Shown one piece after another: positions 1-64,000 of a DNA stretch of 64,000 nt (positions are counted from its first letter, which is position 1; every line of letters begins with the position of its first letter). The DNA is taken from positions 84,045 through 148,044 of the forward strand of contig JAGVEX010000019.1 of assembly GCA_020057885.1 (NCBI GenBank), written 5' to 3'. The translations under genes and the position numbers were made by a program. The DNA comes from a bacterium (GTDB taxonomy: Bacteria > Patescibacteriota > Patescibacteriia > Veblenbacterales > UBA10138). The notes below the pieces were generated by a model. It did not search any database, was not told where the DNA came from, and worked only from the letters and a program-made list of their open reading frames with translations.

Positions 1-2186
1 ACCAGCATTAGCCATAAAAACAGCCAATAGTTGACCAACTAGAATCGTGCCCGCAAGGAATCCTCCTAGTGCATATGGTCCAAGTAAAAATCCGACTAAA
101 ATTGGTGAGCTTATGGCTAAAAGGCCAGGGCCCACTAATTCTTTTTGTGCTGTGGTAGTACAAATACCTACCACCTTGGCATAGTCTGGACTTTTTGTGC
201 CGTTAATAATTTCTTTGTCACGAAATTGTAAACGGCACTCTTTTACAATATATCCTGCGGCTCTGCCAACAGCACGAATTAGCATAGAGCTAAACAAAAA
301 TGGCACAGCACCCCCTATTAGTAACCCAATAAACACAACTGGATCTGCTAATGTCATTTTGCCCGCTTGGTCAAAATATTGAACCAAGCTCATAGTATTT
401 ATTTTATCCTCACTACCAACTGCAATTACAGCAATAAATGAAGCAAACAACGAAACCGCTGCAATTACTGCTGAGCCAATAGCAATACCTTTGGTTTCGG
501 CTTTGGTGGTATTACCAACCGCATCAAGATCGGATAAAATTTGTCGGGCGCGTTTGTAACTTCCAGGCTCAACCTTTTCCATTTCTGCTTCATCATAACC
601 CATTTCGCCAATGCCATTGGCATTGTCACAAATTGGGCCGAAGACGTCCATAGAAATAGTGTTACCTGTAAGCGTAAGCATTCCGATTCCTGCCATAGCA
701 ATTCCATACGCCACAAACATCGGCGACGTTCCAGCGTAAACTAGTACGGAAAGATAAATCGCTCCGGCAATTACAATAATGGCAGCAACTGTACTTTCAT
801 ATCCTACCGCAAAGCCCTGAATAATATTTGTGGCATGTCCGGTCTGACAAGAGCGCGCCAAACTTTTGGTTGGCTCATATGAAACATGGGTAAAGTAACT
901 TGTTACTTTATTAAGAACAATTGCCAATATCACTCCAATTAAACAGGCGATAGCTGGGCGCATATCCAATCCCGGAATTCCCCAGTTAAAAAACCAACTT
1001 AGGGCTGTGGAATCACCACCAGGAAAAGCGGCAGCGACTCCAGGATAGTTAGCAATATAGCTTGCATCAAATCTGAGATAAAAAAATCCCAGTGTCAAAA
1101 AACCAACAACACTTATAGCTGATCCTACCCAAAATCCTCGATGGACACTAGCCAACGCCGAACTTGAACCCTTATTGTCATTAGCACGTACAGTGTAGGT
1201 ACTAATAATAGAACCGAACACGCCAATACCGCGCACAAGGAGCGGAAATATCACAGCGATATGCCCGAGTCCAGCCATACCAAGAATCATAGCAGCGACA
1301 ATTGTCACTTCATATGATTCAAAAATATCAGCAGCCATGCCAGCACAATCACCCACATTATCACCGACATTATCAGCAATAGTTGCAGCATTACGTGGAT
1401 CATCCTCGGGAATACCTTGTTCAATTTTACCAACCAAATCCGCACCAACATCAGCGGCTTTGGTATAAATTCCGCCACCTACGCGCATAAACAATGCCAG
1501 CAGAGTTCCACCAAAACCAAATCCTAAAAGTGCTTCATACGCCATTCCTCCAAAAAAAGAAATATAATGGTCCCACCAAGAAGGCCGAGACTATCAGTCA
1601 GCATACCGGTAACAGTTCCGGTTCTGTAACCTAACTGCATTGCTTGGCCATAACTTTTACGAGCGGCGGTAGCCACACGTAAATTACCTATGGTAGCAAG
1701 TCGCATACCATAATAGCCAACTAACCAGCTGAAGCTTGCCCCCATAATAAAAGCGAACGAGCGCCCCCAACGTAAAGCCGGTTCAGTTGTTGTGTTTGAT
1801 ATAAATAACAATACTGTAATTATGGCTATCAGGGGCCATATCTTGCGCGCTTGTATTTTTAGGTAACTATTGGCTCCTTGCCGAATGGCCTCAGCCACTT
1901 TTTGCATTTTAACTGTACCATTGTCGGCTGCATGCACTTGCCGAGAAAGCATATATGCGTACAACAAACCAATTAGAGCAACAACTAAAATAGATAGAAG
2001 TGCAATAATTTCTGTTTTGTTATAACTGGGATCAGTGAAAATCCCAAACAAAGAAAACTGCGCTGATGAATCTGCAACATCTTCACTTACTTGTACTTGT
2101 TCAAAACCTTTTGAACCAAGCAAAACAAAACAACTGGCAAAAAATGCCAAAACTGCAAATTGCCACAACATCCTTGATGTCTTCAT
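1..2186 (-). CDS. hppA: Membrane-bound proton/sodium-translocating pyrophosphatase (HppA). The C-terminus lies beyond the window start, and the reading frame switches near 1524-1590.
   Basis: The N-terminal ORF 1524..2186 has several transmembrane helices. A second open frame from about 1590 to 1 encodes 'LALFMRVGGGIYTKAADVGADLVGK...DNVGDNVGDCAGMAADIFESYEV', which are hallmark H+-PPase motifs. The two frames overlap only around an A7 homopolymer at 1552-1558. Confidence 0.8.
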
Positions 2187-2501
2187 TTTTGATCCTCTTT
2201 TTTATTTGTGTAATTTTAATATGAATGTGGTTATTTAATAATCCAGATAATTGAGCCAAATCAACAAACCCTTAAAACAAAGAAAAACAAATCTTTGTTT
2301 GTGTAACCCAAATTTATTAATTTGTTAAAATTCAATTTTATCTTAAATTTATTTTAAATTAAAACTACCTTAACAAAAATTGAGTAATCTGTCAACAGAA
2401 ATGTGTAATTTATTAATAAAAATCAACATCAAAACACCACCCTTATTATCAATGGTTTAAAATCTTTAACAATATTAACTTAATAATTTAGCAAACGGTT
2501 G

Positions 2502-2888
2502 TTAATTGGGTATCTTATTATGAATCGCCTGCTCCAATACAGCCTGCAAATCATCTATTAGTCCTTTTACCTTAGTACAATTTTTTTGGGCCTGCTTAAC
2601 GCCATAATCTTCATGGGAAAGAAAACAAAAAGCCTCCTCTAATAAAACATTTATCTCATTAACTTGATCTGGTGCAAATAAATCTAATTTACGGATAATT
2701 GATAAAGAATTTTCCGGTAACGATCGGCAATAATTATCTATCTCTGCTTGGTGGAGGAGATAAAATTCTTCTAATTTAAATTTAAACTTTTGCCTGAGAT
2801 CAGTGATTTCTTTTTCTACTTCTACATTTTGGTTATATATATTTTCTTTTAAATTAGTCTCTCCTTCAATCATATGCTTTTTTATCAT
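2502..2888 (-). CDS. Hypothetical cytoplasmic protein (128 aa), probably translationally coupled to the upstream membrane-protein gene through a 23-nt overlap.
   Basis: Complete ORF whose start overlaps the stop of ORF 2866..4260. No family recognised. Confidence 0.35.
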   Translation of the reverse strand: MIKKHMIEGETNLKENIYNQNVEVEKEITDLRQKFKFKLEEFYLLHQAEIDNYCRSLPENSLSIIRKLDLFAPDQVNEINVLLEEAFCFLSHEDYGVKQAQKNCTKVKGLIDDLQAVLEQAIHNKIPN

Positions 2889-4260
2889 TTAAAAATAAAA
2901 TCAACCACAGCAACATAAACATAGATGCTATGGTCCACCAATAGTGATCAAAAAGTGAAGTAATAGTAATCGGAATAATAAATATCAAATTACGAATTAT
3001 ATATGTTTTTAGTTTAAGCCACAAAAGCCAAATAAAAAATATTAGGCCTATAATACCAAATTCCGTTAATATGAGAAGAAAAATATTATGAACCGGTTGA
3101 TAACGATAAGCTCTATACCCAGGCTCAAAGCTAATTAAAGCAACCGTGTAATTGCCCATACCAACACCGTGCCACCAAGATTCTCTAAGTAAGCTCCGAC
3201 TTTCACCAATGCTCCCCACACGCTCATCAATGGATTGCTGTTCTAATTTTGAACCACCCATAAATCTGCCTACGGTTGGTTGCCAATATAAGACACCTAA
3301 AATAATAAAAACCAAGGCAGTAATTACCATCACACTCAAACTGTCATTGCGAGGAGCGAAGCAACGAAGCAATCTATTCGGATTGCCACGCTCCTCGACA
3401 AACTCGGGGCTCGCAATGACGTCGTGTTTATCTTTCCACCACCATAATCCTAAGGTAATAAATAAAGCCAGCCAAGCACCACGAGAAAAAGTAAAAAACA
3501 ACCCCGCAAGTTGAACTACATAAATTACTAACAACCATTTTGCATTTTGATTTTTTATTTTTACATTTTCTAAATATAGCCACACCGTAACTAAACAAGT
3601 TATAACTAGCAATCCCCCCAACACATTAGGATGCACCTGCCCAGCATAAGCCCTGAGCCACCTACCAGCTGATGTTAATACTACAGACGTGCCGGGTTGT
3701 GTTAAGGGGTGAATTGCCACTCCCAACCACTTATTGGCAAAAGTTGATTGTGTTAAAAATTGACTAATGCCCCACAAAGCCTGAATTGTGCCAGCAAAGG
3801 CTAAACTTAAAAATATTAAATTTAATTTTGGCTTAATAGTTTTTATTAAAAGCCATAGTATACCACCTTCCAACAATCTCGCACTCCAAACCATTGCCAA
3901 CAATTTATCTGTTGACCAAAAAATTGAAACAAGGGTATAAAGTAAAAGTAAAAGATAAATCACGCGAAAATCCAAATTCCAAAATCCAAATGTCAAAAAA
4001 TTTAAACTTTCAGATTTTGAGTTTGGTTTGGTATTTGAGCTTTGGATTTTGAAATTTTTAGCTTCCTGCCACATCAACGGCCAACTTATTACTAATAAAA
4101 CTATTAATAATATGTCCCAGCCGTATAATGAAATTCTTCCATATTCCCAAACCTCTCCATTAACTGGGATATCTCTAATAATCCACCTTGTTTGCCAAGG
4201 GAGGATAAATATTAATAAATAAAACAAATATTCTTTTATCTTAAATCTGGATAACCACAT
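2866..4260 (-). CDS. O-antigen ligase (Wzy_C/WaaL)-like polytopic membrane protein
   Basis: More than 10 predicted transmembrane segments. 'FTFSRGAWLALFITLGL' matches the conserved SRGA region of O-antigen ligase domains, with a large loop after it. Confidence 0.5.
   Translation of the reverse strand: MWLSRFKIKEYLFYLLIFILPWQTRWIIRDIPVNGEVWEYGRISLYGWDILLIVLLVISWPLMWQEAKNFKIQSSNTKPNSKSESLNFLTFGFWNLDFRVIYLLLLLYTLVSIFWSTDKLLAMVWSARLLEGGILWLLIKTIKPKLNLIFLSLAFAGTIQALWGISQFLTQSTFANKWLGVAIHPLTQPGTSVVLTSAGRWLRAYAGQVHPNVLGGLLVITCLVTVWLYLENVKIKNQNAKWLLVIYVVQLAGLFFTFSRGAWLALFITLGLWWWKDKHDVIASPEFVEERGNPNRLLRCFAPRNDSLSVMVITALVFIILGVLYWQPTVGRFMGGSKLEQQSIDERVGSIGESRSLLRESWWHGVGMGNYTVALISFEPGYRAYRYQPVHNIFLLILTEFGIIGLIFFIWLLWLKLKTYIIRNLIFIIPITITSLFDHYWWTIASMFMLLWLILFLNDKKAYD
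3343..3420. repeat. GC-rich nested palindromic element (78 bp) inserted in-frame inside the ligase-like ORF
   Basis: Perfect 11-bp terminal inverted repeats 'gtcattgcgag' and 'ctcgcaatgac'. An inner inverted pair 'gaggagcg' and 'cgctcctc'. The element looks much more GC-rich than the flanking coding sequence by eye. It encodes the hydrophilic insert 'HDVIASPEFVEERGNPNRLLRCFAPRNDSLSV'. Confidence 0.5.
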
Positions 4261-4337
4261 AAATGTATTATCCCTTTATTTAATTAGATTCGCAAGAAAC
4301 AAAAAGAGAAGTTTTAAAACTTCTCTTTAAACATGTC

Positions 4338-7316
4338 TTATAGAACTTTTTTCAACCATTGCCCCGTATAACTCTGCTTAGCCTTAACAATTTCCTTAGG
4401 TGTACCCTCGGCCACTAAATAGCCTCCTGCTTCACCACCCTCAGGGCCTAAATCAATTATCCAATCAGCACATTTAATAACATCCAAATTATGTTCAATT
4501 ACCAATATAGTATTACCACGCTCAACCAATTCGTTAAGCACCCTCAGCAAACACTTAACATCTTCAAAATGCAAACCAGTGGTTGGTTCGTCAAGAATAT
4601 AAAGCGTACGACCAGTAGAGCGGCGTGAAAGCTCAGTGGCCAACTTAATGCGTTGAGCCTCGCCACCAGAAAGCGTGGTAGCACTTTGCCCCAAATGAAT
4701 ATAGCCCAAACCAACATCACAAAGCACTTTTAATTTATCATGAATAATTGGCACATTTTCAAAAAAATTCATGGCCTCTTCAGCTGTCATCTCTAAAACA
4801 TCAGAAATATTTTTACCTTTATAGTGAATATCCAAAGCTTGCTGATTATAGCGCTTGCCATGACACTCTTCGCATTCTACATAAACATCTGGTAAAAAGT
4901 GCATTTCAATGCGCACCAAACCATCTCCCTCACAAGCCTCACAACGACCGCCTTTTACATTAAAGGAAAAGCGCCCTGGGTCGTAACCACGAATTTTAGC
5001 TTCGGGTAATTGCGAAAATAAATCACGTATTGGTGTAAATACTCCAGTATAAGTAGCCGGATTAGAACGTGGCGTGCGTCCAATTGGACTTTGATCAATA
5101 TCAATCACTTTATCAATATGTTCCAAACCTTTAATAGTTTTATGTTTGCCGGGCAATTCTTTGGAATTGTAAAAATGCTGGCCCAAGGCTTTAGCTAGAA
5201 TTTCGGTCATTAAAGTTGATTTACCAGAACCAGAAACGCCGGTAATACACACTAATTTTCCAAGCGGTATCTCAATATTAATATTTTTAAGATTAAATTC
5301 CTGAGCACCTTGAATGATAATTTTTTTACCATTACCAGAGTGTAGTTTAACAGGGATTGGAATAGTAGATTTACCGGAAAGATATTGACCAGTAAGTGAC
5401 TCTTTGATTTGCGCCACTTCCTGTGGCGTGCCTTGCGCCACCACTTCACCACCATGCTTGCCAGCACCAGGCCCAATATCAATTAACTGATCAGCCGCCA
5501 TCATAGTTTCATAATCATGCTCCACCACTATTACTGTATTACCTAAATCTCTCAATCGTTTCAAGGTGGTTATTAATTTATCATTATCACGCTGATGCAA
5601 ACCAATAGAAGGTTCATCTAAAATATAAATCACGCCAACTAAGCTCGAGCCAATTTGAGTAGCTAACCTAATACGTTGCGCCTCACCGCCGGAAAGTGTG
5701 GCAGCAGTGCGATCAAGTGATAAATAATCAAGCCCCACATCCGATAAAAACATAAGACGCTCGCGAATTTCTTTTATTATTTGCTTAGCAATTTTAAGTT
5801 CCCGTTCAGAAAGTTTGCTTTCTATACCTATAAAAAATTCTCTAGCTTTGATAACCGATAAAGTTGTAACTTCAGCTATATTTTTATCTAAAATTGTTAC
5901 TGCTAATATCTCCGGTTTTAGCCTTTTACCCTGACAAGTGGGGCAAGCCCATACGCGCATATAACGCTCAATTTCACTGCGCATATAATCGGATTCTGTT
6001 TCCTTATAACGGCGCTCTAGGTTAGGAATTACACCTTCAAAAGTAGTATAAAACTCGCGCACCTTGCCCATTTGGCCTTCGGCCGCATTTACATTATAAG
6101 TTTTGGCGCCAGTGCCATAAAATACTATTTTAAGCTGTTCACGGGTTAACTTATTCACCGGCATGTTTAAGGAAAAACCATTCTCCCGCGCCACCGCTTC
6201 CATAATTCTAAAATACCAAGTTTGATTAGCTGAAGTACGGGACCATGGTCTAATAGCGCCCTCAGCGAGTGAAAGACGCTTATTGGGAATTACTAAATCA
6301 GGATCTACCTCGAGTTTGGTGCCAAGCCCTGTACAAGACGAGCAAGCACCATGTGGTGAATTAAACGAAAAACTGCGCGGTTCAATATTGGGTAAATCTA
6401 CATTACAATGAGGACAAGAAAAATGTGCGCTAAATAAAAATTCCTCACCTGTATCTTGCCGTCTAACTTTAATAATACCGTCACCTAAATCAAGCGCGGT
6501 TTCTAACGAATCTGTTAAGCGGGTAATATCATCTGGATCTCGGGAAATATTCACTCTATCAACCACTACCTCAATAGTGTGGCGGCGTTGTTTGTCTACG
6601 CGCAAATCCTCGGCCTCGTCCATGGACATCAAATTGCCATCAAAACGCACACGCACGTAGCCGGCTTTTTTAAGCTCGGTAATAATGTGCCTATGTTCAC
6701 CTTTTTGGTCACGTATTACTGGCGCCAAAAGTTCTATACCAATTCCTAATGTAAGCTCGCCTAAACGCCCCACAATTTGATCCACTGTTTGTTTGGAAAC
6801 CTCGCGGCCACAAGAGGGACAATGCGGCTTGCCAATACGCGCAAAAAATAATCTTAAATAATCATAAATTTCTGTTACTGTGCCGACTGTGGAACGAGGA
6901 TTGTGCGAAGTTGATCTTTGGTCAATGGAAATAGCCGGGCTTAAACCTTCTATTTGGTCCACATCTGGCTTATCCATTACTCCCAAAAACTGCCTAGCGT
7001 AAGAAGAAAGTGATTCAATATAACGGCGCTGACCTTCGGCATAAATAGTATCAAAAGCCAATGATGATTTACCCGAACCAGAAAGCCCGGTTATCACCAC
7101 TAATTTATTGCGCGGAATATTCAGTGAAATATTTTTTAAATTGTGCACTCTGGCGCCGCGGATAACAATATTTTCCGCTGGGTGTAAATTACCATGCCCA
7201 TTGCTTCCGTTTTTAACCACACCACTAGTGAGACTGCTACTACCAAAAGACTTGCCATTACGAATTTTTGGCTGTACTGCTTTTACTTTTTTGACTTTTG
7301 AGTTAAATTTTGGCAT
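4338..7316 (-). CDS. uvrA: Excinuclease ABC subunit A (UvrA)
   Basis: 992 aa with two ABC ATPase modules ('[12 protein letters not shown]', '[10 protein letters not shown]', 'LSGGEAQR' twice), zinc-finger cysteine clusters, and '[12 protein letters not shown]'. Confidence 0.95.
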
Positions 7317-7424
7317 AGATACGCAAAGTAGAAGTAATTATACTACTCGTGTCAAGAGAGGTCAAGGGGTAAATAAAAAAGGGAGATTTAACAAAAATCT
7401 CCCCATGCAAACGCTTTGTTTTTC

Positions 7425-7664
7425 CTATTGTTTATTCTTATTTGGATCATCGTGGTGTAAGGCCACTTGTTTTTGAATATCAAAAAAGAAAGGTATTTCG
7501 GAATCGTTTACTGCGATGTGTGAAAATAATTTTAATGTCTCTGGTTTGGGTTCTCCTGGTCTAATCACACCATCAGTATTATATTTCCTTTTTAATATTC
7601 TACTTGCCAATGAAATTTGACCCATTTCAGTAGAAAGATCCAATGAATCTGTTTCGTCTGCCAT
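7425..7664 (-). CDS. Hypothetical small protein (79 aa)
   Basis: Complete ORF in an intergenic position between uvrA and uvrC. No family recognised. Confidence 0.3.
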
Positions 7665-7770
7665 TTTAAGGTTCCTTATATTATTTTTTTGTTTTAATTA
7701 TCTTTTATGAATTATCCTACAATGTAAAGCAAAATATGTATATTGTCAATAGCTAAGGTATACTAAAAAT

Positions 7771-9522
7771 ATGGACCGAATATTAGCTAACCAACTAAAG
7801 CAATTAACACCCAACCCAGGAATTTATCAATTTTTTAATAAACAGGGTGATTTGCTTTATGTGGGCAAAGCTAAAAATCTACGTTCACGTATACGATCGT
7901 ATTTTCAAACTGGCGCTAACTTAAGTCCGGCCAAAAAAATAATGGTGGAAAAAATACATCACCTAAGCACCACAATTGTAAAAAATGAAACTGAAGCTTT
8001 GTTGTTTGAGGGCAACTTGATTAAACAATACCACCCTCCCTACAACATAGTTTTGAAGGATGATAAGAGTTGGCTTTATTTTGCCATTGATTATCGCGAA
8101 AAATATCCTCGTGTCACTTTAGAGCGAAAACCAACTGTGGATGGTGTAAAATATTTCGGACCATATCCAACAGCCAGTACGGTGAGAAACTCTTTCCAAA
8201 TACTTAAAAAAGTCTTAGGGCTTAAAACTTGTACTAATCCTCCTACTAAACCCTGCTTTGCCAGTAAATTAGGGCAATGTTTAGGACATAGAATAACAAC
8301 TCATAGCCGTTCTAATTATCAACAAAATCTTAAAACTTTTGAAAGTATATTACGCGGCCACGCTCAGGAATTAATAATTTCTTTACAAAAAAAGATGAGC
8401 GAATCCAGCCAGCGACAACTCTTTGAAAAAGCGAGTAAGTTGCGCGATCAAATAAAAGCCTTACAAAAAATAACCATTAAACAAAATATCATAAGCCCAC
8501 AACCAGAAAGTTATGATATTTGGGGAGTGGCACATACAAACAGCAATGCGGCCACAGCCCGCTTGCCAGTACGACGTGGGATACTTTTGGATATAGAAAA
8601 ATTTCTTTTGGATTGCACGCCAGGCCTTAGTGAGCAGGAAATTTTGAATGATTTTTTGGAGCAATATTACCCTCAGGCTGTCGAGCGACCTAAACTCGTC
8701 TACTTGCCTACTCAATTTATTGAAAAAAAAATCTTAGGTATAAAAATTATAATGCCGGAGCGAGGTAAAAAACGCTCACTTATAAAGATGGCACAAAAAG
8801 CAGCTGCTATTCACTTAGACCAAAGTGCAGCCAGTTGGGAAAGGCGCGAAGTTAGAGCTAAAAATGGATTAAAAGAACTGCAAAAAATACTATCACTGCC
8901 AAGGCTACCCCAACGCATTGAGGGTTATGACATTTCTAATATCCAAGGCCAAGAGGCGGTTGGCTCAATGGTAGTGCTAACAAATGGTCTAGCTGATTCT
9001 AAACAATACCGCAAATTTAAAATACAAGGTTTAAAAACACCAAATGACGTTGCTATGCTGGCGCAAATTATAAATCGCCGTTTTAACAAAAATAAAGATT
9101 GGCCTTTACCTGATTTAGTAATGTTAGATGGCGGAGCAGGGCAACTAACAGTGGCCAAAAAAGAGTTAATTAAATTTAATACAAATTTACCCTTGGTGGC
9201 CCTGGCTAAACAAGAAGAATTACTTTATATACCAAACAAATCAACTCCTCTTAAACTGCCAGCTAATTCATCGGCCTTACTTTTATTGCAAGAACTGCGC
9301 GATGAAGCTCACCGTTTTGGCATTACCTTTTATCGTTCACGACATAGAAAAATTAATATTAAATCCGGTTGGGATGAATTGCCCGGAGTTGGACCTGTGC
9401 TAAAACGTAAATTAAAAGCTACTTTTGGCTCTTTAAATAACTTGCGTCAAGCGCCGTTAGATAAGGTATCAGCCGTAGTTGGCCAAAAACGCGCCCAATA
9501 TGTTAAAAAACACCTTAATTAA
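7771..9522 (+). CDS. uvrC: Excinuclease ABC subunit C (UvrC)
   Basis: N-terminal GIY-YIG motif ('PGIYQFFNKQGDLLYVGKAKNLRSRIRSYF'), 583 aa, and a C-terminal HhH-type region. Confidence 0.93.
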   Translation: MDRILANQLKQLTPNPGIYQFFNKQGDLLYVGKAKNLRSRIRSYFQTGANLSPAKKIMVEKIHHLSTTIVKNETEALLFEGNLIKQYHPPYNIVLKDDKSWLYFAIDYREKYPRVTLERKPTVDGVKYFGPYPTASTVRNSFQILKKVLGLKTCTNPPTKPCFASKLGQCLGHRITTHSRSNYQQNLKTFESILRGHAQELIISLQKKMSESSQRQLFEKASKLRDQIKALQKITIKQNIISPQPESYDIWGVAHTNSNAATARLPVRRGILLDIEKFLLDCTPGLSEQEILNDFLEQYYPQAVERPKLVYLPTQFIEKKILGIKIIMPERGKKRSLIKMAQKAAAIHLDQSAASWERREVRAKNGLKELQKILSLPRLPQRIEGYDISNIQGQEAVGSMVVLTNGLADSKQYRKFKIQGLKTPNDVAMLAQIINRRFNKNKDWPLPDLVMLDGGAGQLTVAKKELIKFNTNLPLVALAKQEELLYIPNKSTPLKLPANSSALLLLQELRDEAHRFGITFYRSRHRKINIKSGWDELPGVGPVLKRKLKATFGSLNNLRQAPLDKVSAVVGQKRAQYVKKHLN

Positions 9523-9624
9523 AAATAGGCTTGACTAATCTATCTAAATTAGTGTATGTTGAAATATCAAAACCAAAACTCAAATAATTAACAAACAAAA
9601 ACAACTAACAAAAGGAGATAAAAA

Positions 9625-9783
9625 TTGAAAAAAATTATATGGTTACTTGCCTTTATTGGCTTTGGAGGAATCGGGGGAATCATCATCTCGAAAAGTATAA
9701 AAACGAAAAGGGGTCTAGCAATTGATAATTTGAAAGATGATGATAATGATCTGGGCCATCGTATGGCCGAATCTGGCGTGTAA
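9625..9783 (+). CDS. Small membrane protein (52 aa) with a TTG start and a canonical Shine-Dalgarno
   Basis: 'aaggag' at 9612-9617 lies 7 nt upstream of the TTG. The product has one hydrophobic helix ('IIWLLAFIGFGGIGGIIIS'). The ORF is absent from the provided track because it is under 60 aa. Confidence 0.3.
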   Translation: MKKIIWLLAFIGFGGIGGIIISKSIKTKRGLAIDNLKDDDNDLGHRMAESGV

Positions 9784-9797
9784 CTACAATTTTTTGC

Positions 9798-9835
9798 AAA
9801 ATGCCCTCAATTTTTAACGAGGGCATTTTTATTTT
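9798..9835. terminator. Rho-independent terminator between convergent genes
   Basis: 9-bp stem 'aatgccctc' / 'gagggcatt', followed by 'tttatttt'. Confidence 0.55.
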
Positions 9836-11855
9836 AAAACGGATTAATTATTGTTGTCTGCACTAAGGCCTCTGGTAGTTCACCCAAAAAACGCGATGGT
9901 ATACCTGGATATACTGTACCAAACAAACGTCTGCTCGAGGCGTATAAACAATAAACTTTTTCTTTGGCGCGCGTAAGCCCCACATAACAAAGCCTACGCT
10001 CTTCTTCCAGTTCGCGTGGATCATCTAAACTTGAAGCGTGCGGCGTTAAGCCCTCTTCCATGCCAACCAAAAATACAGTTTTAAATTCTGTTCCCTTGGC
10101 CGAATGTAGAGTCATTAAAGTAATGCCGTTTTTTCTTTTATTCAAACTATCCTGATCTTGCCAAAGCGAAACTTCTGTTAAAAACTGCTCCAACGCTTCG
10201 CGGCCTTTTCCTGGTGCGCGTTCCTCAGCTACTGTTTTAAGTTCTTGAATATTACTAAGTCTAATCTCACCCTCGGTTGTACCATCGAGTAAATCTTCCT
10301 CTAAGCCGCTCTTTTTTAAAACTTCATCAATCAATTTCGTCACTGAAAGTTTAGGCAGTAATTTATCTAACTCTTTATATAAAAAAGCTAATTTTTTAAA
10401 AATTTCACGACGGGCCGATGAAATATTAACATTTTTTAATAAAGCTTCTTCCAAAAAATTAACCTGACGTGTTTGTGCTTCCTGCAAAACCAATTCCACG
10501 CTGGTCAAACCTAAACCGTGCGTTAAATTTAAACATACTCGTCTGAAACTTATACTATCAAACGGGTTAATAAGTAGCCTCAAATAAGCCAAAATATCTT
10601 TAATTTCACGCCGCTCATAAAAACGCACACCACCAATCAATTGATACGGTAACCCAGCTTTAAGACAAGCTTCTTCTAGAGCTCTGCTTTGGGCATTAGT
10701 GCGATAAAGCACCGCAAATTGATGTAGATCATCATCAACCCCATAATAACGAGCTATGGGCGTAATTTGGGGCAATAAACCGGTTTCTTCTATTGGCTCA
10801 TAAATTAACTCTGCTTCATTAGATTTACCTTGAGCCAACTTTATAACCTCGCTTACTACAAAATTTGCCTCAGCCACTTCATCTTCTACTTCTAATATGG
10901 AAATAGATTCACCTTTAGGATTTTCCGTCCATAAAGTTTTGTCAGCCTTTAACTCCGCTCGTTCCATAATAGCGTTAGAGGCGGAAATAATAATTTTAGT
11001 GGAACGATAATTCTGCTCTAGTTTGATAACACGCGCTTCCGGATAATCATCAGCAAAACGTAAAATATTTCCAAAGTCCGCCCCGCGCCAGGAATAAATT
11101 GACTGCCAATCATCGCCTACCACACAAAGATTACGACTCTCGCCTGCTAAAAGCTTTGTCCAAACATATTGGGCGCGGTTCACATCTTGGTATTCATCAA
11201 CTAATAAGTAATTAAACTGATTTTGGTAGCGTTTTAACACCTCGGGGTGTGCTTGCCACAACCAAACCATCTGATTAATAAGATCGTCAAAATCAAAAGC
11301 ACGATTAGCACGCAAAGCTGGCTGATAACGACTATAAACTTGAGCGACTAACTTTGTAAAATAATCTACTGCCTTATCTGTTTCATATTGAGTAGGAGTG
11401 ATTAAGTCAGACTTAGCACGCGAAATGGCGCCCAAAACCGCTCTAGGTTGTATTTGTTTAACATTCAAACCCAAATCTTTAATAATATTTTTGATTAAAC
11501 TTAATTGATCGTCTTCGTCATAAATAGAAAAATGAGAAGGGTAATCAATCAATTTAGCTTCACGTCTCAAAAATCTGCAACTGACAGAATGAAAGGTTCC
11601 AACCAATGGAAAACTAGTCGATGGTCGCCCCAGTAAGGCACCAACCCGTTCGTGCATTTCTTTAGCCGCCTTATTGGTAAAAGTAACTGCTAAAACAGAG
11701 GGAGCTAATATATTCTTAGCAGTCAAAAGATACGCCAAACGATGTATTAGAGTACGTGTTTTACCACTACCAGCCCCAGCCAATACTAAAACAGGTCCTG
11801 TGGTAGTGGTAACAGCCTCGATCTGCTTTTTATTTAAATCAGCCAAAATATCCAT
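9834..11855 (-). CDS. uvrD: UvrD/PcrA/Rep-family ATP-dependent DNA helicase
   Basis: Walker A 'LAGAGSGKTRTLIHRLAYLL', 'LLVDEYQDVN', 673 aa, and superfamily-1 helicase motifs. Confidence 0.9.
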   Translation of the reverse strand: MDILADLNKKQIEAVTTTTGPVLVLAGAGSGKTRTLIHRLAYLLTAKNILAPSVLAVTFTNKAAKEMHERVGALLGRPSTSFPLVGTFHSVSCRFLRREAKLIDYPSHFSIYDEDDQLSLIKNIIKDLGLNVKQIQPRAVLGAISRAKSDLITPTQYETDKAVDYFTKLVAQVYSRYQPALRANRAFDFDDLINQMVWLWQAHPEVLKRYQNQFNYLLVDEYQDVNRAQYVWTKLLAGESRNLCVVGDDWQSIYSWRGADFGNILRFADDYPEARVIKLEQNYRSTKIIISASNAIMERAELKADKTLWTENPKGESISILEVEDEVAEANFVVSEVIKLAQGKSNEAELIYEPIEETGLLPQITPIARYYGVDDDLHQFAVLYRTNAQSRALEEACLKAGLPYQLIGGVRFYERREIKDILAYLRLLINPFDSISFRRVCLNLTHGLGLTSVELVLQEAQTRQVNFLEEALLKNVNISSARREIFKKLAFLYKELDKLLPKLSVTKLIDEVLKKSGLEEDLLDGTTEGEIRLSNIQELKTVAEERAPGKGREALEQFLTEVSLWQDQDSLNKRKNGITLMTLHSAKGTEFKTVFLVGMEEGLTPHASSLDDPRELEEERRLCYVGLTRAKEKVYCLYASSRRLFGTVYPGIPSRFLGELPEALVQTTIINPF

Positions 11856-11955
11856 ACTCTTAAAAAATTATTAGGATTATTATATTATAGTTGACAAAGT
11901 AATAACGCTATGTTATGATGTTATCGAACTTATTTAAGCCAAAGGCTTTTTTATT

Positions 11956-12183
11956 TTGACTCAAATGAACCGTTACGTCCAAATTGCAGAATTAGTAGTA
12001 GCTCTTTTGCTTATCCTGGCTATTTTATTGCAACAACGTGGGGCAGGCTTAGGTGGTATTTTTGGCGGCGAAAGTAATGTTTACCGCACTAAACGAGGAT
12101 TAGAAAAAGGTTTATATATAGGCACTATTATTCTCGTCATCCTATTCTTGGGATTGGCGATGGGGAATCTACTGCTTCAGTAG
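11956..12183 (+). CDS. secG: Preprotein translocase subunit SecG-like
   Basis: 75 aa with two transmembrane helices and the 'LLQQRGAGLGGIFGG' glycine-rich SecG signature. Confidence 0.6.
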   Translation: MTQMNRYVQIAELVVALLLILAILLQQRGAGLGGIFGGESNVYRTKRGLEKGLYIGTIILVILFLGLAMGNLLLQ

Positions 12184-12221
12184 TTATATAGCGTATCAGT
12201 ACTATATCACAAATCACCACC

Positions 12222-13997
12222 GTGTTCCGTCGTATTGTGGCAAGGTTAACCCATAAATTATGGCAACTTTTCTACGGCCACGACGAAACCAATGTTAATC
12301 ACGCTTTAAATCTGGTTAGTGCTAAACCGCTGCCAACTTGGCGACAGTTTACTTTAATTAACCGCATTTTTTCTAATCAAGAAAAAAGAATAACCCTAAG
12401 TTTATTAATTCTTTGTTTAATAAGCGGATCTTTCTTAGCACTACGATGGTTTAATAACCATACCACTTTACAGCCAAAAACTGGTGATGAATATACAGAG
12501 GGAATAATCGGCACACCAAGCACAGCCAACCCCTTACTTGCTAATAGTACAGCCGAATTGGATCTGGCTCGCCTTACACATCGTGGACTTTTAAGCCATG
12601 ATTCAAATGGAAATTTAATTGGCGATCTAGCTGAGACCTGGGAAGCAAGTTCCGATTTAAAAACTTACACCATAATCCTACGCCCCGACTTACGTTGGTC
12701 CGACGGCGAACCTTTAACTGCTCTTGATGTAATTTTTACTTTTCAAAGCTTACGCGATATAAATCAAAATAGCACTTGGTCGCGCAGTTTACGTGATATC
12801 AAAATAACCACTGAAGGGAATCTTAAAATAATTTTTACTCTAAAAGAACCTTACTATTACTTTCCGCAAACACTCACTTTAGGGTTAATACCTGCTCATA
12901 TTTGGCAAAGTATTCCAACGGCACAGTGGTTAGACACAGAAACAAGCCTAAAACCAATAGGCAGTGGGCCTTATCGTTTTAAAAGCTTAAATTACGATCA
13001 ACAAGAAAATCTAAAAAGTTATATTTTAGAAGCTAATCCTTTTACTCATACTAAAGCTCCACACTTAACTAAAATAACTCTGCGTTTTTACGACGATACC
13101 CCAAGCGTGCTGGAGGCTTTACACCAAGAAGCTGTTGATGGCGTAGGTGGTATTACTATACAAAACGGTACAAGCTCACGTAAATTTAACACTCTTTCTT
13201 TACTCTTGCCTCAATACACAGCGATTTTCTATAATTCTCAAACCAATGAACTTTTTGAAAATAAATCTATTCGCCAAGGATTAAGTTATGCTGTAAATCG
13301 CTCACTTTTAGTAAAAAAAGATTTACCAAACCAAACTATACCAGCCCGCGGACCATTTACTTGGGGAGAGGAAAAAACACAAACTGCCAAATATACTATT
13401 TCCTTTAATTTAGCTAAAGCTAAAGAATTATTTACCAGTGCTGGTTTTGTACGTGCTGATAAAGCTGAATTTTATACTAAAAATGGACAAATACTAGAAT
13501 TTACCTTGACTTTGGCTAATCAAACTGAGTTCATAACTATGGCGGAAGGTTTAAAACAACAATTGTCTGAGGTGGGCGTGAAAATTAACCTTAATTTAGT
13601 AGAACCGTCTTCGCTTTATTCTGATATAATTAAAACACGAAATTATCAAGCTCTTTTAGCCAAAGAAATAATGGGGCTTGATCCTGACCCTTACCCTTTT
13701 TGGCACTCTTCACAAAGCAACGCTCCGGGTCTTAATTTGGCCAATTTCCAAAATCGTGAAACCGATGGATTGCTCACTGAAGCACGGCAAACTGCTGATA
13801 ACAAAATACGTTTAGAAAAATACATGCGTTTCCAAGAAATTCTAAGTGCTGAAAGCCCAGCGACTTTTCTCTACAGTACCAATTATAATTACACTTTAGA
13901 TAAAGACATACAAAATATACCTAACAATATTATTGGCGAACCTGCAGACCGTTTTAATAATTTAGAAGATTGGTATCGCAATACCACTAGACAATAA
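12222..13997 (+). CDS. ABC-transporter solute-binding protein, family 5 (peptide/nickel type). It has a membrane anchor and no cognate permease genes in the window.
   Basis: 591 aa with an N-terminal transmembrane segment and the SBP_bac_5-type layout ('TANPLLANSTAELDLARLTHRGLL'). Confidence 0.5.
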   Translation: MFRRIVARLTHKLWQLFYGHDETNVNHALNLVSAKPLPTWRQFTLINRIFSNQEKRITLSLLILCLISGSFLALRWFNNHTTLQPKTGDEYTEGIIGTPSTANPLLANSTAELDLARLTHRGLLSHDSNGNLIGDLAETWEASSDLKTYTIILRPDLRWSDGEPLTALDVIFTFQSLRDINQNSTWSRSLRDIKITTEGNLKIIFTLKEPYYYFPQTLTLGLIPAHIWQSIPTAQWLDTETSLKPIGSGPYRFKSLNYDQQENLKSYILEANPFTHTKAPHLTKITLRFYDDTPSVLEALHQEAVDGVGGITIQNGTSSRKFNTLSLLLPQYTAIFYNSQTNELFENKSIRQGLSYAVNRSLLVKKDLPNQTIPARGPFTWGEEKTQTAKYTISFNLAKAKELFTSAGFVRADKAEFYTKNGQILEFTLTLANQTEFITMAEGLKQQLSEVGVKINLNLVEPSSLYSDIIKTRNYQALLAKEIMGLDPDPYPFWHSSQSNAPGLNLANFQNRETDGLLTEARQTADNKIRLEKYMRFQEILSAESPATFLYSTNYNYTLDKDIQNIPNNIIGEPADRFNNLEDWYRNTTRQ

Positions 13998-14007
13998 TAT
14001 ATCCTAA

Positions 14008-14094
14008 GCCGAAGTGGCGGAACTGGTATACGCGTACGCTTCAGGAGCGTATGGGCGTAAGCCCATGAGGGTTCAAATCCCTCCTTCGGCACCA
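14008..14094 (+). tRNA. tRNA-Leu (anticodon CAG), type II with a long variable arm and an encoded CCA
   Basis: Acceptor 'gccgaag' / 'cttcggc', 3-bp D-stem, anticodon stem 'tacgc' / 'gcgta' with loop 'ttcagga', long variable arm, T-arm 'gaggg-ttcaaat-ccctc', and discriminator A followed by CCA. Confidence 0.85.
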
Positions 14095-14429
14095 TGCACC
14101 ACTCACTCTCTCGTTAACATTCGTTCGTTCGGGTACATGGCAGGCCATGACTATGATTGTTAATTAAAGGGTAGGTGGTGTGTGCAGTGAACTTAAACAA
14201 GGTGAATAGTTCACTGCTACAATAAATTAATTAATCACCCCATTCGCTCTAATGTATGGCGAGTCACTTGAAATAGGAATGAATTAGATAAAAATGAGCA
14301 TCTAGTTCATGCTATGTATCTGAGCACAAGCGAATGGTTCATGGCTACAATTATCACATTCTATACAACCAAACAATTAATTTTAATGAAATTACTAATT
14401 AATTATCTAATTATAAAATAAATTTTGAT

Positions 14430-16217
14430 ATGGTTAATGAAAGATACAATCGTTTTAAATCCAACCGTCAAGGAACAAGACCGAACTATGGTACTTCGCG
14501 TCCCAAGCAACATTCCTCTGTCGGTCGCGTAGCCGCGCCGAGTGAATCTAATGAACCAAAACTTAAAATAATTCCGCTCGGTGGACAAGAAGAAGTCGGG
14601 CGCAATATGACTGTTTTTGAATATGGTCAAGATATTGTAATTCTTGATATAGGTATGCAATTTGCCGAAGAAGATATGCCAGGCATTGATTACATTATTC
14701 CAGATATTAGATATTTGCGCGGCAAAGAACGAAATATTAAAGGCGTTATTTTGAGCCATGGTCATTTAGATCATATTGGCGCGGTACCGCATATATTGCC
14801 CCAACTGGGTTGGCCGCCTGTTTATGCCAGCAAAATGACTTTGGCTTTGGTAAAACGCCGACTGGAAGAATCGCACTTGCAACAACATTTAAAATCATAC
14901 GAAATAAAATCCGCCAATGAAAATTTGCGTTTTGGAAATATTAAAGTAAATGTTTTTGATGTTACGCACAGTATTATGGATGCTATTGGAGTAATTATCC
15001 AAACCCCAGTAGCCAATATTATTCATCCTGGCGACTGGCGTTACGACCTTGATCCAGTAACCGGCAAACCAACTGATTTTTCTCATCTCGCACGCTGGAA
15101 TACCAAACCAATTCCCTCTATTTTAATGATGGAATCTTTGGGATCTACCAAGGAAGGGCATCAAATTTCCGAACTTGATATCTTCCGCACCATTAAACAA
15201 GTTTTTGAAAAAACTCAAGGCAGAATAATTATTGCCACTTTTGCTTCAATGGTGGAAAGAGTGAGTTGGATAGTCAGTGTGGCAGAGCAATTGGGTAAAA
15301 AAGTAGCACTCGATGGCTACTCTATGAAATTAAATATGGAAATTGCCAAAAAAATCGGTTATGCCAAATTTAAATCAAGTACTTTAATTGATATAAAACG
15401 CATTCGCGATTATCCCGATAATAAAGTGGTGGTAGTGTGCACTGGCGCGCAAGGTGAAGATAGAGCTGTGCTAATGCGCATTGCTAATGGCGAGCACCGT
15501 TCTATTAAACTGCAAAAAAATGATACGGTAATTTTTTCCTCTTCGGTTATTCCGGGTAACGAACGCTCTATTCAACGCTTAAAAGATTCCCTTTACCGCC
15601 AATGCGATAATGTGATTCATAAAGAAATTATGGATGTCCACGGCGGCGGTCATGCTTTAATTGAAGATATAAAATTACTTCTGCGGCAAGTAAAGCCAAA
15701 ATATCTCTTGCCCGTTTATGCTAATCATTATTTGTTAAAAGAGTGTGCTAAGGTAGCTATGTCTATTGGCTTTCCCCCGCAAAATATTTCTATTTTGGAT
15801 AATGGTAGTATAGGAGAAATGACACACCAGGGTTTTAAAATAAGCGAGCAAAAAATACCAATTGAATATGTGTTTGTAGATGGTTTAGGTGTAGGTGATA
15901 TTTCACACGTGGTGCTACGGGATCGACAAATTTTATCAGCTGATGGTATGTTAGTAATTGTAGCCACCATCGATGGCAAAACTGGCGCCCTGGTTGGCAG
16001 TCCCGATATTATCTCCCGCGGCTTTGTTTATATGAAAAATAACCGCTTAATCGAAGAAACTAGACATAAAATTAAACAAATCCTTAAAGGACAAAATAAG
16101 CAGCAATTGACTGATGAGATGTACATTAAAGATAAAATTCGTAATGATATTGGCCAATTTCTTTTCACAAAAATCGAACGTCGGCCTATGATTCTCCCCC
16201 TATTAATCCAAGTTTAA
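14430..16217 (+). CDS. rnj: Ribonuclease J (metallo-beta-lactamase / beta-CASP RNase)
   Basis: 'HGHLDHIGAVP' motif, 595 aa, and typical RNase J architecture. Confidence 0.9.
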   Translation: MVNERYNRFKSNRQGTRPNYGTSRPKQHSSVGRVAAPSESNEPKLKIIPLGGQEEVGRNMTVFEYGQDIVILDIGMQFAEEDMPGIDYIIPDIRYLRGKERNIKGVILSHGHLDHIGAVPHILPQLGWPPVYASKMTLALVKRRLEESHLQQHLKSYEIKSANENLRFGNIKVNVFDVTHSIMDAIGVIIQTPVANIIHPGDWRYDLDPVTGKPTDFSHLARWNTKPIPSILMMESLGSTKEGHQISELDIFRTIKQVFEKTQGRIIIATFASMVERVSWIVSVAEQLGKKVALDGYSMKLNMEIAKKIGYAKFKSSTLIDIKRIRDYPDNKVVVVCTGAQGEDRAVLMRIANGEHRSIKLQKNDTVIFSSSVIPGNERSIQRLKDSLYRQCDNVIHKEIMDVHGGGHALIEDIKLLLRQVKPKYLLPVYANHYLLKECAKVAMSIGFPPQNISILDNGSIGEMTHQGFKISEQKIPIEYVFVDGLGVGDISHVVLRDRQILSADGMLVIVATIDGKTGALVGSPDIISRGFVYMKNNRLIEETRHKIKQILKGQNKQQLTDEMYIKDKIRNDIGQFLFTKIERRPMILPLLIQV

Positions 16218-16237
16218 AAAAATATTCATATATTACT

Positions 16238-16272
16238 TAGAATTTAGATATTAGGATTTAGATATTAATTTA
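16238..16272 (+). promoter_or_regulatory. Heptad array 'tagaatt tagatat taggatt tagatat taattta', ending 8 nt before the trpS ATG
   Basis: Strict 7-nt periodicity. The same motif family lies immediately upstream of four minus-strand genes in the accessory cluster. Confidence 0.45.
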
Positions 16273-16279
16273 CTATATT

Positions 16280-17272
16280 ATGTTCCCTAAAAATAAAGTT
16301 ATTTTCTCTGCCGCCCAGCCGACTGGCGAGCTTCACTTGGGCAATTACCTAGGCGCTCTTAAAAATTGGGTGCACTTACAGCGCGATAATCAATGTTTTT
16401 ATGCTATTGTGGATTATCACGCTATTACCATTCCTTATGATCCCAAAGATTTTCCTAAAAAAGTAATGGATTTGGCACTGGATTATTTAGCCTTAGGCAT
16501 AGATCCTGAAAAATCCGTGGTGTTTATACAATCACACGTGCCCGAACACACTGAACTAGCCTGGATTTTAAATACCATTACACCGCTTGGGGAATTGGAA
16601 CGCATGACGCAGTTTAAAGACAAAGCTGAACAGCAACGCGGTTCTATTAATGCTGGATTATTAAACTACCCTGTTTTAATGGCGGCGGATATTTTGCTTT
16701 ATCAACCTGACTTGGTGCCTGTGGGTGAAGATCAAACCCAGCATGTGGAACTGACGCGCGTTATTGCGCGCAAATTCAACAGCGCTTTTGGCGAATATTT
16801 TAAAGAACCAAAAGTTTACGAAGCTACTATCGCGCGTGTAATGTCGCTCTTGGAGCCTGCTAAAAAAATGTCAAAATCTTTAGGGCCTAATCACTGTTTG
16901 GCTTTAAATGACCCGCCTGAAGTAATCCGTAAAAAAATTGCCAAGGCTGTTACAGACGAAGGCGGCTTGGCTGAAAACAGAGTTTCCGGCGGAAAAAATT
17001 TACTAGAACTTTTTAAAGTATTGTCGGATGATAAAGCTACCAAGGACGCTTTTGAAGAGCAATATAAAGCTGGAGAACTTAAGTATGCTGAATTCAAACC
17101 CGCTTTAGCCGAAACAATTATCAAAGTATTGGAACCAATTCAGGCCCGTCGTGCTGAACTAGCAGCCAAACCGCAAGAGGTAACTAGAATCTTACTAGGC
17201 GGCCGCGACAAAGCCAGATTAATTGCCCAAAAAACTTTACAGGATGTGAAAGAAAGAATGGGTTTAGTTTAA
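16280..17272 (+). CDS. trpS: Tryptophanyl-tRNA synthetase
   Basis: Class I motifs: 'ELHLGNYLG' (HIGH-like) and 'KMSKS'. 330 aa. Confidence 0.92.
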   Translation: MFPKNKVIFSAAQPTGELHLGNYLGALKNWVHLQRDNQCFYAIVDYHAITIPYDPKDFPKKVMDLALDYLALGIDPEKSVVFIQSHVPEHTELAWILNTITPLGELERMTQFKDKAEQQRGSINAGLLNYPVLMAADILLYQPDLVPVGEDQTQHVELTRVIARKFNSAFGEYFKEPKVYEATIARVMSLLEPAKKMSKSLGPNHCLALNDPPEVIRKKIAKAVTDEGGLAENRVSGGKNLLELFKVLSDDKATKDAFEEQYKAGELKYAEFKPALAETIIKVLEPIQARRAELAAKPQEVTRILLGGRDKARLIAQKTLQDVKERMGLV

Positions 17273-17295
17273 AGTTAATACCAAATTACAATACT

Positions 17296-17325
17296 AAAAC
17301 CAAGGCTTTAAGCCTTGGTTTTTTA
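17296..17325 (+). terminator. Rho-independent terminator of trpS
   Basis: 'aaccaaggc-ttta-gccttggtt' followed by 'ttttt'. Confidence 0.65.
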
Positions 17326-17336
17326 AATCTCCCACC

Positions 17337-17372
17337 CTGTGATTTATGTCCGGCCGGACCTTTTTCACAGGA
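17337..17372. repeat. GC-core palindrome, family member P1 ('cctgtga..gtccggccggac..tcacagg')
   Basis: Perfect 12-bp core 'gtccggccggac' with 7-bp outer arms. It shares the 'atttatgtcc-GC-ggac' motif with P7 at 63703. Confidence 0.5.
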
Positions 17373-17541
17373 TGGTGTTTTGTAGGTTAGGTATTACTTA
17401 ATAAGCAGTAAAACCCTGTGGAACATTAAGCTTAGACTAATAAATAATGCCTTAACTTAGCCAAAACATATTATTCATTGTTCCACAAGTATGAAGAAGA
17501 TGAGATACATCTCCGACACTTTTAAAATATAAGGCATACTG

Positions 17542-18057
17542 GTGGGGAAGGATAATTCCCCTATGTATACACCTAGCCAACACCCATTCATACCTCAACC
17601 TAAAATCTTGCTCTCTAAGCATGAAAGATGGCGTCAGATAGCTAAAGTCTTAAGCCTATCTCAAGAGGCCAAGACTCGCTTGGAATGGTTTATATATCAT
17701 GAATCTCATGGTGCTAAAAACGTCTCCCGTACTGCTAGGCACTTTGGCATACATAGAGACACCTTCCACCATTGGCATAATAGATTTACTGAGACTAATT
17801 TAAGAAGTTTGGAAAGCCATTCCTGTGCTCCCCTTAAGCGTCGCACTTTAGCCTTAAATCAAAGTCAAGTAGATAGGATAATCAAACTTCGAAAGGAGCA
17901 TCTCTTATATGGCAAAATGAAACTTAAAGCTATGTATGAAAGCGAGTATGGCGAGGCTATCTCTTCTTGGCACGTGCAAAAGGTTATTAAACTATATCAT
18001 TTATATCCCCAGAGGAAACCACTAAAACACAATAAACGTCAAATAGGGCTTAGGTGA
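17542..18057 (+). pseudogene. IS481-family transposase, N-terminal (HTH) fragment, interrupted by an IS30 insertion
   Basis: HTH/OrfA-like region ('NVSRTARHFGIHRDTFHHWHNRF'). The matching integrase-core C-terminal fragment resumes at about 19190. Confidence 0.55.
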
Positions 18058-18059
18058 GT

Positions 18060-19100
18060 TCAACAAGTAAGTGCAACACTTGGTAAAATCCAAGCATATG
18101 ACACAATACCAACAATTAACCATTGAGGAACGAGAAAAGATACAAACAGGGTTGTGGGAAAGGAGATCGTTACGGGATATCGCCCGACTGCTTGGCCGAA
18201 ATGTCTCCACTATCTCCCGAGAGCTTCAGCGGAATACAGCAGGCGAGCGAAGACGCTACGTCCCCCGCTTAGCTGAAGAGCGGACACGAAGACGAATACA
18301 AGCACGTGGCCAAAGGGAACGACTGAAGTGTCCTCTCATACGTGAATATGCGATTAGGAAACTGAAAGATGACTACTCACCCGAACAAATCGCTGGCACG
18401 CTCTCAATCGAGCATCTGGCATATTCAATCAGCCCTGAGGCAGTCTATCAATTCATTTACGCGCAGTATCGGAGAGGCGGGTACGGACGGTGTCTTGGAG
18501 AAGACTTACGAGTTTACTTGAAACGCAAACACAAAATCCGCAAATTAAAATATGCGCTGTTCAAAGCAGTCAAAGGGCCAATAAAGAACCGTATTTTCAT
18601 TGATTATCGACCGCAAGAAGTCACCACTAGAATCATCTGCGGTCACTGGGAAGGCGACTCCATGGTGTCCCGTCAGAGCTCGGCTGGTTTAAATACACTG
18701 GTCGAACGAGTTACGGGGCTTATGCTTATCACTAAGATTCAAAACACCACGGCAGCTGAAACGACACAGGCGGTTATCCAACGGCTGAAACGTTTTCCGA
18801 TGAGGCTCCGTCAGACAATCACGGTTGATAACGGCCATGAGAATGCCGGACACGAAGACATTGTGAAGAGGATCAAAACAAAAATATTCTTTGCGCATCC
18901 GTACCATTCTTGGGAACGGGGAATAAATGAAAATGCCAACGGATTGATCCGTTGGTACTTACCGAAGGGAACTGACTTTGCTACAGTGAATGAAGAGCGC
19001 TTGAGAGAGATTGAATATAAACTCAACACCAGACCAAGAAAGCGGCTTGGCTGGAAAACACCACTCCAAGTTTTTAATCAGTGGGTGTTGCACTAGAATA
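18060..19100 (+). mobile_element. IS30-family insertion sequence (about 1.04 kb) nested inside the IS481-family transposase gene
   Basis: It contains one IS30 transposase gene. Candidate terminal inverted repeats share 'gtgcaacac' (18071-18079) and 'gtgttgcac' (19085-19093). Confidence 0.65.
18071..19096 (+). CDS. IS30-family DDE transposase (the real start is probably the ATG at 18098)
   Basis: N-terminal HTH ('LTIEEREKIQTGLWERRSLRDIARLLGRNVSTISRELQRN'), 'GHWEGDS', and the DDE region 'DNGHENAGH'. Confidence 0.85.
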   Translation: MQHLVKSKHMTQYQQLTIEEREKIQTGLWERRSLRDIARLLGRNVSTISRELQRNTAGERRRYVPRLAEERTRRRIQARGQRERLKCPLIREYAIRKLKDDYSPEQIAGTLSIEHLAYSISPEAVYQFIYAQYRRGGYGRCLGEDLRVYLKRKHKIRKLKYALFKAVKGPIKNRIFIDYRPQEVTTRIICGHWEGDSMVSRQSSAGLNTLVERVTGLMLITKIQNTTAAETTQAVIQRLKRFPMRLRQTITVDNGHENAGHEDIVKRIKTKIFFAHPYHSWERGINENANGLIRWYLPKGTDFATVNEERLREIEYKLNTRPRKRLGWKTPLQVFNQWVLH

Positions 19101-19189
19101 TTGAATGTAGCTTAAAAAGAAGCACATCACAGAGCTTTTAAGACAACCACACCCAGGCTTTCTTATTTGTTTAGACACTATTGTACTTT

Positions 19190-19671
19190 ATCAATTTAAC
19201 CTCAAACGCTATATCATCACTGGTATTGATTGGCAGGGCAAGATAGCCTATGCCAAAATGTATACTAATCATTCCTCTGTCTCAGCTACTGATTTCCTTA
19301 AGCGCTTATATTATCTCCTAGATGGCAAGATTGAAAACGTACTCCACGATAATGGCAGTGAGTTTGCTAAGCACTTTATAGAAGCTTCTAAGCAACTACA
19401 CCTCACCCAGTACTATACCAGGGTTAAGACCCCTAAAGACAACGCTGTTTGTGAACGCTTTAATCGTACCCTGAAGGAAGAGTTTCTATACCAAGGCAAC
19501 TTTCATCCTAACCTAGCTGTATTTAATCAAAATTTAACCAATTGGCTTATTGAATATAACTTTAAAAGACCCCACCAAAGCCTTAGGTATCAAACCCCTA
19601 TCCAAGCTGCCTTAAAACAGGGGTACTTGTCGGAGATGTACCCAGTACAAAGTATTGACAATTTGAGCTAG
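19190..19671 (+). pseudogene. IS481-family transposase, C-terminal integrase-core (rve) fragment
   Basis: 'LKRYIITGIDWQGKIAYAKMY', 'DNGSEF', and 'TPKDNAVCERFNRTLKEE' (DDE glutamate region). The frame is open upstream of the annotated Met back to about 19190. Confidence 0.55.
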
Positions 19672-19944
19672 ACGCGCTATGATAATATGTTATTTTCGTG
19701 CTTGGTTTATTAGGGTTTGATTGTACTTTAACAACTTAAGAATAGTAGATAAGTTCGTTGCCACTAACCTGGGAGGGGAGAGGAAATTAAGTACGATAGT
19801 AGATTGGTGTTATAACTGATCAACTACCGTTTGCTTGATTTCTGGTGTATTGCCTTCGGGCATAAGATACACTAACTCTCTACCAGATTAGTGGTAACGA
19901 AATAAGAAAATTAATAATAAAAATAACTTAAAAAGAGGTTCATC

Positions 19945-20541
19945 GTGATAACAATTATAATTATTGTTGGGGTAATTCCTTGCTGTTTTTTTGTAACCGG
20001 TTTATTTATGACTGGTTTTACAAAAGTAATAGAAACACAACCAAAGCAACGCTGGTGGTTTGATGTACTTGACTTGATTCTATATCCAATTATGAAATTA
20101 TTTTTCCATAATAAACTCACTCACGGATGGCACTGGAAAAAATGGAAGATTGGTGAATTTACCGGTATTGAATCAATATCTATTCGATTAAGTGGCGATA
20201 CATCACTCCCAAAAATCACCAACATATGGCAACAAATTAAAGCAGAGTTTAAGGGGGAGGGCCAGATATTACTTGAGTTGGATAACCGACAAAACCCTCG
20301 ATATCAAAAACATTGGAGATTGGGCTTTTGGAACCCTAAAACTAAATTAGCCAAAATCTGTAATGTAAAAATACCAATCTCATTTCATAAAATTTACCAA
20401 ACCCAAAGTGGTCTGATACGATGTTATATCTGGGGCGATGATGTTGTTTTCTTTGGTGTACATCCTGATGGTCTTCAAGTCCCCATAAAAGTTTATTCTA
20501 GTGTTGATGCCAAGCACTATCTTGAAGTTCCACTACTCTAA
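19945..20541 (+). CDS. Hypothetical membrane-anchored protein (198 aa)
   Basis: N-terminal transmembrane helix and Trp-rich. No family recognised. Adjacent to the IS remnant. Confidence 0.35.
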   Translation: MITIIIIVGVIPCCFFVTGLFMTGFTKVIETQPKQRWWFDVLDLILYPIMKLFFHNKLTHGWHWKKWKIGEFTGIESISIRLSGDTSLPKITNIWQQIKAEFKGEGQILLELDNRQNPRYQKHWRLGFWNPKTKLAKICNVKIPISFHKIYQTQSGLIRCYIWGDDVVFFGVHPDGLQVPIKVYSSVDAKHYLEVPLL

Positions 20542-20566
20542 AATAATCCAAAAAATATTCTCTGCA

Positions 20567-20606
20567 AAAGCTGTAGTTAAACTCAAGCAAACTACAGCTT
20601 TTTATT
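20567..20606. terminator. Bidirectional rho-independent terminator
   Basis: 11-bp stem 'aagctgtagtt' / 'aactacagctt', followed by 'tttattattt'. Confidence 0.5.
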
Positions 20607-20627
20607 ATTTACAAAAGATAATTCTCA

Positions 20628-21638
20628 CTAAACTTTCTTTACCTCATTCACAATCTTGCCACTCAAAAACCCCTTGATATTTTCAATGGTGGTATCCAAA
20701 ATTCTTTGCAAAGCTTCTTGACTGTTAAAAGCATTGTGCGGGGTGATTATCACATTAGGGCATTGTAAAAGCACATGGTTTGCGAGCAATGTTTTAAGAT
20801 CGCATTTTTTATGAAACTCGGGCGAAAGAACTTCGCTTTCTTCTTTAATATTAAGTTCTTCTTCTAATACATCGAGTCCAGCACCAGCGAGCGTGCCATC
20901 TTTAAGCGCGGCCACCAAGGCCATAGTATCAATTAAACCGCCACGGGCTGTATTTATCAAAATAGCGCCCTTTTTAACAAGCTTAATATTCTCACTATTT
21001 ATTAAATGGTGAGTTTTTTCATTATAAGGCGCATGCAAAGTTATCACGTCCGACTCTTTCAGTAGGGCATCCAAAGAAACGTAAGAAAATCCTAACAAGC
21101 TGGCTAATTCCTCGTTGGGCTTAGGGTCGAACACCAACACTTCCATATCAAAAGCTTTGGCGATTTTAATTACATGCTGGCCAATGTGCCCGCCGCCGAC
21201 CACGCCCAAAGTTTTGCCTTTAAGATCAAAGCCACGCAATCCTTCGGTGGAAAAATTACCTTTTTGCGTTCGCTCATAAGATTGAAAAATTTTACGCGAT
21301 AAAGCCAAAATCAAGGACCAAGTATGCTCGGCCACGGTATTCTCGCCGTAAAAAGGCACGTTGGATACTTTTATATTCCGCGCGGCGAGAGCGGCTAAAT
21401 CAATATGGTCAAAACCGGTAGAACGCGTAGCCACAAACTCTAAACCGGTTAGTTTTTGAATTACTTCGACTGTTACCGGCGTATAAATAAAGGGCGCCAA
21501 AATTTGCGCGCGACTAAGCCTTTCATAATCCTGCTCCTGCAAAGGCCGGCGCATAAGCACGAGTTTGTGATCGGAAAGTTTATCCTGCAGATAGCCTTCT
21601 TCCCAGCCTTCTAATTCTGTAAAAATAATTTCTGCCAT
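20628..21638 (-). CDS. D-isomer-specific 2-hydroxyacid dehydrogenase (D-lactate or phosphoglycerate dehydrogenase type)
   Basis: NAD-binding 'GVVGGGHIGQHVIKIAKAFDMEVLVFDP' and the catalytic region typical of the family. 336 aa. Confidence 0.8.
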   Translation of the reverse strand: MAEIIFTELEGWEEGYLQDKLSDHKLVLMRRPLQEQDYERLSRAQILAPFIYTPVTVEVIQKLTGLEFVATRSTGFDHIDLAALAARNIKVSNVPFYGENTVAEHTWSLILALSRKIFQSYERTQKGNFSTEGLRGFDLKGKTLGVVGGGHIGQHVIKIAKAFDMEVLVFDPKPNEELASLLGFSYVSLDALLKESDVITLHAPYNEKTHHLINSENIKLVKKGAILINTARGGLIDTMALVAALKDGTLAGAGLDVLEEELNIKEESEVLSPEFHKKCDLKTLLANHVLLQCPNVIITPHNAFNSQEALQRILDTTIENIKGFLSGKIVNEVKKV

Positions 21639-21639
21639 A

Positions 21640-22425
21640 TTAATTTAAGTGTACCTTTTCTAAGGTAATTTTACGACCCAACCATTTTTCCGCAATGGTT
21701 TGAAAGTTGGGCGTGAGATCGGAAACATAAAAATGACTATCGCCTCTTTTAAGCTCTTTATCTATCTCTGGATGTTTAACCAGCCAATTGGCCACTGTTT
21801 GGGCTGTTTCACAAGCAGGATCAATTATCTTAATACGCTTGCCGACTTTGGCAGTTATTAATTTTTTAAGCAAAGGGTAGTGCGTACAGGCTAAAACCAA
21901 AGTATCCACTTGCGCTCGCTTAAACGGCGCCAGATAACTTTTAACTATGCGTTTAGTTTCCGGTTTATCCAGCCAACCCTCTTCTACTAATGGCACCAAC
22001 AAAGGAGCGGTGTGAGCTGTAACTTTAAATTTACCGCCGCCGTTAAGAAGTTTTTGATAAATACCGCTGTTCACTAGGGCCCGAGTGCCCATTACCCCAA
22101 CGTGCTGTGCTTTATTCTGGCTATTTACAGCGCTAATAGCCGGCGCAACTACATCAAACACTGGCACGCTCGGATAAGCTTTTTTAATTGCCTCCATACC
22201 AACAGCAGAAACTGTATTGCAAGCCACTACTAAAACTTTCGCGCCCTTATCTATTAAAAATTTGGCTGCCTGCAGACCATACTCAGCCACTACTTCAGCG
22301 CTTTTGTTACCATAAGGCGTGCGGGCAGTATCACCAAAATAAATAAGTGCGTGCTGAGGCAATCGCTTAATAACCTCGCGCACAACAGTTAATCCGCCAA
22401 TACCTGAATCGAATAAACCAATCAT
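21640..22425 (-). CDS. murI: Glutamate racemase
   Basis: 'GLFDSGIGGLTV', 'VVACNTVSA', and 'LACTHYPLL'. 261 aa. Confidence 0.9.
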   Translation of the reverse strand: MIGLFDSGIGGLTVVREVIKRLPQHALIYFGDTARTPYGNKSAEVVAEYGLQAAKFLIDKGAKVLVVACNTVSAVGMEAIKKAYPSVPVFDVVAPAISAVNSQNKAQHVGVMGTRALVNSGIYQKLLNGGGKFKVTAHTAPLLVPLVEEGWLDKPETKRIVKSYLAPFKRAQVDTLVLACTHYPLLKKLITAKVGKRIKIIDPACETAQTVANWLVKHPEIDKELKRGDSHFYVSDLTPNFQTIAEKWLGRKITLEKVHLN

Positions 22426-23753
22426 AAATTATTTTTTTGAATTAATTTTATGACTTCTGCGTGCTTGCTTTGCAAAAGTTCCGGCGTATTGGCCTCAACT
22501 GTAATTCTTATTAAAGGTTCGGTATTAGAAGGACGCACATTGCACCACCAATCTTTATAACTTACGGTTACGCCATCAAGCTCGTCAATTTTGGCATCGG
22601 CATAAGTTGTTTTAATAAGCTCAAGTACTTTATCTTTATCTCTAACTTCCAAATTGAATTCGGGGGCTTTGGCATAAGGTGAAAATTCCGCCACTAACTC
22701 AGAAAGTTTTTTATTTTCGCGCGATAAAAGTTCCAATATAAGTAAAGCGGCAATAAAACCAGAATCGGCGTAATAATTATCACGAAATGAATAATGCGCG
22801 GAAAGCTCACCACCCATAACTGCTTGGTTTTCTATTAATCCCTGACGCACATTAACATAACCAACTGCTGTGCGCACAGGCTGGCCACCCCATTTTTTAA
22901 CAAACTCCGGCACAGCCTTAGAACAAATTAAATTATAAACAATTGCGGCCGCTGGTTCGCGCTGTAAAAACTCCTTAGCTAATAGAAGCAAGGTTACATC
23001 CGCCGGTACAAATTTCCCCTCGTCATCCACCAAAAATACCCTGTCGGTATCGCCATCGAAAATTATACCTAAATCAGCTTTTTGCTCTTTAACTTTTTCA
23101 CTTAAAGCATCAGTCGCACCAGCTATAAGTGGATTAGAAGGGTGATTAGGAAAAGAGCCGTCTAATTCAAAAAAAAGTGGTGATAGCTGAAAGGGCAAAC
23201 CGCCAAACAAACGGGGTATTACCAACCCGGCCATCCCATTGCCAGCATCTATTACCACTTTAAGAGGTTTAAAACTATTTTTATCCACAAAGGAAAGTAA
23301 ATGTTCTATAAAATCAGGCCAAACATCTCTCTGTCCAAAAGCGCCTTTAGTAGCTGCTTTCTTATTTTTTTTAATTAGATCTTCAATTTCATATCCGCGT
23401 ACAAACTTCACGCCCTTAGTGACTATTTTAAAGCCATTATACTCCGACGGATTATGTGAAGCTGTTACCATTACGCCAGCATCGTAATTAAACTTGCCCA
23501 CTGCAAAATACATAGCATCAATTGATACCATTTCAATATCATCAACCGAGGCGCCACCCTGCAAAATACCATCAATCAAAGCCTGGTGCAGACTAGGTGA
23601 AGAAAGCCGCATATCGCGCCCTACAACTACCTTGCCACCATTTGCTAAGTTGGCCACTGCTAAACCAATCGCTTGCGCCGCCTCCTCATTTAAATCAGTG
23701 GGGTATATACCACGTACATCGTAAGCTTTAAAAATTTTATCAGAAAAAGGCAC
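22422..23753 (-). CDS. alpha-D-phosphohexomutase (phosphoglucosamine or phosphomannomutase type)
   Basis: Active-site 'TASHNPSEYNGFK' and the metal-binding 'DGDTDR' loop. 443 aa. Confidence 0.85.
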   Translation of the reverse strand: MPFSDKIFKAYDVRGIYPTDLNEEAAQAIGLAVANLANGGKVVVGRDMRLSSPSLHQALIDGILQGGASVDDIEMVSIDAMYFAVGKFNYDAGVMVTASHNPSEYNGFKIVTKGVKFVRGYEIEDLIKKNKKAATKGAFGQRDVWPDFIEHLLSFVDKNSFKPLKVVIDAGNGMAGLVIPRLFGGLPFQLSPLFFELDGSFPNHPSNPLIAGATDALSEKVKEQKADLGIIFDGDTDRVFLVDDEGKFVPADVTLLLLAKEFLQREPAAAIVYNLICSKAVPEFVKKWGGQPVRTAVGYVNVRQGLIENQAVMGGELSAHYSFRDNYYADSGFIAALLILELLSRENKKLSELVAEFSPYAKAPEFNLEVRDKDKVLELIKTTYADAKIDELDGVTVSYKDWWCNVRPSNTEPLIRITVEANTPELLQSKHAEVIKLIQKNNL

Positions 23754-23757
23754 AAAT

Positions 23758-24885
23758 TTATTTAAATATAACTAAATTTTTTCGCTGTACGCGCAATACT
23801 GCCCCCCAAGCCAAAAGTGTACCTGCTAAAATCACCAATCCTCCTACCCAAGGTAAACCCGCTAACAAACGATACATAAAAATACCAATCAACACTATTA
23901 CTAAATTTGACCATTTATCCATTACTCCTTTAATTTTGGATTTTAAGAGTAATCCTATGGCAGCGCCAGCTATTACTTGTGCTACCAAACAACTAATAAA
24001 ATATAAACCCACTACAACCAAAGCCAAAGGAATGCCAATAAGTGTAAATAATAAAATAATACATATTATAGGTACAGCCACTCCCCAGATTGCGCCCCAA
24101 CCCAAACTTGGCCAAGTGTGAGTTAAAATTTCCTGCCCCGTCTCCATTATCTGACGCGACCACAAACTCATTAGCACCATACCAAGAACCAAAGCACCAA
24201 ATAACGATATCAACCAACCCCACCACCAACCATGCTCAACTGCATTCTTGTTCCACTCCTTAAACACTGGCGCTTGAGCTAATTTAGCGCCTTGTTCAAT
24301 TTGTGCCTGCGTATTGCCATGATAAACCAGCTGACTCTCTAGCACGGCTGTTTTTGATATATTCAAAATGCCATTATGCTCCAGCCAAACATCAACCGCG
24401 CCTTTCACATTACCGGTTATTTTTACATTACTCGCTCCAACTAAAACATCACCCTCCACCAGCCCGTTAACTTCCAAAGTACCAGCCCCGGCTGTTATAT
24501 GCCCCTGTATTTGTGAGGAAGGCAAAATAATTAATTTACCCGCGCCAATCATAACATTATGCCCAACTGGTCCTGCTATTTCTACATTACCGCCCAAAAT
24601 TCTAACATTGCCACTCACTGGACCTATAATACGAACATTACCGCCCAAAGCCAAAACATCGCCACCAACTTCACCAGACACTAAAACATTTCCTCCGGCC
24701 ACCACCAAATCACTCTCCACTCGCCCGTTAATCTCTACAGTTTGACCAACAGTATAATAATTGCCGCTAATCACCTTATCGGTTGGCAAATTGACATTAT
24801 CTTCTGCGTTGGAGGCAAGCACAGGCAAAACTAAAGCAAAAACAGATATAACACCTGCTATAATGACGATTTTTGAATGCTTCAT
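23758..24885 (-). CDS. Secreted beta-helical-repeat (bactofilin/DUF2807-like) protein with a C-terminal polytopic membrane anchor
   Basis: N-terminal signal-like segment, many 'G(N/D)V.(I/V).G.V' repeats, and 4 C-terminal transmembrane helices. Confidence 0.4.
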   Translation of the reverse strand: MKHSKIVIIAGVISVFALVLPVLASNAEDNVNLPTDKVISGNYYTVGQTVEINGRVESDLVVAGGNVLVSGEVGGDVLALGGNVRIIGPVSGNVRILGGNVEIAGPVGHNVMIGAGKLIILPSSQIQGHITAGAGTLEVNGLVEGDVLVGASNVKITGNVKGAVDVWLEHNGILNISKTAVLESQLVYHGNTQAQIEQGAKLAQAPVFKEWNKNAVEHGWWWGWLISLFGALVLGMVLMSLWSRQIMETGQEILTHTWPSLGWGAIWGVAVPIICIILLFTLIGIPLALVVVGLYFISCLVAQVIAGAAIGLLLKSKIKGVMDKWSNLVIVLIGIFMYRLLAGLPWVGGLVILAGTLLAWGAVLRVQRKNLVIFK

Positions 24886-24989
24886 ATTAAATTAATTAAT
24901 GACATAACGTAATATTATTATAACTTTTTTTACTCAAAATAAAAAGCCCCACTAGTCTTACCAGTAGGGCTAAATTACTCTGTTCCTAA

Positions 24990-25289
24990 TTAATGTTGCG
25001 TTCCAATGCGGAACATTCCTGGGTTATTAGCCTCAAAAAGTCTTCGTCTCTGCTGTTGTGTACGTCGCATATGGGAGATATTAACAATGCTATTGGACAC
25101 CTGAGTCTTTATTTCTTCACGCTCTACAAAGGAAAGCTCAGCTACTTCCTCACATTTTTCAACCTCTTGTAGAGACTTAAACGCATATATTTCGTCACCA
25201 GACTTAAAGTCTTTCGTAATTTGTTGAATAAATTCGCTGTTTCCTTTACCCACGATTTTATTTAGCTGATTCAATGTTTTTATTTTCAT
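24990..25289 (-). CDS. Hypothetical protein (99 aa)
   Basis: Complete ORF. No family recognised. Confidence 0.3.
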   Translation of the reverse strand: MKIKTLNQLNKIVGKGNSEFIQQITKDFKSGDEIYAFKSLQEVEKCEEVAELSFVEREEIKTQVSNSIVNISHMRRTQQQRRRLFEANNPGMFRIGTQH

Positions 25290-25386
25290 AATATACTCTC
25301 TTTTTTTTTATTTTTATTTCGCACCAACGTCCAAGGCTCGGTGCCGCCTTATTTTTTCTAATTATCACTGCTATTAATATTCTTAC

Positions 25387-25860
25387 CTAGCCGTGACCAC
25401 CACCATCACTAAAACTGTAGCCGCCCTCTCTAGGATACACTGAGAGTAAATATATATGGTCACAATCCAACGTGGAACAAATAGCTATGGTTATACATTT
25501 ACTTGCATTGTCCTTTGCTCTTTCTGGGGTTGAGTACATTGCTTCGTTGCCTGTAGCGCCGTCACTTCCTAAATAAACTTTCATGCGAAACATCGGCTTA
25601 CAACAATGATTTTCTTTTGAACCCCAATTCATGTACCACCCCGCGTAGTCAACGCATATCACAGCTCGTTTTTCCATGCCAGCCATTTTTTTAGCGAACT
25701 CTTTTGCTAAACCTTCCTTCTTCTGAATCAAATCTGACGATGGCGCCTTTGAGCTCCACCTAAGAAACCTTAACATTGCAACCCACACTCCTGCTGCTAC
25801 GATGACGAATAAAATAACTATTGGTAACATCATTCCTATTGCGTTCATGGTTACTTTCAC
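25387..25860 (-). CDS. Hypothetical membrane-anchored Cys-containing protein (157 aa)
   Basis: N-terminal transmembrane helix. No family recognised. Confidence 0.35.
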   Translation of the reverse strand: MKVTMNAIGMMLPIVILFVIVAAGVWVAMLRFLRWSSKAPSSDLIQKKEGLAKEFAKKMAGMEKRAVICVDYAGWYMNWGSKENHCCKPMFRMKVYLGSDGATGNEAMYSTPERAKDNASKCITIAICSTLDCDHIYLLSVYPREGGYSFSDGGGHG

Positions 25861-25894
25861 CTTTCTTTTTTATATTATTAATATGTTTTGAATT

Positions 25895-26050
25895 GTTAAA
25901 GAACAAAAACCCTTCTCGCGTTGAGAGGGGTTAGGGGTACTGAAAGCTTCGCTTTCACCCCGATGTCTATCGGGGTGGTTGCTAAAGCAACCAAAATTTA
26001 AAACAGCACCACTCACCGCTCTCTGCGAGCGCTAATGGCATGATGAGTTA
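25895..26050. other. GC-rich cluster of four consecutive hairpins. It may be a structured RNA or leader.
   Basis: Stems 'cccttctc'/'gagagggg', 'caccccgat'/'atcggggtg', 'ggttgc'/'gcaacc' and 'gcgctc'/'gagcgc' lie within about 150 nt of otherwise AT-rich spacer. Confidence 0.25.
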
Positions 26051-26110
26051 AAACTGCGTTAGAAATTAAAATTAAATTCATAAAATTACTTAAATTATAC
26101 CTTTTTTTCT

Positions 26111-26138
26111 TGTATCAATGTGTTAACACATTGATACA
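26111..26138. promoter_or_regulatory. 28-bp perfect palindrome centred on GTTAAC ('tgtatcaatgtgttaacacattgataca'), a trp-operator-like site
   Basis: It lies just downstream of the TrpR-like gene. A related half-site lies in the divergent promoter region at 26492. Confidence 0.5.
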
Positions 26139-26176
26139 TATCATTATAGATCTAAACTACTAAGAATAAACAATAA

Positions 26177-26473
26177 TTATTTAAAACCTAAACGGGTTAA
26201 TACCAAACGGTAACCTCCCATACCCTGCCTTAACCAATGGGCCACACGCGCTACAGTAGTAGTGCTCATTCCCAAACGTCCCGCAATATCACGATAATCT
26301 AAGTCTCGCGATAGCATTTTAGCCACTTGAAGCCTATCAGCCATGTCCACTATTTCCTCTGGCGTGCAAAGATCCCTAAAAAATTTACGGCACTCGTCTG
26401 TTGTTTTAATCTTTAAAATAGCCTCAAATAGCTCGTTGGCCTCTTGTCTATCCCATTTCTTAGCACGTTTCAT
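26177..26473 (-). CDS. TrpR-like DNA-binding protein (YerC/YecD family)
   Basis: 98 aa with a C-terminal HTH ('YRDIAGRLGMSTTTVARVAHWL'). Size and pattern match YerC/YecD. Confidence 0.65.
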   Translation of the reverse strand: MKRAKKWDRQEANELFEAILKIKTTDECRKFFRDLCTPEEIVDMADRLQVAKMLSRDLDYRDIAGRLGMSTTTVARVAHWLRQGMGGYRLVLTRLGFK

Positions 26474-26491
26474 AAAATAATATATTACTTC

Positions 26492-26520
26492 CTTTTGTAT
26501 TAATGTATTAACACGTTAAC
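26492..26520. promoter_or_regulatory. Operator-like half-site plus a 'ttaacac' direct repeat ('tgtattaatgtattaacacgttaacaca') between the regulator gene and glyA
   Basis: 19 of 20 nt match the left arm of the 26111 palindrome. Confidence 0.4.
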
Positions 26521-26609
26521 ACAGGGTTAAAATAATGTCAAATAAAAATTGTGGATAACTTACTAACCAATGGACAAAGGCTTAAAATATCGCTAATATA
26601 AAAGACGCT

Positions 26610-27902
26610 ATGTTAAACTATCTCTCTCAAACAGATTCTGAAATAGAGGCTTGGATAAAGCATGAACTTGAACGCCAACGCCATGGCTTAGAAATGATCC
26701 CTTCGGAAAATTTTACTTCACTCGCGGTAATGGAAGCTCTGGGCTCAATTTTGACTAACAAATACTCCGAGGGTTACCCCGGTAAACGTTACTATGGTGG
26801 CAATGAGTTTATAGATGAGATAGAAAACTTAACGCGTGAACGAGCTAAAAAACTTTTTGGTGTGGAACATGCTAATGTACAACCCTATTCCGGTTCACCT
26901 GCTAATCAAGCAGTATATTTTGCCCTACTTAATCCTGGCGACACTGTGCTCGGTATGGAACTAGCGCAAGGCGGACATTTAACGCACGGTTACAAATTAA
27001 ACTTTTCTGGTAAATATTATAAAGCGGTGAGTTATGGTGTTGATTCTAAAACGCATTTGCTTAACTACGAAGCTATTAGAGAAATTGCTCTTAAAGAAAA
27101 ACCTAAACTTATTATTTGCGGGGCCACGGCTTATCCACGAACAATTGATTTTGCCGCCTTCCGTAAAATAGCTGATGAAGTAAAAGCTTATCTCTTGGCA
27201 GACATTTCGCATATTTCCGGTTTAATAATTGCTGGCGTGCATCCCTCACCAGTGCCTTACGCTGATGTTGTTATGACCACAACCCACAAAACTCTGCGCG
27301 GACCAAGAGGCGCTATGATTTTAGTACCAAAAGTAATTGACCGCTGGCATGAAATTTATCATCCGACCAGCAAGCGCAACCTAGCGGAACTTATTGACGC
27401 GGCCATTATACCTGGCTTGCAAGGTGGACCGCACAATCACCAAACTGCTGCCATTGCCGTGGCCTTAAAAGAAGCAGCTACAGTTGAATTCAAAACTTAT
27501 GGACAACAAATTGTAAAAAATGCCAAAACTTTAGCAGAGACTCTAGTTAAAAAGGGTTTTACTTTAATAACTTCTGGCACCGACAATCATTTAATACTAA
27601 TTGACCTCACAACACAAAATATAACCGGCCAGCAGGCACAAGTGTTGCTTGATAGTGTTGGCATCACTGTTAATAAAAACTTAGTTCCTTATGACACGCG
27701 CACACCACTCGATCCTTCTGGTATTCGTTTAGGCACACCAGCACTCACCAGCCGCGGTTTTAGAGAAGAAGATATGTTAATAGTAGGAGAAATTATTGCT
27801 GCCGTACTTTCTAATCCGCAAAATGAAACAATATTGGCACAAGCCAGACAAAAAGTTAAAGAGCTCACAGATAAATATCCCCTATATCCAGAACTCAATT
27901 GA
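26610..27902 (+). CDS. glyA: Serine hydroxymethyltransferase
   Basis: PLP-lysine region 'TTTHKTLRGPRG'. 430 aa. Confidence 0.95.
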   Translation: MLNYLSQTDSEIEAWIKHELERQRHGLEMIPSENFTSLAVMEALGSILTNKYSEGYPGKRYYGGNEFIDEIENLTRERAKKLFGVEHANVQPYSGSPANQAVYFALLNPGDTVLGMELAQGGHLTHGYKLNFSGKYYKAVSYGVDSKTHLLNYEAIREIALKEKPKLIICGATAYPRTIDFAAFRKIADEVKAYLLADISHISGLIIAGVHPSPVPYADVVMTTTHKTLRGPRGAMILVPKVIDRWHEIYHPTSKRNLAELIDAAIIPGLQGGPHNHQTAAIAVALKEAATVEFKTYGQQIVKNAKTLAETLVKKGFTLITSGTDNHLILIDLTTQNITGQQAQVLLDSVGITVNKNLVPYDTRTPLDPSGIRLGTPALTSRGFREEDMLIVGEIIAAVLSNPQNETILAQARQKVKELTDKYPLYPELN

Positions 27903-28729
27903 TTTTTATGATTACGTTTCTCAAGGGTAAAGAACTAGCCGCTAGTCTACGTCAAGAACTGGCTGACAAAGTTAAAGAACTTAACTTCACCCCCAAGCTC
28001 GGGGTGATTTTGGTTGGCAGTGATCCAGCTTCACAGCTTTATGTTGATTTAAAAGAAAAGGCGGCGGCTGAAGTTGGTATAAAAGTGGATAAAAAATTAT
28101 TTCCCAAAAATATAGACGAAGCTTCTGTTATAAATCAAATTACCGAATTTAATAACAGAAAAGATATTAATGCTATCCTAATTCAATTGCCTCTGCCACC
28201 GCAACTAAATGAGCAAACTATAATTGAAACTATGGATTTTAAAAAAGACGCTGATGGTTTTCATCCTCAAAATCTCCAGGCTTTTTTAGAAAATAAAAAA
28301 TCTATTACTCCGGGAGTAAGCCAAGGAATTATTAAACTTGTTGAATTAGCTCAGCAAAACCTGGCTGGGAAAAAGGCTGTTTTATTAGTTAACAGCCAAG
28401 AATTTGCCGCTCCTTTAATAAAGTTATTAAATCAACTAAAAATGGAAGTTGAGGTTATAACACAATTAGAACCAACTGTATTACTTGGGGCAGATGTTAT
28501 TGTTGTGGCTATTGGCAGGCCTCACACCATCAAAAGTGAACATATAAAAAATGGCGCCATTGTAATAGATGTGGGCACCACTAAATTAGGAAATCGTATT
28601 GTAGGAGATGTAGATACTAGTGGGCTTGATGTAAAAAATATATTTATCACGCCAGTGCCTGGCGGAGTTGGGCCAATGACTGTGGCCATGCTTTTATGGA
28701 ACGTATATTATTTGGCTACTCAAAAATAA
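27899..28729 (+). CDS. folD: Bifunctional methylenetetrahydrofolate dehydrogenase/cyclohydrolase (the start is more likely the ATG at 27908)
   Basis: FolD layout and motifs ('LIQLPLPPQL', 'ITPVPGGVGPMTVAMLL'). Confidence 0.9.
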   Translation: MIFMITFLKGKELAASLRQELADKVKELNFTPKLGVILVGSDPASQLYVDLKEKAAAEVGIKVDKKLFPKNIDEASVINQITEFNNRKDINAILIQLPLPPQLNEQTIIETMDFKKDADGFHPQNLQAFLENKKSITPGVSQGIIKLVELAQQNLAGKKAVLLVNSQEFAAPLIKLLNQLKMEVEVITQLEPTVLLGADVIVVAIGRPHTIKSEHIKNGAIVIDVGTTKLGNRIVGDVDTSGLDVKNIFITPVPGGVGPMTVAMLLWNVYYLATQK

Positions 28730-28834
28730 ACAACCATCAAAGATTATTTTTATAAGGCGGGCGGAGATAATTAGGGTTGTTTTTTAATGACTTAGCAGCT
28801 CCTTTTGTGGCGCTATATTTTGTATAAACTAAAA

Positions 28835-29203
28835 TCACAATTTTAAAATTTTACGTGTTGTTTTAATATCGCGTTCAATAAGTTTAACTAAATCGACAGG
28901 ATTAGTAATTTTAACCAACTCACGAATTTTATCAACTACTTCAACGCTAAGTTTTTGACCATACAAATCACTACTAAAATCAAGTAAATATACTTCCTCA
29001 CTCAAATCACCGTTTGTTTCTAACCAAGCTCCAGAAATTAAAATACCAGGCACTTTTTTATTATTTTCCAATTGTGTCCAACAGGCGTAAACCCCTGCTG
29101 GTGGCTCAAAACTATTATCTAATAATTTAAGATTAGCCGTAGGATAACCAATTTTACGTCCCTCGCCTTTACCAATTACTACCAAACCAACTAATTTAGA
29201 CAT
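28835..29203 (-). CDS. Riboflavin kinase domain protein (stand-alone RibF C-terminal domain)
   Basis: 'GEGRKIGYPTANL...GVY' is the flavokinase signature. 122 aa. Confidence 0.65.
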   Translation of the reverse strand: MSKLVGLVVIGKGEGRKIGYPTANLKLLDNSFEPPAGVYACWTQLENNKKVPGILISGAWLETNGDLSEEVYLLDFSSDLYGQKLSVEVVDKIRELVKITNPVDLVKLIERDIKTTRKILKL

Positions 29204-29774
29204 GACGTCTAATACTTAAATCATATCTAATGTCTTCCAAGCGCCTTAAATGCTGTTTGGCTTGATCAAATTTAGTGCGCAAAATTCCTGTTAAATTCAT
29301 CGCCGCCAATTCACCTACCACCATTGTTCCTACTTCCACTAATTTATCCACTTCTTTAATTTTACCAGCTGTAGCCAATTTAATGGCATAACGCACCAAC
29401 TCGCCAACCATATCCGATAAACCACCCAAATAAACTTCGGGGGTAATATTAAATTTACCTACTTTGTCCAATTTACCTGTTTGCAAAAATTTGGTAAAAA
29501 GTTCAGCCTCTACATATTCCTCCAAAGCCGCACGATAACTGCCAAGCGATTCTAACTCCTTCACTTTGCGCGTTAATAATTGACCTTGTGTTAGCAAGCT
29601 ATTGGCCTCAGCCAACAATTTATCCGCCTCTGGTAAATTATCCCTTTGGGCGGCAAAAATAGCCTGCTTGGCCAAATGCTGAGCTTGGCTGGAAAGTTCG
29701 GCTAATTTTCTGCGGCCAGTGGTTTGGGTTTGGTATTGTTTTTTGAGTTGTTGTAGATATGATGTAATAAGCAT
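29196..29774 (-). CDS. Hypothetical helical protein (192 aa)
   Basis: Complete ORF overlapping the next gene by 8 nt. No confident family. Confidence 0.35.
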   Translation of the reverse strand: MLITSYLQQLKKQYQTQTTGRRKLAELSSQAQHLAKQAIFAAQRDNLPEADKLLAEANSLLTQGQLLTRKVKELESLGSYRAALEEYVEAELFTKFLQTGKLDKVGKFNITPEVYLGGLSDMVGELVRYAIKLATAGKIKEVDKLVEVGTMVVGELAAMNLTGILRTKFDQAKQHLRRLEDIRYDLSIRRHV

Positions 29775-29879
29775 ATTTTAACTATAACTTGCCCTAGCAA
29801 CTAGAGCAATGCCCCCTAAGATGGGGTGGTTAATTTATTGTCTAAGTTAAAAACTAGCGGTATAATATAACTATCATTT

Positions 29880-30389
29880 ATGTCTACTAATTTAACCCTT
29901 GAGCCACAAGCCAATACCGGCAAAACAAATTTGCGCTGGTCTTTTAAGGAATTTAGACAAGTTAAGCGTACTAGAACTTGGTGGATATTAGCTGGACTTA
30001 TTATTGTTGGCTTGGCAACTTGGGCCGTATTAACTGGTAACTTTCTTTTTGCTCTTATTCTTTTAATTGGGTCAGTTATTTTTATTAACGAAAGCCGCCG
30101 GCAACCTCGCCGTTTAGAATGCCAAATAACCACTTTAGGAGTTGTGGTTGGTAAAAAATTTTGGCGCTGGTCTGAATTAACCAGTTTTTGGATTGCGTAC
30201 CACCCGCCCGAAACAGCCAATCTTTATGTAGTTCCTAAAAATCCTCTTGACCCGCGCGTGACCATACTACTTAACCAAACTAACCCTGTAACGGTGCGCG
30301 ACTTGCTTACTAAATATATTATCGAGGATTTAACCCGTGAAGATATTCCCACTTCGGAAGCCCTGAGCCGCTTGTTAAAATTACAATAG
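29880..30389 (+). CDS. Hypothetical membrane protein (169 aa)
   Basis: Two transmembrane helices. No family recognised. Confidence 0.35.
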   Translation: MSTNLTLEPQANTGKTNLRWSFKEFRQVKRTRTWWILAGLIIVGLATWAVLTGNFLFALILLIGSVIFINESRRQPRRLECQITTLGVVVGKKFWRWSELTSFWIAYHPPETANLYVVPKNPLDPRVTILLNQTNPVTVRDLLTKYIIEDLTREDIPTSEALSRLLKLQ

Positions 30390-30610
30390 GGGCTTGCTAA
30401 AAATCAAATTTTAATTTATGCTGACCCAAGCCTAATATAAAGGCTTTTAAATTAGGTTTATAGTTTTTATTCCTTATAAACAGAGAGTACATTTAGGCCC
30501 TCGTAGTTTCCTCCTACGCTCTCGTTGTGCTCGAGCTCCGGCGGACAAGTAATGTTAATTAAAGCATTGCTCGCCCATCGAAGTTCTGGCGTCAGTCAGA
30601 ATACAATTAG

Positions 30611-30685
30611 GCCCTCGTAGTTCAATGGATAGAATGCGAGCTTGCGGAGCTTGTGATGCAGGTTCGATTCCTGCCGGGGGCACCA
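30611..30685 (+). tRNA. tRNA-Arg (anticodon read as GCG) with an encoded CCA
   Basis: Acceptor 'gccctcg' / 'cgggggc', D-stem 'gttc'/'gaat', anticodon stem 'cgagc'/'gcttg' with loop 'ttgcgga', T-arm 'gcagg-ttcgatt-cctgc', and discriminator A. Confidence 0.75.
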
Positions 30686-30727
30686 CTTATGAAAAGTTAA
30701 AGAGTTTTTGGGGAAGAAAATTTTCAT

Positions 30728-31582
30728 ATGCAATTATCCTGGTTTCCATTTTCTCTTATCGCCACACTACTTTTTGGTGTGGCGATGGCTTTTTATAAAC
30801 TTCCTTCAGCAAAAAATCATAATTTATTTGCTGCCACTTTTTGGTCACTTGCAATCCCGACAATTTTAGCTTTCATATTTTTTCATTCATATCTTTCTTT
30901 GGGTACCCCCGCAATGATATGGACGGCGCTTTTATGGGGTATTACATTTACCTGTATTGTTCTTCTCCAAATGTATGCTTTAAGACATATTGATACCAAT
31001 GTTTTATTTCCCATAACTACCACCGCAAGCCTCATTGTAACTGTCCTTATAGGTATATTTTTCTTCAACGAACATATTAGTACCCTCCAAACTTTCGGAG
31101 TTATTCTTGCAGTCATTACTATATTCTACTTTCTCTACAAGGGTGGAAATATGCGGTACTCCCGACTCTTGACTGGCGTTGGTTCTGGAATTATTTTTAT
31201 ATCCGCTTTTAATAAAATTTTGCAAAAAATTGTTGCTGATAAATTTGATATTCACGTTTTCCAAATTTATCAGTATCTCTTTGCGGCTATATTTGCTTTG
31301 TTGATTTATTTAGTTCTTCATCGTCGTGATTGGAAAACCCATATTTTTTCTGGCGGACTTGGCATTGGAAGTTTAATAGGTGTTTTTAGTTTTTTCGGTG
31401 GTTACGCGTTATATATCGCTTTAACTAAAGGCTCATTCCCATTAATTACTTCTATTCACTCGCTTTATATTTTAATAACCGCGCTCACGGCATATTTCTT
31501 GTTCCGAGAGCAACTTACTATAAAAAAGATTTTTCTACTTCTTCTTGCCATTGTTGCTGTCATCCTAATTCGTATCGGATAA
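30728..31582 (+). CDS. DMT/EamA-like polytopic membrane transporter
   Basis: 284 aa with about 10 transmembrane helices in two half-repeats. Confidence 0.4.
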   Translation: MQLSWFPFSLIATLLFGVAMAFYKLPSAKNHNLFAATFWSLAIPTILAFIFFHSYLSLGTPAMIWTALLWGITFTCIVLLQMYALRHIDTNVLFPITTTASLIVTVLIGIFFFNEHISTLQTFGVILAVITIFYFLYKGGNMRYSRLLTGVGSGIIFISAFNKILQKIVADKFDIHVFQIYQYLFAAIFALLIYLVLHRRDWKTHIFSGGLGIGSLIGVFSFFGGYALYIALTKGSFPLITSIHSLYILITALTAYFLFREQLTIKKIFLLLLAIVAVILIRIG

Positions 31583-31634
31583 ATACCACCAAACCTACCT
31601 GCCAGTAGTCAGGGATTTAGGATTTTAAATTTTT

Positions 31635-33686
31635 ATGTTGTCTTTAGAGAGTCCACTTACAACTATATCCGGTATCGGCCCTAGTTTTGCCAAAAAACTA
31701 GGAAACCTTGATTTATTTACTGTGCGCGATATTTTATTTCATTTTCCCTCGCGTTATGAAGATTTTTCCAAATTAATCCCAATAAAATCATTAAAAATCG
31801 GAGAACAAGTAACTATCAAAGGAAAAATTCAATTAATCAAATCCCGCCGCGCTTTCCATAAAAGACTGAATATTACTGAGGCACTGGTAGCCGACGCCAC
31901 GGGAACAATCAAGGCTATTTGGTTCAACCAACCTTATTTAGCGCAAACCTTAAAACAAGGCAGTGAAATTTTATTAGCCGGTAAACTCACCAGCTCAAAT
32001 TATGGCCTGCAAATTGAGCATCCTGTTTGGGAAATGATAGAACGCGGCGGAATACACACCAACCGCCTAGTACCTTTTTATCCCTTAAGTGGAAATATTA
32101 CGCACCGTTTTATACGAAACGCCATAACACGTATATTGCCACTGGCTAATAAATTATCAGATTGGCTACCGGCTGAAGTTAGAATTAAATGTCACCTGCC
32201 GCCACTTGCTAAAACTATTTATAATTTACATTCACCAAATAATTTAGCCGAACTTGAATTAGCCAGACGGCGTATAGTTTTTGACGAATTATATCTTGCT
32301 AATCTTAGATCTAAATTAGCCAGTATCAATTTAAAATCCAACGCCGCACCTATTATCCCTTTCTCACCAACTACTAAACAATTCGTGGAGTCGCTTCCTT
32401 GGCAGCTTACAACCGACCAAAAATTAACCGCCTGGAAAATAATTCAGGATTTGGGAAAATCACAGCCAATGTTCCGTTTATTACAAGGTGATGTTGGCTC
32501 GGGCAAAACCATTGTGGCTGGTTTGGCGGCCCTAAACGCTGTGATGGCCGGGTGGCAAACTGCTTTTTTAGCGCCCACGGAAATTTTAGCTAAACAGCAC
32601 TGGGAAACTCTAAGCCAATTATTTATTAATTGGCCAATTACTATAGGCTTGCTCACGCGTGGCCATCATCTTGTTTCAAATGATAGTTCGGCCACCAGCA
32701 CAACCATCAAAAAATTAATCAGCAATAATAAAATTAATATTTTAATAGGCACACATGCTATTTTAGAAAAATCAGTTAAATTCAATAAACTCGGGTTAGT
32801 GGTAGTTGACGAACAACATCGTTTCGGCGTGGAACAAAGAAACCAACTAATAAACAAAAAATCCATCTCGCCTCATTTTCTTTCTTTATCAGCCACGCCT
32901 ATACCACGCTCTTTAGCTTTAACAATTTATGGTGATTTGGATATTTCAATTATTCATTCCTTGCCGACAGGGCGCAAACCTATCACAACTACTATTGTTC
33001 CGCCTACTGGTCGCGAACGCGCCTATGCTCTCATGCGCCATGAAGTAACTGCGGGCAATAGAATTTTTGTTGTTTGCCCCTTAATTGACGAATCCGATAC
33101 TCTGGGTGTAAAAGCCGCTACCAACGAACGCGAGCGATTAGCGCGTGAAGTATTCCCTGATATTAAAATTGGTTTATTACATGGCAAATTATCTAGTAAG
33201 GAAAAAAACTATGCAATGGAAAATTTTCGCAATGGTGCTACGCCTATTTTAGTAAGCACCTCTGTGGTAGAAGTGGGAGTAGATGTACCACAAGCCACCA
33301 TAATGGCGATTGAAGGAGCAGAGCGGTTTGGCATAGCCCAATTACACCAATTTCGTGGACGGGTAGGACGTTCTGACAAACCAAGCTATTGCCTACTATT
33401 TGCCGACAATAATAACCAAGCTGCCAATAAAAGATTACAAGCTCTAGTAAAATACGCCAATGGTTTTGATTTGGCTGAATTTGATCTTAAACAAAGAGGC
33501 CCGGGCGACTTAATGGGTGATTTACAATCCGGCTGGGCTAAATTAAGATTCGTTGACCTGGCCGACGCCAAACTTTTGGCTTTGGTGCGACAAGGAGTGG
33601 CCAAAACTTTGGAAATTGACTCTGAACTAAAACGCTGGCCGGATCTTAAGGCTAAATTAGGAAATACCAACTTCCATCCTGAATAA
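31635..33686 (+). CDS. recG: ATP-dependent DNA helicase RecG
   Basis: 'LQGDVGSGKTIVA', 'VVVDEQHRFGV', and an N-terminal wedge/OB region. 683 aa. Confidence 0.9.
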   Translation: MLSLESPLTTISGIGPSFAKKLGNLDLFTVRDILFHFPSRYEDFSKLIPIKSLKIGEQVTIKGKIQLIKSRRAFHKRLNITEALVADATGTIKAIWFNQPYLAQTLKQGSEILLAGKLTSSNYGLQIEHPVWEMIERGGIHTNRLVPFYPLSGNITHRFIRNAITRILPLANKLSDWLPAEVRIKCHLPPLAKTIYNLHSPNNLAELELARRRIVFDELYLANLRSKLASINLKSNAAPIIPFSPTTKQFVESLPWQLTTDQKLTAWKIIQDLGKSQPMFRLLQGDVGSGKTIVAGLAALNAVMAGWQTAFLAPTEILAKQHWETLSQLFINWPITIGLLTRGHHLVSNDSSATSTTIKKLISNNKINILIGTHAILEKSVKFNKLGLVVVDEQHRFGVEQRNQLINKKSISPHFLSLSATPIPRSLALTIYGDLDISIIHSLPTGRKPITTTIVPPTGRERAYALMRHEVTAGNRIFVVCPLIDESDTLGVKAATNERERLAREVFPDIKIGLLHGKLSSKEKNYAMENFRNGATPILVSTSVVEVGVDVPQATIMAIEGAERFGIAQLHQFRGRVGRSDKPSYCLLFADNNNQAANKRLQALVKYANGFDLAEFDLKQRGPGDLMGDLQSGWAKLRFVDLADAKLLALVRQGVAKTLEIDSELKRWPDLKAKLGNTNFHPE

Positions 33687-34003
33687 CCAATAAATATGGC
33701 TTATTTTGGCCAAGACTGGACAAAATTTTAAATTCATACTACACTAATTTGAAAATAGAAATTTAACATACCGGGCACCAAAAACCTCACAAGGGCAAAA
33801 TGGTACTTCTACTATCAACATAATGGAGAAATGGATGGTACAGTAAGTGCCGCCTCTGCTCTCCCTATTAGGTAATGGTGCCTTTAAATTTTAAAATAAA
33901 AATACCAACCCTTTGGGTTAGTACCAATATAATTAACTAAAATAAAATTACAACTAAACGGAGATCGATTATGATAAATTCAAGTTAAAAAACTAATCAA
34001 CTC

Positions 34004-34405
34004 GTGTTCTTAAACCACAGAATTATTAAATTTTTTAAAAGAGTAGAGGATAAAATGAGTTTAAATATACTTGGGGAATGGGAAAATCCAAATAACAGAC
34101 GTAAATATGAGGTCAAAATAATCGGACCTATTGGAAGTACCACAAAATCCGATGGAACAATTCTGGGTTATGGTCCAGACATACTTGCGAGCCTTAAAGC
34201 ACACGGTCTATCCGATGTCCCAAATGTAAAAATAACAAACCCTAAAGCCATGGCGGCGATCATAGCGGCTAACAACATATCTAACCTAAGTAAATTAGGT
34301 ATTGAAATGGATAAGCCAACTCACCAACTGCTACTAGAGGAATTACAAACCAAAGGGTTTGCTACTGAAAGTTTGATTCTTGGTGAAAACCAAATAATCA
34401 AATAA
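34004..34405 (+). CDS. Hypothetical protein (133 aa)
   Basis: Complete ORF. No family recognised. Confidence 0.3.
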   Translation: MFLNHRIIKFFKRVEDKMSLNILGEWENPNNRRKYEVKIIGPIGSTTKSDGTILGYGPDILASLKAHGLSDVPNVKITNPKAMAAIIAANNISNLSKLGIEMDKPTHQLLLEELQTKGFATESLILGENQIIK

Positions 34406-34458
34406 CCATCCCACCTAAAAAGAGCCAATGTAACTCCATACATTGGCTCTTGTTCTTT

Positions 34459-34986
34459 TTAACAAATATAAAACCGCCATTTTTTATATTTCCACTTGCC
34501 AGCATAGTCAACCCCAATACGTTTAGCTGATATAATTTTAAATGGTTTGCGTACCCTACTAGATTCAAACCATAAATTTTTACCAACAGTCTCATCACCA
34601 CCATTTAAACTTTTATCAATTTTAAAATATTTACATACCTTTCCTGGCCCATTGAGTAGTTTAATGTTCTTCCCCTCTACCAAAACACCTCTTATTAAAA
34701 CCGCGGCCGGATAATCTTCTTTCTCCGTTACCACATTCAAACAATAATGCATACCATAAATTAAATAGACGTAAAAATATCCTGCTTCACCGAACATTAT
34801 TTTAGTGCGGGGTGTAAGGCCGTGTGAGGCGTGCGAAGCTTTATCGTTTGATCCAACATAAGCTTCGGTTTCAATTATTCTGCCGCGTAGAATCCTGTGG
34901 CCGATTCGCCGAACTAAAAAACAGCCCAATAAATTTTGGGCGACCTTAATTGTAGACTTTTGGAAAAATGAGCGTTTAAGAAGCAC
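34459..34986 (-). CDS. mpg: DNA-3-methyladenine glycosylase (MPG/AAG family)
   Basis: 'IIETEAYVGSNDKASHA' and 'YGMHYCLNVV' family signatures. 175 aa. Confidence 0.85.
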   Translation of the reverse strand: MLLKRSFFQKSTIKVAQNLLGCFLVRRIGHRILRGRIIETEAYVGSNDKASHASHGLTPRTKIMFGEAGYFYVYLIYGMHYCLNVVTEKEDYPAAVLIRGVLVEGKNIKLLNGPGKVCKYFKIDKSLNGGDETVGKNLWFESSRVRKPFKIISAKRIGVDYAGKWKYKKWRFYIC

Positions 34987-35019
34987 AATACAAAATTAAA
35001 AATTTAACATTTTACATTT

Positions 35020-36369
35020 TCACCTTATCCACTCCACTGCCTCGTATATAGTTTTTACAGAGGCTATTTCCAGCCCTTTGGGTAATTTAGCATTGGCTGG
35101 CAACCCGGCTGTTAGGGCCTGTTTAAAACCCAAACGAGCGGCCTCCTGCAGACGCTTTTCTGCGCCCACCACCGGCCTTATCTCGCCACCCAAGCCTACC
35201 TCTCCAAAAACCACCAAATCATTCGGTAGCGGCCTTTTTAGGGCAGCTGAAGCCACCGCCGCGCATACTGCCAAATCCAAAGCCGGCTCACGGCTTTTAA
35301 ACCCACCTGCTAAATTAATATAAACATCACTAAAATTTAATTTCACTCCCGCGCGTTCAGCTAAAACCGCCAACAAAACCTGCAAACGATTAACATCAAA
35401 ACCAGTGGTAGCTCTTTTTGGATAATTTAATCTGGAGTGAGTTACCAATGCTTGTAACTCAATTAGCAAACTACGCGAACCTTCTAGCACCGCCGTAATA
35501 CAGGAACCAGCCCCCAAATGACGTTCAGCTAAAAATATAGCAGAAGGATTTGTTATCTCACGTAACCCCGCCTCGCCCATTTCAAACACACCAACTTCGT
35601 CGGTCGGACCAAAACGATTTTTATTAGCGCGTAAAAAACGTAAAGCTTGGTGTTCAACTCCATCTAAACTCAAAACCACATCAACTAAATGTTCAATTGT
35701 TTTGGGTCCAGCGGCTACGCCTTCTTTGGTAACGTGGCCAATTACAACCACTGCTATACCAGTTTCTTTGGCGAGTGCCACCAATTCTGACAAAATCATT
35801 TTAACTTGTGTGGGAGAGCCAGGATTACCCACCCCTTCGGACGCGCGTATGGCTTGCAAAGAATCAATTACTAATAAAACTGGGTTTAATTGCCGCGCTG
35901 TGGCTATCACTGTATTAATATCAACTTCATTGGTAAAAGAAATATTTTTACCTTTAAGTCCCAAACGTTTTAATCTGTTTGCTACTTGCTCCACAGATTC
36001 TTCGCCCGAAACATAAAGCACTGAGCCTGAACAACGCTCAGCCAAGCCAAGCAGTAAAGTGGATTTACCCACACCTGGCTCGCCGGTTAACAAAACAACC
36101 ACAGCCGAAGCGAGTCCTCCGCCTAACACTCTGTCTATCTCCACCCAGCCCGTAGCCAAACGGCGCGCTGGCGTTTCACTAATATGATCGCTAAGTGAAA
36201 CTGTGGCACCAGCGAGGTTCAACGCTGTGTGTTGAGTCTGACGGGTAACTGCGGTTGGCTCCGTGCCTACAGTGCCAAATTTACCACATTGGTTACAACG
36301 CCCTACCCATTTAGGGTATTGCGCGTCACAATTTGAGCAAATATAAATAATAGATGATTTAGGAGACAT
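35020..36369 (-). CDS. radA: DNA repair protein RadA/Sms
   Basis: N-terminal C4 zinc finger, Walker A 'GEPGVGKSTLLL', the 'KNRFG' motif, and a Lon-like C-terminus. Confidence 0.9.
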   Translation of the reverse strand: MSPKSSIIYICSNCDAQYPKWVGRCNQCGKFGTVGTEPTAVTRQTQHTALNLAGATVSLSDHISETPARRLATGWVEIDRVLGGGLASAVVVLLTGEPGVGKSTLLLGLAERCSGSVLYVSGEESVEQVANRLKRLGLKGKNISFTNEVDINTVIATARQLNPVLLVIDSLQAIRASEGVGNPGSPTQVKMILSELVALAKETGIAVVVIGHVTKEGVAAGPKTIEHLVDVVLSLDGVEHQALRFLRANKNRFGPTDEVGVFEMGEAGLREITNPSAIFLAERHLGAGSCITAVLEGSRSLLIELQALVTHSRLNYPKRATTGFDVNRLQVLLAVLAERAGVKLNFSDVYINLAGGFKSREPALDLAVCAAVASAALKRPLPNDLVVFGEVGLGGEIRPVVGAEKRLQEAARLGFKQALTAGLPANAKLPKGLEIASVKTIYEAVEWIR

Positions 36370-37505
36370 TATTTAATACAAAATTTAGATAATGGACTAG
36401 AGCCAGGATATTCAAAATGCCATTTTTCACGTTTACTAACAATGGGATTGCCTATTAACTGACAAAAACCAGCTTGCTTCATAATACCAGTTAACACATC
36501 TTGGCAAGGATCACTGGAGCTCTTGCCTTTGCACACCACGTCAACTGCCTGACCTGTAGTATGAGGACAATTAGCTTTATCTGGTTTAGGCTTACAAGTG
36601 TCCACTAAACATTTTCCATTTTTACAATTCTCTTCGTAAAGTTTTAATTGTTCGGCGTAAGTGCGTGAAGCATAATTAATTTCAATTTTTAAACCTTGAT
36701 TTTGGGCAGCTCGCGCAACTGTCAATAAAGTCTGCAATACATCTTCACGTAAAAAAGGATACTTGGCCGCGTCGGCATCTAAATAAAGAGTGGGGTTATC
36801 TTCTGGAATGCGCACTAAAGCAGGATAACCAGGAGGATTTTCCACCTCTTCTTCCACTAAATCAAGGGTTTGGCGTGGAATAGTAGTAATATCTAAAGTT
36901 TTAAAACTAACCAAAGCAGGGTTGATAAGATTTAAAAGTGTATAAGAAATTAAAGCTAACACTAAACCAGATATAGCGCTTATAATAGCGTCGTTAGCAT
37001 CTTTAACCCGCTCTGGCGAGCCAGCGGCCATAATACGTTTAAATCCGCCCCACGTTACCATTACGACTGAGGTTACGGCCAACATGGCAATAAAAAATTT
37101 ATAAAAAAGACTTAAGTAATTAACAAAAGTATCTCCCGTTACAACTATCCCCTGACCTGCTTTAACTTCAAAATTTTTACCAGCAATAGAAATACTGCCT
37201 GGAATGGTAATTTGTGGTGTAAATTCAATTGGCCCACTTTTTTCTTCACTCACACCAACGCCGCCACCAGTTGAAGGCGCCGAATCGTCGCGTACACAAC
37301 TATATGTTTCCCAGGTATCAACGCCACTGGCACGACTAGCATTACGGTGTTCACATTTAAAACCAGCACAACATATAATCTCTTGGCAATTGCCTTCGGC
37401 TGTAGTGCCTCCGGCCACGCAAGCTAATATCGCTTGAGGTGTGATTAACCAAAATAAACCAACCACTGCAACTATAATAAAATGCCACTTTTTTTTCTGA
37501 ACCAT
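36369..37505 (-). CDS. Cys-rich secreted protein with a central VirB2/TrbC-pilin-like double-transmembrane core (paralogue A)
   Basis: A signal peptide, Cys-rich segments, and the core 'FYKFFIAMLAVTSVVMVTWGGFKRIMAAGSPERVKDANDAIISAISGLVLALISYTLLNLINP'. That core is roughly 90% identical to the core of ORF 41374..42732. Confidence 0.5.
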   Translation of the reverse strand: MVQKKKWHFIIVAVVGLFWLITPQAILACVAGGTTAEGNCQEIICCAGFKCEHRNASRASGVDTWETYSCVRDDSAPSTGGGVGVSEEKSGPIEFTPQITIPGSISIAGKNFEVKAGQGIVVTGDTFVNYLSLFYKFFIAMLAVTSVVMVTWGGFKRIMAAGSPERVKDANDAIISAISGLVLALISYTLLNLINPALVSFKTLDITTIPRQTLDLVEEEVENPPGYPALVRIPEDNPTLYLDADAAKYPFLREDVLQTLLTVARAAQNQGLKIEINYASRTYAEQLKLYEENCKNGKCLVDTCKPKPDKANCPHTTGQAVDVVCKGKSSSDPCQDVLTGIMKQAGFCQLIGNPIVSKREKWHFEYPGSSPLSKFCIK

Positions 37506-37508
37506 AAA

Positions 37509-38168
37509 TTATCTAATAAACGCCTTTAGTTCATCTACAGTAAGTGTACCACTATACACCTTATCTTTAGTAATAAAATAAGGCGTACCATCCACCCCCA
37601 AAGCTGTTGCTTCGGCCATATTATACTGTATTAATGGCAAGGTTTCGTGTTTATCTAAACAATGGGCAAAGCTTGTTAAATCCAAATCTAAATCTGCCGC
37701 CAAATTACGATAAAAACCGGCACTCAAATTATTTTGATTAGCAAATAATTTACTATGAAATTCCCAAAATTTACCCTGCTTACCCGCGCACTGCGCCGCC
37801 TCGGCCGCCGCCCGCGCCTCGCCATGCTCTGGTAAAGGAAAATCTTTCCATACTAAACGTACCTGACCCTTACTACCCCCCACTACTTCTGCCAACACGG
37901 GAACCATATCAGCACAATAAGGGCATTCAAAGTCACTAAATTCTATTAAAGTTGTGGGAGCACTATTATTACCCAAAATTGGATCATCTGGCAAAATAGT
38001 AATTTGACCAGGTGATTTGGTGGGTGAATTATTAGTGGTATTAGTACTTAAATTTGATGACTCAGATGTTGGCTTGTTATTTTGACCACGCAATTGCCAA
38101 ATTGCTATAACAAATACTACTAAAATGGGTATAAGCAATAAAGCTAATGGACTACGCCGAGCTGTCAT
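37509..38168 (-). CDS. DsbA-like thiol:disulfide oxidoreductase (thioredoxin fold, membrane-anchored)
   Basis: 'FSDFECPYCADM' (CxxC), an N-terminal transmembrane helix, and 219 aa. Confidence 0.7.
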   Translation of the reverse strand: MTARRSPLALLLIPILVVFVIAIWQLRGQNNKPTSESSNLSTNTTNNSPTKSPGQITILPDDPILGNNSAPTTLIEFSDFECPYCADMVPVLAEVVGGSKGQVRLVWKDFPLPEHGEARAAAEAAQCAGKQGKFWEFHSKLFANQNNLSAGFYRNLAADLDLDLTSFAHCLDKHETLPLIQYNMAEATALGVDGTPYFITKDKVYSGTLTVDELKAFIR

Positions 38169-38257
38169 AAAATAAATATAAGAATTACGAATTATGAATC
38201 ACGAATCAAGAATAAAATTAAATTCATCATTCGGTATTCATGATTCAAAATGTTTTA
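38169..38257. repeat. Intercistronic heptad-repeat hairpin ('gaattac gaattat gaatcac gaatcaa ... tcatcat tcggtat tcatgat tcaaaat')
   Basis: 7-nt periodic 'GAATnnn' arm, then the complementary 'TTCnnnn' arm. It fills the whole spacer between two minus-strand genes. Confidence 0.5.
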
Positions 38258-39523
38258 CTATTGTAATTTTACGCTTCTAAGCTTGCCACTGGTATCGGTA
38301 AAATAAAGTATTTTTCCATCCTGAGAAATTGTTAAATTAGTAGCCGTGAGAGCAGTGCCTGTTTCGTCTATTGGCTCAGCCACCAAAGTGGTAGAACCAG
38401 TTTGCAAATTAACACGATAAATATAATCGGGAATATTATTGGCCATCTCACGTGTAAAACCAGCGCCTTCAGGCAACTCCTTGGGCACCGCGCAATAAGC
38501 CACCTCACCAGATAAATTACATTTATCCGACCAAGTAGCCAAACCTAAAGACTGTTTGTTGGAACCCACACTATCTGTAGCGGCATCTACCAGCCATAAT
38601 TCTGGTTTATAATTTGTTGTATCACTATAAACAGAATAAAGTAGTTTTTTACCATCGGGTGTCCAATTCGACTCAAAGCCCCGGCCATCAACTGTTAATT
38701 GCGGAAAATTTTCCCCATTTAAACCTATCAAAAGAACATTTTGTTGAAACAAGCCAGCTGGCTCACCAGTGCGCGACAAGGCCACTACTTGATTATTAGG
38801 AGACCATTCAACATCAACTTTATCAGCATTTTCGCCCATTGCTTCTATACCGGTAAGCCCCGAACCGTCTGGATTTACTGTAGTAATCCAATTATTAGAT
38901 AAACTATCCCCTAAATACTTACCGGCGATTTTTTGTCCATCACTCGAAAAAGAAAATTCAGTCATCTCTTTGGGCAAAGTATATTGTTTTTTACTCTGGA
39001 AATCATATAACACATTCGCGCCATCGGGAAATTCTAAAATAGCGCTATTGCTACTGGGTGCCCAAGTAACGGTTTGAACCTGGGGATATAAGGCGTCGGT
39101 TAAAAGACTTTTTGCACCGTCTGGAGAAATTTCATAAAATTTACCATCAGCCGCGTTATAATAGCGAACACTATCTCCGGTAGCACTGGCAGGAAACATT
39201 GTTGAGCCGCTAGTTAAAGCTGTAGCGGCTGTGGCACCACCAACAGCCACTGGCGAACCAGGTTGATTTGTTAAACCAGCATTAACATTAACGTTTACAT
39301 TTACATTAGAAATCGGCAAATTAACTCCGCCTGGACCACTTACATTAACATTGCCGTTTGTGGTAGGAGGAAAACCGGTTGGGCCATTTACGTTAACATT
39401 ATTATTGGGCAATGCTTGTTCTGATTTAGTAAATAAAATAAACAATAACCAAGCTAAAACACCAATAGCTATTACAACACCAACTGTTAATAAAATTTTA
39501 CGACGATCAATATTCTCAAACAT
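38258..39523 (-). CDS. TolB-like beta-propeller (PD40-repeat) protein with an N-terminal transmembrane anchor and an (NVN)n low-complexity linker
   Basis: Transmembrane helix, 'NVNVNGPTGF...NVNVNVNVNAG', then repeated 'DG.K..Y' propeller-blade motifs. Confidence 0.45.
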   Translation of the reverse strand: MFENIDRRKILLTVGVVIAIGVLAWLLFILFTKSEQALPNNNVNVNGPTGFPPTTNGNVNVSGPGGVNLPISNVNVNVNVNAGLTNQPGSPVAVGGATAATALTSGSTMFPASATGDSVRYYNAADGKFYEISPDGAKSLLTDALYPQVQTVTWAPSSNSAILEFPDGANVLYDFQSKKQYTLPKEMTEFSFSSDGQKIAGKYLGDSLSNNWITTVNPDGSGLTGIEAMGENADKVDVEWSPNNQVVALSRTGEPAGLFQQNVLLIGLNGENFPQLTVDGRGFESNWTPDGKKLLYSVYSDTTNYKPELWLVDAATDSVGSNKQSLGLATWSDKCNLSGEVAYCAVPKELPEGAGFTREMANNIPDYIYRVNLQTGSTTLVAEPIDETGTALTATNLTISQDGKILYFTDTSGKLRSVKLQ

Positions 39524-39531
39524 ATACTAAT

Positions 39532-40149
39532 TTATTTAAGATAGCTTCTCATTTGTTTCAGCAACTCAGTTTTTACTTCGGACCAATTGATGCGTTCCAA
39601 AAGAATGGGGTTAGGTTCACGTTCGGCTTCAACGAAATAAACCAAACTTTTAAGCAAATGGAGATGATTATATTTTACACCTTTATACTTTTTATCAAAC
39701 CAATCTAATAACTGTTTCAAAGAATAAACGCGCAATAACACATACAAATCAAAAAAATCTTTGCGACTGCCTCGGCTAGAAATGGCTTGCAGTTTCATAC
39801 AGCCAATATCGGCTGGTGCGGCCAAATTTACTCCCTGATAAGATACTAACCGACGCAATAATTTATAAGGATAAAAAAGAAAACTTAATCTTATTCCAGC
39901 CAATCTAATATGCAAAGTACCAATGTCTTCTGAGACAACTGTTATTTTACCAATTTTAGATAGTTGCCTTTTAAGTAAGTTCGAAGAAAATTTATGCGCT
40001 GAAAACCAATCAAAATCCAGCGATTGCCTGTGGCCACACTGCAAAGCCAGGGCTGTTCCACCAGCCATATACCAATCTCCATTTTTTAAAATTCCTCCTA
40101 ACTTAGGCAGTAATCTTTTGGCAGTTGGTAGCAAAATTTCTTCATGCAT
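39532..40149 (-). CDS. AbiEii-family nucleotidyltransferase (type IV toxin-antitoxin toxin-like)
   Basis: 'MAGGTALALQCGHRQSLDFDWF' matches the AbiEii / DUF1814 N-terminal nucleotidyltransferase motif. 205 aa. Confidence 0.65.
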   Translation of the reverse strand: MHEEILLPTAKRLLPKLGGILKNGDWYMAGGTALALQCGHRQSLDFDWFSAHKFSSNLLKRQLSKIGKITVVSEDIGTLHIRLAGIRLSFLFYPYKLLRRLVSYQGVNLAAPADIGCMKLQAISSRGSRKDFFDLYVLLRVYSLKQLLDWFDKKYKGVKYNHLHLLKSLVYFVEAEREPNPILLERINWSEVKTELLKQMRSYLK

Positions 40150-40159
40150 ATTACTAACC

Positions 40160-40453
40160 TCATTTTTTAATAACTACCTTCCATAACGCCTTACTTTTAG
40201 CATCAAGCTCACGAGTTTTAACAATAACGTTATACAACAAACTTGGGGAATATATTTTTTTTATAACCTTCCAATCCCCAATATCGCCAAATTGCAAAAC
40301 ACGTTTAATAATAAAAGCGCTATGCTTTTTAGGTTTTAACGTTTTGGTTGCTATATCCCAAAAAAGACCTTGTGAAAATTTACTACTAAATAAGCTCATA
40401 TATAAATTATAGCATATTTTAATTGTTTTTACAACCTTTGCGGCTTTTACCAC
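40160..40453 (-). CDS. Small protein upstream of the AbiEii-like gene. It may be the cognate antitoxin.
   Basis: 97 aa, 10 nt upstream of the toxin-like gene on the same strand. No family recognised. Confidence 0.3.
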   Translation of the reverse strand: MVKAAKVVKTIKICYNLYMSLFSSKFSQGLFWDIATKTLKPKKHSAFIIKRVLQFGDIGDWKVIKKIYSPSLLYNVIVKTRELDAKSKALWKVVIKK

Positions 40454-40511
40454 TACTTACAATACACGCGCAAAAATCCAAAACCTAAATCACTTTAAAT
40501 TATCAACATTA

Positions 40512-40537
40512 CACATTGTGACGGCCGTCAAAAAGTG
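40512..40537. repeat. GC-core palindrome P2 ('cacattgtgacggccgtcaaaaagtg'), the left border of PaaX-like cassette 1
   Basis: Perfect 12-bp core 'tgacggccgtca'. The arms match apart from two mismatches. It sits within a left flank that is about 85% identical to 63515-63593. Confidence 0.55.
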
Positions 40538-40559
40538 TTATATTGATTAAAGGAATATA

Positions 40560-41108
40560 TTGTTAACAATATTAATGATAATTAATTTTATGGAACAACT
40601 AAGTCTAACAAAACAAATCCTTCTTACCTTACTCGATGGGGCTTCTGAATTAAGAGGCATGCATAAAAATATGAGACTTATATCTCCTTTTCGCGGCATA
40701 ACCAAAACGCCAAATTATTATGTATCGCTTGGACGACTCAAACGGCGTGGTTACATAAAACAAATAAATAATAACTATTATTTAACTTTACAGGGCAAAC
40801 AATTAGCGCAACATTTACTTGTCAGACAAGCTCTTAAGATAAAAAGCCAACGTTGGGACGGGCAATGGCGTATGGTGTGTTTTGATATTCCAGAAAAATT
40901 AAGACGCGAACGAGCGGCTTTACGCAATTTTCTTTATCGTTCCGGATTTCGAAAATTACAAGAAAGTGTCTGGCTAACACCATATGACGTAATAAAAGAA
41001 GCTGTTGACACATGGAAAGAACTTGGGCTGGCGCCTTATGTTCGCACAGCGCTTATAAAATCGCTTGATAACGAAATTGAATTTAAAAAACTATTTAAAC
41101 TCACCTAA
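40560..41108 (+). CDS. PaaX-like protein with an N-terminal winged-helix and a C-terminal Cas2-like motif (cassette 1)
   Basis: The N-terminal half looks like a wHTH. The C-terminal half has 'WRMVCFDIPEKLRRERAALRNFLYRSGFRKLQESVWLTPYD', a Cas2/PaaX_C-like beta-alpha-beta core. It is a paralogue of ORF 53388..53939. Confidence 0.55.
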   Translation: MLTILMIINFMEQLSLTKQILLTLLDGASELRGMHKNMRLISPFRGITKTPNYYVSLGRLKRRGYIKQINNNYYLTLQGKQLAQHLLVRQALKIKSQRWDGQWRMVCFDIPEKLRRERAALRNFLYRSGFRKLQESVWLTPYDVIKEAVDTWKELGLAPYVRTALIKSLDNEIEFKKLFKLT

Positions 41109-41204
41109 ATCACGACGGTCGTTATTAAATTTTAAGTAAATTAAAACAACTTACTTAATATTAAGTAAGTTGTTAATAAATTTATAACTTTTTTATCTAT
41201 CTAA

Positions 41205-41230
41205 CACTTTTGGTCGGTCGACCAAAAGTG
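41205..41230. repeat. GC-core palindrome P3 ('cacttttg-gtcg-gtcg-accaaaagtg'), the right border of cassette 1
   Basis: 9-bp arms 'cacttttgg' / 'ccaaaagtg'. The centre is the palindrome 'ggtcgacc' carrying a 4-bp 'gtcg' tandem duplication. Confidence 0.55.
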
Positions 41231-41289
41231 TAAGGTTTAAAAAATAAGGGTTAATAATAGTTTAAATTAAATAAATTGTTTAGACTAAA

Positions 41290-41372
41290 ATGTTCAAGCT
41301 AAAATTCCAATAGCTATTACAACACTAATTGTTAATAAAATTTTACGACGATCAATATTCTCAAACATAAAT
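41290..41372 (-). pseudogene. Duplicated 5'-fragment of the TolB-like gene (24-codon remnant)
   Basis: About 90% identical to 39450-39523. It encodes 'MFENIDRRKILLTISVVIAIGILA' then a stop. Confidence 0.45.
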
Positions 41373-41373
41373 T

Positions 41374-42732
41374 TTATTCCTCTAACTTACTAACACAATG
41401 AGCGCCAAACTTACTCACCTTGCAATCCTTTTTACAAACATCATAATAACATAAGGCCATCTTAGGTTCAAAGCTATCACAATCACTAAATTGGGAACAG
41501 GTTTGAATAATCTCATTAACCCAAAGACTTTGAATATTATCATTACATGGCTTCCCCATAAATACAGCGTTCCAATTTGGATAGCATGCATTCAAATATA
41601 AAGCACAAGAATTGGTCACACCGCCACAATCAGCATCAGAAGTGCATATATCACCCTGTTTAAGACCACTGTCACATTTTTGAACGCGATAACTAAACTG
41701 ATTACAAAAATTAGTAAAAGACTGAATAGTGCTATCACCCCAATCAGGTAATCCATATATACTCTTGGCTATATCCATATTTATAGCCATACAGGCTTCG
41801 TTGGGATTTAAACACTCATAGTCCTCCTCAGATATACCAGTATTACCTACGCGAACGCAGCCACCCTTACCACTCTCACACGACGACCCAATACATGACT
41901 GTCCATTAATACTCTCTTTAACACCACACTTATAATGAATACTACTATCAAGTGGATCAGGGTCTGGACACCATTTTCCATATAACTCCGTTTTAACTAT
42001 ATCCATATTAAGACGAGTAAAATTAACAAGTTTAGGATTTACTAAATTAAGAAGTGTGTAAGAAATAAGAGCTAGCACTAAACCTGTGATTGCAGAAATA
42101 ATAGCGTCATTGGCATCTTTAATACGCTCTGGTGAACCAGCAGCCATAATACGCTTAAATCCGCCCCACATTACCATTACTACCGAAGCTACGGCCAACA
42201 TGGCAATAAAAAATTTGTAAAATGCCGCCAAATATCCAGGAAAACCACCACTAACAACGCTGCCGTAACCAGGAATTGGTATTTGTAAATTTATATCCGG
42301 AGTTTTTACAAAACAACGCGCTGACGGGGCCGTACAATTAGATGAATCACTTCTATCCTCATCAAAATCACCTTTCGCGCTATTACATTGCTCTTTCGTC
42401 CAACAATTATTAAAAATTGACCCCGTGTCAGTTGTTTTTGCTCCCGAAACTTTTGTACAACTATTATCCAGATAAGGTTTGCATAGCCAAGTATATACAT
42501 TATAATTTGAATTTATTCTATTTAACTCATCTGTTTTATTAATACAATCATTTGAAGACAAATTTGGAAAACATTCAGCTACTGCAGTAACATATGTTGT
42601 ATCTATAGACACCTTGTCACATCCACAAGAATCCGCCTGCGCGGGCATAGCAAAAATAAACACACCAAACATCAAAACGGCTATTTCAACTATTATTGGA
42701 ATTTTCTTTAATAAATGCATAGCTTTACTCAT
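41374..42732 (-). CDS. Cys-rich secreted protein with a VirB2/TrbC-pilin-like double-transmembrane core (paralogue B)
   Basis: A signal peptide, the core 'FYKFFIAMLAVASVVMVMWGGFKRIMAAGSPERIKDANDAIISAITGLVLALISYTLLNLVNP', and more than 30 cysteines in the N- and C-terminal extensions. Confidence 0.5.
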   Translation of the reverse strand: MSKAMHLLKKIPIIVEIAVLMFGVFIFAMPAQADSCGCDKVSIDTTYVTAVAECFPNLSSNDCINKTDELNRINSNYNVYTWLCKPYLDNSCTKVSGAKTTDTGSIFNNCWTKEQCNSAKGDFDEDRSDSSNCTAPSARCFVKTPDINLQIPIPGYGSVVSGGFPGYLAAFYKFFIAMLAVASVVMVMWGGFKRIMAAGSPERIKDANDAIISAITGLVLALISYTLLNLVNPKLVNFTRLNMDIVKTELYGKWCPDPDPLDSSIHYKCGVKESINGQSCIGSSCESGKGGCVRVGNTGISEEDYECLNPNEACMAINMDIAKSIYGLPDWGDSTIQSFTNFCNQFSYRVQKCDSGLKQGDICTSDADCGGVTNSCALYLNACYPNWNAVFMGKPCNDNIQSLWVNEIIQTCSQFSDCDSFEPKMALCYYDVCKKDCKVSKFGAHCVSKLEE

Positions 42733-42802
42733 TTTAACACACTTTATAGTATTAAAGCGCTAATAATCAATTTACTTAAACGCTTGCCATAATACTAAAA
42801 AA

Positions 42803-43285
42803 TCATTTAAACGGACTAAATATATCATTCGCCACAGAACATACCAAATTTAACCACTGCCCACCCAAAGCCTCGCAAATTACCTCCGGCTGATCTTTAA
42901 TAGTAATAAACAAACCAATTATTATAAACAAGATAAATAATACAAGAAAATCTATAATTATATATAACACCTTACGCCATAATGATAATTTCCAACTGGG
43001 TCTAATAATCGGCAAAACCAGTTCAGCATTAATAGTAAGAAAAATTATTATTAACGGAAACACGAGCCAAGAAAATGGCAGTAGGGCTAATTTAAAATTA
43101 TCAAGGCCTTTTTGCAGTGCTGTATCAGCCGCTTTTTGGATTAAACTAGGACCCGATCCTTTGCTGGATTCTACTTTTAGCATTTTTAAATAACCACCGC
43201 GTCGACCAGCCTCTAGGTTATCTTTCATTACCTGTTTATTATACTCTTCAGCTGATTCTTGATTATTGTTATCTTTATCGGGCAT
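42803..43285 (-). CDS. Hypothetical membrane protein (160 aa, 2-3 transmembrane helices)
   Basis: Hydrophobic segments. Lies within the type IV secretion-like cluster. No family recognised. Confidence 0.35.
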   Translation of the reverse strand: MPDKDNNNQESAEEYNKQVMKDNLEAGRRGGYLKMLKVESSKGSGPSLIQKAADTALQKGLDNFKLALLPFSWLVFPLIIIFLTINAELVLPIIRPSWKLSLWRKVLYIIIDFLVLFILFIIIGLFITIKDQPEVICEALGGQWLNLVCSVANDIFSPFK

Positions 43286-43377
43286 AATATTAGTGAATTA
43301 CGAATCATGAATCACGAATTAACAATTAAAAATAAATTCAGTATTCAGTATTCGTGATTCGGTATTCAAAAATCAAA
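43286..43377. repeat. Intercistronic heptad-repeat hairpin ('gaattac gaatcat gaatcac gaattaa ... ttcagta ttcagta ttcgtga ttcggta ttcaaaa')
   Basis: Strict 7-nt periodicity. 'gaatcacgaa' pairs with 'ttcgtgattc'. It fills the whole spacer between two minus-strand genes. Confidence 0.5.
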
Positions 43378-43941
43378 CTACTCACTCTCCCAACTCGCGC
43401 TATCTACCAACCAATTTTCTCCTGACTTACTTAAACTAACACGCAGGGTAGCATAAGAAATTTTAACCTCACCGTCACGGGTGAATACTTCCTGGCGCTG
43501 GGTTGAGATGGTTAATTCGGCCGCGCTGTCAGTTTGTCTATCTACTTTGGCCACCAAAGCTTTGGTAGTAACACTATAAAAACCAGCTGGCTTGGTTCCG
43601 GATTTAATAATACTATTCACCCTCGTTTGAAAAGAGGGGGTTAAAATGCCTGTTAAATTCTTTAAATTTTCATAAGGCATATCGTTGGAATAGGTGCCAT
43701 AGCGTTCGGCAAAGTTAAGCGCTAAAACACGCGCCGAGAGTGTGGTATCTGTTAGTTTGGGGATCGGCTCAACAACGCCAGTTGGCGTATTTATTGTTGG
43801 TGTATTTGTTGAAACTGCTGGCTGATTAATATTTGTGTTTACATTTGTATTATTATTTTGTAACCAAAAATAAAGCCAAACCGCTAGTAAAATGACTAAA
43901 ATTATTACTAAAACTAAAAGAATTTTGGAGCGACGAGACAT
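43378..43941 (-). CDS. Bitopic membrane protein, possibly a VirB8-like scaffold
   Basis: N-terminal transmembrane helix, a Thr/Asn-rich linker, and a roughly 120-aa extracytoplasmic domain. Its position next to VirB4 suggests the role. Confidence 0.3.
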   Translation of the reverse strand: MSRRSKILLVLVIILVILLAVWLYFWLQNNNTNVNTNINQPAVSTNTPTINTPTGVVEPIPKLTDTTLSARVLALNFAERYGTYSNDMPYENLKNLTGILTPSFQTRVNSIIKSGTKPAGFYSVTTKALVAKVDRQTDSAAELTISTQRQEVFTRDGEVKISYATLRVSLSKSGENWLVDSASWESE

Positions 43942-43960
43942 AAAATAATTAATAAAAGTT

Positions 43961-44110
43961 AATAAAATCCTAAATCTTAAATCCTAATATCTAAATAAAT
44001 TTTAATAACAGAAAATTTAATTAAATTATTTTGTTTTTAGATTATGTTTGTAAATTTTACGCATTGGGAATTGGGAATTATTTAGGGTTTAGACATTAAG
44101 ATTTGAAATT
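43961..44110. promoter_or_regulatory. About 150-bp intergenic repeat unit (copy A). It holds 'TAAATCC'-type heptads and 'cattgggaattgggaatt' and also occurs at 46808-46945.
   Basis: Copies A and B are about 85% identical by eye. On the minus strand the heptads read 'tagatat taggatt taagatt taggatt' and sit upstream of the ATG at 43941. Confidence 0.45.
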
Positions 44111-44188
44111 TATATTATATTCTTTAATCCACCTGCAACAATTAATTTAATATTCTTAATTCATGGTTCGGTATTCGTGATTCTAAAA

Positions 44189-46054
44189 CTAACCAATGTC
44201 TGGCTCTTTCAGGCTTGCTTCAAATTCCTTTTTGGCTTGCTCTATTTCCAAAAGCTGACGAGGATCAGAAGTAATAAGCTGATCTTCGGTGTAAGAAGCC
44301 ACTATTTTAATAGCCGCGTGCTTAGACCCGGCAAAGAAAATGCCCTCACCCACACCACACTCCAAAAGTAAATATTTTTCTCCCTCTGTCAGTAAGAAGG
44401 TTTTTACTACTTTATCAATTCCAGCAGGAGACTGTTTGAGCAATAATTGCAAGGCTGAGTTATTAACAATTGCCTGACCATAGGGCGAGGTTAAGAAATC
44501 ATTTACATCTTGTGTAATTGTGGTAACGCCAAGATAATATTTACGACAACGCTTAACTAACGCAAAAATAAACTTGGCGCTATCTTCGTTTTGCATTAGC
44601 CACCACGCTTCATCAATAACTAAAACACGTTTTTTCATTTCTGAGCGCACTACATTCCAAATGTAATTAACGATTGTATAAATCGCAATCGGCCGTAACT
44701 CATCTTCTAAATCGCGTACAGAAAATACTACTAATTGGTTTTTTACATCCACGTTAGTGGGCCTGTTAAAAAGTCCGGCAAAAGTACCGTCGGTATATTT
44801 TTTAAGCCTCAATACCAAATCTTCGCCCCCTTGCATACCCGCGAGCACCTCTTGAAAATCAGCCATCACCGGCGACTCCACTTTGGTTAAATCGGAATTG
44901 GGCGTAATATCTTTTTTGGCATAAGTTTCTAAGAGGGCTCTATCAACCAACGAATCCTCTTGATGAGTAAGGGTGCCAAGCATTAAACGCATTAAACCTT
45001 TTAGGGTAATTACAGCGGAACGAATAATATCGCCTGTATTTACCTCGCCCACTGGCCTGGGTAAATCAAAGGGATTAATTTTAGATTCAGAATTCAAAGA
45101 AATATTAATGTAAGCACCACCCACAGCATCGGTTAAATGCTTATATTCCATTTCTGGATCAATAATAATTACATCGGTACCCATCATTAAACTACGCAAC
45201 ACTTCCAGTTTTACAGCATAGCTTTTGCCAGCGCCCGAAGTGGCAAAAACAGTCATATTGGCATTTTGCAAACTAAATCTATCAAATAAAATCAAGGAAT
45301 TATTGTGTCTATTTATACCGTATAAAATACCACTATCACTAGTTAATTCCGAGGAAATAAAAGGGAAAGAAGAAGCGGCGGGCGAACTGTTCATATTAAA
45401 GTAAACTTGTAGTTCGTCGTTGGCGAGGGGTAAGGTGGAGTTAAAGCCTTGTTCTGATTGCCAAAGAGCGCGCCGTGAATAAACCAACTTTGAACCAAGC
45501 ATGCTTTCTACTTCCTCTGTTATTTTGTCTAACTCTTTTTTATCTGGAGCATACAGAGTAAGATAAAGCCCGACTTGAAAAAAACGTTCCGTGCCTTGAG
45601 TTAAACTGTCGCGCAATTGTTCAATATCGTGCAAAGCTGTTTCGCGAATCGGGTCGCGCGGAGCGCCTTTATCATGGTCGGCCACCAGTTGGGCCTCAAT
45701 TGCACCCACACGATTACGCAGTTGTTTTAAAATGACTTCTGTTTTTACATTATAGAAAAACATACTTACATCCAAAGTCGCGTTCATATTCACAATTGGC
45801 GCAAACCAACCAACCGAGATATAGCGAGGATAAGTGAGTATAAATAAAGTACGCAAATATACGCCGTTTAACTCCACGTGTTCCGATTGAACACGAAAAG
45901 CAGCTGGTGCAATTAAATCACGCACCTTTACCGAGCCCTCGCGCAATAAGCGCTCAGCCTCTAAGAGTTCCTTTTCAGTAGCTTGCCCCAACTCTTCCAC
46001 GGGCGGAGGGGGCGGCGCTAATTCACTGGTTACTTTTGATACATCAATGGCCAT
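44189..46054 (-). CDS. VirB4/TrbE-family type IV secretion ATPase, C-terminal ATPase-containing part
   Basis: Walker A 'ATSGAGKSYAVK', Walker B 'RVLVIDEAWWLM', and a VirB4-like middle region. 621 aa. Confidence 0.75.
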   Translation of the reverse strand: MAIDVSKVTSELAPPPPPVEELGQATEKELLEAERLLREGSVKVRDLIAPAAFRVQSEHVELNGVYLRTLFILTYPRYISVGWFAPIVNMNATLDVSMFFYNVKTEVILKQLRNRVGAIEAQLVADHDKGAPRDPIRETALHDIEQLRDSLTQGTERFFQVGLYLTLYAPDKKELDKITEEVESMLGSKLVYSRRALWQSEQGFNSTLPLANDELQVYFNMNSSPAASSFPFISSELTSDSGILYGINRHNNSLILFDRFSLQNANMTVFATSGAGKSYAVKLEVLRSLMMGTDVIIIDPEMEYKHLTDAVGGAYINISLNSESKINPFDLPRPVGEVNTGDIIRSAVITLKGLMRLMLGTLTHQEDSLVDRALLETYAKKDITPNSDLTKVESPVMADFQEVLAGMQGGEDLVLRLKKYTDGTFAGLFNRPTNVDVKNQLVVFSVRDLEDELRPIAIYTIVNYIWNVVRSEMKKRVLVIDEAWWLMQNEDSAKFIFALVKRCRKYYLGVTTITQDVNDFLTSPYGQAIVNNSALQLLLKQSPAGIDKVVKTFLLTEGEKYLLLECGVGEGIFFAGSKHAAIKIVASYTEDQLITSDPRQLLEIEQAKKEFEASLKEPDIG

Positions 46055-46060
46055 AAAAAT

Positions 46061-46098
46061 TTAAATCCTAAATTCGAAATCCTAAATCCTAAAAAATT
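46061..46098 (-). promoter_or_regulatory. Heptad array ending 3 nt before the VirB4-C ATG (minus strand reads 'taggatt taggatt tcgaatt taggatt taaattt')
   Basis: Same motif family as the arrays at 16238, 46808 and 62486. Confidence 0.45.
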
Positions 46099-46107
46099 AA
46101 TTTTTAA

Positions 46108-46797
46108 TTAGTTTGTTTCTACTTGCAATTTATCTAATTCGACTAATTTTTGTTGCTCTCTAATTTCGGGATTATAAGTTGTATAATAAAGCTCAATCAA
46201 ACTTTGCGTATCCAGCCTAACCGCTTTTACACCCATAGAAGATAAGCCCGATTGAATATATCCGGTGCGCCTATCCAAAGCCTCGGCGTAACGGTTAAAA
46301 TCGGTACGCGATAATTTTACTGAATAAGCCGCGGAAAAAATTGAAGTAAAGCGTCTAAAAAAAGAACGCCGTTTATCTGACCTGTGGTCATATGTTACCA
46401 CCACATAAAACCGTTTGGTCATAATATCACCTAAACTAATAAGCTCGCGAATATAAGCGAGATACTCTGTAATTTGCACGCGTAAAAGTTCGTTAGTTTG
46501 TTGTTTTTGTAAAGCCTCCAAATTAGTCAAATATTTATCTATATTAAGTTTACGCGATTGAATAACTATCTGTAGAGGAGAATCCAAAGAATTAAGAAAA
46601 TTAATATAGGCCTGAATAGTGGCATTTTGTTCATCTTCACTTTTAAGCGCAAAATTAACCGAGGAACACAAAAACACCGAGCGCAGAGTGCCATCTTTCA
46701 TCACCACACAATTATCGTGAATTTCGGCAATATCTAAATACGAACTGGTAGGCGGACCGGCTTTGGCTTTTTTTGGTTTAGTTTCAGTTTTGGACAT
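46108..46797 (-). CDS. VirB4 N-terminal domain (CagE/TrbE/VirB-type) encoded as a separate ORF
   Basis: 'CVVMKDGTLRSVFLCSSVNFALKSEDEQNATIQAYINFLNSLDSPLQIVIQSRKL' follows the characteristic VirB4 N-domain pattern. It is in a different frame from the ATPase ORF and separated from it by 53 nt. Confidence 0.55.
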   Translation of the reverse strand: MSKTETKPKKAKAGPPTSSYLDIAEIHDNCVVMKDGTLRSVFLCSSVNFALKSEDEQNATIQAYINFLNSLDSPLQIVIQSRKLNIDKYLTNLEALQKQQTNELLRVQITEYLAYIRELISLGDIMTKRFYVVVTYDHRSDKRRSFFRRFTSIFSAAYSVKLSRTDFNRYAEALDRRTGYIQSGLSSMGVKAVRLDTQSLIELYYTTYNPEIREQQKLVELDKLQVETN

Positions 46798-46807
46798 AAA
46801 ATATAAA

Positions 46808-46945
46808 TTAAATCCTAAATTCTAAATCCTAATATCTAAATAAATTCCAATACCAAAAACCAATTTAATTATTTTTAGATTACACTTATCAATTTTACAC
46901 ATTGGGAATTGGGAATTATTTAAGATTTAGACATTAAGATTTAAG
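46808..46945. promoter_or_regulatory. About 150-bp intergenic repeat unit (copy B) with 'TAAATCC' heptads, ending 13 nt before the VirB4-N ATG
   Basis: See copy A. The minus strand reads 'tagatat taggatt tagaatt taggatt taattta'. Confidence 0.45.
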
Positions 46946-46962
46946 GCTTAACTAACATATCT

Positions 46963-47418
46963 TTACTCTTCGCTCTTACTAACTTCATCTTCTTCTGGCT
47001 TATAGGCTCCTCCTGTATCCACTAATAAAGTAAGTTGTTGTAAACGTGATTGTTGCAAAAGCGGCTTAGTGCGGCCACTAGCAGTGGCTACTATGGGAAT
47101 TGACTTATGAATAGATTCTTGCAAATCATCAGTGCTAATAACTTTTTGCCACACGCGGAGTTTGGGTTTTTTTAAGGTTTGTATGAGGTTAAACAAAAAG
47201 TAATGAAATGGCATACCGTTAAATTTCACAAACGCAAACATAATACCTATGCCAACTGTTATCACTGTCTCCAGAACAAACCAACCAAAAGCCGCTAATT
47301 TAAACTCCAAAAAAATAACAAAACCAACCAGCATTATAATTATAAACTGACGTATGGTAAGAGGACCGATTATTTTATCCTCGACGTCTATAAATTGTGG
47401 CACGACAATTTGCTGCAT
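46963..47418 (-). CDS. PrgI / VirB3-like small type IV secretion membrane protein
   Basis: 'MQQIVVPQFIDVEDKIIGPLTIRQFIIIMLVGFVIF' matches the PrgI-family N-terminus. Two transmembrane helices. It lies immediately upstream of the VirB4 genes. Confidence 0.5.
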   Translation of the reverse strand: MQQIVVPQFIDVEDKIIGPLTIRQFIIIMLVGFVIFLEFKLAAFGWFVLETVITVGIGIMFAFVKFNGMPFHYFLFNLIQTLKKPKLRVWQKVISTDDLQESIHKSIPIVATASGRTKPLLQQSRLQQLTLLVDTGGAYKPEEDEVSKSEE

Positions 47419-47458
47419 AGGTGAAAGTAAGTGTAAGAGTATTGAGTAAGAGTAAAAA

Positions 47459-47803
47459 TTAATTAGCCATTAAACCAGTTAACATGCGAGCTATTTCTTC
47501 ACTTTGTTGATAAATGATATCAAATCTAGGTTGCGTTATAAGTGATTTATCTACTAGCAACATACTTACGTTGATAACTTCATAAACTGAACCTTTGGCA
47601 ATATTGTAAAAATTATTTGCTTCTTTTTTAGATTTTCTGCCACTACCCTCAGCAATGTTATTAGGCACCGAAATAGCTGCTCTAATTAAATTATTGCCTA
47701 TAGTATAACGATAATCATTTGGTAATTTTTTAACGTCATCTATTATGTCGCTACAAAACCTTTGTGATTTTTTCCATACTTCTAAGGTTTCAAATTTAAA
47801 CAT
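47459..47803 (-). CDS. Four-helix-bundle protein (TIGR02436 / '23S rRNA intervening sequence protein' family)
   Basis: 'FETLEVWKKSQRF', 'NIAEGSGRKSKKE' and 'IAKGSVYE' signatures. 114 aa. Flanked by 'GTAAGAG' heptad repeats. Confidence 0.7.
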   Translation of the reverse strand: MFKFETLEVWKKSQRFCSDIIDDVKKLPNDYRYTIGNNLIRAAISVPNNIAEGSGRKSKKEANNFYNIAKGSVYEVINVSMLLVDKSLITQPRFDIIYQQSEEIARMLTGLMAN

Positions 47804-47829
47804 ACTCTTACTCTTAACTCTTACTCTTA

Positions 47830-50052
47830 CTAAAATCTTATCTTCTGATTAAAATCTATTATGGCGTTGAATTCGGCTTCGGAAAGTGTTTGTTCGCCTT
47901 GTGTTTGCAAACTAGCCACTATTTCAACAATTGATTTTTCTTGTTCAATGCTAGCTCGGCCTAGTTTTAAATAGAGTTGGTACACAGGCGAAGCTTGCCA
48001 AGAACGCACTGCTTCCACCCGCCGCGATACTGAAGTTTCGCCAATCAAATCTATTTTGGCTCGAACTTTATTCAAAGCCTCCACGGGCGATGAATCAAGC
48101 CTCCTAAAATCAACTAGGTTCAAACTTTTTAACTCTTCCAGTGGACCTAAGGTTCGTGGTGGCGCTTTAATATCTGTTAATTGTGGCCTAATGTTGTTAG
48201 TTGCTCCTAATTCTTGTCCACTTGTTCCTAATTTGGGTGGTGATGGGGGCTGTGCCCCGTGATCAACTACAGTTGATTTTACGGGGGGTGGGGGGGCGGC
48301 TTTGGAAATTTCTTTTAACAATTCCTCCCGCCAATTTTTAAATTTATCCTCACTAAGCGGCTTGTCTTCAATTTTAGTTGCTTGGGCAGCTACCCTAATA
48401 TCTGAACTCTGAATTTCTTTAGGATTTAGCCTGCCTGCGACTCGATTGAGCTCGCCGAAATCCGGTAGGTAGGGATTTTCGGATTTAGGATTTAATTCAC
48501 CAATCTTATCACTCTTGGGTAAAACCACTTGGGGGCCAGTGACCGGTGATGGAGGGCTAACAACTATTGGCTTATCTTCCCCCATTAATTTATCCAACTC
48601 GCTTTGCATTTTTTCCTGTTCTGTTTGTGGCTTACTATTTACCACTGGTGCAGGTTCTTGCTTCGTGATTCTTACTTCGTGATTCTTACTTCGTGATTCA
48701 AACTCACTTTTAGCATCTTCAATAATTTTTATAACTTGTTCTGTTTTATCAACCGGCAAACCTAAACCGCCCGAAGTTACTGGTTTTAATAATGTTTCGC
48801 GCACTTCCACCACATTGCGCACATCTTTTAAGTGTGATACAAACAAATTTATAAACCTGCGCTTGCCAACTTCGTCCTTAAAACTAAAATTATGTTTTTT
48901 AATTGTTTCATCGGCGAGCACTCTTAATTTTTCTTCTAATGTATTCATGATTCGTAATTCAGTATTCGGTATTCTTAATTTATCAACTTCTTTCTCATCT
49001 TCCAAGTTAAAAAAGAATGCCGGTTCAGTAGTTTTTAAGGCTTGAGGAACAAGTTGATTTGTTATTGGTGATACTAATTCTTCTGTCTGTACTCGTGCTT
49101 TGTAATCAGATGCAGTTAATTTTGTGGAGACTGGTCCTGAAGCAGACATTTTAACCACTGCTGGCGCTAACCGAACTGAAATTGGTAGCTCTGCCACCTC
49201 AGTTGCTATTGGTACAGGGACTATTCCAAATGATTGCTGGATAGTTATCGTATTATTTTTCTGTAAATCAATTTTACTTGCCTCTTTATTATTTAAAATA
49301 CTGTTTACTTTAGCGAAAATATCCTTAATACTATTTTCATTATATTCCTCAAACCAACCACCTTTCACCCAACCAGATTTAGCCCCGTCTATCGGAATAC
49401 TTTCCTCTAACCCCTCTAATTCAGTTGATAACAAATGGCAATGTTCATAAACATTTATCAAGTCTCTAAATTTGTCACGCGAGGCAGGTGACAACACCCT
49501 TAATAATTGCGATGAGGAAAAATACTGTTCTTGTTGATATTTATCACTTCTTTTATTGGCCGTAAATACTAAAAAATCTTTTAAAAAGCCGCCAACGGTT
49601 AGGTTGTTTTCTTTCCAATCTGGTAATCTTATTTTTTCTTGATTATTTAACAAAACGTCTATGATTTGTTTTTTTAATTTATTTCTATCTTCATAAACTA
49701 ATATACTTAATAAAGCGCTTTTAAATTTATTATTCAGTTTAAAATCTTCTATCTGCCACGCATCATTAATATGATAATGAAATTGTTCAACAATCTCACT
49801 TTCGTTTAACAATGATAATCCTACCCACTTGCAATGAGCGATGATCTTTTGATAATTACTATATAATTGACCAAACTTCGAATCAATTTTACTCTCTTTT
49901 AAACCAAACTCTAAAGATCTCGCTAATTTATAAGCAGACTCATAATCATCATACTTTTCTATATCACTCAAGCTAGTCAACATCTCCTGATAAACTACAA
50001 GCGATGTTAATGGATATTGTTCAATTAATTGTTTTATACTTGCCATAGACAA
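47830..50052 (-). CDS. Hypothetical cytoplasmic protein (740 aa) of the type IV secretion-like cluster, with a Pro/Lys-rich low-complexity C-terminal third
   Basis: No transmembrane helix or signal peptide. Heptad-type DNA repeats are embedded in the coding sequence at 48660-48700 and 48945-48980. Confidence 0.45.
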   Translation of the reverse strand: MSMASIKQLIEQYPLTSLVVYQEMLTSLSDIEKYDDYESAYKLARSLEFGLKESKIDSKFGQLYSNYQKIIAHCKWVGLSLLNESEIVEQFHYHINDAWQIEDFKLNNKFKSALLSILVYEDRNKLKKQIIDVLLNNQEKIRLPDWKENNLTVGGFLKDFLVFTANKRSDKYQQEQYFSSSQLLRVLSPASRDKFRDLINVYEHCHLLSTELEGLEESIPIDGAKSGWVKGGWFEEYNENSIKDIFAKVNSILNNKEASKIDLQKNNTITIQQSFGIVPVPIATEVAELPISVRLAPAVVKMSASGPVSTKLTASDYKARVQTEELVSPITNQLVPQALKTTEPAFFFNLEDEKEVDKLRIPNTELRIMNTLEEKLRVLADETIKKHNFSFKDEVGKRRFINLFVSHLKDVRNVVEVRETLLKPVTSGGLGLPVDKTEQVIKIIEDAKSEFESRSKNHEVRITKQEPAPVVNSKPQTEQEKMQSELDKLMGEDKPIVVSPPSPVTGPQVVLPKSDKIGELNPKSENPYLPDFGELNRVAGRLNPKEIQSSDIRVAAQATKIEDKPLSEDKFKNWREELLKEISKAAPPPPVKSTVVDHGAQPPSPPKLGTSGQELGATNNIRPQLTDIKAPPRTLGPLEELKSLNLVDFRRLDSSPVEALNKVRAKIDLIGETSVSRRVEAVRSWQASPVYQLYLKLGRASIEQEKSIVEIVASLQTQGEQTLSEAEFNAIIDFNQKIRF

Positions 50053-53000
50053 TTACAAAGTTTTGGTTTTAACTTTAGCTTTATCTAAAACCTCGTCTGC
50101 ATTCATATAAGCCTCTTTAGCTGGAACACCTCCTTTTTTAGATGGTATAGAATTTATCTTTGCTAACAACGCTGGCATAAAACCACTTTCTTCTATTATC
50201 TTGCCCTCTTTGTCCTTTTTGCCATTCCAATCTTCTCTCATTCTATCTGCAGTTCGTTTCCTTTTTTCATATTCTTCTGGATCGGTCGCTTTGTATTTTT
50301 CTGCCCCCTCTTGAATACTTTGTGCCTCAAGTTCAATTTTTATACCAATTTGTTTTAGTACTTTCATGTTATCTTCGCTGTTCATATTTTCTAACATGTT
50401 GCCATTAGCCTCCCTCATATGTGTTTTAAGTTCGGAATAATGTTCCAGTATATAAGCAACGCCCATTTCGTTTAAAACCGCCTTACGGCCCTTGCTAAGA
50501 TCATTTGGATCTATTGGTTCTTCGTCCATCCAGGCACCACGATTAGATTGACGCCACACGGTCCTCATATCCCGTTTACCGATTTCAACATAACAACGCT
50601 GTTTTTGTGTCTCACGATCACGTTGTTTAAATAAACCATTATCCATTGATACGGCTTGACCAAATGTCCACCAACCCTTATCCTCTGCCACATTACTTAA
50701 ATCATTTTCTAGAGACAAATAAGATTGTTCTTTCATATGAAACTTGTGTCCCATAACCTCATTCATAAATTTATGTAAGCCATCAATGTTGGTTTTATAA
50801 CCTTGATCTTCTAAAATTTCATTTAAATGACCTACTTCGGTAGCTCTAGCCATAATAGCCTGTCCTAAAGCAGAATCACCCCTGTTAAGGGCATCGCGAA
50901 ATCTTGATTTTAATTCATCTTCATTAGTCGTGGTTATTTTCTTCTTTTCTTCATTTACATGCGCACGACCTGCCGCAGTAGCATAATAATTTTGTAATCG
51001 ATAACACCCCTCTCTTTCAATTTTCTTACCAACCTCTTCTGCTTGTCTACGCTTGTCTTTGCGCTCAGATAATGTAAGCTCTGGTGTTTCTAAACGATAC
51101 TGCAAGTTAGCACTTTCGTTGTTAAGTTCTAAAATTTTATTTTCTTTATCTTTCTTTTCATTGTTAGTAAGTTTGCTAAAGTCACTCATATCTTTTTTTC
51201 TTTTTTCCATTTCTTTAAGATTTTCCTTGGCTGTTGTTGTATCCTCTCCACGAGCTTCTTTGGCTGTTATATCTTTTTTTTCTTTATCAATTTCTATTTG
51301 AATCTCAGCTATAATTTTTCCACGTTGCTCTTTTTGGGCATTAGTAAGAGTATCTTTCCCTAATTCCTCAACCTCTCTTTTAATTACCTCTTGTCTTTTC
51401 TTTAACAATCCACTTCCTTCGTCGTTTAATATTTTCCTTTCTTCAGCAGTAAATTTATTTCTCATAACATCATCCATAATATCCTCTTCTTTTTCTCCGG
51501 CTGCTTTTCGTGTTACAATTTCGCTTTTTTGATCAATAACTTTTTTCTGCAAATCACTGTTTGCTAATACGCCTCCATTTAAAACATGTTTTATGGCTGT
51601 TTCTGACTTGCTTTCAGCTGAGGATTCTTTGTTTAATTTCTCTTGCCGACTCTGTAATCCTTCAGTCTTTTTGGCATTACTAAATATACCTCTAATTGTT
51701 TTGAGATATAAAAATCCTTGTAAATTATCTCCTATATCTTCCGAGCCTAAAGAAGCTGCTAGTCCTCGTACACCACCTTGGGCTATATTAGCCGCGGCGG
51801 CTTCATGAAGCTCGCCTTCTTCTTTGTGTTTTTTTGTTGCAAAACCTTCTTTTACATTTTTCCAAGCTTTAACAGGGTTTAATTCATACCCTTTAAGCCA
51901 CTTGAAGCCTGGCACTTTACCTGCCCCAGCTTTTCTAGCTGCCCAAGAATAAGTACTAAAGGGCGCCAAAGCGCTCTTTTTAGCCATCCATGATCCTCCT
52001 TTTTGAATCGCGCTCATCGCACTCCCGGCCAATTTTCCCCCCGCCACGCCGAGTTGCTGTGTCATCCATAAACCGCCCAAAAGCAACATAATGCTAACAA
52101 TAAAAGAAAGCAAAACTTCTGATTGACCAATACTAGTAATAGTCGCGGCGGGAAGTCCTGAAGTTCCTGTGCTAACTCCCGTAAGAGTGCTAGCTGTAGA
52201 TCCGCCCGACATCTGCATTACTGCCAAACTTAACCACAAAAAGAAAGCGAGAATAGGCCCGCTGGAAGCATATTTGCCAAAATAATCCCACCACTGCGAA
52301 GCATACTTTTTAGCATCTCCCGGAAAAGCCTGCAAAATATAAGCCGCGGGAGAAATAATTACCAAAAGCCACAGCATTACAATTCTAAGCGTAAACACCA
52401 CAATATAAACTCCAACTACAATAGTGGCAATGGTAATGGTAATAAGTGCCAAAGCCGCCGCAAAAAAGAAATCTGAACCCGTTGTAGTTACAGTTTGATT
52501 CGAACCTTTTTCCGCGAACTGAAACATATCCTTAATATGGAAACCATTTATAAAGTTGCCCGTAGCCGCATCCTTAAACCCGTTTACAAAAGTAAGCATT
52601 ACCACCTGCGCAAAATCAATAAAGAATCCGGCAATACCTTTGGAAAAATTAACCAGTACTGCCATAATAAGCAATTTGGAAAGTAGGTGTTTGTATTGAT
52701 ATTCCTCCACGCGGAATACTGTACCAAAAGAAATAGCCAACAATATTACAATAAAAAACATGTTTACCACATCCCTCATTACCACCCAACCTTTTACTAC
52801 TGCTGGCGCATCAATAAAACCGTTGTATTGCACAATTTCCACTAAAATACCTATCAAAGCATTGGCGATTGCTCCCACCCCTTGGGCTAAAAGTAACAAA
52901 AGTCCAGCTAAAAGGTTAATTACAGCATCAGAAACTATATTGGCATGCGCTGGTATTGGTAAAAGCAAGGCCAAAACAAAAATACCTAAAATACCCGCGG

Positions 53001-53061
53001 CCGTGGCGCGTGAATATTTAAGTTTGGATGAAAATATTTGTCTTAATTTACCACTAACCAT
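50053..53061 (-). CDS. VirB6/TrbL-like polytopic membrane protein with a roughly 600-aa K/E-rich coiled-coil C-terminal extension
   Basis: Signal or transmembrane start, at least 6 transmembrane helices in the first roughly 380 aa, then a long charged hydrophilic tail. 1002 aa. Confidence 0.45.
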   Translation of the reverse strand: MVSGKLRQIFSSKLKYSRATAAGILGIFVLALLLPIPAHANIVSDAVINLLAGLLLLLAQGVGAIANALIGILVEIVQYNGFIDAPAVVKGWVVMRDVVNMFFIVILLAISFGTVFRVEEYQYKHLLSKLLIMAVLVNFSKGIAGFFIDFAQVVMLTFVNGFKDAATGNFINGFHIKDMFQFAEKGSNQTVTTTGSDFFFAAALALITITIATIVVGVYIVVFTLRIVMLWLLVIISPAAYILQAFPGDAKKYASQWWDYFGKYASSGPILAFFLWLSLAVMQMSGGSTASTLTGVSTGTSGLPAATITSIGQSEVLLSFIVSIMLLLGGLWMTQQLGVAGGKLAGSAMSAIQKGGSWMAKKSALAPFSTYSWAARKAGAGKVPGFKWLKGYELNPVKAWKNVKEGFATKKHKEEGELHEAAAANIAQGGVRGLAASLGSEDIGDNLQGFLYLKTIRGIFSNAKKTEGLQSRQEKLNKESSAESKSETAIKHVLNGGVLANSDLQKKVIDQKSEIVTRKAAGEKEEDIMDDVMRNKFTAEERKILNDEGSGLLKKRQEVIKREVEELGKDTLTNAQKEQRGKIIAEIQIEIDKEKKDITAKEARGEDTTTAKENLKEMEKRKKDMSDFSKLTNNEKKDKENKILELNNESANLQYRLETPELTLSERKDKRRQAEEVGKKIEREGCYRLQNYYATAAGRAHVNEEKKKITTTNEDELKSRFRDALNRGDSALGQAIMARATEVGHLNEILEDQGYKTNIDGLHKFMNEVMGHKFHMKEQSYLSLENDLSNVAEDKGWWTFGQAVSMDNGLFKQRDRETQKQRCYVEIGKRDMRTVWRQSNRGAWMDEEPIDPNDLSKGRKAVLNEMGVAYILEHYSELKTHMREANGNMLENMNSEDNMKVLKQIGIKIELEAQSIQEGAEKYKATDPEEYEKRKRTADRMREDWNGKKDKEGKIIEESGFMPALLAKINSIPSKKGGVPAKEAYMNADEVLDKAKVKTKTL

Positions 53062-53291
53062 GGTAAAAATTAGTTTAAATAATATAAAATCAATAACTAA
53101 TACTATCTTATGTTATCTTACCACTAAATTAGGCAAATTAGTACTGTATTAGTACATTTATTATAACACAATTTTTAATTTCCAGCAACAATAATATAAT
53201 AACCCAATACTTACTTAAATTTTATTGGTCTTCACACCCTGCCTACTAATAAATAGAAAACGAAGCAGATAAAATATAACATCTTTCAATA

Positions 53292-53325
53292 TGCCAAAAA
53301 GTGTCCGGCCGGACACTTTTTGGCA
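53292..53325. repeat. GC-core palindrome P4 (34-bp perfect: 'tgccaaaaagtgtccggccggacactttttggca'), the left border of cassette 2
   Basis: Perfect palindrome with an A5 - GC hairpin - T5 layout. It is part of a roughly 45-bp direct repeat shared with 53973-54016. Confidence 0.6.
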
Positions 53326-53387
53326 CAATAGAGAAAGTGGTGCTAAAATATAATTATCAAAACTATTAAATATAACTCACTATTACT

Positions 53388-53939
53388 ATGACCAAAATTC
53401 CACCCCTCACTAAACTTCTACTTTATTGCCTGTTAAAAAGCGGGCAATCAATAATTGACTATGCCGTATTTATGCACGACCTTAGGCAATGGCGAGGATT
53501 ATATTCAATGGGTGGTAGTGCTCGTGTTAGTGAAATTAAAAAATTACAAAATATATCAAGCGCAAAAATCTGCCTGCGTAAGCTTAAAGAGGGTAAATTT
53601 ATCAAAGCGCGCAAAATTGGCAAAAAACTTATTATAGAACTTACAGACAAGGGGGTGGCTGCGACCTTAAGTGAACAATTGCGACAAGAAACTTTACTAC
53701 CGAGTGGCACTTACACGCTGGTGATTTTTGATATTCCAGAAACAGAGCGGGAGGCGCGGCGACATTTCCGCTGGCTACTGCGGCAAGGGGAATTTATTAA
53801 ACTGCAACAAAGTGTTTGGATAAGCAAGCATAATGTGCAAAATACAATTACCCAATTTGTAAAAAAATTAAAACTGGAAAAATGGGTTAATGTTGGTTTG
53901 GTAAGCAATTTGTTTACTGTGGCAAAAAATAATTTATAA
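53388..53939 (+). CDS. PaaX-like wHTH / Cas2-like-motif protein (cassette 2)
   Basis: 'YTLVIFDIPETEREARRHFRWLLRQGEFIKLQQSVWISK'. Same size and layout as ORF 40560..41108. Confidence 0.55.
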   Translation: MTKIPPLTKLLLYCLLKSGQSIIDYAVFMHDLRQWRGLYSMGGSARVSEIKKLQNISSAKICLRKLKEGKFIKARKIGKKLIIELTDKGVAATLSEQLRQETLLPSGTYTLVIFDIPETEREARRHFRWLLRQGEFIKLQQSVWISKHNVQNTITQFVKKLKLEKWVNVGLVSNLFTVAKNNL

Positions 53940-53978
53940 GGTCAATAAAATATCTACAACATACCTAAAATTATCAAT

Positions 53979-54014
53979 ATGCCAAAAAGTGTCCGGCCGG
54001 ACACTTTTTGGCAT
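53979..54014. repeat. GC-core palindrome P5 (36-bp perfect: 'atgccaaaaagtgtccggccggacactttttggcat'), the right border of cassette 2
   Basis: Perfect palindrome, a direct repeat of P4. Confidence 0.6.
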
Positions 54015-54093
54015 ATGATGATATTTACAGTATTTAATAATATTAATGACATTAATAATATTTAAACTAATTAATTATTTTCTCTCATCATCC

Positions 54094-54130
54094 CTAAACA
54101 AAACTACCCTTGTTTAACAAGGGTAGTTTG
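54094..54130 (-). terminator. Rho-independent terminator of the giant gene
   Basis: 13-bp stem 'aactacccttgtt' / 'aacaagggtagtt'. The minus strand continues 'ttttgttt'. It lies about 40 nt downstream of the stop at 54171. Confidence 0.55.
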
Positions 54131-54170
54131 CATTGCATCTTCCAATAATTGTATTGCTCTTTTGTATTGA

Positions 54171-57100
54171 TTATGGCTTAACTTTAATTATGCCATTAAA
54201 TTTAAGCCAACCACTGGCGGAAAGATTACTGCTGTTGCTGATACAGTCAGGAGTGCCCCACTTAGCACCGGTGGAACCCAAGCACCAATCCCAATTATCT
54301 TTTACCAAAACTGCTGGAGTAAATTCACAAGCGCCCTGATTAGCTCCTAAAGAATTTGGATTATAACTCAAACTTGAACTACTGCAAGTATAAACTTTAG
54401 TAAAACCAAAGTAACCAAGGCTGCCACTAGCTGTATCTTGCACACAAGCTTGTGAGGAATCACCAAAGTTATAGCGCGGATTAGCTACATCACCTTCTTT
54501 GCAAGCATTCAGTATACTACTGCACTGCGTGTCATTCGCGCAAAGTTTACCTAGATCGGCTAAGTTAGTGCACATTTTAGCTTTAACTGTTGCTGGTTCA
54601 CACATGTGCTTATGGTTCTTATATTTACCACTAGCGCCAGCTAAAACTGAACCATCACCCCAATTAACCCAAACATCGGTTAAGGGCATTTGCTCGCCAT
54701 TGGGATTATAAGCGTAGAATAAAGTGCTAATAGGAGCAGGCGAAGCCAGCACCACCTCGCCGTTATTAAAACTGCCGCCTGGAGTTTGCAAAGTAAAACC
54801 AGTATTACCCTCAATAGTGGATGTGCCGTTTAATTCAAACACTACTTGTTTAATTGAAGGGGCTAAGGGCACATTATAATAACATGGCGGATTGGTAGAG
54901 GGAGAACATAAAGAACCGGGCAGTCCGCTACTTGAATCAATATCTGGGAGCGCAGGGGAGGTAAAACGGGAAGTTGAAGTATTCCATGTTAAAACATCAA
55001 AAATTTTAGCAAATAATTGCTGCACTCTTACTATACCACTTGTACCCCAACCCAACCCTTGATAACCAGTGCAAGTGTCTCCACTATTGCAATCGTTATC
55101 AACCTGACACAGTTGAGTAGTTCTTACACCGCTTACACCGCCGACTTCGCAAACTTTGTTAAAATACCCCATACAAACAGGGGCGGACGAATCACCGCAA
55201 TCAGCCGACTTATTACATTGTTTCCCTATGGTCAATATACCGTTACTTTGGCCAGAAAGACAAATTCCATACCCTGTGCCACAACCATTTTCGCAGAAAA
55301 AGGATTGTGGGAAAGTTGAAAAATCACCACTGCTACTTGTAATATTAACACCGGGCTTATCGCTCATTATTAACATACTAGTGCCAGAGTCTACTGCTTG
55401 GCTAAGCTTGCCATAAGGACTGGGGTTACGGCTTTGGGTAAAGCCCAGCTCTGTTTTTGGCGCTACTTGATAAACAGTATTTCTGAGCACACGATCAGTC
55501 CAAACTTTATTGCTAGCGCTACTTGCCACTTGAACAGCTTCAGTGCAATATTCTCTTAAATAAGTTTCTCTACCATTTATCACAAAACTACCTGTACCAG
55601 GACTACCGTCAGAATATATCACATTATAACCTAAAAATTTATCATTACTATCAAACACAGCTTTAATAACAGCGTAATCAAAATTTGTGAGAGAATGTAT
55701 ATTCATAGCGACATCAAGATTATGTTGTGTACCATCTATCAAAGTATTAGGCGGTAGAATATTATTAGACGTTAATTTAGCACAACGGTCAGCAAGCTCA
55801 GTAAAATTAAAATCACATTGTTGGTTCATATCACATTTTACACCAGCACACCAATCATTACCTTTATTTAAATAGAATCTCCCATACTCCTCCTGTGAAT
55901 TAGTTGTAAGGGTGAAATTAGGGTTAATACCCCAGCCGCCAAAAAGTTGAAACGGCAGATAAATTGTTTCTATATCAGCTTTATAAAAATTTTCTTCACC
56001 AACCTCGGCTACACGTGAAAAAATAACTATATCCTCACCAGCGGCTTCTATTCTTTTATCTTTGTTATTACAAAAATAATTGGAACCGAGCTCGGAATTT
56101 TGTAGTGTAAAATCATTTGTGCAATATCTTACATCTTGAAACTCATAACAGCGCCAGTCGGCAGTATAATCAATATAAGCTACATTACAATTAGCGAGAG
56201 CTCCATTCGCGGCGTGATACGTATAATTCTCCCCCCGTGAGCCAACTTTGTTACCAATAGATTCACTGCAATAAAAAATCTCGCCGCCAGTATAGCCAGC
56301 CTCCGGAGCATAATTATAAACAGAAATTTCACCAGCCGCTGTATCGAGCGGCAGCCAAGTAAGACAGGCTTTGGCAGTACCGCTGTTAATAGAACGAGAG
56401 GTATCCTGCTCCAAACAATAACCTTTCATACCAATAAAACTGTTGTCAGTTTTAATTTTTGATTTAACCTCAACCGGTTGGTTAGTATTTGCATCAATAT
56501 CATTCTGAGTATAGAACATGGACTGCAGTTTGGTGGTATCAAAACCGTAATACAGTGTTTGCCCGCCGCTATAAATGGCCTTGCTGTAAGAGCACTCACA
56601 ATCTTCTCCGTTTTGGCAATTGTTCGCGTCTTTATAATCAGCGTCTTTATTTTTAGCTACGGCAATATAATTAGCAGTGCCCACAGGCAAACAGTTGCTA
56701 CCCTCGCAAGCTGGGGTCCAGTTTTTTACTACAACTGTGGGGAAAGGTGAATCCTTTTCTGGATAAGCACGACAAGCTTTAATAACAGTATTATTGTCAC
56801 TTAACAATTTTTTATCATCAAGTGGGCCTAAGCCAGTGGCACCCTTATCCTCATATTGACAAGTAGTAACAGTGTTACAAGGAGAAGCGCTACTGCCAAT
56901 TGGTAAATTACACTCATCGCCCGTGCCGCCACACCTTTTAACTTTATTATTTATATAAGTCAAACGGATATTGGTGGTAAGTGGATCAGTAGAATAATTT
57001 TTTTGCGTTAAAAGCTCAATAGAATATTTATCAGGAATAGAATAACCAGAATAATCCATACCGCTCCAATCGGTTGCGCGCGCTTGATAATTAGTTAAAG

Positions 57101-60100
57101 TTAAAGGCTGAGGGTCTTCGGGGGGGGTAAGCCAGTGACTGCATTTACTGACACCGCTACCACTGGTACCCCAAGCGTCACACTTACCTAAAGCATAACA
57201 AATTGAACTAGCCTTACTGCTGACAAAACGCGTGCTTTCGCTTTGGCAGGCCAACCATTCACCACACACACGATCACGACTAACTTTTAGAATAATATTC
57301 GCGTTGTTAGGCGGAGCGCTAATCGGCGCTATTAATTTATCGTTTTGTCCGGTGCTGGAAGCATAAGTGGCGGCGGCATTGCTAGTAAGCTGAGATGAGG
57401 ACAAATCAGTAAACAATAAGCAGCCCTCTTTTTTACTAACACCAGTACATTTTTTATCAAGCTTGCTATTATCCAAATAATAATAAGTTTGCTTGGTAAG
57501 TTCTGGGTCGTGGAAAGCTTTACAGCTTACTTGGTCAGCAGGACACAGATAAGCCAGTGGCACCTGCGACTCGCTCAACGAAAATTGATCTACATAAATA
57601 ACTTGATTGGTGCTGCAAGTTTCGGGTGTACAAATCATATTACCACTGCCCACAGGCTGTTCCACGCCGCCATTGGTAATAAGGCCTACGGAAAGCTGAG
57701 TAACGCCTGGATCAATTTTAATAAGCGCTTGTTTGTAAACCCATTTACCTTTTTCAGTACTAGTTATGATGTTATCGTAACCGGGTTCATAATCATAATG
57801 CGGCACAGCTTGTTGCGTTAATTGCCAACTGGTAAAATTACGATTTTGTGGTATGTCGGGAACATAAATATGAGCTGAAACTGTAAAATAACGCGGCGTA
57901 CTACTTGATTCAATTTTTACATCATTGCTCCAAATTCCAGCGTAAATTTTAGCGCCACTTTCTATTTCCAGCACATTTGAGCCCCAATATTGTCCAGCGA
58001 CTGATTCGTGAGCTGTGAAAATAGCTGACTCGGTTTCTTCACCACTAGGGCCATTAATATTCCAACCCGAAAAAGCGTCTGACAAATTAACAGTTACATT
58101 GTCATAGTAAGCCGTACCAGCAACGGCTGAACCGCCAGCTGAAGTATTTAATTGTAGGAGGCAAGTGCGCGTGGTTGGTTTAAAGCTTAGTTGCAATTTT
58201 TCCCACACACCCGCTTCTTCGGTGTAATCGGAAACATTAACTCCGCAACCTGAAATATTAAGCGTGCGCCTAATGCCTGTATCGGCTTTTACCCAAACGC
58301 GAGCAGTATAAGCTTGGCCAATTATTACATCAAAATTTTGTCGGACCGCATCATCACCGCCAGCAAACTCATCCTTAATGCTTTGTACTCCATTGTGGCT
58401 ATCGCGTATTAAATCTGATGAGAGGGATAAATTCCAATCAGTAGGAGATATGCTATACCAGTTAGCTGGCCAGACGGTAATATTTTCAAAATCACCATCA
58501 GCTATTAAATTATCGCCGACATCATTAACTTTTTCAAAACTTGGATTATCTAACAAATCACAAAGTTCGGTAGTGCCTTTTTTATACCAATCATAACCAC
58601 GCAAACTATCTAATTGTTTGTACTCGCACACTCCATTGCCCGGATCCTTAAAAAAATGGGTAACGGAATTGCTGTCGGTAAACTGTTCGCACTTATCTTG
58701 CGCGCGACTGCACAAAAGCGAGCCAGCTCCTGTGTCACCCAAAGTATCCGGATTTAACTTAACAAATTTATCACTCCAATCTTGCACGTTGCCCGAAGAA
58801 TCAAGTTTGGGCTCACCTACGCGCTGACAAGCCTTGGCCGAAGCAGCGCAGGATTTTTTGGCATCATAAACTCTGTATATTACTTGATCAGCTGGAATAT
58901 TTAAAGCCGGCGGATCGGGCAAAGTAACAACAGTAGATTTAGGTGAAGAAGAATTTTGCGTATTAACCAAAGCTTCACAGCCCACGGCTTCAACTTTGCA
59001 AATTTTACTAAAATCAGTAAGAGTAGTTTTTGTGCCTGCGCGATTGGTATAAGCCGCACAACGTAAGTCACTAGCTGTACAAGTAGAAGGCGTAACCCAA
59101 GTATCTTTGCGGACAAAGAAAGTATCACCTATTTCACGCAAGGATACATTATCAATATAAAATGACGCGGGACTGGATATTGTTAAGGCTAAACTAGCTG
59201 GAACATCGGCCGTAAGCTGAACTGGCCCTAAAGTATAAACTTGCCACTCGCCACTTATTGGCAAGCTCCCTAAGCTAGCAAGGGGGTTGGTATTTATACT
59301 GGCGCTAATAGTGCTAGTGGCCGCCGTACTCTTGATCCAAAAATTAAGGAAATAAAGTTTACTCTTGGCAACCTTGCCACTAATATCTTTAGTAATGGTG
59401 CTGTTGCCAGCGCCTGAATACAAGGAATGACCAAAAGCGGAAGTTGATTCATTGGAATTACTGCCAGGAGTAAAGCCGCCGGTGGGAGTAGTGTCGGTGC
59501 TGAAACCAGCTTCGTTGTCACCAAAAGTAGTTATAGGAAACACTAAGCGTATATTATCGGCAGTAGGACCACGGTATTCTCGGCAACCAACATATTGAGC
59601 GCTACAAATTACACCCTCTTGTGGAATGGCATTATAAAAACAAGCAGGTGGAACAGCGGAGGCATCCCAAGTACCACCACTAGCCTCACAATCATTTTGA
59701 TTTATAGAAGTGGCGCGATAATTAGCGCAAGAGGCGGAAGCTGTAATTGTCTTAGACCAATAACGATAGTGAATTCCACCTGTTGTATCATAAAATTGTT
59801 TGCAATCTGGGTTCGAAGGAAAATCTGTTGGGGGAGTAATACCATTACCACATTCCGATCCTATGTTAGAATTATCTGTAGTAGTAGGCGCCGAATTGGG
59901 CATAGTAGGATCCTCCGCTTTTAACTGCCAAGTTTTAAGCTGATAACCAGATAAATTAGACCCTACCCAAGTGTAGTAAATATGATCTTCACCGGTATCT
60001 AATTTGATACACTGCCTAAGTTCGGCATAATACTCTTTGGCCTCATTCTGAACATTGGTAAATTCCTCACAACCAACCGCTTGAGCAACACAAGATTTAG

Positions 60101-62477
60101 CAGTGGTAGGAATAAAATTCATATCATCATTTGTAGGTAAACATTCAAGCCCGCCGCAGGTAGCTGAAGTTTGACAAATACTGCCGTTATTTATACCACC
60201 ACAACGCAAATTCTGGTTAAAGAAACTGGAATTTTGCTGATAATTGTTATAACCAATACATTCATTGGGGCAAGTGTTGCCTTTAATGGCTGGAATATTG
60301 GGTGAACCGTCGGCTGGCGTATAAAGTTCACAACCAACATCATCAACCCTACAAGAATTTAAATAATTTTTGCAAAGCGCTGAATCGTTAGTAATGTCCG
60401 CGTCATAACAATTTAAGAAACTAGGTGCCTCGCGCAAAGTAACAGCTTGTACTTTGGCATATTGTTCATATGAATCAGTGCTAGTGGCAGGTGTAACTCG
60501 AGCCACTACATCATTAGCCAAACATGCCACATCACTTGTACCGCAGGTAGTACCAACCAAGGTCGACATATTAAAATTACTCAAGCGCAAAAATTGCGTG
60601 CATCCTTCAGCGCTGGATTCGCAGGCGTATGTGCTAAAATCTTTCAAATAAATTTTATCGTCAGCATTATAACGGTTAACTGGTATACTGGCCGCAGAAT
60701 TATAAGATTTGGAATACCAACGGCAACCAATTGAATCACTGGTACAAATACTATTTTCTCCTACCAATGAATTTTGTAGATAAAAATTCGTATTGCCGCT
60801 ACGACTGGTAAATGCCTGACAAGTAGCATAAGGGGAATAACCTGAGCCCGCTGGAAATTCACAACTATCGCCACTGAAACGCCAAACATTTTTTTCTTTG
60901 GTACAATAACCCCAGGCCTGACAATTACCATTATCATCTTCAGCTACACAATTTTGCGTATCAACGCAAATTTCTTGCCTAGTGCCACCTTCAGATTGCA
61001 ACTGTTGGCCACTGGCCTGAATGCGACATTGTGACTGAGGAGCTTTTAATACCCAATTAGGATCAATTAGATGATAAAAAGGGCTACCTAAAACATTAAA
61101 TCCATCCATTACTTGTCGCAAAGTATAACTGGTGCCGGCAAATTGTTTAGCGGCCATTTCCCAGCCAATTGGAATGATTCGCGCCCGGCGTAATTTTTTT
61201 AAATCTGATTCATACCATTTACTAGGCTGACTTTCTTGCTCAGGATGATCTTTAGCAAACACCCAACTGCCGTTAATAAGTTTTTTATTTTGTACGGCGT
61301 CGGCCACAGTAAGCGGCTGACCCGACTCAGCTGAACGCAAAGCCTGCTCAAAACCATTATCAATAGTACAGTTATTAAGCTCAGCAAATTTTCGTGGGCT
61401 AGGACAATTTGAAAACTCGCTGATAACATCAATTTTATCCACACTCTTAAGAGTGGGAGTGGAAATTGAACTATTTATTTGCATGGCGTAATCCACGCCA
61501 CTAATACTGGTATTGTTTGCGATTGGTGAAAATGTGCCGCTGGGATTTTTAACATCTCCCTCTAAAAGCCGTTTCATTAAACGAGAAGCTAGGGTATTGG
61601 TAAAAACACCTAAGGCGTCGGCCACAACATCCCCGGTATAAGTATTAAAATCTTTTAGGGCCTCACCAACAGGCGTATCAACTAATAATTTTTCAACTTT
61701 AGCAGCAGGAGTTTTTATAAAACCGGTAATTGGTTCAGTAACAGCCCTTATGCCCCCATTCATGGTGTCGAGTGCTTTTTGAACGGCTTTTTGATCCTCG
61801 GCTCGTGTTAATAAATCTTGACGCAAACTCAAACTTACGCCCAATTCATTTTGCCGTGGATCTATAGCATAACCAAAAGCCTGTTGCGCCATGCGGGGAT
61901 TTTTTAAATACTGATCCCAAGCCGCGCCAATTTGTTTTAAATTACAACGTGGTCTAGTAGGTCGTATTTCTTCAAATAAAGCCGTGGTAATAATAAGGTT
62001 AGCAGTAAAACCTGGTGGCCTACATACATCCAAACTTAAATAACCGTTCTCGGTAGCTATGGTATCTATAAAGTCACCAGCCGCATCATTCCAAGCGTCA
62101 GTAGCTGATTTACCTAAATTTTTCCAAGTAAATAAAGGTGTTTGTCCTTTGCCACCAGAACCTATCATTACCGCGGCATCATAAGCAATGCGATTGGCAA
62201 ACATTTTAGCTGCATTTTTAAAAGCCACGGCCGCGCCATGTTCCCATACCCATTCTAAAGATTTTGTAAGCCAACCTTTAGCCGCCTCTGCCTGTTGTGC
62301 GACAATTTGTAGCTGGATTGCTGCTAAAACCCCTGGATCAGTTACTGCCCACTGTGCTTGAGCGGATTTAGGAGTAAAAAAAGAAACACCAACTGTAGTA
62401 AAAATAACACTCAAAAATATTCCAGTAGTTAAAACGCGGAATAAGCGTGGGTGTTTATTTTTTAACCAAGAAGACAT
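54171..62477 (-). CDS. Giant (2768 aa) cysteine-rich secreted or surface protein with an N-terminal signal anchor
   Basis: One uninterrupted ORF. The N-terminus has a hydrophobic signal ('LTTGIFLSVIFTTVGVSFF'). Several hundred Cys, Gly, Ser, Thr and Asn residues suggest disulfide-rich beta-structure. A heptad array lies just upstream. Confidence 0.7.
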   Translation of the reverse strand: MSSWLKNKHPRLFRVLTTGIFLSVIFTTVGVSFFTPKSAQAQWAVTDPGVLAAIQLQIVAQQAEAAKGWLTKSLEWVWEHGAAVAFKNAAKMFANRIAYDAAVMIGSGGKGQTPLFTWKNLGKSATDAWNDAAGDFIDTIATENGYLSLDVCRPPGFTANLIITTALFEEIRPTRPRCNLKQIGAAWDQYLKNPRMAQQAFGYAIDPRQNELGVSLSLRQDLLTRAEDQKAVQKALDTMNGGIRAVTEPITGFIKTPAAKVEKLLVDTPVGEALKDFNTYTGDVVADALGVFTNTLASRLMKRLLEGDVKNPSGTFSPIANNTSISGVDYAMQINSSISTPTLKSVDKIDVISEFSNCPSPRKFAELNNCTIDNGFEQALRSAESGQPLTVADAVQNKKLINGSWVFAKDHPEQESQPSKWYESDLKKLRRARIIPIGWEMAAKQFAGTSYTLRQVMDGFNVLGSPFYHLIDPNWVLKAPQSQCRIQASGQQLQSEGGTRQEICVDTQNCVAEDDNGNCQAWGYCTKEKNVWRFSGDSCEFPAGSGYSPYATCQAFTSRSGNTNFYLQNSLVGENSICTSDSIGCRWYSKSYNSAASIPVNRYNADDKIYLKDFSTYACESSAEGCTQFLRLSNFNMSTLVGTTCGTSDVACLANDVVARVTPATSTDSYEQYAKVQAVTLREAPSFLNCYDADITNDSALCKNYLNSCRVDDVGCELYTPADGSPNIPAIKGNTCPNECIGYNNYQQNSSFFNQNLRCGGINNGSICQTSATCGGLECLPTNDDMNFIPTTAKSCVAQAVGCEEFTNVQNEAKEYYAELRQCIKLDTGEDHIYYTWVGSNLSGYQLKTWQLKAEDPTMPNSAPTTTDNSNIGSECGNGITPPTDFPSNPDCKQFYDTTGGIHYRYWSKTITASASCANYRATSINQNDCEASGGTWDASAVPPACFYNAIPQEGVICSAQYVGCREYRGPTADNIRLVFPITTFGDNEAGFSTDTTPTGGFTPGSNSNESTSAFGHSLYSGAGNSTITKDISGKVAKSKLYFLNFWIKSTAATSTISASINTNPLASLGSLPISGEWQVYTLGPVQLTADVPASLALTISSPASFYIDNVSLREIGDTFFVRKDTWVTPSTCTASDLRCAAYTNRAGTKTTLTDFSKICKVEAVGCEALVNTQNSSSPKSTVVTLPDPPALNIPADQVIYRVYDAKKSCAASAKACQRVGEPKLDSSGNVQDWSDKFVKLNPDTLGDTGAGSLLCSRAQDKCEQFTDSNSVTHFFKDPGNGVCEYKQLDSLRGYDWYKKGTTELCDLLDNPSFEKVNDVGDNLIADGDFENITVWPANWYSISPTDWNLSLSSDLIRDSHNGVQSIKDEFAGGDDAVRQNFDVIIGQAYTARVWVKADTGIRRTLNISGCGVNVSDYTEEAGVWEKLQLSFKPTTRTCLLQLNTSAGGSAVAGTAYYDNVTVNLSDAFSGWNINGPSGEETESAIFTAHESVAGQYWGSNVLEIESGAKIYAGIWSNDVKIESSSTPRYFTVSAHIYVPDIPQNRNFTSWQLTQQAVPHYDYEPGYDNIITSTEKGKWVYKQALIKIDPGVTQLSVGLITNGGVEQPVGSGNMICTPETCSTNQVIYVDQFSLSESQVPLAYLCPADQVSCKAFHDPELTKQTYYYLDNSKLDKKCTGVSKKEGCLLFTDLSSSQLTSNAAATYASSTGQNDKLIAPISAPPNNANIILKVSRDRVCGEWLACQSESTRFVSSKASSICYALGKCDAWGTSGSGVSKCSHWLTPPEDPQPLTLTNYQARATDWSGMDYSGYSIPDKYSIELLTQKNYSTDPLTTNIRLTYINNKVKRCGGTGDECNLPIGSSASPCNTVTTCQYEDKGATGLGPLDDKKLLSDNNTVIKACRAYPEKDSPFPTVVVKNWTPACEGSNCLPVGTANYIAVAKNKDADYKDANNCQNGEDCECSYSKAIYSGGQTLYYGFDTTKLQSMFYTQNDIDANTNQPVEVKSKIKTDNSFIGMKGYCLEQDTSRSINSGTAKACLTWLPLDTAAGEISVYNYAPEAGYTGGEIFYCSESIGNKVGSRGENYTYHAANGALANCNVAYIDYTADWRCYEFQDVRYCTNDFTLQNSELGSNYFCNNKDKRIEAAGEDIVIFSRVAEVGEENFYKADIETIYLPFQLFGGWGINPNFTLTTNSQEEYGRFYLNKGNDWCAGVKCDMNQQCDFNFTELADRCAKLTSNNILPPNTLIDGTQHNLDVAMNIHSLTNFDYAVIKAVFDSNDKFLGYNVIYSDGSPGTGSFVINGRETYLREYCTEAVQVASSASNKVWTDRVLRNTVYQVAPKTELGFTQSRNPSPYGKLSQAVDSGTSMLIMSDKPGVNITSSSGDFSTFPQSFFCENGCGTGYGICLSGQSNGILTIGKQCNKSADCGDSSAPVCMGYFNKVCEVGGVSGVRTTQLCQVDNDCNSGDTCTGYQGLGWGTSGIVRVQQLFAKIFDVLTWNTSTSRFTSPALPDIDSSSGLPGSLCSPSTNPPCYYNVPLAPSIKQVVFELNGTSTIEGNTGFTLQTPGGSFNNGEVVLASPAPISTLFYAYNPNGEQMPLTDVWVNWGDGSVLAGASGKYKNHKHMCEPATVKAKMCTNLADLGKLCANDTQCSSILNACKEGDVANPRYNFGDSSQACVQDTASGSLGYFGFTKVYTCSSSSLSYNPNSLGANQGACEFTPAVLVKDNWDWCLGSTGAKWGTPDCISNSSNLSASGWLKFNGIIKVKP

Positions 62478-62485
62478 ACTATAGT

Positions 62486-62520
62486 TAAATCCTAAATCCT
62501 AAACTCTAATTTCTAAACAA
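62486..62520 (-). promoter_or_regulatory. Heptad array ending 10 nt before the giant-gene ATG (minus strand reads 'tagaaat tagagtt taggatt taggatt taactat')
   Basis: Same motif family as the arrays at 16238, 46061 and 46808. Confidence 0.45.
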
Positions 62521-62631
62521 TAAATGAATTAATTAATTTAAGTTTTAAATTATTATTTTGAATGCTGAACTGTGAAAGTTAAATTATTTGGATTTTGTTT
62601 GACGTTTGAGCTTTGAATTTTGATATTTATA

Positions 62632-63381
62632 CTACAACCCCAAGGTTTGTTTAACAATGTTTTTTACAGTATCATCATCAAATTCCTTTAATGTAGTGGC
62701 ATCAACCCCATTTTTAATTAATAACTGTCTTAATTCCGCGCCTGAAAGTTTTAGAATTGCTTGTTTTTGTTCTTGGGTTAATTGCACTGTAGCAGTAGGC
62801 GAAGTAGTACTATTGTCAGACCCACTAGTAACCGTTGGCGACTCATTGCCAGCCACTTCTTGATAAAGTTTTAACAAGGCGGCGTCGTCATACTTGGATA
62901 AAACTTCATCGGTAGCCCCATTAGTTTTTAAAAATTGCCTTATTTGCTCCACAGTCGGCTGATTAGTGGCGGTTGTTTCTCCAACGGCACTATTTATTTT
63001 AACCCCGCAGGTTTGGCCTTTAGCGCAAAGCGGATCGTTGCCCGTAGTTACTTCAACCTTGTCATCATAGCCATCGGAATCAGTATCTTTTAAATAAGGA
63101 CTGGTTTTGTAAATGTAAACTTCGTCATAATCAGACAAGCCGTCATTATCGGTATCTTTATTTTTAAGAGCTTCGGCTTCAGAGCCCTCAATGGTTGAAT
63201 TATTTACATTTTGTTCGCCTGTACTGGTATTAATTGATGAAGTATCGGTAAAAGGTAATTTAATTAAAGTGCGGATTTGCCAAACACCTAAAATTAAGGC
63301 TCCTATAGCAACCAACCCCAAAACAAAGTTAACACGCTCGTGGGAAGGGGCTGGCCTATCATCTCGAGGCGTGGTAGGCAT
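62632..63381 (-). CDS. Bitopic membrane protein with thrombospondin-type-3-like Ca-binding Asp repeats
   Basis: N-terminal transmembrane helix, then 'DTDNDGLSDYDEVYIYKTSPYLKDTDSDGYDD'. 249 aa. Confidence 0.4.
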   Translation of the reverse strand: MPTTPRDDRPAPSHERVNFVLGLVAIGALILGVWQIRTLIKLPFTDTSSINTSTGEQNVNNSTIEGSEAEALKNKDTDNDGLSDYDEVYIYKTSPYLKDTDSDGYDDKVEVTTGNDPLCAKGQTCGVKINSAVGETTATNQPTVEQIRQFLKTNGATDEVLSKYDDAALLKLYQEVAGNESPTVTSGSDNSTTSPTATVQLTQEQKQAILKLSGAELRQLLIKNGVDATTLKEFDDDTVKNIVKQTLGL

Positions 63382-63567
63382 ATTTAAAACAATAATTTAA
63401 CTGAAAATTGATAATTTATCTAAATCAATTATATCACAGAACGGGGTAATTGTCAAAGTTAAAAGCTTAAATTCTAATCTGAAGCGCAACGCTTTGAAAG
63501 GGATAGACTCGTTTACAATATATGCGCAAAAATCCAAAACCTGAATCACCTTAAATCACCAATCTTA

Positions 63568-63593
63568 CACTTTGTGACGGCCGCCAAAAAGTG
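63568..63593. repeat. GC-core palindrome P6 ('cactttgtgacggccgccaaaaagtg'). It is a single copy in a locus homologous to both flanks of cassette 1, a putative empty site.
   Basis: 63515-63593 matches 40464-40537. 63594-63660 matches 41231-41300. No ORF lies between them. Confidence 0.5.
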
Positions 63594-63702
63594 TAAGATT
63601 TAAATTAAAATAAATTGTTTAAACTAAAATCATAATAGCTATTACGGCGCCAACTACTAATGAAGACTTTGTTGGCTTATCAACTCAGGATGAATTGCCT
63701 TA

Positions 63703-63738
63703 GTACGGATTTATGTCCAGCTGGACATAAATCCGTAC
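63703..63738. repeat. GC-core palindrome P7 (36-bp perfect: 'gtacggatttatgtccagctggacataaatccgtac')
   Basis: Perfect palindrome with a 'gtccagctggac' core. Confidence 0.5.
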
Positions 63739-63799
63739 ACTATATATACGATCCTAAATCAAATACATAGTAGTTATCGCTACAACTACTGAGGATAAA

Positions 63800-64000
63800 C
63801 TAATTTTTGATTAAGTCTTTTAGTGTCCTGGTTAGACTTATCCATTGGTCTAGAGATAACTCCTGGGCCCGCATTTTTAAATTTAAGCCAAGACTACCCA
63901 TAATTTTTTCAAGCTCGGAACGCTCAAGTTTTAAAACCGAATTTAAATTATTAATTAATACCTTACGTCGCGAGGCAAAACCAACGCGCGCCAAACGCCA
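63800..64000 (-). CDS. rsmA: 16S rRNA (adenine1518-N6/adenine1519-N6)-dimethyltransferase RsmA/KsgA, C-terminal part (the N-terminus lies beyond the window end)
   Basis: 'FASRRKVLINNL...LNLKMRAQELSLDQWISL' matches the KsgA C-terminal domain ('QRRK', 'RaEqLs'). Confidence 0.5.
   Translation of the reverse strand, partial: WRLARVGFASRRKVLINNLNSVLKLERSELEKIMGSLGLNLKMRAQELSLDQWISLTRTLKDLIKN

Follow-up and report, generated by a model that had tools for sequence, protein, structure and literature searches.

Type IV Secretion Systems of Patescibacteria

The closest described relatives of the locus analysed here are the chromosomal type IV secretion systems (T4SSs) of Patescibacteria. In the accessible part of the survey by Quinonero-Coronel et al. 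2025 (PMC12102498), these systems comprise a TrsD and VirB4 pair, PrgI, VirB6, and pilin arrays, and a relaxase is absent. The same part of the survey restricts VirB8 to the class ABY1, and links the ABY1 T4SS to comF, recG, and radA. It also reports relaxases in only 103 of 3035 genomes, and VirD4 homologues in most Patescibacteria genomes, usually distant from virB4. The genetically tested prototype is found in Southlakia epibionticum (SEML1_0006-0019), as set out in the accessible part of Wang et al. 2023 (PMC10633639). These two sources, within the same bounds, and PMC12857230 all regard systems of this class as non-conjugative.

Few machines have been shown to be essential in an epibiotic CPR bacterium, and the Patescibacteria T4SS is one of them; loci of this kind bear on the ways in which a quarter of bacterial diversity feeds on its hosts. 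The locus described here is of this already published kind: a relaxase-less chromosomal T4SS typical of ultrasmall Patescibacteria, located beside radA and recG. Its use is as a parts list in which core genes are told apart from strain-specific inserts, and in which three conserved, unannotated components stand out: a giant Cys-rich protein, a family represented by a 740-aa protein, and a pilin–VanY fusion.

Identity and Chromosomal Setting of the Locus

The window, that is, the whole stretch of 64,000 nucleotides that was analysed, holds in all likelihood a chromosomal, non-conjugative T4SS of an ABY1-class member of the Patescibacteria (CPR). This identification is supported by a VirB4 that scores above the CD1110 family cutoff, by the detection of TrsD, PrgI, and pilin domains, and by conserved synteny. 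All ORFs listed in the first-pass annotation were recovered in place by an ORF check, and profile searches against Pfam and NCBIfam confirmed VirB4, the TrsD-like protein, PrgI, the pilins, DsbA, and PD40. The genes that border the locus are:

31635-33686, plus strand: recG (Pfam)
34459-34986, minus strand: mpg (Pfam)
35020-36369, minus strand: radA (Pfam)
62632-63381, minus strand: membrane-anchored protein with a TSP3 (calcium-binding) repeat, 249 aa (Pfam TSP3_bac, 2.7e-9)

As had been noted from the sequence, radA and then mpg follow downstream on the same strand. The start codon of radA overlaps the stop codon of the last T4SS gene, which encodes the pilin–VanY protein (TAATG). Operon-level coupling to radA is seen at this locus, and coupling to comF is seen in sister lineages. 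At the other end, the closest genome also has a 249-aa orthologue immediately before the giant gene, and this 249-aa gene is possibly the first of the locus. KsgA follows beyond the 249-aa gene in both the window and the closest genome.

The VirB4 protein is 75–88% identical to hundreds of proteins of the same length from ABY1 (for example Veblen-, Kerfeld-, and Buchananbacteria). Among the 120 database proteins closest to it (75–100% identity), every named one is from Patescibacteria. The whole gene order recurs in dozens of ABY1 genomes, the giant Cys-rich protein, the 740-aa protein, and radA/recG included, and the order of the locus genes is identical in the closest genome. Synteny counts were taken over 47 related loci with full flanks, and gave 47 for TrsD, 47 for PrgI, 46 for the 740-aa protein, 40 each for the VirB6-like and VirB8-like proteins, 33 for the pilins, 32 for PD40, and 23 for DsbA. 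recG adjoins the locus in 36 of these and radA in 29; both adjoin it here. On these sequence comparisons, the source bacterium is close to Candidatus Veblenbacteria, and the T4SS is chromosomal and vertically inherited.

By gene content, the system is very probably a member of the monoderm (MPF-FATA-derived) T4SSs that have been published as the ‘Patescibacteria clade’. It shares with the systems described in the accessible part of PMC12102498 a chromosomal location, a VirB4 with a separate TrsD-like gene, PrgI/VirB3, a probable VirB6, a probable VirB8-like protein (detectable mainly in ABY1), multiple VirB2-like pilin-domain genes, the lack of a nearby relaxase or coupling protein (T4CP), and the ABY1-specific neighbourhood of recG and radA. 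No difference in kind separates it from the systems in the accessible parts of that source and PMC10633639. Four features go unmentioned in those parts: pilin hairpins set inside proteins of 378–452 aa, one of them fused to VanY; a giant Cys-rich protein conserved beside VirB6; a 740-aa protein family that recurs between VirB6 and PrgI; and a lineage without the comF that many ABY1 loci have after the VirB8-like gene. The gene complement had at first been thought unusual. Judged by the related loci, it is the ABY1 norm in its TrsD and VirB4 pair, its pilin-domain proteins, its giant neighbour, and its radA linkage, making this a well-conserved ABY1 example and no new kind of system.

A different origin would be an integrative and conjugative element (ICE), or its decayed remnant, with the genes for relaxase, coupling protein, and integrase either lost or situated beyond the window. 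ICEs are where the VirB4 family CD1110 and the pilin-like Mbov_0395 family were originally defined, the locus contains mobile-looking inserts (a toxin–antitoxin module, PaaX/Cas2-like genes, and palindromic repeats), and there are fragments of a DDE transposase (IS-type ‘rve’) at about 17.5–19.7 kb (18071-19671), 17 kb away from the cluster. Against this, many ABY1 genera have the locus in one constant position, with ksgA on one side and radA/recG on the other, and VirB4 is conserved at the level given above. Housekeeping genes flank it on either side, and its GC content is similar to that of its surroundings. The mobile-looking genes are small secondary insertions that are missing from relatives.

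Searches for the missing conjugation genes point the same way. A Pfam scan of the window's ORFs (90 aa or longer) gave no family match to a T4CP, VirB11, or a relaxase. In the closest genome, the 10 kb upstream of the orthologous locus showed none of the three either, and the giant-gene end of the locus is instead followed there by the 249-aa orthologue and KsgA, with a ComM-like gene 9 kb upstream. A T4CP was also absent from the recurrent neighbour families in 80 loci, where clustering of the unexplained neighbour ORFs gave ComF, PPDK, MetK, ABC, and ClpX-like families. The first-pass annotation saw no VirD4, VirB11, relaxase, or integrase in the window; the first three absences stood, and for the fourth, the only integrase-like or boundary-like features in the window are the distant rve fragments, with no site-specific recombinase there or, in the closest genome, over the 10 kb upstream. 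The rarity of relaxases in the accessible part of PMC12102498 adds to this. Because of the housekeeping flanks and the lack of a T4CP, relaxase, or VirB11 in the window and recurrent neighbour families, the locus is, by sequence context, not an ICE and has no mobile-element features of its own. The ICE reading is largely refuted already and is very improbable. The earlier suggestion of a non-conjugative T4SS-like apparatus in an episymbiotic bacterium with a reduced genome agrees with these flanks, with the ABY1 synteny, and with the literature. A T4CP elsewhere in the source genome is possible, since coverage extended to the window and to 10 kb upstream in the closest genome.

The Membrane Translocon

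The genes for the predicted membrane complex and its closest neighbours are:

42803-43285, minus strand: protein with two hydrophobic (transmembrane) segments, 160 aa
43378-43941, minus strand: bitopic, probably PrgL/VirB8-like protein, 187 aa (transmembrane segment, profile comparison)
44189-46054, minus strand: VirB4 ATPase of CD1110 / MPF-FATA type, 621 aa (NCBIfam and Pfam)
46108-46797, minus strand: TrsD-like protein, a separately encoded VirB4 N-terminal domain, 229 aa (NCBIfam)
46963-47418, minus strand: PrgI / VirB3-like small membrane protein (Pfam)
47830-50052, minus strand: soluble protein without a transmembrane segment, 740 aa
50053-53061, minus strand: extended VirB6-like polytopic membrane protein, 1002 aa (hydrophobic segments, orthologue Pfam matches)

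The VirB4 ATPase matches NCBIfam conju_CD1110 at 350.9 bits (cutoff 325) over profile positions 179–730 of 752. It also matches VirB4_plasma at 278 bits, Pfam P-loop_TraG at 1e-28, and CagE_TrbE_VirB. Both its Walker A (ATSGAGKS, residue 271) and Walker B (VLVIDE, residue 477) motifs are intact. The proposal that a VirB4-like ATPase is encoded as two ORFs was borne out: the TrsD-like protein matches VirB4_plasma positions 96–240 (2e-12), TrsD (1.7e-7), and CD1110 positions 19–136. A frameshift or an alternative genetic code was considered as the cause of the split and ruled out, as the two ORFs lie in different frames with a 53-nt spacer between them, and two genes are present in all 47 relatives, where the TrsD-like gene is always separate and encodes about 225–245 aa. 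By this comparison, the split VirB4 is ancestral. PrgI likewise agrees with its first assignment, with a Pfam match of 5.8e-9 (36.8 bits, cutoff 27) and two to three hydrophobic segments, and is kept in all related loci.

The 1002-aa protein had been called VirB6/TrbL-like with a charged tail. It is indeed polytopic, with at least six hydrophobic segments within residues 19–334, and its charged C-terminal tail is 657 aa long (36% K/R/D/E). The copy in the window has no family match in Pfam or NCBIfam, and a profile of 45 orthologues found no match among PDB sequences. The family link is transitive: 11 of the 45 orthologues match Pfam TrbL/VirB6 (best 5e-6), which indirectly supports VirB6 homology. 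The 187-aa protein, previously put forward as possibly VirB8-like, has the expected single N-terminal transmembrane segment. The best PDB match of its soluble-domain profile is PrgL (7aed), spanning the whole domain at a weak E-value of 0.024, and hhalign gives a probability of 86.5%. The protein is thus probably PrgL/VirB8-like, on marginal support, and its gene directly follows VirB4 in 40 of the 47 loci. The 160-aa protein is fast-evolving, with sequence conservation only in the nearest relatives, and in 29 more distant ABY1 loci its position, directly after the VirB8-like gene, is taken by a ComF-like gene.

Together, VirB4, the TrsD-like N-domain, and PrgI/VirB3 would form a membrane translocon, with the indirectly supported VirB6 and PrgL/VirB8-like proteins as further members. 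VirB4/TrsD would supply the energy for assembling the pilin-domain proteins into a pilus-like structure or a channel.

The 740-aa protein, described at first as hydrophilic, is encoded between VirB6 and PrgI in nearly all related loci. It consists of a helical N-domain, a Pro-rich disordered linker, and a conserved C-terminal domain of about 110 aa. It has no P-loop, and no Pfam or PDB match was found even with a 58-sequence profile. Its AlphaFold2 (AF2) model is shallow (mean pLDDT 52.8), because a word-based homologue search gave only four proteins. The N-domain (residues 1–205) is modelled at pLDDT 80–90, and a Foldseek search with it returned no fold match, only generic helical-repeat similarities (E>0.1). 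A search with the C-terminal domain recovered 2261 cluster representatives in which the domain is always C-terminal. By this distribution, the domain defines a large unannotated family.

Pilin-Domain Proteins and Extracellular Components

Much of the locus is predicted to encode secreted or membrane-anchored proteins:

36369-37505, minus strand: pilin–VanY protein with a signal peptide, Cys-rich domain, VirB2-like hairpin, and C-terminal VanY domain, 378 aa
37509-38168, minus strand: membrane-anchored DsbA-like thiol-disulfide oxidoreductase (Pfam)
38258-39523, minus strand: membrane-anchored PD40 (TolB-like) beta-propeller protein, 421 aa (Pfam PD40, 3.8e-8)
41374-42732, minus strand: secreted protein that is Cys-rich (30 Cys) and has an internal VirB2-like pilin hairpin, 452 aa (Pfam)
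54171-62477, minus strand: secreted giant Cys-rich protein, 2768 aa (signal peptide, 104 Cys)

Two Cys-rich secreted paralogues had been recognised as VirB2-like, and both match T4SS_pilin (PF18895) above its cutoff of 26.6 bits, at 28.1 bits for the 452-aa protein and 27.8 bits for the 378-aa protein. Matches of both to the NCBIfam Mbov_0395 pilin-like model are sub-threshold (1.7e-6 for the 452-aa protein). Their hairpins are 81% identical at the DNA level, and both proteins are atypically long; the 452-aa protein carries a signal peptide and two transmembrane segments. What had been missed is the C-terminal VanY domain of the 378-aa protein, a LAS-type peptidoglycan peptidase (Pfam, 28.9 bits, above cutoff) with the Zn-site motifs HTTGQAVD and EKWH present. 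The pilin–VanY fusion occurs in 10 of 48 loci, and pilin genes lie near virB4 in 33 of the 47. The VanY domain would open peptidoglycan.

The DsbA-like oxidoreductase and the TolB-like propeller were both identified as originally proposed. The former matches Thioredoxin_4 (3.9e-29) and DSBA (1.5e-17) and has a CPYC motif at residue 82; the latter has PD40 repeats and an N-terminal transmembrane segment. Both would be anchored on the outer face of the membrane, where DsbA would oxidise the many extracellular cysteines.

The giant protein has more than 120 homologues of 2500–3700 aa. All are from Patescibacteria, all are annotated as ‘hypothetical’, and many carry CBM_4_9, to which the copy in the window has a weak Pfam match. 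Residues 1–1300 and 1700–2100 are conserved, and residues 1300–1700 and 2100–2768 are variable. In at least 30 of 53 loci, the gene next upstream of the VirB6-like one is a large Cys-rich ORF. The protein is a candidate surface or host-contact component, and would mediate contact with the host. A VirB5/TrbJ-like head was suspected from a motif after the signal peptide and a weak DUF4141 match; the N-terminal 600 aa gave no recognisable fold.

The abundance of extracellular Cys-rich proteins that dominates the locus, together with DsbA, the propeller, and a giant with CBM-like and variable modules, could also be read as an adhesion or surface-assembly apparatus, in which VirB4 powers the display of pilin-adhesins and the giant protein, and no macromolecule passes through a channel. 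In CPR bacteria, a role in attachment is assumed for large Cys-rich surface proteins (PMC4736985, PMC8080830). However, the translocon set of VirB3, VirB4, and the VirB6-like and VirB8-like proteins is strictly conserved and would be superfluous for adhesins exported by Sec, and type IV pili already provide Patescibacteria with adhesion (PMC11665869). Adhesion alone is accordingly judged a rather improbable role.

Comparison with Other Type IV Secretion Systems

Beyond the Patescibacteria, the nearest comparators are conjugative MPF-FATA systems of Gram-positive type: pCF10 Prg, pIP501 Tra / pGO1 Trs, CTn2 (CD1110), and the Mycoplasma ICE (Mbov_0395/0397). The CD1110 score above cutoff, the VirB4_plasma match of 278 bits, TrsD, PrgI, a probable PrgL-like VirB8, a probable polytopic VirB6, a cell-wall hydrolase, and the lack of outer-membrane core components are all shared with them. 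In contrast to these systems, the locus has no relaxase, T4CP, or oriT-linked module, and is not on a mobile element. It also has pilin-domain proteins, unlike most Gram-positive systems, and its hydrolase is a VanY-type peptidase, whereas theirs is a VirB1/CHAP enzyme.

Helicobacter pylori ComB and archaeal Ced resemble the locus in having a T4SS core that lacks both coupling protein and relaxase, and in their association with recombination or competence genes. Orthology is limited to the shared VirB4/HerA-type ATPase. The VirB4 ATPase domain is weakly similar to CedB (48 bits; cutoff 700), with a weak match to CedD too; beyond these, no import-specific subunits (ComB2-10, VirB7/9/10-like proteins, or CedA/CedB orthologues) were found at the locus. 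ComB, unlike the locus, is part of a diderm system that has VirB7/9/10. Two others, Bordetella Ptl and Brucella VirB, are also alike in working without a VirD4-type coupling protein. They are, however, diderm MPF-T systems with VirB7-11, whose outer-membrane parts are absent here, and their substrates cross the inner membrane via Sec.

Direction of Transport

As to what the apparatus moves, contact-dependent import of host or environmental nucleic acid is tentatively favoured over effector export. Import is favoured because the start of radA overlaps the stop of the last T4SS gene, because 29 ABY1 loci carry a ComF-like gene immediately behind the VirB8-like one, and because of the ComM-like gene in the closest genome. 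Imported DNA would be handled by the co-transcribed RadA, by the neighbouring RecG, and, in other ABY1 lineages, by ComF. Uptake by the Patescibacteria T4SS has been speculated on before (PMC11665869, PMC12857230), and a 2026 preprint describes tubular structures, possibly T4SS pili, and uptake of host RNA in a cultivated member.

The linkage to radA and recG could be mere conserved synteny, which would count against import. In Southlakia epibionticum, the T4SS is essential and ComEC-dependent DNA uptake is dispensable (PMC11665869, PMC12857230), so the role of the T4SS there is not classical transformation. Two further observations count against import: comF was not found in this window, and exporters without a T4CP exist, namely Bordetella Ptl and Brucella VirB.

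Export would mean that proteins such as toxins, lytic enzymes, or host-manipulating factors are delivered into or onto a bacterial host with no coupling protein in cis. Most characterised non-conjugative T4SSs export proteins, and Ptl and Brucella VirB do function without a T4CP (PMC12857230, and the accessible part of PMC12102498). For the Saccharibacteria system, Wang et al., in the accessible part of PMC10633639, proposed that it ‘may instead export proteins’. Among the products of the locus itself are many secreted Cys-rich proteins, along with a cell-wall peptidase for which the host is a conceivable target. Yet these Cys-rich proteins all have Sec-type signal peptides, and consequently would not need the T4SS channel to leave the cell. 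Moreover, the locus encodes no effector-like cytoplasmic proteins with recognisable toxin domains, and its conserved operon partners, radA and recG (joined by comF in other lineages), are genes for DNA processing. Effector export is thus considered somewhat unlikely.

If the favoured import reading is extended to every component, the ABY1 T4SS might be a dedicated nucleic-acid importer that works without a VirD4-type coupling protein. The pilin-domain proteins, one bearing its own peptidoglycan peptidase, would form the conduit into the host, and the giant protein, with its conserved stalk regions and variable modules, would set host specificity. The 740-aa protein would act as a cytoplasmic substrate receptor, or as a factor that hands the substrate to RadA, RecG, and ComF. 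This extended scheme is speculative and, taken as a whole, unlikely. The family that the 740-aa protein would found is unannotated and counts more than 2000 cluster representatives.

Strain-Specific Insertions

Several genes interrupt the conserved order:

39525-41369, both strands: inserted 1.85-kb cassette (AbiEii, DUF6922, PaaX_M/Cas2-like)
39532-40149, minus strand: AbiEii (Pfam)
40160-40453, minus strand: DUF6922 (Pfam)
40560-41108, plus strand: PaaX_M/Cas2-like cassette gene (Pfam)
47459-47803, minus strand: 23S rRNA-IVP family four-helix-bundle protein, 114 aa (Pfam 23S_rRNA_IVP, 1.4e-29)
53388-53939 (unit 53286-54013), plus strand: inserted PaaX_M/Cas2-like gene (Pfam PaaX_M, 6.5e-15)

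The gene run was initially described as lying entirely on the minus strand, which does not hold for the two PaaX_M/Cas2-like genes. An AbiEii module and a four-helix-bundle protein had been counted among its components. Both exist; judged by their distribution, they and the two PaaX/Cas2-like genes are strain-specific insertions outside the machine. AbiEii occurs in none of the 47 related loci. The 23S_rRNA_IVP gene occurs in only three and is absent from the closest genome. A bAvd-like match of the IVP protein raised the idea of a diversity-generating retroelement (DGR), which was rejected, as the window contains no reverse transcriptase and the gene is a sporadic insert.

Two of the insertions are bracketed by repeats. 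The PaaX_M/Cas2-like gene at 53388-53939, with homologues in only two of the 47 loci, lies between two identical 40-nt perfect palindromes (53286-53325 and 53974-54013). A 75-nt direct repeat (95% identical) flanks the 1.85-kb cassette: 39450-39524, the 5′ end of the PD40 gene, has a second copy at 41295-41369. The closest genome lacks the cassette, and its pilin and PD40 genes are directly adjacent.

A conserved translocon of a published kind

The T4SS (type IV secretion) gene run is an instance of an already known kind of system, since a survey of 3035 Patescibacteria genomes (Quinonero-Coronel et al. 2025, PMC12102498) describes the same parts. The survey reports that Patescibacteria VirB4 proteins form a monophyletic clade nested in MPF-FATA, with adjoining TrsD homologues (1664 cases), PrgI/VirB3 and VirB6, and with VirB2-like pilins nearby, often in arrays. 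It describes very few relaxases, and T4CP genes that usually lie far from virB4. What is added here is small, namely the separation of core from inserted genes, a pilin–VanY fusion, a giant protein conserved as the neighbour of VirB6, and a large unannotated family represented by the 740-aa protein. Such additions are useful as leads, though none would surprise a specialist.

All open reading frames that the first-pass annotation had placed in the run are present, and profile searches upheld most of its assignments, among them a VirB4-like ATPase carried by two reading frames and a PrgI/VirB3-like protein:

44189–46054, minus strand: VirB4 ATPase, 621 aa (Pfam P-loop_TraG, 1e-28, and CagE_TrbE_VirB; NCBIfam conju_CD1110)
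46108–46797, minus strand: TrsD-like protein, 229 aa, just upstream of VirB4 (NCBIfam)
46963–47418, minus strand: PrgI/VirB3, 151 aa (Pfam PrgI, 36.8 bits; cutoff 27)

VirB4 scores 350.9 bits against conju_CD1110 (curated cutoff 325 bits), covers profile positions 179–730 of 752, and has intact Walker A and Walker B motifs. The 229-aa protein matches the TrsD family and VirB4 models, the latter only in the N-terminal part. Hundreds of database proteins of equal length (about 620–630 aa) are 75–88% identical to VirB4, the named ones belonging to Candidatus Veblenbacteria, Kerfeldbacteria, Buchananbacteria, and other Patescibacteria.

When one genome was scanned for each species, 80 loci emerged, which were searched with every window protein by tblastn. 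They occur in the same groups and in Falkow-, Komeili-, Magasanik-, and Uhrbacteria, all of which we take to be the GTDB class ABY1. Gene counts were restricted to the 47 loci whose 10-kb flanks were complete. Across these, order and orientation are the same for the core genes (TrsD-like 47, PrgI 47, 740-aa 46, VirB6-like 40, 187-aa 40), the outer-face genes (pilin-domain 33, PD40 32, DsbA 23), and the DNA-repair neighbours (recG 36, radA 29). The closest genome (GCA_964453605.1, 876-kb contig) carries, in order, genes for a TSP3 protein, the giant, VirB6-like, a 620-aa protein, PrgI, TraC-like, VirB4, a 186-aa protein, pilin, PD40, DsbA, pilin, radA, mpg, and recG; upstream of the TSP3 protein are ksgA, an MFS transporter, Sua5, LeuRS, a LysM-M23 peptidase, and a ComM-like ATPase. 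From this conservation of genes, order, and orientation it follows that the locus is passed on vertically and keeps one place on the chromosome. The ‘split’ VirB4 is likewise an ancestral two-gene arrangement, as a separate TrsD-like gene occurs in the same order across related loci and the closest genome.

Many TPA metagenome-assembled genomes with the locus (related loci L005–L007, L011, L014, L016, and others) have records with the title ‘uncultured Gammaproteobacteria bacterium’. The title must evidently be a placeholder or a mislabel, because their VirB4 is 80–88% identical, and their synteny identical, to Patescibacteria MAGs.

VirB6-like, VirB8-like, and large proteins

The 1002-aa protein (50053–53061, minus strand), described earlier as VirB6/TrbL-like with a charged tail of about 600 aa, shows six or more hydrophobic segments within residues 1–340, followed by a tail of 657 aa in which 36% of residues are charged; these features would place it with the ‘extended VirB6’ proteins as PMC12857230 uses the term. 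Pfam TrbL/VirB6 is matched by 11 of 45 orthologues (best E 5e-6), although the window copy itself matches no model; a profile search of PDB sequences with the family found nothing. The suggested VirB8-like protein (187 aa; 43378–43941, minus strand) is indeed bitopic, and PrgL of pCF10 (7aed) is the top PDB match for its soluble-domain profile, with the whole domain covered, but at an E of only 0.024 (hhalign probability 86.5%). This match fits the near-restriction of Patescibacteria VirB8/PrgL homologues to ABY1 reported in the survey (PMC12102498).

Profile searches of Pfam and NCBIfam gave no significant family match for the 740-aa, 1002-aa, or 2768-aa proteins themselves. The 740-aa protein (47830–50052, minus strand) has a confidently modelled helical N-terminal domain, a long proline-rich disordered linker, and a conserved C-terminal domain; neither a fold match nor a sequence match was found for it. 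Its C-terminal 121 aa (47833–48195), for which Pfam has no model, recovered, when searched alone, 2261 representatives of clusters at 50% identity (1630 of them with E<=1e-10), and the domain always forms the very C-terminal end of these proteins, which are 350–1070 aa long. Only one bore a source name (‘hypothetical protein’, Patescibacteria group bacterium). The domain defines a large unannotated family tied to Patescibacteria T4SS loci.

The giant 2768-aa protein (54171–62477, minus strand) has more than 120 homologues of 2500–3700 aa in the same bacteria. Residues 1–1300 and 1700–2100 are conserved, while 1300–1700 and 2100–2768 are variable, and no recognisable fold was found in the N-terminal 600 residues. 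In at least 30 of 53 loci, the VirB6-like gene comes directly after a large Cys-rich ORF; surface proteins of this large, Cys-rich kind are an established trait of CPR bacteria (PMC4736985, PMC8080830).

Proteins of the outer face

Two secreted paralogues had been called VirB2/TrbC-like, and both the 378-aa (36369–37505, minus strand) and 452-aa (41374–42732, minus strand) proteins carry T4SS_pilin (PF18895) just above the Pfam cutoff, with sub-threshold matches to a Mycoplasma ICE pilin-like family. That description missed a C-terminal VanY (LAS-type) peptidase domain on the 378-aa protein, which is above the Pfam cutoff and has the metal-site motifs HTTGQAVD and EKWH; the fusion occurs in 10 of 48 loci. 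The DsbA-like oxidoreductase (CPYC motif) and TolB-like propeller (PD40 repeats) were confirmed by profile searches. The three secreted proteins contain 14, 30, and 104 cysteines.

The pilin hairpins of the paralogues (36902–37106 and 42018–42222) share 81% DNA identity across 205 nt, but the Cys-rich domains on either side show no relationship, a pattern that suggests gene conversion or domain shuffling about a conserved hairpin.

Mechanism and direction of transport

The locus combines a conserved monoderm-type inner-membrane translocon with pilin-domain proteins and a giant secreted protein, and its outer-face proteins include an oxidoreductase, a propeller, and a peptidase. VirB4/TrsD would power the assembly of a channel or a pilus from the pilin hairpins, DsbA would oxidise the many extracellular cysteines, VanY would remodel peptidoglycan in place of VirB1, and the giant protein would provide host contact via its variable modules.

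The conjugative DNA-processing module is absent in cis. As first noted for VirD4, VirB11, and relaxase, profile searches detected no coupling protein, VirB11, or relaxase in the window. An ICE origin is very unlikely, and the earlier reading of a non-conjugative T4SS-like apparatus coincides with the published interpretation. The Saccharibacteria T4SS, which is essential for epibiotic growth, is also without recognisable coupling or relaxase proteins (Wang et al. 2023, PMC10633639).

Reviews call the role of that system unknown and speculate on effector delivery or uptake (PMC11665869, PMC12857230), and a 2026 preprint on a cultivated member describes host RNA uptake and tubular structures, possibly T4SS pili. 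Nucleic-acid import is the direction we tentatively favour, at somewhat less than even chances. In its favour, the final T4SS gene and radA overlap, stop codon on start codon (TAATG), and this linkage is conserved, recG is nearby, a ComM-like gene is nearby in a relative, and a ComF-like gene follows the VirB8-like gene in 29 other ABY1 loci:

About 12400–13100 in related loci L022–L084 (e.g., L049, 12400–13095): ComF-like gene (phosphoribosyltransferase and double zinc ribbon, ~231 aa), the very next gene after the VirB8-like one and within the T4SS operon

For ABY1 loci specifically, the survey reports co-located comF, recG, and radA (PMC12102498). Against import, comF is missing from the window, where, as in the nearest relatives, a small 2-TM protein takes its place; some exporters are known that work without a T4CP; most Patescibacteria genomes encode VirD4 homologues at other places; and S. 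epibionticum depends on its T4SS but not on ComEC. Effector export is a plausible but rather doubtful alternative, and a purely adhesive role is improbable.

Insertions, repeats, and flanking genes

The run had been described as lying wholly on the minus strand, which does not hold, as two genes inside it are on the plus strand (profile searches):

40560–41108, plus strand: PaaX_M/Cas2-like gene
53388–53939, plus strand: PaaX_M/Cas2-like gene

The AbiEii-type module and four-helix-bundle protein of the first-pass annotation do exist, as profile searches matched an AbiEii and DUF6922 pair and a 23S-rRNA-IVP protein (114 aa; 47459–47803, minus strand). Since AbiEii (0), DUF6922 (1), PaaX-like (2), and IVP (3) genes are near absent from the 47 related loci, the toxin module, IVP protein, and PaaX-like genes are secondary insertions. 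A 75-nt direct repeat, 95% identical (39450–39524 and 41295–41369), brackets a 1.85-kb AbiEii/DUF6922/PaaX-Cas2-like cassette that relatives do not have. The repeat consists of the first 25 PD40 codons, a second copy of which follows closely on the stop codon of the 452-aa pilin gene; it resembles the footprint of an insertion that duplicated its target.

The second PaaX/Cas2-like gene is bracketed by two identical 40-nt perfect palindromes, TCAATATGCCAAAAAGTGTCCGGCCGGACACTTTTTGGCA, at 53286–53325 and 53974–54013; related hairpins are beside the first (40502–40547 and 41191–41244). An 88-nt repeat (40457–40544 and 63513–63600, 86% identical) bears another hairpin (63561–63600). Such hairpins may represent elements of REP/MITE-like type, or else bidirectional terminators, travelling with PaaX-like genes.

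An intergenic element of ~150 nt occurs twice in the operon, at 43942–44188 (before the 187-aa gene) and 46798–46962 (before the TrsD-like gene), the copies sharing 81 nt at 85% and 61 nt at 84% identity. Within it is a sigma-70-like site, TTCCCA-N18-CATAAT, and its end, shortly before the start codon, is made up of heptamer repeats of the TTAGGAT type. Runs of similar heptamers are also found ahead of virB4 (46058–46096) and the giant gene (62476–62536), and a second type, GAATCAC/GAATCAT, occurs at 38182–38249, 43295–43377, and 44159–44186. These sequences may act as promoters inside the operon or as a regulatory site that its genes share.

After the cluster, radA and then mpg follow on the same strand, as first reported, with recG just beyond. 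The remainder of the window holds housekeeping genes (uvrA, uvrC, uvrD, RNase J, aminoacyl-tRNA synthetase, SHMT, FolD, H+-PPase, ksgA). DDE-transposase fragments are found at 17.5–19.7 kb, far from the cluster: three adjacent plus-strand ORFs with HTH and rve domains (17542–19671), amid housekeeping genes, look like pieces of one or two insertion sequences. A 192-aa ORF (29196–29774, minus strand) matches the Translin family (PF01997, 3e-18), a family described chiefly in eukaryotes and archaea.

Follow-up and report, generated by a model that had tools for sequence, protein, structure and literature searches.

Type IV secretion system (T4SS) clusters of Patescibacteria carry VirB2-like pilins, usually without a recognisable VirB1, and the ABY1 clusters lie beside recG and radA (PMC12102498). 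S. epibionticum cannot do without its pilins (Wang et al. 2023, PMC10633639), and the published ones are treated as small proteins encoded in arrays of 2-11 divergent copies, with a mean identity of 25% and a maximum of 54% (PMC12102498, PMC10633639). The two proteins described here, A (378 aa) and B (452 aa), resemble these VirB2-like pilins (Quinonero-Coronel et al. 2025, PMC12102498; PMC10633639) in matching PF18895, in belonging to a chromosomal VirB4/PrgI cluster and in lying in the radA/recG neighbourhood, but differ from them in exceeding the small hairpin-only pilin format, in carrying hairpins that are 92% identical while the rest of the two proteins is unrelated, and in the fusion of A to a hydrolase. 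PMC12102498 and PMC10633639 speak of neither fusion nor gene conversion.

Like the conjugative TrbC/VirB2/TraA pilins (PF04956) of Gram-negative T4SS, A and B have a signal peptide and a pair of hydrophobic helices linked through a short basic loop, and their genes neighbour VirB3/VirB4; in mature form, however, they are four to five times the size and bear a folded domain at each end. Protein A is also comparable to VirB1, PrgK (pCF10), TraG (pIP501) and TcpG, all membrane-tethered peptidoglycan-degrading enzymes encoded in T4SS clusters, except that its tether is a pilin hairpin instead of a plain N-terminal helix, and that its enzyme is of the VanY/LdcB zinc peptidase type, not SLT or CHAP, and is exchanged between genomes. 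In modular type IV pilins, such as the bimodular PilB/PilC of Streptococcus sanguinis, a functional module is grafted on the pilin and displayed on the filament; A and B likewise carry modules on a pilin moiety, but PilB and PilC belong to an unrelated superfamily with a class III signal peptide and a single N-terminal helix. Recombination between pilin copies underlies pilE/pilS conversion in Neisseria. Anaplasma and Bartonella possess families of multiple VirB2 paralogues (PMC12102498). As in A and B, recombination in these three genera takes place between pilin paralogues, but in those genera it is the exposed parts that recombination and duplication diversify, whereas in A and B conversion homogenises the buried hairpin and the exposed parts are unrelated.

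The T4SS cluster of the window

The window, meaning the whole stretch of DNA analysed here, is 64,000 nt long (GCA_020057885.1, contig JAGVEX010000019.1, positions 84,045-148,044 of the forward strand) and belongs to UBA10138 (Veblenbacterales, Patescibacteriota). The bacterium is ultra-small, and A and B are predicted to be large surface proteins. Their genes form part of a chromosomal T4SS cluster of the Patescibacteria type (Veblenbacteria/Kerfeldbacteria-like, ABY1-type), together with genes for PrgI/VirB3, TraC-like and VirB4 proteins and with radA and recG alongside (Table 1); the synteny with VirB4 and VirB3/PrgI is found also in 8 relatives. The TraC-like counterparts in relatives are annotated PF26593.

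The 160- and 187-aa membrane proteins gave no family match, and proteins of about 125-190 aa stand at their positions in relatives. No Pfam match was obtained for the 740-aa and 1002-aa proteins at the head of the cluster, whose syntenic counterparts in relatives measure about 600-620 and 990-1090 aa; judged from its position and hydrophobicity, the 1002-aa polytopic protein is a candidate VirB6 equivalent. In every relative, a homologue of the PD40 protein, about 410-430 aa long, separates the B-type gene from DsbA. The cluster contains no recognisable relaxase or coupling protein, in agreement with the reports for the phylum, and a six-frame phmmer search detected no small plain pilin within the 64-kb window.

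Table 1. Features of the T4SS cluster, in window coordinates
Feature	Position	Strand	Basis
Protein A, hydrolase-pilin, 378 aa	36369..37505	-	ORF; T4SS_pilin and VanY matches
A, VanY/LdcB-like LAS zinc peptidase domain, residues ~247-368	36402..36767	-	Pfam VanY, LdcB sequence/fold
A, pilin hairpin core, residues 134-195	36921..37106	-	copy common to B
A, N-terminal ectodomain, C-C-CC-C-C framework (C29, 40, 45, 46, 51, 70), PQITIPG 97-103	37197..37421	-	
A, signal peptide, residues 1-28, ...AILA/C	37422..37505	-	KKK n-region, hydrophobic stretch, AxA-like site
DsbA-like thiol oxidase, membrane-anchored (CPYC at 37914-37925)	37509..38168	-	Thioredoxin_4/DSBA profiles
PD40/TolB-like beta-propeller protein, membrane-anchored	38258..39523	-	PD40 E 3.8e-8
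Protein B, Cys-rich pilin, 452 aa	41374..42732	-	ORF; T4SS_pilin match
B, pilin hairpin core, residues 171-232	42037..42222	-	copy common to A
Pair of small membrane proteins, 160 and 187 aa, lying between the VirB4 gene and the gene for B	42803..43941	-	ORFs, position conserved
VirB4-type ATPase	44189..46054	-	P-loop_TraG E 1.1e-28, CagE_TrbE_VirB E 1.3e-4
TraC-like protein (229 aa) and PrgI/VirB3-like protein (151 aa; PrgI gene 46963-47418)	46108..47418	-	PrgI E 5.8e-9, TraC_F_IV E 7e-4
740-aa protein and 1002-aa polytopic membrane protein, cluster head	47830..53061	-	ORFs

A common hairpin between unrelated ectodomains

The sequence-only reading had described A and B as secreted, Cys-rich proteins sharing a near-identical VirB2/TrbC-like core between unrelated flanks, beside a CxxC oxidoreductase. 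Both ORFs are present as it gave them, and the near-identical segment is a core of 62 aa, ungapped, in which 57 residues (92%) and 153 of the 186 bases (82%) are identical. By BLASTP, residues 117-212 of A align with 155-249 of B at 73% identity (E 2e-41) with no further alignment, and within about 10 codons on either side of the core the identity falls to the random level. The flanks are judged not homologous, since the hhalign probabilities of flank against flank stay below 9%, as the earlier description had it; the only common piece is a 9-residue PQ[IV]xIPG motif. In the whole window, the six-frame phmmer search identified two copies of the core (E 2e-44 and 3e-38), the next match being at E 0.16.

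Both proteins consist of a signal peptide followed, after the N-domain, by two hydrophobic helices of about 30 residues joined by a short charged loop, modelled by AF2 at residues 124-159 and 164-194 of A and at 163-196 and 201-231 of B. The T4SS_pilin profile PF18895 (cutoff 26.6) matched A at 27.8 bits (residues 125-194) and B at 28.1 bits (172-230), while the NCBIfam pilin-like profile NF045849 (cutoff 40) gave 28.9 and 27.6 bits, both under the cutoff. PF04956 (TrbC/VirB2) matched neither A nor B at E <= 0.1, and a search with the core profile gave no sequence match to solved pilins. Among 103 cluster representatives carrying the core, however, 100 matched PF18895 and 13 matched PF04956 (best 9.8e-14). 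Taken with the T4SS neighbours, these profile matches support the assignment of the core as a VirB2-type pilin module, in line with what had been proposed from the letters of the window.

Protein A is composed of the signal peptide (an AF2 helix at residues 2-24), a six-Cys N-domain with the PQITIPG motif, the hairpin and a C-terminal domain that the earlier description had taken for a mere Cys-rich scaffold. This part of the description did not hold, because the domain is, by sequence and model, a peptidoglycan peptidase of the VanY/LdcB zinc type with intact catalytic residues and predicted activity. Pfam VanY (cutoff 25) matched residues 252-368 at 28.9 bits, while SLT was not found in A by the Pfam search. 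The peptidase motifs are R281..Q286, H315-x6-D322 and E360-x-W-H363, so that the zinc ligands H-x6-D plus H (H315, D322 and H363) and the catalytic Glu of E-x2-H (E360) are present. A5, the A-type alignment made without P0079, shows no variation at R281, Q286, H315, D322 and H363, and E360 is invariant in A2, the first A-type alignment; in the N-domain, C45, C46, C51, P97, I101, P102 and G103 are invariant among 17 A-type proteins. LdcB structures 4mph and 4jid were matched by sequence, the A segment PHTTGQAVD aligning with LdcB SEHQTGLTMD. With the AF2 model of the domain (pLDDT 85-93), Foldseek matched LdcB 4mph (E 1.3e-6), followed by VanXYc 4mus, VanY 5hnm and the endolysins Ply500 2vo9 and LysB4 6akv.

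Protein B carries a signal peptide (1-33, AQA/D), a 10-Cys N-domain, an LQIPIPG motif, the VirB2-like hairpin and a 20-Cys C-domain, and the Cys scaffold is conserved in the alignment of the B-type family. Because a fold search on its AF2 model (pLDDT 70) matched nothing except helical hairpins, the role of the B ectodomain is a guess: the disulfide-rich domain may bind or stiffen.

The Cys-rich character of the flanks was confirmed, with 14 cysteines in A and 30 in B. None lies in a signal peptide or a hairpin, and all 44 are in segments predicted outside the cell. Instead of being freely secreted, as had been supposed, A and B are predicted to be anchored by the hairpin, or assembled into a pilus, with both flanks outside. 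The neighbouring oxidoreductase was correctly recognised: its ORF matched Thioredoxin_4 (PF13462, E 3.9e-29) and DSBA (PF01323, E 1.5e-17), its CPYC motif (residues 82-85) follows a membrane helix at the N-terminus, and its gene lies directly upstream of A and is syntenic in 8 of the 9 loci examined.

Concerted evolution of the hairpin and exchange of the enzyme

The hairpin pair evolves in concert by repeated gene conversion over about 190 nt within each genome. Across 14 genomes the hairpins group by genome and not by protein type, the identity of the within-genome pair being 0.91 (aa), 0.83 (nt) and 0.63 (third positions), compared with 0.72, 0.68 and 0.42 between genomes, for same-type and different-type pairs alike; for 21 of the 29 cores the nearest DNA neighbour is the paralogue of the same genome. 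In one relative, L002, 184 of 186 bases are identical, in a tract of about 190 nt with sharp borders. The same stretch is under strong purifying selection, as indicated for the window core by dN/dS 0.08 (dS 0.90, dN 0.074), values that come from the synonymous versus non-synonymous comparison proposed for this pair; of the ranges proposed for its nucleotide alignment, that of copy B was right, whereas 36750-36990, given for copy A, would have to be moved up by about 120 nt.

The sequence-only reading had raised conversion for the window pair, which, if taken alone, supports it weakly: of the identical residues, a fraction of 0.62 have identical codons, the background being 0.455 (p = 0.01), the run-length (tract) test is not significant (p = 0.16), and the last event there is old, given the dS of 0.9. 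The dS, the dN/dS and the run-length result could be read as an ancient duplication after which extreme purifying selection alone kept the hairpins similar, and in genomes JAUYKG, LCEZ, CAZRDN and CAYVOI the synonymous sites are indeed at background. Such an explanation without conversion is nevertheless very improbable, being contradicted by L002, by the third-position identities and by the lineage-specific residues common to the paralogous hairpins. Moreover, same-type hairpins of different genomes are no more alike than different-type ones (0.723 versus 0.717 aa), and this requires homogenisation after speciation.

Domain shuffling, which had also been suggested, is real. In relatives the A slot keeps the order DsbA, then pilin fusion, then RadA, and the C-terminal enzyme of the fusion differs between genomes, being VanY, Peptidase_C39_2 (C39-like), 3D or NlpC/P60; more distant relatives, 15 of 103, join this hairpin to SLT, the VirB1 domain. 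The median length of 193 relatives is 430 aa, with a median C-terminal flank of 217 aa. The core occurs in about 7,500 cluster representatives, and in many of these it is fused to a hydrolase or repeated as tandem hairpins, of which some natural proteins contain 2-8 copies. The A/B-like architecture is thus present in many uncultured lineages.

Proposed assembly of A and B

We propose that A and B are probably VirB2-like subunits that assemble together and whose ectodomains are oxidised, and that A would serve as the VirB1 equivalent. The hairpin would be inserted so that its KR-rich loop lies on the cytoplasmic side, placing both Cys-rich flanks outward, where the co-encoded DsbA would oxidise them. 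The two hairpins would be kept identical because one homotypic site has to accept both A and B; most likely they fit each other, in a putative mixed VirB2-type polymer or stalk. VirB4 would extract this polymer or stalk from the membrane, and the display of the wall-cutting A and the disulfide-rich domain of B would let the apparatus cross its own cell wall and possibly that of a host. The complete form of this proposal is offered only tentatively, as a possibility we consider doubtful: a mixed T4SS pilus or stalk of large modular VirB2-like subunits with interchangeable, conversion-identical hairpins, with a hydrolase and a disulfide-knotted domain on its outer surface. Such an enzyme-studded filament would cut through the wall of its own cell, perhaps also that of the host, and would unite the VirB2 and VirB1 roles in one polymer.

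Each subunit carries an N-terminal ectodomain of about 100-130 aa and a C-terminal one of about 180-220 aa, a bulk that a tight helical lattice of the VirB2 type may not accommodate, and this counts against co-assembly. The same large ectodomains would suit a non-polymerising hairpin that docks two different ectoproteins at a single point of the T4SS channel (its equivalents of VirB6, VirB3 and VirB4), by analogy with the N-terminal anchors of the Gram-positive T4SS hydrolases PrgK and TraG, with identity selected by one binding partner. T4SS hydrolases of monoderms are normally membrane-anchored (PMC12102498), and a shared docking site would explain equally well a conservation beyond the need of a passive anchor. 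The homology is, however, to pilins and not to generic anchors, natural proteins with tandem hairpins suggest hairpin-hairpin packing, and one common partner would not obviously demand near-identity over all 62 residues; docking of this kind is conceivable, though we would not expect it. VirB4 dislocates pilin from the membrane, and the hairpin might accordingly be a signal for recognition and extraction by VirB4, with A and B then delivered to a host as effectors, one a wall-lytic toxin and the other a Cys-rich factor. The lack of a recognisable relaxase or coupling protein in the cluster would fit such a role, as would the swapping of the hydrolase cargo between genomes, typical for effectors. 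Delivery seems unlikely, since no immunity genes lie next to A, both genes are single-copy, syntenic members of the core cluster and not of variable cargo islands, and the B-type domains are conserved, not diversified.

The Patescibacteria T4SS is essential to epibiotic life, and the surveys report its pilins but mostly no VirB1. The results suggest what became of the wall-degrading function in this lineage, namely that it was built into the pilin by fusion to the pilin module, with an exchangeable enzyme. Where parts have to match one another, conversion confined to the hairpin offers an evolutionary signature of it, and A and B, with their presumed dependency on DsbA, are concrete candidates for the pilus or stalk in a phylum with few genetic handles.

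A pilin hairpin shared by two otherwise unlike proteins

Comparison of A with B by BLASTP gave a single alignment (A residues 117-212 with B residues 155-249, 73% identity, E 2e-41), and within it an ungapped hairpin core of 62 residues, with a protein identity of 92% and a DNA identity of 82%, outside which the identity drops to the random level within about 10 codons on either side. The sequence-only reading had correctly described this common core between unlike flanks, but the nucleotide range it suggested for the copy in A lay about 120 nt too low. A six-frame scan found no third copy within the window. The flanks, called unalignable by eye in that reading, stayed so in sensitive profile-profile comparison using 17-19 homologues per protein type: homology of the N- and C-flanks was rejected with probabilities below 9% and nothing past a 9-residue motif. 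The sole similarity outside the hairpin is a short motif (A: PQITIPG; B: LQIPIPG), located 25-35 residues upstream of the hairpin with variable spacing. Within this PQ[IV]xIPG motif, P, I, P and G do not vary in either type of protein; the motif may mark a site of processing or docking.

Both cores exceed the gathering score of Pfam T4SS_pilin (PF18895), and in the AF2 models each hairpin consists of two helices, some 30 residues long, joined by a KR-rich loop. Score, architecture and gene context all place A and B in PF18895, of which the small size is the feature that they lack (378 and 452 aa); the core profile found no pilin among PDB sequences. Signal peptides of typical type are present in A (AILA/C) and B (AQA/D), and all cysteines (14/14 of A, 30/30 of B) fall in predicted outside segments, the predicted topology of the hairpin being out-in-out.

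The C-terminal domain of A matches the VanY/M15 zinc peptidases above the Pfam threshold, aligns by sequence to Bacillus LdcB, and has the R..Q, H-x6-D and E-x-W-H motifs that are kept in the A-type family. This domain is well predicted in the AF2 model, with which Foldseek retrieved LdcB, VanXYc, VanY and the endolysins Ply500 and LysB4 (E down to 1.3e-6). Profile, motifs and fold agree in assigning it to VanY/M15B, and as judged from sequence and model A carries an intact peptidoglycan peptidase of putative activity. The N-terminal domain of A, in which a beta-hairpin is predicted in the Cys framework region, resembles an inhibitor-cystine-knot by pattern only. A relationship of B to the giant Cys-rich secreted neighbour was rejected, the matches being low-complexity Cys matches only (E 0.019); that neighbour itself gave only weak CBM_4_9 and DUF4141 matches.

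Coordinates of the features in the window
Feature	Position	Strand	Remarks
RadA gene	35020-36369	minus	cluster position 12
A	36369-37505	minus	ORF, 378 aa; cluster position 11
Hairpin core of A	36921-37106	minus	residues 134-195
PQ[IV]xIPG motif of A	37197-37217	minus	residues 97-103; profile comparison
Cys framework C-C-CC-C-C of A	37284-37421	minus	residues 29-70; C-x10-C-x4-CC-x4-C-x18-C
DsbA	37509-38168	minus	between A and B, adjoins A; cluster position 10
Insertion	39532-41108		between B and PD40 gene
AbiEii-like toxin	39532-40149		in insertion
DUF6922 partner	40160-40453		in insertion
PaaX/Cas2-like regulator	40560-41108	plus	in insertion
B	41374-42732	minus	ORF, 452 aa; cluster position 8
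Hairpin core of B	42037-42222	minus	residues 171-232
PQ[IV]xIPG motif of B	42268-42288	minus	residues 149-155; profile comparison
Second PaaX/Cas2-like regulator	53388-53939	plus
Giant Cys-rich secreted protein	54171-62477	minus	2768 aa; directly upstream of T4SS cluster

Exchange of enzymes, and gene conversion and purifying selection confined to the hairpin

At the slot between DsbA and RadA, the N-terminal part and the hairpin of the pilin fusion are homologous across genomes, and the C-terminal enzyme varies: VanY/M15 in the window and the related loci L001-L005, Peptidase_C39_2 in L031, a 3D domain in L032 and NlpC/P60-CHAP in L033. The domain shuffling suspected from the sequence is thus borne out as a swapping of the enzyme between genomes; a recent domain insertion in this genome was rejected, given a dS of 0.9 and the same architecture in the sister genome L001. 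An exhaustive phmmer search with a 76-aa core yielded 7,505 cluster representatives (E <= 1e-3), and among 193 relatives examined, including the best 150 of these representatives, the median length is 430 aa and 30 carry tandem hairpins (2-5 or more). In the Pfam census of 103 core-bearing representatives, T4SS_pilin was found in 100, SLT in 15, TrbC/VirB2 in 13, and M15, VanY, C39_2, SLT_2 and SLT_3 in several each. It follows from the slot comparison and this census that pilin hairpins carrying wall hydrolases are a widespread architecture; that the cargo can be exchanged points to a single task, the cutting of peptidoglycan, as done by VirB1. Poly-pilins with 2-8 tandem T4SS_pilin hairpins per polypeptide were also observed (P0092, P0094, P0095, P0101, P0107, P0109, P0136, P0146 and P0168); in P0092 and P0095 an SLT lytic transglycosylase comes after four hairpins, and some poly-pilin repeats also match TrbC/VirB2 (E 1.5e-13).

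For the 14 genomes with both genes, core identity within a genome was 0.91 in amino acids, 0.83 in nucleotides and 0.63 at third positions, and between genomes it was 0.72, 0.68 and 0.42, respectively, for the same and for different protein types alike, leaving no type signal at all in the hairpin cores. The own-genome paralogue is the closest DNA relative for 21 of 29 hairpins, and same-contig paralogous hairpins have lineage-specific residues in common; unlike the hairpin, the ten residues just upstream of it group by protein type. In a Veblenbacteria locus (L002), both genes contain a tract of about 190 nt with 184/186 bases identical and all third positions matching, flanked on both sides by unalignable sequence; this pattern is explained by gene conversion alone. 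This tract and the 14-genome comparison establish that the conversion proposed in the sequence-only reading is real in the hairpin family, and contradict the less likely model in which selection only keeps the hairpins alike. The age of the last conversion varies by genome, from dS 0 (JBBIVB) through 0.27 (CALFUV) up to saturation. The synonymous and non-synonymous comparison that had been proposed for the window pair gave dS 0.90, dN 0.074 and dN/dS 0.08 with an excess of identical codons among identical residues (0.62 vs 0.455, p = 0.01), but the longest identical run of this pair, 27 nt, was not significant by permutation (p = 0.16). Since the orthologues of L001 and the window are closer than the paralogues, the last conversion predates the split of these two and postdates the divergence from other genomes. 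In JAUYKG (Ca. Veblenbacteria, L011/L025) the hairpins are 95% identical in protein with synonymous sites at background (third-position identity 0.42), so that selection alone can hold two copies together long after conversion; the LCEZ and CAZRDN pairs were noted alongside this pattern. Altogether, conversion and purifying selection were shown to be confined to the hairpin.

Gene neighbourhood

The cluster, on the minus strand, runs from a 1002-aa polytopic protein through a 740-aa protein, PrgI/VirB3-like, TraC-like and VirB4 proteins and two small membrane proteins to B, and then, past the insertion with the PaaX-like regulator and the DUF6922/AbiEii toxin-antitoxin pair, to a PD40 propeller, DsbA, A and RadA. 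Apart from the insertion, this gene order recurs in 8 related contigs, and housekeeping genes (UvrA, UvrC, UvrD, RNase J, SHMT and RecG) lie around the cluster. A VirB8-like identity of the 187-aa small neighbour had no sequence match. The adjacent CxxC oxidoreductase recognized earlier is a DsbA that is anchored in the membrane and whose CxxC motif reads CPYC. The stop codon of A (36369-36371) overlaps the radA start by one base (36369), and 3 nt separate the end of DsbA from the start of A, so that dsbA, A and radA form one translationally coupled unit. The second PaaX-like gene, 28% identical to that in the insertion, is oriented divergently from the first gene of the cluster (that of the 1002-aa protein) and is therefore a candidate regulator of the whole cluster. 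At the site of the insertion, L033 has a DUF6922+AbiEii pair and L001 has DUF6922+PaaX_M, and other relatives have neither. When one genome was scanned for each species, the A/B pair was recovered only in Candidatus Veblenbacteria, Kerfeldbacteria and other Patescibacteria; TPA MAGs titled 'uncultured Gammaproteobacteria bacterium' with a Patescibacteria-type locus (L006, L009, L010, L015, L016, L020, L026, L028-L030) are evidently wrongly labelled.

A proposed mixed assembly of A and B

The cluster fits the published T4SS of Patescibacteria, in which VirB2-like pilins were detected with PF18895, a recognisable VirB1 is generally absent, and the system lies beside recG and radA in class ABY1 (PMC12102498). 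For Southlakia epibionticum the T4SS pilins have proved essential (PMC10633639; review PMC12857230). In the published accounts the pilins of Patescibacteria are treated as small, in divergent arrays and at most 54% identical, with no mention of hydrolase fusions or of gene conversion, whereas A and B are large with 92%-identical cores.

A and B would be inserted via Sec, their ectodomains oxidised by DsbA, and the hairpins kept identical through equivalent positions in one assembly. Our preferred reading is that A and B form a mixed polymer or stalk of VirB2 type, which would be extracted by VirB4 and display the enzyme (A, the VirB1 equivalent) together with a Cys-rich domain. The pilins to which the hairpins are homologous polymerise, proteins with tandem hairpins occur naturally and imply that hairpins pack against each other, and the near-identity extends over the entire hairpin, not over one patch of it. 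The main rival, in which the hairpin only docks A and B on one and the same component of the channel and does not polymerise, gains support from the size of the ectodomains. A model of A and B as effectors, or of the hairpin as a secretion handle, is less likely than the mixed polymer or stalk.

Among the papers searched in full text, none describes a fusion of a pilin with a hydrolase, or gene conversion between pilins, for this phylum. A and B are modular VirB2-like proteins, one of them a VirB2-VirB1-type fusion, and their hairpin evolves in concert, a signature of components that have to fit one another. The finding offers a testable location for the wall-degrading activity of the Patescibacteria T4SS.

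Follow-up and report, generated by a model that had tools for sequence, protein, structure and literature searches.

Heptad-repeat hairpins in the operon spacers of a Veblenbacteria-like Patescibacterium and their likeness to 23S rRNA intervening sequences

The 23S rRNA of Coxiella contains an intervening sequence (IVS) with a 28-bp stem and an S23p ORF (PMC4990558). Within this IVS are 2-3 heptameric repeats, the number of which varies between strains, and recombinant RNase III cuts it within the stem in vitro (PMC4990558). In CPR bacteria, rnc is kept in at least 90% of genomes (PMC12641178). Here, heptad repeats are described from a 64,000-nt stretch of DNA (the window; contig JAGVEX010000019.1, positions 84,045 to 148,044) of a Veblenbacteria-like Patescibacterium. 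All of the features listed in a preliminary description of this DNA were found exactly where they had been placed or within a few bases. Features lie on the minus strand unless noted.

Heptad elements of the window

Lag-7 arrays are present in 7 of the 38 spacers of the window; the expectation from shuffles is 0.1, and none of 200 shuffles gave more than 2. Lags of 5, 6, 8, 9 and 10 are each found in 0-1 spacers. Counted by position over the whole window, lag 7 reaches 79, and any other lag except 14 reaches at most 12. The lag-7 spacers make up 7 of the 15 within 34.4-63.4 kb, a type-IV-secretion-like cluster, and 0 of the 23 elsewhere (Fisher p = 5e-4); thus, lag-7 periodicity is not a general property of spacers in the window. 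The spacer from RadA to MPG is filled by one short array of the AAAATGT type (34987..35019; lag-7 match 0.86). Beyond the secretion cluster there is just one clear intergenic array, a plus-strand TTAGAAT/TTAGATA array (16237..16267; TRF period 14, score 55) just upstream of gene 16280..17272, and it is under the 75% threshold used for the spacer counts.

Hairpin C (38169..38257), a gene-less palindrome, fills the spacer between a PD40-repeat gene (38258..39523) and a DsbA-like gene (37509..38168). It consists of four GAATnnn heptads followed by five complementary nnnATTC heptads (TRF period 7). Hairpin D (43286..43377), a second GAAT-type copy located between genes of 187 and 160 aa, is a palindrome with arms of 4-5 GAATnnn/nnnATTC heptads and is 85% identical to C. 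Sequence and TRF thus agree with the heptad composition first reported for these two spacers. When folded as minus-strand RNA, C gives -18.2 kcal/mol (z -3.0; 1/200 dinucleotide shuffles as good) and D gives -19.2 kcal/mol (z -3.1; 2/200), so both hairpins beat their shuffles; the plus-strand values are -18.9 kcal/mol (z -4.5) and -23.0 kcal/mol (z -5.5), respectively, with 0/200 shuffles as good in either case. The arms of the window hairpins pair even at variable heptad positions. The hairpins had been said to end within about 10 nt of the start codon, which is accurate for D, whose stem ends 8 nt from the ATG, but not for C, in which the start codon is 22 nt from the stem end and ~11 nt from the array end.

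Immediately 3' of the VirB4 stop codon lies a single GAAT-type arm (44160-44183, within 44140..44188), which, as originally described, has no partner; folding was tried and gave no fold. At the same junction, L014 and L011 have a GAAT-type arm, then a four-helix gene, and then a complementary arm, and strains L096-L098 retain the arm after the VirB4 stop. The window arm, which is 93% identical over 27 nt to the 5' arm in L011, appears from its sequence to be a cassette's leftover 5' arm.

The preliminary description missed a second family, which is made up of TAAATCC/TTTAGGA heptads and comprises the elements E, F, G and H. Composite hairpin E (43942..44110) has nested CTAAATC-type and ATTCCCA-type arms with a loop of ~70 nt and ends upstream of the 187-aa gene. 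It is gene-less in the window; its equivalent in strain L098 contains a four-helix-bundle ORF with its start at ...TCCCAATG. Composite hairpin G (46798..46962; -29.4 kcal/mol, z -2.7), a second TAAATCC/ATTCCCA element of ~150 nt, is located between the PrgI and TraC-like genes and aligns with E and with an element at another junction in L096/L098, to both of which E is 81% identical. Array F (46055..46107; TRF score 50), a single arm of four TTTAGGA units between the TraC-like gene and VirB4, gave no fold when folding was tried. It matches the 3' arm of a 165-nt composite hairpin present at its junction in L096/L098; in L095 this junction holds an AAAAATC hairpin unrelated to it. Hairpin H (62478..62631), between a TSP3-repeat gene and a 2768-aa gene, pairs CAAAnnn arms with TTTAGGA-type arms and folds weakly (z -1.6).

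The window also contains a complete cassette, the loop of which carries a four-helix-bundle gene of 114 aa (47459..47803; PF05635, E = 1.4e-29) as cargo. The 5' arm (47804..47829; GTAAGAG x3.5) is the whole spacer from the 740-aa ORF's stop codon to the four-helix ATG, and the 3' arm (47419..47458; CTCTTAC-type heptads) ends at the PrgI start codon. These GTAAGAG sets, already known to bracket the gene, are inverted and complementary to each other (duplex -32.1 kcal/mol, z -5.2). The gene product matches TIGR02436 (E = 6.7e-28) and, by sequence, PDB entries 2gsc and 2rld, and its match to Avd is weak. In L012 the four-helix gene is found at this junction with GTAAGAG arms as in the window; in L002, L004 and L005 it was not called there. 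It had been missed that the brackets of the four-helix gene and the hairpins of the spacers are one kind of element.

Heptads are also present within coding sequences. The 740-aa ORF contains a tandem (48655..48699; TRF period 14, 3.2 copies, 96% matches), which on the sense strand is TCACGAAGTAAGAA x3.2, each unit consisting of two GAAT-family heptads, and which encodes ESRSKNHEVRITK. It also contains a GAATACC/GAATACT/GAATTAC array (48941..48974; TRF period 14, 2.4 copies, 70% matches) that encodes RIPNTELRIMN. Both are in frame and translated, as had been reported, and the spacers do share their heptad vocabulary with the 740-aa ORF and with the sequences flanking the four-helix gene. Both sites hold arrays in orthologues too. 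At the first, these are different heptad arrays, and the homologues P0122 and P0123 are shorter by 7 aa (3 heptads); at the second, the same protein position has GGCGAAT x5 in L014, GGCAAAT in L017, GAATCAA in L012 and GAAATCC x4 in L018. The earlier suggestion that repeats seeded parts of the 740-aa ORF finds support on a small scale only, from two stretches of 7-14 aa that heptad arrays encode. Two further in-frame copies, which had escaped notice, lie in ORF 2866..4260, whose O-antigen-ligase-like Wzy_C domain was confirmed: a translated heptad hairpin (3961..4062) with CAAAnnn/nnnTTTG-type arms (units such as CAAAATC and GGATTTT) and a second array (3529-3573).

Related loci and the association with PF05635 genes

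An excess of period 7, inverted arms and filled spacers are seen again in a survey set of 82 related loci (1.49 Mb, 91% coding), in which genes were called by a longest-ORF heuristic. These loci contain 241 period-7 arrays, compared with 51, 75, 33, 3, 1 and 1 arrays of periods 5, 6, 8, 9, 10 and 11, respectively. Despite the 91% of coding DNA, 188 of the 241 (78%) are intergenic. An array is usually part of an inverted pair that fills a stop-to-start spacer, with a median of 11 nt from the stop codon to the array start and 8 nt from the array end to the start codon. Co-directional spacers have arrays in 91/463 cases, convergent spacers in 6/89 and divergent spacers in 1/60. Most arrays have 4-5 units; mismatches are even over the seven columns (variance 0.668 observed, 0.672 expected), and no conserved core positions were found in the heptads. 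Folds with z < -3 are seen for 48% of heptad spacers, stems fold equally on both strands (35 vs 38 spacers), and no strand bias of G-U pairs was found (245 vs 245). The arms have a polarity, purine-rich upstream and pyrimidine-rich downstream (28:7 vs 7:26, p = 5e-8). The surveyed loci are phylogenetically related, and the p-values overstate independence. Arrays are present even in loci of 56-60% GC (L039, L041).

Heptads are associated with PF05635 genes across phyla, and arms of window elements are nearly identical to arms that flank such genes. The related loci contain 28 PF05635 ORFs, all on the operon strand, and flanks are complementary (z < -3) for 12/24 of these compared with 9/242 control genes (p = 5.6e-6). 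The arms of C, E and H share 88-97% identity with PF05635-gene arms in L014, L011 and L021: for C the identity is 88-93% over 25-35 nt (L014 and L011), and for the 5' arm of H it is 97% over 30 nt (L021). At one junction, the four-helix gene is intact in L014 and decayed in L011. Plasmid-borne PF05635 genes of Cyanobacteriota, Bacteroidota and Gemmatimonadota have short-period flanking arrays in 12/14 cases, most of them heptads and 10/12 in inverted pairs. A period-7 array lies <= 80 nt away from 47 of 73 metagenomic PF05635 genes, with period 8 in 3, period 12 in 1 and no other period from 4 to 12. Period-7 density is 6.9 per kb near a PF05635 ORF vs 0.35 per kb farther off, and arrays >200 nt from any PF05635 gene are denser in those Patescibacteria loci that have one (p = 5e-7). 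The searchable literature yielded no link between the PF05635 gene and heptads. Heptad types differ fully between cassettes of a single genome (GTAAGAG, GAATCAC and TAAATCC in the window; six or more in L018).

Elements are replaced at fixed junctions of near-identical strains. Even where VirB4 is 98-99% identical, the element at a given junction differs between strains; at one junction, depending on the strain, there is only one arm or a hairpin of 81 or 165 nt. One ~150-nt element is present at three different junctions. In 57%-GC relatives this operon has spacers of 3-20 nt and no hairpin. For the elements, neither a transposase nor a recombinase nor a target-site duplication was identified.

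Competing explanations

The arrays might be neutral slippage repeats of AT-rich spacers, with hairpins that are incidental and unrelated to the four-helix gene or to processing, but this is improbable. As summarised in PMC4679880, Mrazek (2007) reported heptanucleotides to be the commonest class of 5-11 nt repeats in many prokaryotes, with slippage blamed, and this abundance, the even mismatches, the lack of G-U strand bias, the fast turnover and the 3-heptad indel between homologues of the 740-aa ORF all fit such an origin. However, slippage alone yields no reverse-complement second arm, yet nearly half of the heptad spacers fold significantly and their arms match at variable positions. Slippage also leaves unexplained the purine/pyrimidine polarity and the 20-fold, almost exclusively period-7, enrichment beside PF05635 ORFs, and it is at odds with the arrays of high-GC loci and with the concentration of window arrays in one gene cluster. 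About equally improbable is selection of the hairpins for regulation. They would then stabilise mRNA, occlude translation or act as attenuators, thereby setting the stoichiometry of secretion components, in the manner of REP elements and the intercistronic stem-loops of E. coli operons. Hairpins of unrelated heptad sequences do stand in many species at the VirB4-flanking, PrgI/TraC-like and PD40/DsbA junctions, with an enrichment in co-directional spacers and at a median distance from the start codon so short that a stem would get in the way of ribosome binding. In addition, stem-loops block PNPase. This 3'-5' exonuclease is retained by CPR genomes (PMC12641178). Nevertheless, the hairpin-less spacers of the 57%-GC relatives and the different elements of strains with 98-99% identical VirB4 speak against regulation in general and against the attenuators of the preliminary description in particular, as does the fact that no heptad site combines a G+C-rich stem with a run of T. 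Copies within coding sequences are equally awkward for a regulatory role, and the lack of a compensatory G-U signature counts against long-term selection on the RNA, because such selection would be expected to leave a bias.

Less probable again, the arrays could bind a protein that reads 7 nt, most attractively the pentameric four-helix protein, and serve as an operator or packaging site. PF05635 genes and arrays co-occur across phyla and within loci. The related protein Avd binds nucleic acid and a reverse transcriptase. The usual 4-5 units can be set beside the five chains deposited for the homologue structure 2gsc and the homopentamer formed by Xanthomonas S23p (PMC4990558). Yet sequence-specific recognition by one protein is unlikely because heptads differ completely between cassettes of one genome; moreover, they lack a conserved core, and many arrays have no four-helix gene within 10 kb. 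Finally, it is very unlikely that the hairpins are intrinsic, possibly bidirectional, terminators between independently transcribed genes. Hairpin C is followed on the sense strand by TTATATTTATTTT, and symmetric hairpins could work both ways; however, a terminator scan found none at heptad sites and 17 in the region vs 14.7 in shuffles. The stems are AT-rich and internally mismatched, most 3' arms lack a following T run, and the 0-20 nt from stem to next start codon leave no room for a promoter. Promoter-like matches show no enrichment (71 vs 61 ± 9).

Probable IVS-like palindromes in operon spacers

On balance, and by analogy with IVSs, the spacers probably hold gene-less members of a mobile or recombining family of IVS-like palindromes, whose transcripts RNase III would cleave. 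The complete form has two heptad-array arms and a loop with a PF05635/TIGR02436 gene ("S23p / 23S rRNA intervening-sequence protein"). Arrays may lengthen and shorten through slippage, by whole 7-nt units, and elements may be moved or exchanged at the DNA level, either by inter-array recombination or by some transposition route. They would lack a promoter of their own and be transcribed with the operon, and RNase III would then act on the imperfect double-stranded stem of 25-35 bp. The enzyme would split the polycistronic mRNA between its cistrons, each new end keeping half of the stem, and would release the four-helix mRNA from complete cassettes. Such elements would be passengers, tolerated or selfish, whose influence on operon expression is a side effect; they would not be conserved for regulation. 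Gene-less forms could be the primary element rather than derivatives, since in 26 of 67 related loci there are arrays with no four-helix gene within 10 kb and no recognisable gene remnant was found in the loops of C and D.

Intercistronic RNA processing, one of the roles first proposed for the hairpins, is only by analogy their most plausible molecular consequence, because the architecture matches that of ORF-bearing 23S IVSs, the Coxiella IVS is cut in vitro and rnc is retained. The equal folding of the stems on both strands and their balanced G-U pairs count against it, since lasting selection on the RNA should have produced a bias; efficient cutting, moreover, would destroy the Wzy_C mRNA at its in-frame hairpins. 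The complete cassette, with its arms and a four-helix gene in the loop, has the design of an ORF-bearing 23S rRNA IVS. Whereas the Coxiella IVS resides in 23S rRNA, the elements described here reside in the stop-to-start spacers of operons and, occasionally, in frame inside genes.

Heptad hairpins in the spacers and genes of a secretion-like cluster

The minus strand of the window encodes a type IV secretion-like cluster, which includes ORFs of 2768, 1002 and 740 aa, a PF05635 four-helix-bundle protein, PrgI, a TraC-like protein and VirB4, together with pilin-like, PD40-repeat and DsbA-like proteins; the cluster is followed by RadA and MPG genes. Homologues of VirB4 bear the names Candidatus Veblenbacteria or Patescibacteria (best species representative, 88% identical), a contig from SRR6489632 codes for an identical VirB4, and the synteny of the cluster is kept in relatives. 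Two gene-less spacer elements, C (38169-38257) and D (43286-43377), agree with the preliminary description: on the plus strand, GAATnnn units, four to five in number, are separated by a short AT loop from four to five reverse-complement units. Tandem Repeats Finder reports period 7 in both, and at 85% identity they are two copies of one element. Against dinucleotide-preserving shuffles, the minus (sense) strand of C folds with -18.2 kcal/mol (z -3.0; 1 of 200 shuffles as good) and its plus strand with -18.9 kcal/mol (z -4.5; 0/200); for D the values are -19.2 kcal/mol (z -3.1; 2/200) and -23.0 kcal/mol (z -5.5; 0/200), respectively. Both hairpins are thus more stable than shuffled controls. 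The proposal that they end about 10 nt from the start codon is exact for D only, whose stem (43294-43375) stops 8 nt before the ATG; the stem of C (38191-38251) stops 22 nt before it, and its array about 11 nt. A lone arm is present at 44160-44183, as claimed.

A second heptad family, which the preliminary description had missed, is built of TAAATCC/TTTAGGA and ATTCCCA units and forms elements E (43942-44110), F (46055-46107), G (46798-46962) and H (62478-62631). The unit types GAATCAC, TAAATCC, ATTCCCA, GTAAGAG, CAAAATC and AAAATGT all occur within the window alone. The heptads are head-to-tail 7-nt tandem units, present above chance and chiefly non-coding; their AT-rich arms measure 28-45 nt and differ in sequence from family to family. 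When the window was compared with Rfam 15 at gathering score, only two tRNAs were found, with no rRNA and no family match to the heptad elements.

Period 7 is no general property of AT-rich DNA in the window. In a 75% self-match test of the whole window, 79 positions pass at lag 7 and at most 12 at any other lag except 14. Lag-7 arrays are present in 7 of the 38 spacers, where shuffles predict 0.1, and lags 5, 6, 8, 9 and 10 give 0-1. Neither is the signal spread evenly, which would have counted against the preliminary description: the arrays cluster at 34.4-63.4 kb (7/15 spacers versus 0/23 elsewhere; p = 5e-4), a preference for the secretion cluster that is based on one 64-kb window.

A wider survey covered 82 loci (1.49 Mb), consisting of the window and VirB4 ± 10 kb in related genomes, with genes called by a greedy longest-ORF heuristic; these loci are phylogenetically related, so that tests across them are not independent. 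They contain 241 period-7 arrays, versus 51, 75, 33, 3, 1 and 1 arrays of periods 5, 6, 8, 9, 10 and 11. Coding sequence makes up 91% of the DNA, yet 188 of the 241 lie between genes, and arrays are found in 91/463 co-directional spacers (20%), 6/89 convergent spacers (7%) and 1/60 divergent spacers (2%). Typically, an array has four or five units, and the commonest layout is stop codon, array, loop, reverse-complement array, start codon, with median gaps of 11 nt from stop codon to array and 8 nt from array to start codon. Heptad spacers fold with z < -3 in 48% of cases; some of the shuffles used here, and in the flank-duplex and metagenome-flank tests, preserve mononucleotide content only. 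Shine-Dalgarno motifs precede 10% of genes in the clade generally and 3% of genes after heptad spacers. At the same junction, other species carry other units (GAATCAC, TTTCTAA, AGCTTTT, CTAAACC, TAACTCC or GACTACT). In relatives of 57% G+C the operon is likewise present, with its genes only 3-20 nt apart and without arrays in between; therefore, the hairpins are not needed for the existence of the operon. One relative (L044, 9095-9143 and 9870-9918) has CTAAACC x4, whose complement, TTTAGGG, is the plant-type telomere unit, and the TTTAGGA of the window is one base off; this resemblance is probably a coincidence.

Arrays are also present inside genes. Those reported within the 740-aa ORF (47830-50052) were recovered at 48655-48699 (period 14, 3.2 copies, 96%) and 48941-48974, both translated. 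At these sites (aa 359-370 and 451-466), orthologues hold arrays of other units: GGCGAAT x5 (read as MANGEWRMAN) in L014, GAAATCC x4 in L018, and AATCGCC x5 in L012, all related VirB4 loci. Two close homologues (P0122, P0123) lack exactly 7 aa at the second site, the equivalent of three heptads. The in-ORF copies all lie in the GAAT sense, because only this orientation is free of stop codons in all three frames. When the in-ORF arrays were checked for phase variation, the sole indel was a multiple of three units, which preserves the frame, the nearest full-length homologue being only 57-60% identical. The 740-aa protein is itself a mosaic, with a C-terminal ~400 aa about 85-90% identical (by eye) to homologues P0121-P0123 and a far more divergent N-terminal ~330 aa; the switch lies just upstream of the first in-ORF array, and VirB4 has 98-99% identical homologues in the same database.

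Outside the 740-aa ORF, the Wzy_C ORF (2866..4260) contains a complete in-frame heptad hairpin at 3961-4062 and another array at 3529-3573. The same ORF holds a G+C-rich palindrome, GTCATTGCGAG ... CTCGCAATGAC (3340-3420, minus strand), which folds with -38.7 kcal/mol and whose in-frame translation, VIASPEFVEERGNPNRLLRCFAPRNDS, falls inside the Wzy_C domain match (aa 248-410). Since palindromes of this kind are also found in the loops of heptad hairpins of relatives (L021, 2356-2618; L018, 18084-18289), palindromic elements nest.

Several neighboring genes are of interest in themselves. An AbiEii-toxin-like gene (39532..40149) and a DUF6922 gene (40160..40453), on the minus strand within the cluster, are probably an inserted toxin-antitoxin pair; none is called at the equivalent position in the related loci L002, L004 and L005. 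Two plus-strand genes for PaaX_M (Cas2-like) domain proteins (40560-41108 and 53388-53939) interrupt the cluster on the opposite strand and are likely regulators of it; L005 has one such gene at the equivalent upstream position, and the divergent spacers adjoining these genes are without heptad arrays. An H+-pyrophosphatase gene at the window edge (1-2198, minus strand) is split over two frames that overlap at ~1527-1590: ORF 1524..2186 covers no more than positions 1-137 of the 645-position profile, and from 1590 to the edge a frame stays open. This split is a frameshift, a pseudogene or an assembly error.

The four-helix-bundle gene, its arms and their exchange

The GTAAGAG sets at 47804-47829 and 47419-47458 are mutually inverted around gene 47459-47803, in agreement with the preliminary description, which had them bracket it. 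The product of this gene hits the PF05635 (E = 1.4e-29) and TIGR02436 (E = 6.7e-28) profiles and, weakly, Avd; by sequence, its solved relatives are 2gsc and 2rld. Both of its spacers consist of heptads only: the upstream one reads TAG-TAAGAGTAAGAGTTAAGAGTAAGAGT-ATG, and the downstream one, TAA-TTTTTACTCTTACTCAATACTCTTACACTTAC..., is complementary to it. The duplex of the two arms has an energy of -32.1 kcal/mol (z -5.2).

A local jackhmmer search of the survey loci found 28 four-helix ORFs, all on the operon strand and at many different junctions. In nearly all of these, complementary heptad arrays abut the start and stop codons, with a unit that differs from copy to copy. Raw flank-duplex energies are confounded by G+C content and start-codon calls and were replaced by z-scores against shuffles; by this measure, flank complementarity of z < -3 is found for 12/24 four-helix genes versus 9/242 other genes of these loci (p = 5.6e-6). 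At distances above 200 nt from any four-helix gene, too, arrays are denser in loci that have one (14/15 versus 26/67 loci; p = 5e-7).

Among the hairpins of the window, only the cassette has a PF05635 ORF (47459-47803) in its loop, and C, D, E, G and H are gene-less. Over 25-35 nt, the arms of four-helix genes in the related loci L014, L011 and L021 match those of C, E and H at 88-97% identity. At the junction after VirB4, L014 has a GAAT arm, an intact four-helix gene and an ATTC arm, L011 has arms and a decayed gene, and the window has the 5' arm only, the single arm at 44160-44183. In L098, a contig with a 98% identical VirB4, the TAAATCC-type hairpin that is gene-less in the window holds a four-helix ORF; this ORF begins at ...TCCCAATG, a junction motif still present in the loops of E and G. 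The spacer hairpins thus very probably belong, as gene-less forms, to a family of palindromes with heptad arms, in which complete members carry a PF05635 gene. Members of this family are dispersed, nested and rapidly exchanged. A narrower reading of the loops, as internally deleted four-helix genes, is unproven: blastn matches are to arms and not to the gene body, and only the ...TCCCAATG junction is common.

Exchange is evident among contigs whose VirB4 is 98-99% identical to that of the window, which have different elements at the same junctions. Between the TraC-like gene and VirB4, the window has a 53-nt single arm, L095 has an 81-nt AAAAATC hairpin, and L096 and L098 have a 165-nt composite hairpin. 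Judged by its sequence, the single-arm array F seems to be chimeric, its 5' part resembling L095 and its 3' arm L096. With E and G the 165-nt element shares 81% identity, although these two lie elsewhere, giving three junctions in all. Between VirB4 and the next gene, the window has the GAAT arm and a composite hairpin, L095 has a GTAAGAG/CTCTTAC hairpin, and L096, L097 and L098 have a GAAT arm and then a TAAATCC-type arm, with the contigs ending inside the spacer and L098 including the start of the four-helix gene. Some cassettes are old, since L012, with a VirB4 81% identical, shares with the window both the GTAAGAG cassette and its junction. Such arrays may be collapsed or broken in short-read assemblies; contigs L001, L096 and L097 end within elements or ~30-35 nt upstream of VirB4, where F lies.

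Occurrence beyond the phylum and possible mechanism

In a tblastn search against plasmids, PF05635 genes were found in Nostoc, Anabaena, Calothrix, Geminocystis, Pseudanabaena, Aulosira, Picosynechococcus, Stanieria, Riemerella and Gemmatirosa. Short-period arrays are present at one or both ends of 12 of the 14 plasmid genes inspected; they are mostly heptads (GGGAACA/TGTTCCC, CTACACC, TTTTCCC, TGTCACC, AACCTTG), and the pairs are inverted in 10/12 cases and direct in 2/12. The direct arrays are AAAAGCT x14 upstream and AAAAGCC x9 downstream in a Pseudanabaena galeata plasmid (L091) and a period-8 CTCCTGCC type on both sides in a Gemmatirosa plasmid (L101); complementarity is therefore not universal. 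The plasmid cassettes lie mostly between co-directional genes, including cas6-cas4 (twice), cas10-cmr3, and a gene with a TraM-recognition (conjugation-type) domain. Cassettes thus lie inside CRISPR-cas operons of cyanobacterial plasmids (L088, L091, L103): Anabaena sp. 90 and Pseudanabaena galeata have the cas6-cas4 insertions, and Picosynechococcus has the one at cas10-cmr3. Those next to the TraM-recognition-domain gene (L089, L099) are on plasmids typed MPF_T, an echo of the secretion-cluster site in the window.

A metagenome scan with a 10-sequence PF05635 alignment returned 80 loci, 73 of them usable. A period-7 array lies within 80 nt of the ORF in 47/73, on both sides in 14; period 8 is seen in 3, period 12 in 1, and the rest of periods 4-12 in none. 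Array density is 6.9 per kb within 100 nt of the ORF versus 0.35 per kb further out, and 38% of the loci have flank complementarity of z < -3. These cassettes have a defined polarity (p = 5e-8): upstream arrays are purine-rich by 28 to 7, with GGAG or AGGA in 14/36, and downstream arrays are pyrimidine-rich by 26 to 7, never with GGAG or AGGA.

A related arrangement is described for Coxiella burnetii's 23S intervening sequence (IVS), in which an S23p ORF accompanies a 28-bp stem formed from terminal inverted repeats (PMC4990558). Two to three GACAGAT heptamers, variable in number between strains, lie just upstream of the S23p ATG, and recombinant RNase III cuts within the stem, at the first repeat (PMC4990558). 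Our literature search found no other paper tying the S23p/PF05635 family to heptameric repeats.

How the complementarity arises can be addressed by comparing the two strands. In 73 spacers the sense strand folds better in 35, which is no advantage, and G-U pairs in the predicted stems number 245 on either strand; lacking a sense-strand G-U excess, we make no claim of conservation at the RNA level. A conserved 4-nt core with three variable bases (GAATnnn, AGCTnnn) was considered and dropped, per-column mismatches being no more uneven than random. Because the strands fold equally, G-U pairs are equal and mismatches are even over the seven positions, we suggest that complementarity arises in the DNA and is then lost neutrally, rather than being preserved through compensatory changes in a functional RNA. 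The polarity of purines and pyrimidines in complete cassettes is strand-specific and is consistent with an upstream arm that also serves as ribosome-binding region for the cargo, with the downstream arm masking it.

In the mechanism that we propose, array length would change by slippage of 7-nt units, and elements would spread or be swapped by recombination between arrays or by some transposition route. The elements would rely on transcription of the operon; all 28 Patescibacterial four-helix genes are co-oriented with it, with no room seen for a promoter. RNase III would then cut the stem of ~25-35 bp, as in 23S IVSs, splitting the polycistronic mRNA and leaving half-stems at the ends; in complete cassettes this would unmask the start codon of the cargo. 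By analogy with the IVSs, RNase III processing of the stems is plausible without being probable. The rnc gene is kept in at least 90% of CPR genomes (PMC12641178), and its signature motif was not seen in the 64-kb window or the flanking loci, an uninformative result. Against the mechanism stand the lack of G-U bias, the harm that cutting in-frame hairpins would do, and the many arrays with no four-helix gene within 10 kb.

Four other explanations were considered. If the arrays were pure products of slippage, their inverted arms, their polarity and their 20-fold enrichment beside PF05635 genes would be left unexplained, which makes this reading unlikely. Hairpins selected for a regulatory role are similarly improbable, given that they are absent in GC-rich relatives and replaced between near-identical strains. 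The co-occurrence of gene and array, and the four to five units per arm, would suit binding arrays for a pentameric four-helix protein; however, a single genome holds units of unrelated sequence, without a conserved core, and we consider such a role slightly less likely still. Least probable are terminators, since terminator features are absent: in a consensus scan for a short G+C-rich stem with a T run after it, none of the terminator-like sites falls on a heptad element. A promoter consensus scan likewise gave nothing at these elements.

As far as we know, the four-helix-bundle S23p proteins are among the commonest bacterial proteins without an assigned function, and since about 1990 heptanucleotide repeats have stood as a curiosity of bacterial genomes that lacks an explanation. 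The tie between gene and repeat gives both a testable context, a cassette with defined polarity, an RNase III-size stem and measurable turnover. It is conceivable, if on balance doubtful, that PF05635 genes and inverted heptad arrays make up one widespread and previously unrecognized class of mobile "operon intervening sequences", with members in Patescibacteria, Cyanobacteriota, Bacteroidota and Gemmatimonadota, and in Proteobacteria as 23S IVSs. The Avd-like protein would then be tied functionally to the generation, spread or processing of the repeats, and a large share of unexplained bacterial heptanucleotide repeats, including cyanobacterial STRRs and the gene-less hairpins of the window, would be footprints or derivatives of cassettes. 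The result also names the filler of many intercistronic spacers in a conserved surface/secretion operon of candidate phyla, and predicts that the operon mRNA is cut at strain-specific places, which could diversify the expression of host-contact machinery. For annotation, it matters that the elements break short-read assemblies (the ends of three related contigs fall inside them or no more than about 40 nt away), add short peptides to proteins and create spurious spacers.

Comparison with known repeats and intervening sequences

The heptad elements belong to the broad class of bacterial heptanucleotide simple-sequence repeats, reportedly treated by Mrazek in 2007. Like STRR and TAACTGA repeats, they are few tandem 7-nt units, mostly intergenic and often ending a few bases from a start codon (PMC4679880). 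Genes downstream of TAACTGA-type repeats also usually have no Shine-Dalgarno sequence, and the phylogenetic spread is again sporadic (PMC4679880). However, TAACTGA, found in Beggiatoaceae, Cyanobacteria and Bacteroidetes, is one sequence that is nearly always direct (one inverted set among 170) and without a link to a gene family (MacGregor 2015, PMC4679880), while here dozens of unit sequences, usually in inverted hairpin pairs, are tied to PF05635 genes. The one or few fixed units per genome that define STRR1-3 and TAACTGA are not seen here.

Imperfect palindromes between co-transcribed genes are also known as REP sequences (E. coli operon spacers) and as the T7 R1-R5 RNase III sites, which can stabilize upstream mRNA or split polycistronic RNA. 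REPs are G+C-rich units of ~35 nt with a conserved sequence and a dedicated RAYT transposase, and the T7 sites are conserved and non-repetitive. Unlike the window elements, REP/BIME and T7 sites are neither built of heptads nor gene-carrying, and the arms in the window are AT-rich rather than a conserved G+C-rich palindrome.

As short, dispersed, transposase-less and nested palindromes that lie in spacers and in frame within genes (3961-4062, 48655-48699), the elements resemble Rickettsia palindromic elements (RPEs) and MITEs. Copies with terminal inverted repeats are indeed dispersed (C and D at 85% identity; E, G and the L096/L098 element at 81%, at three junctions), and no transposase was seen among the ORFs scanned. 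RPEs and MITEs have a family consensus sequence, and MITEs also have target-site duplications and a parent transposon. In contrast, the window elements share only 7-nt periodicity and arm complementarity, and their "full-length" form carries a non-enzymatic four-helix protein; element boundaries coincide with stop and start codons.

The closest likeness is to the ORF-bearing 23S IVSs of Leptospira, Coxiella and others, which have a PF05635 ORF with little or no leader between terminal inverted repeats, a stem of ~25-30 bp, and heptameric tandem repeats beside the start codon in strain-variable number, features that they share with the elements here; ORF-less 23S IVSs also exist. An inverted-repeat stem is present in the window elements (z -5.2 for the cassette, -3 to -5.5 for C and D), and among C, D, E, G, H and the cassette a PF05635/TIGR02436 ORF occupies the loop at 47459-47803 only. 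IVSs lie in helix 9, 25 or 45 of 23S rRNA and are transcribed within the pre-rRNA, whereas the window elements lie in mRNA operon spacers and sometimes in coding sequence, next to the 740-aa ORF, PrgI, VirB4 and other protein genes; their arms are wholly heptads, with many copies per locus and unrelated arm sequences. Since location in rRNA is the defining feature of an IVS, the heptad element is no member of that family; rather, it is built, and may work, like an ORF-bearing 23S IVS.
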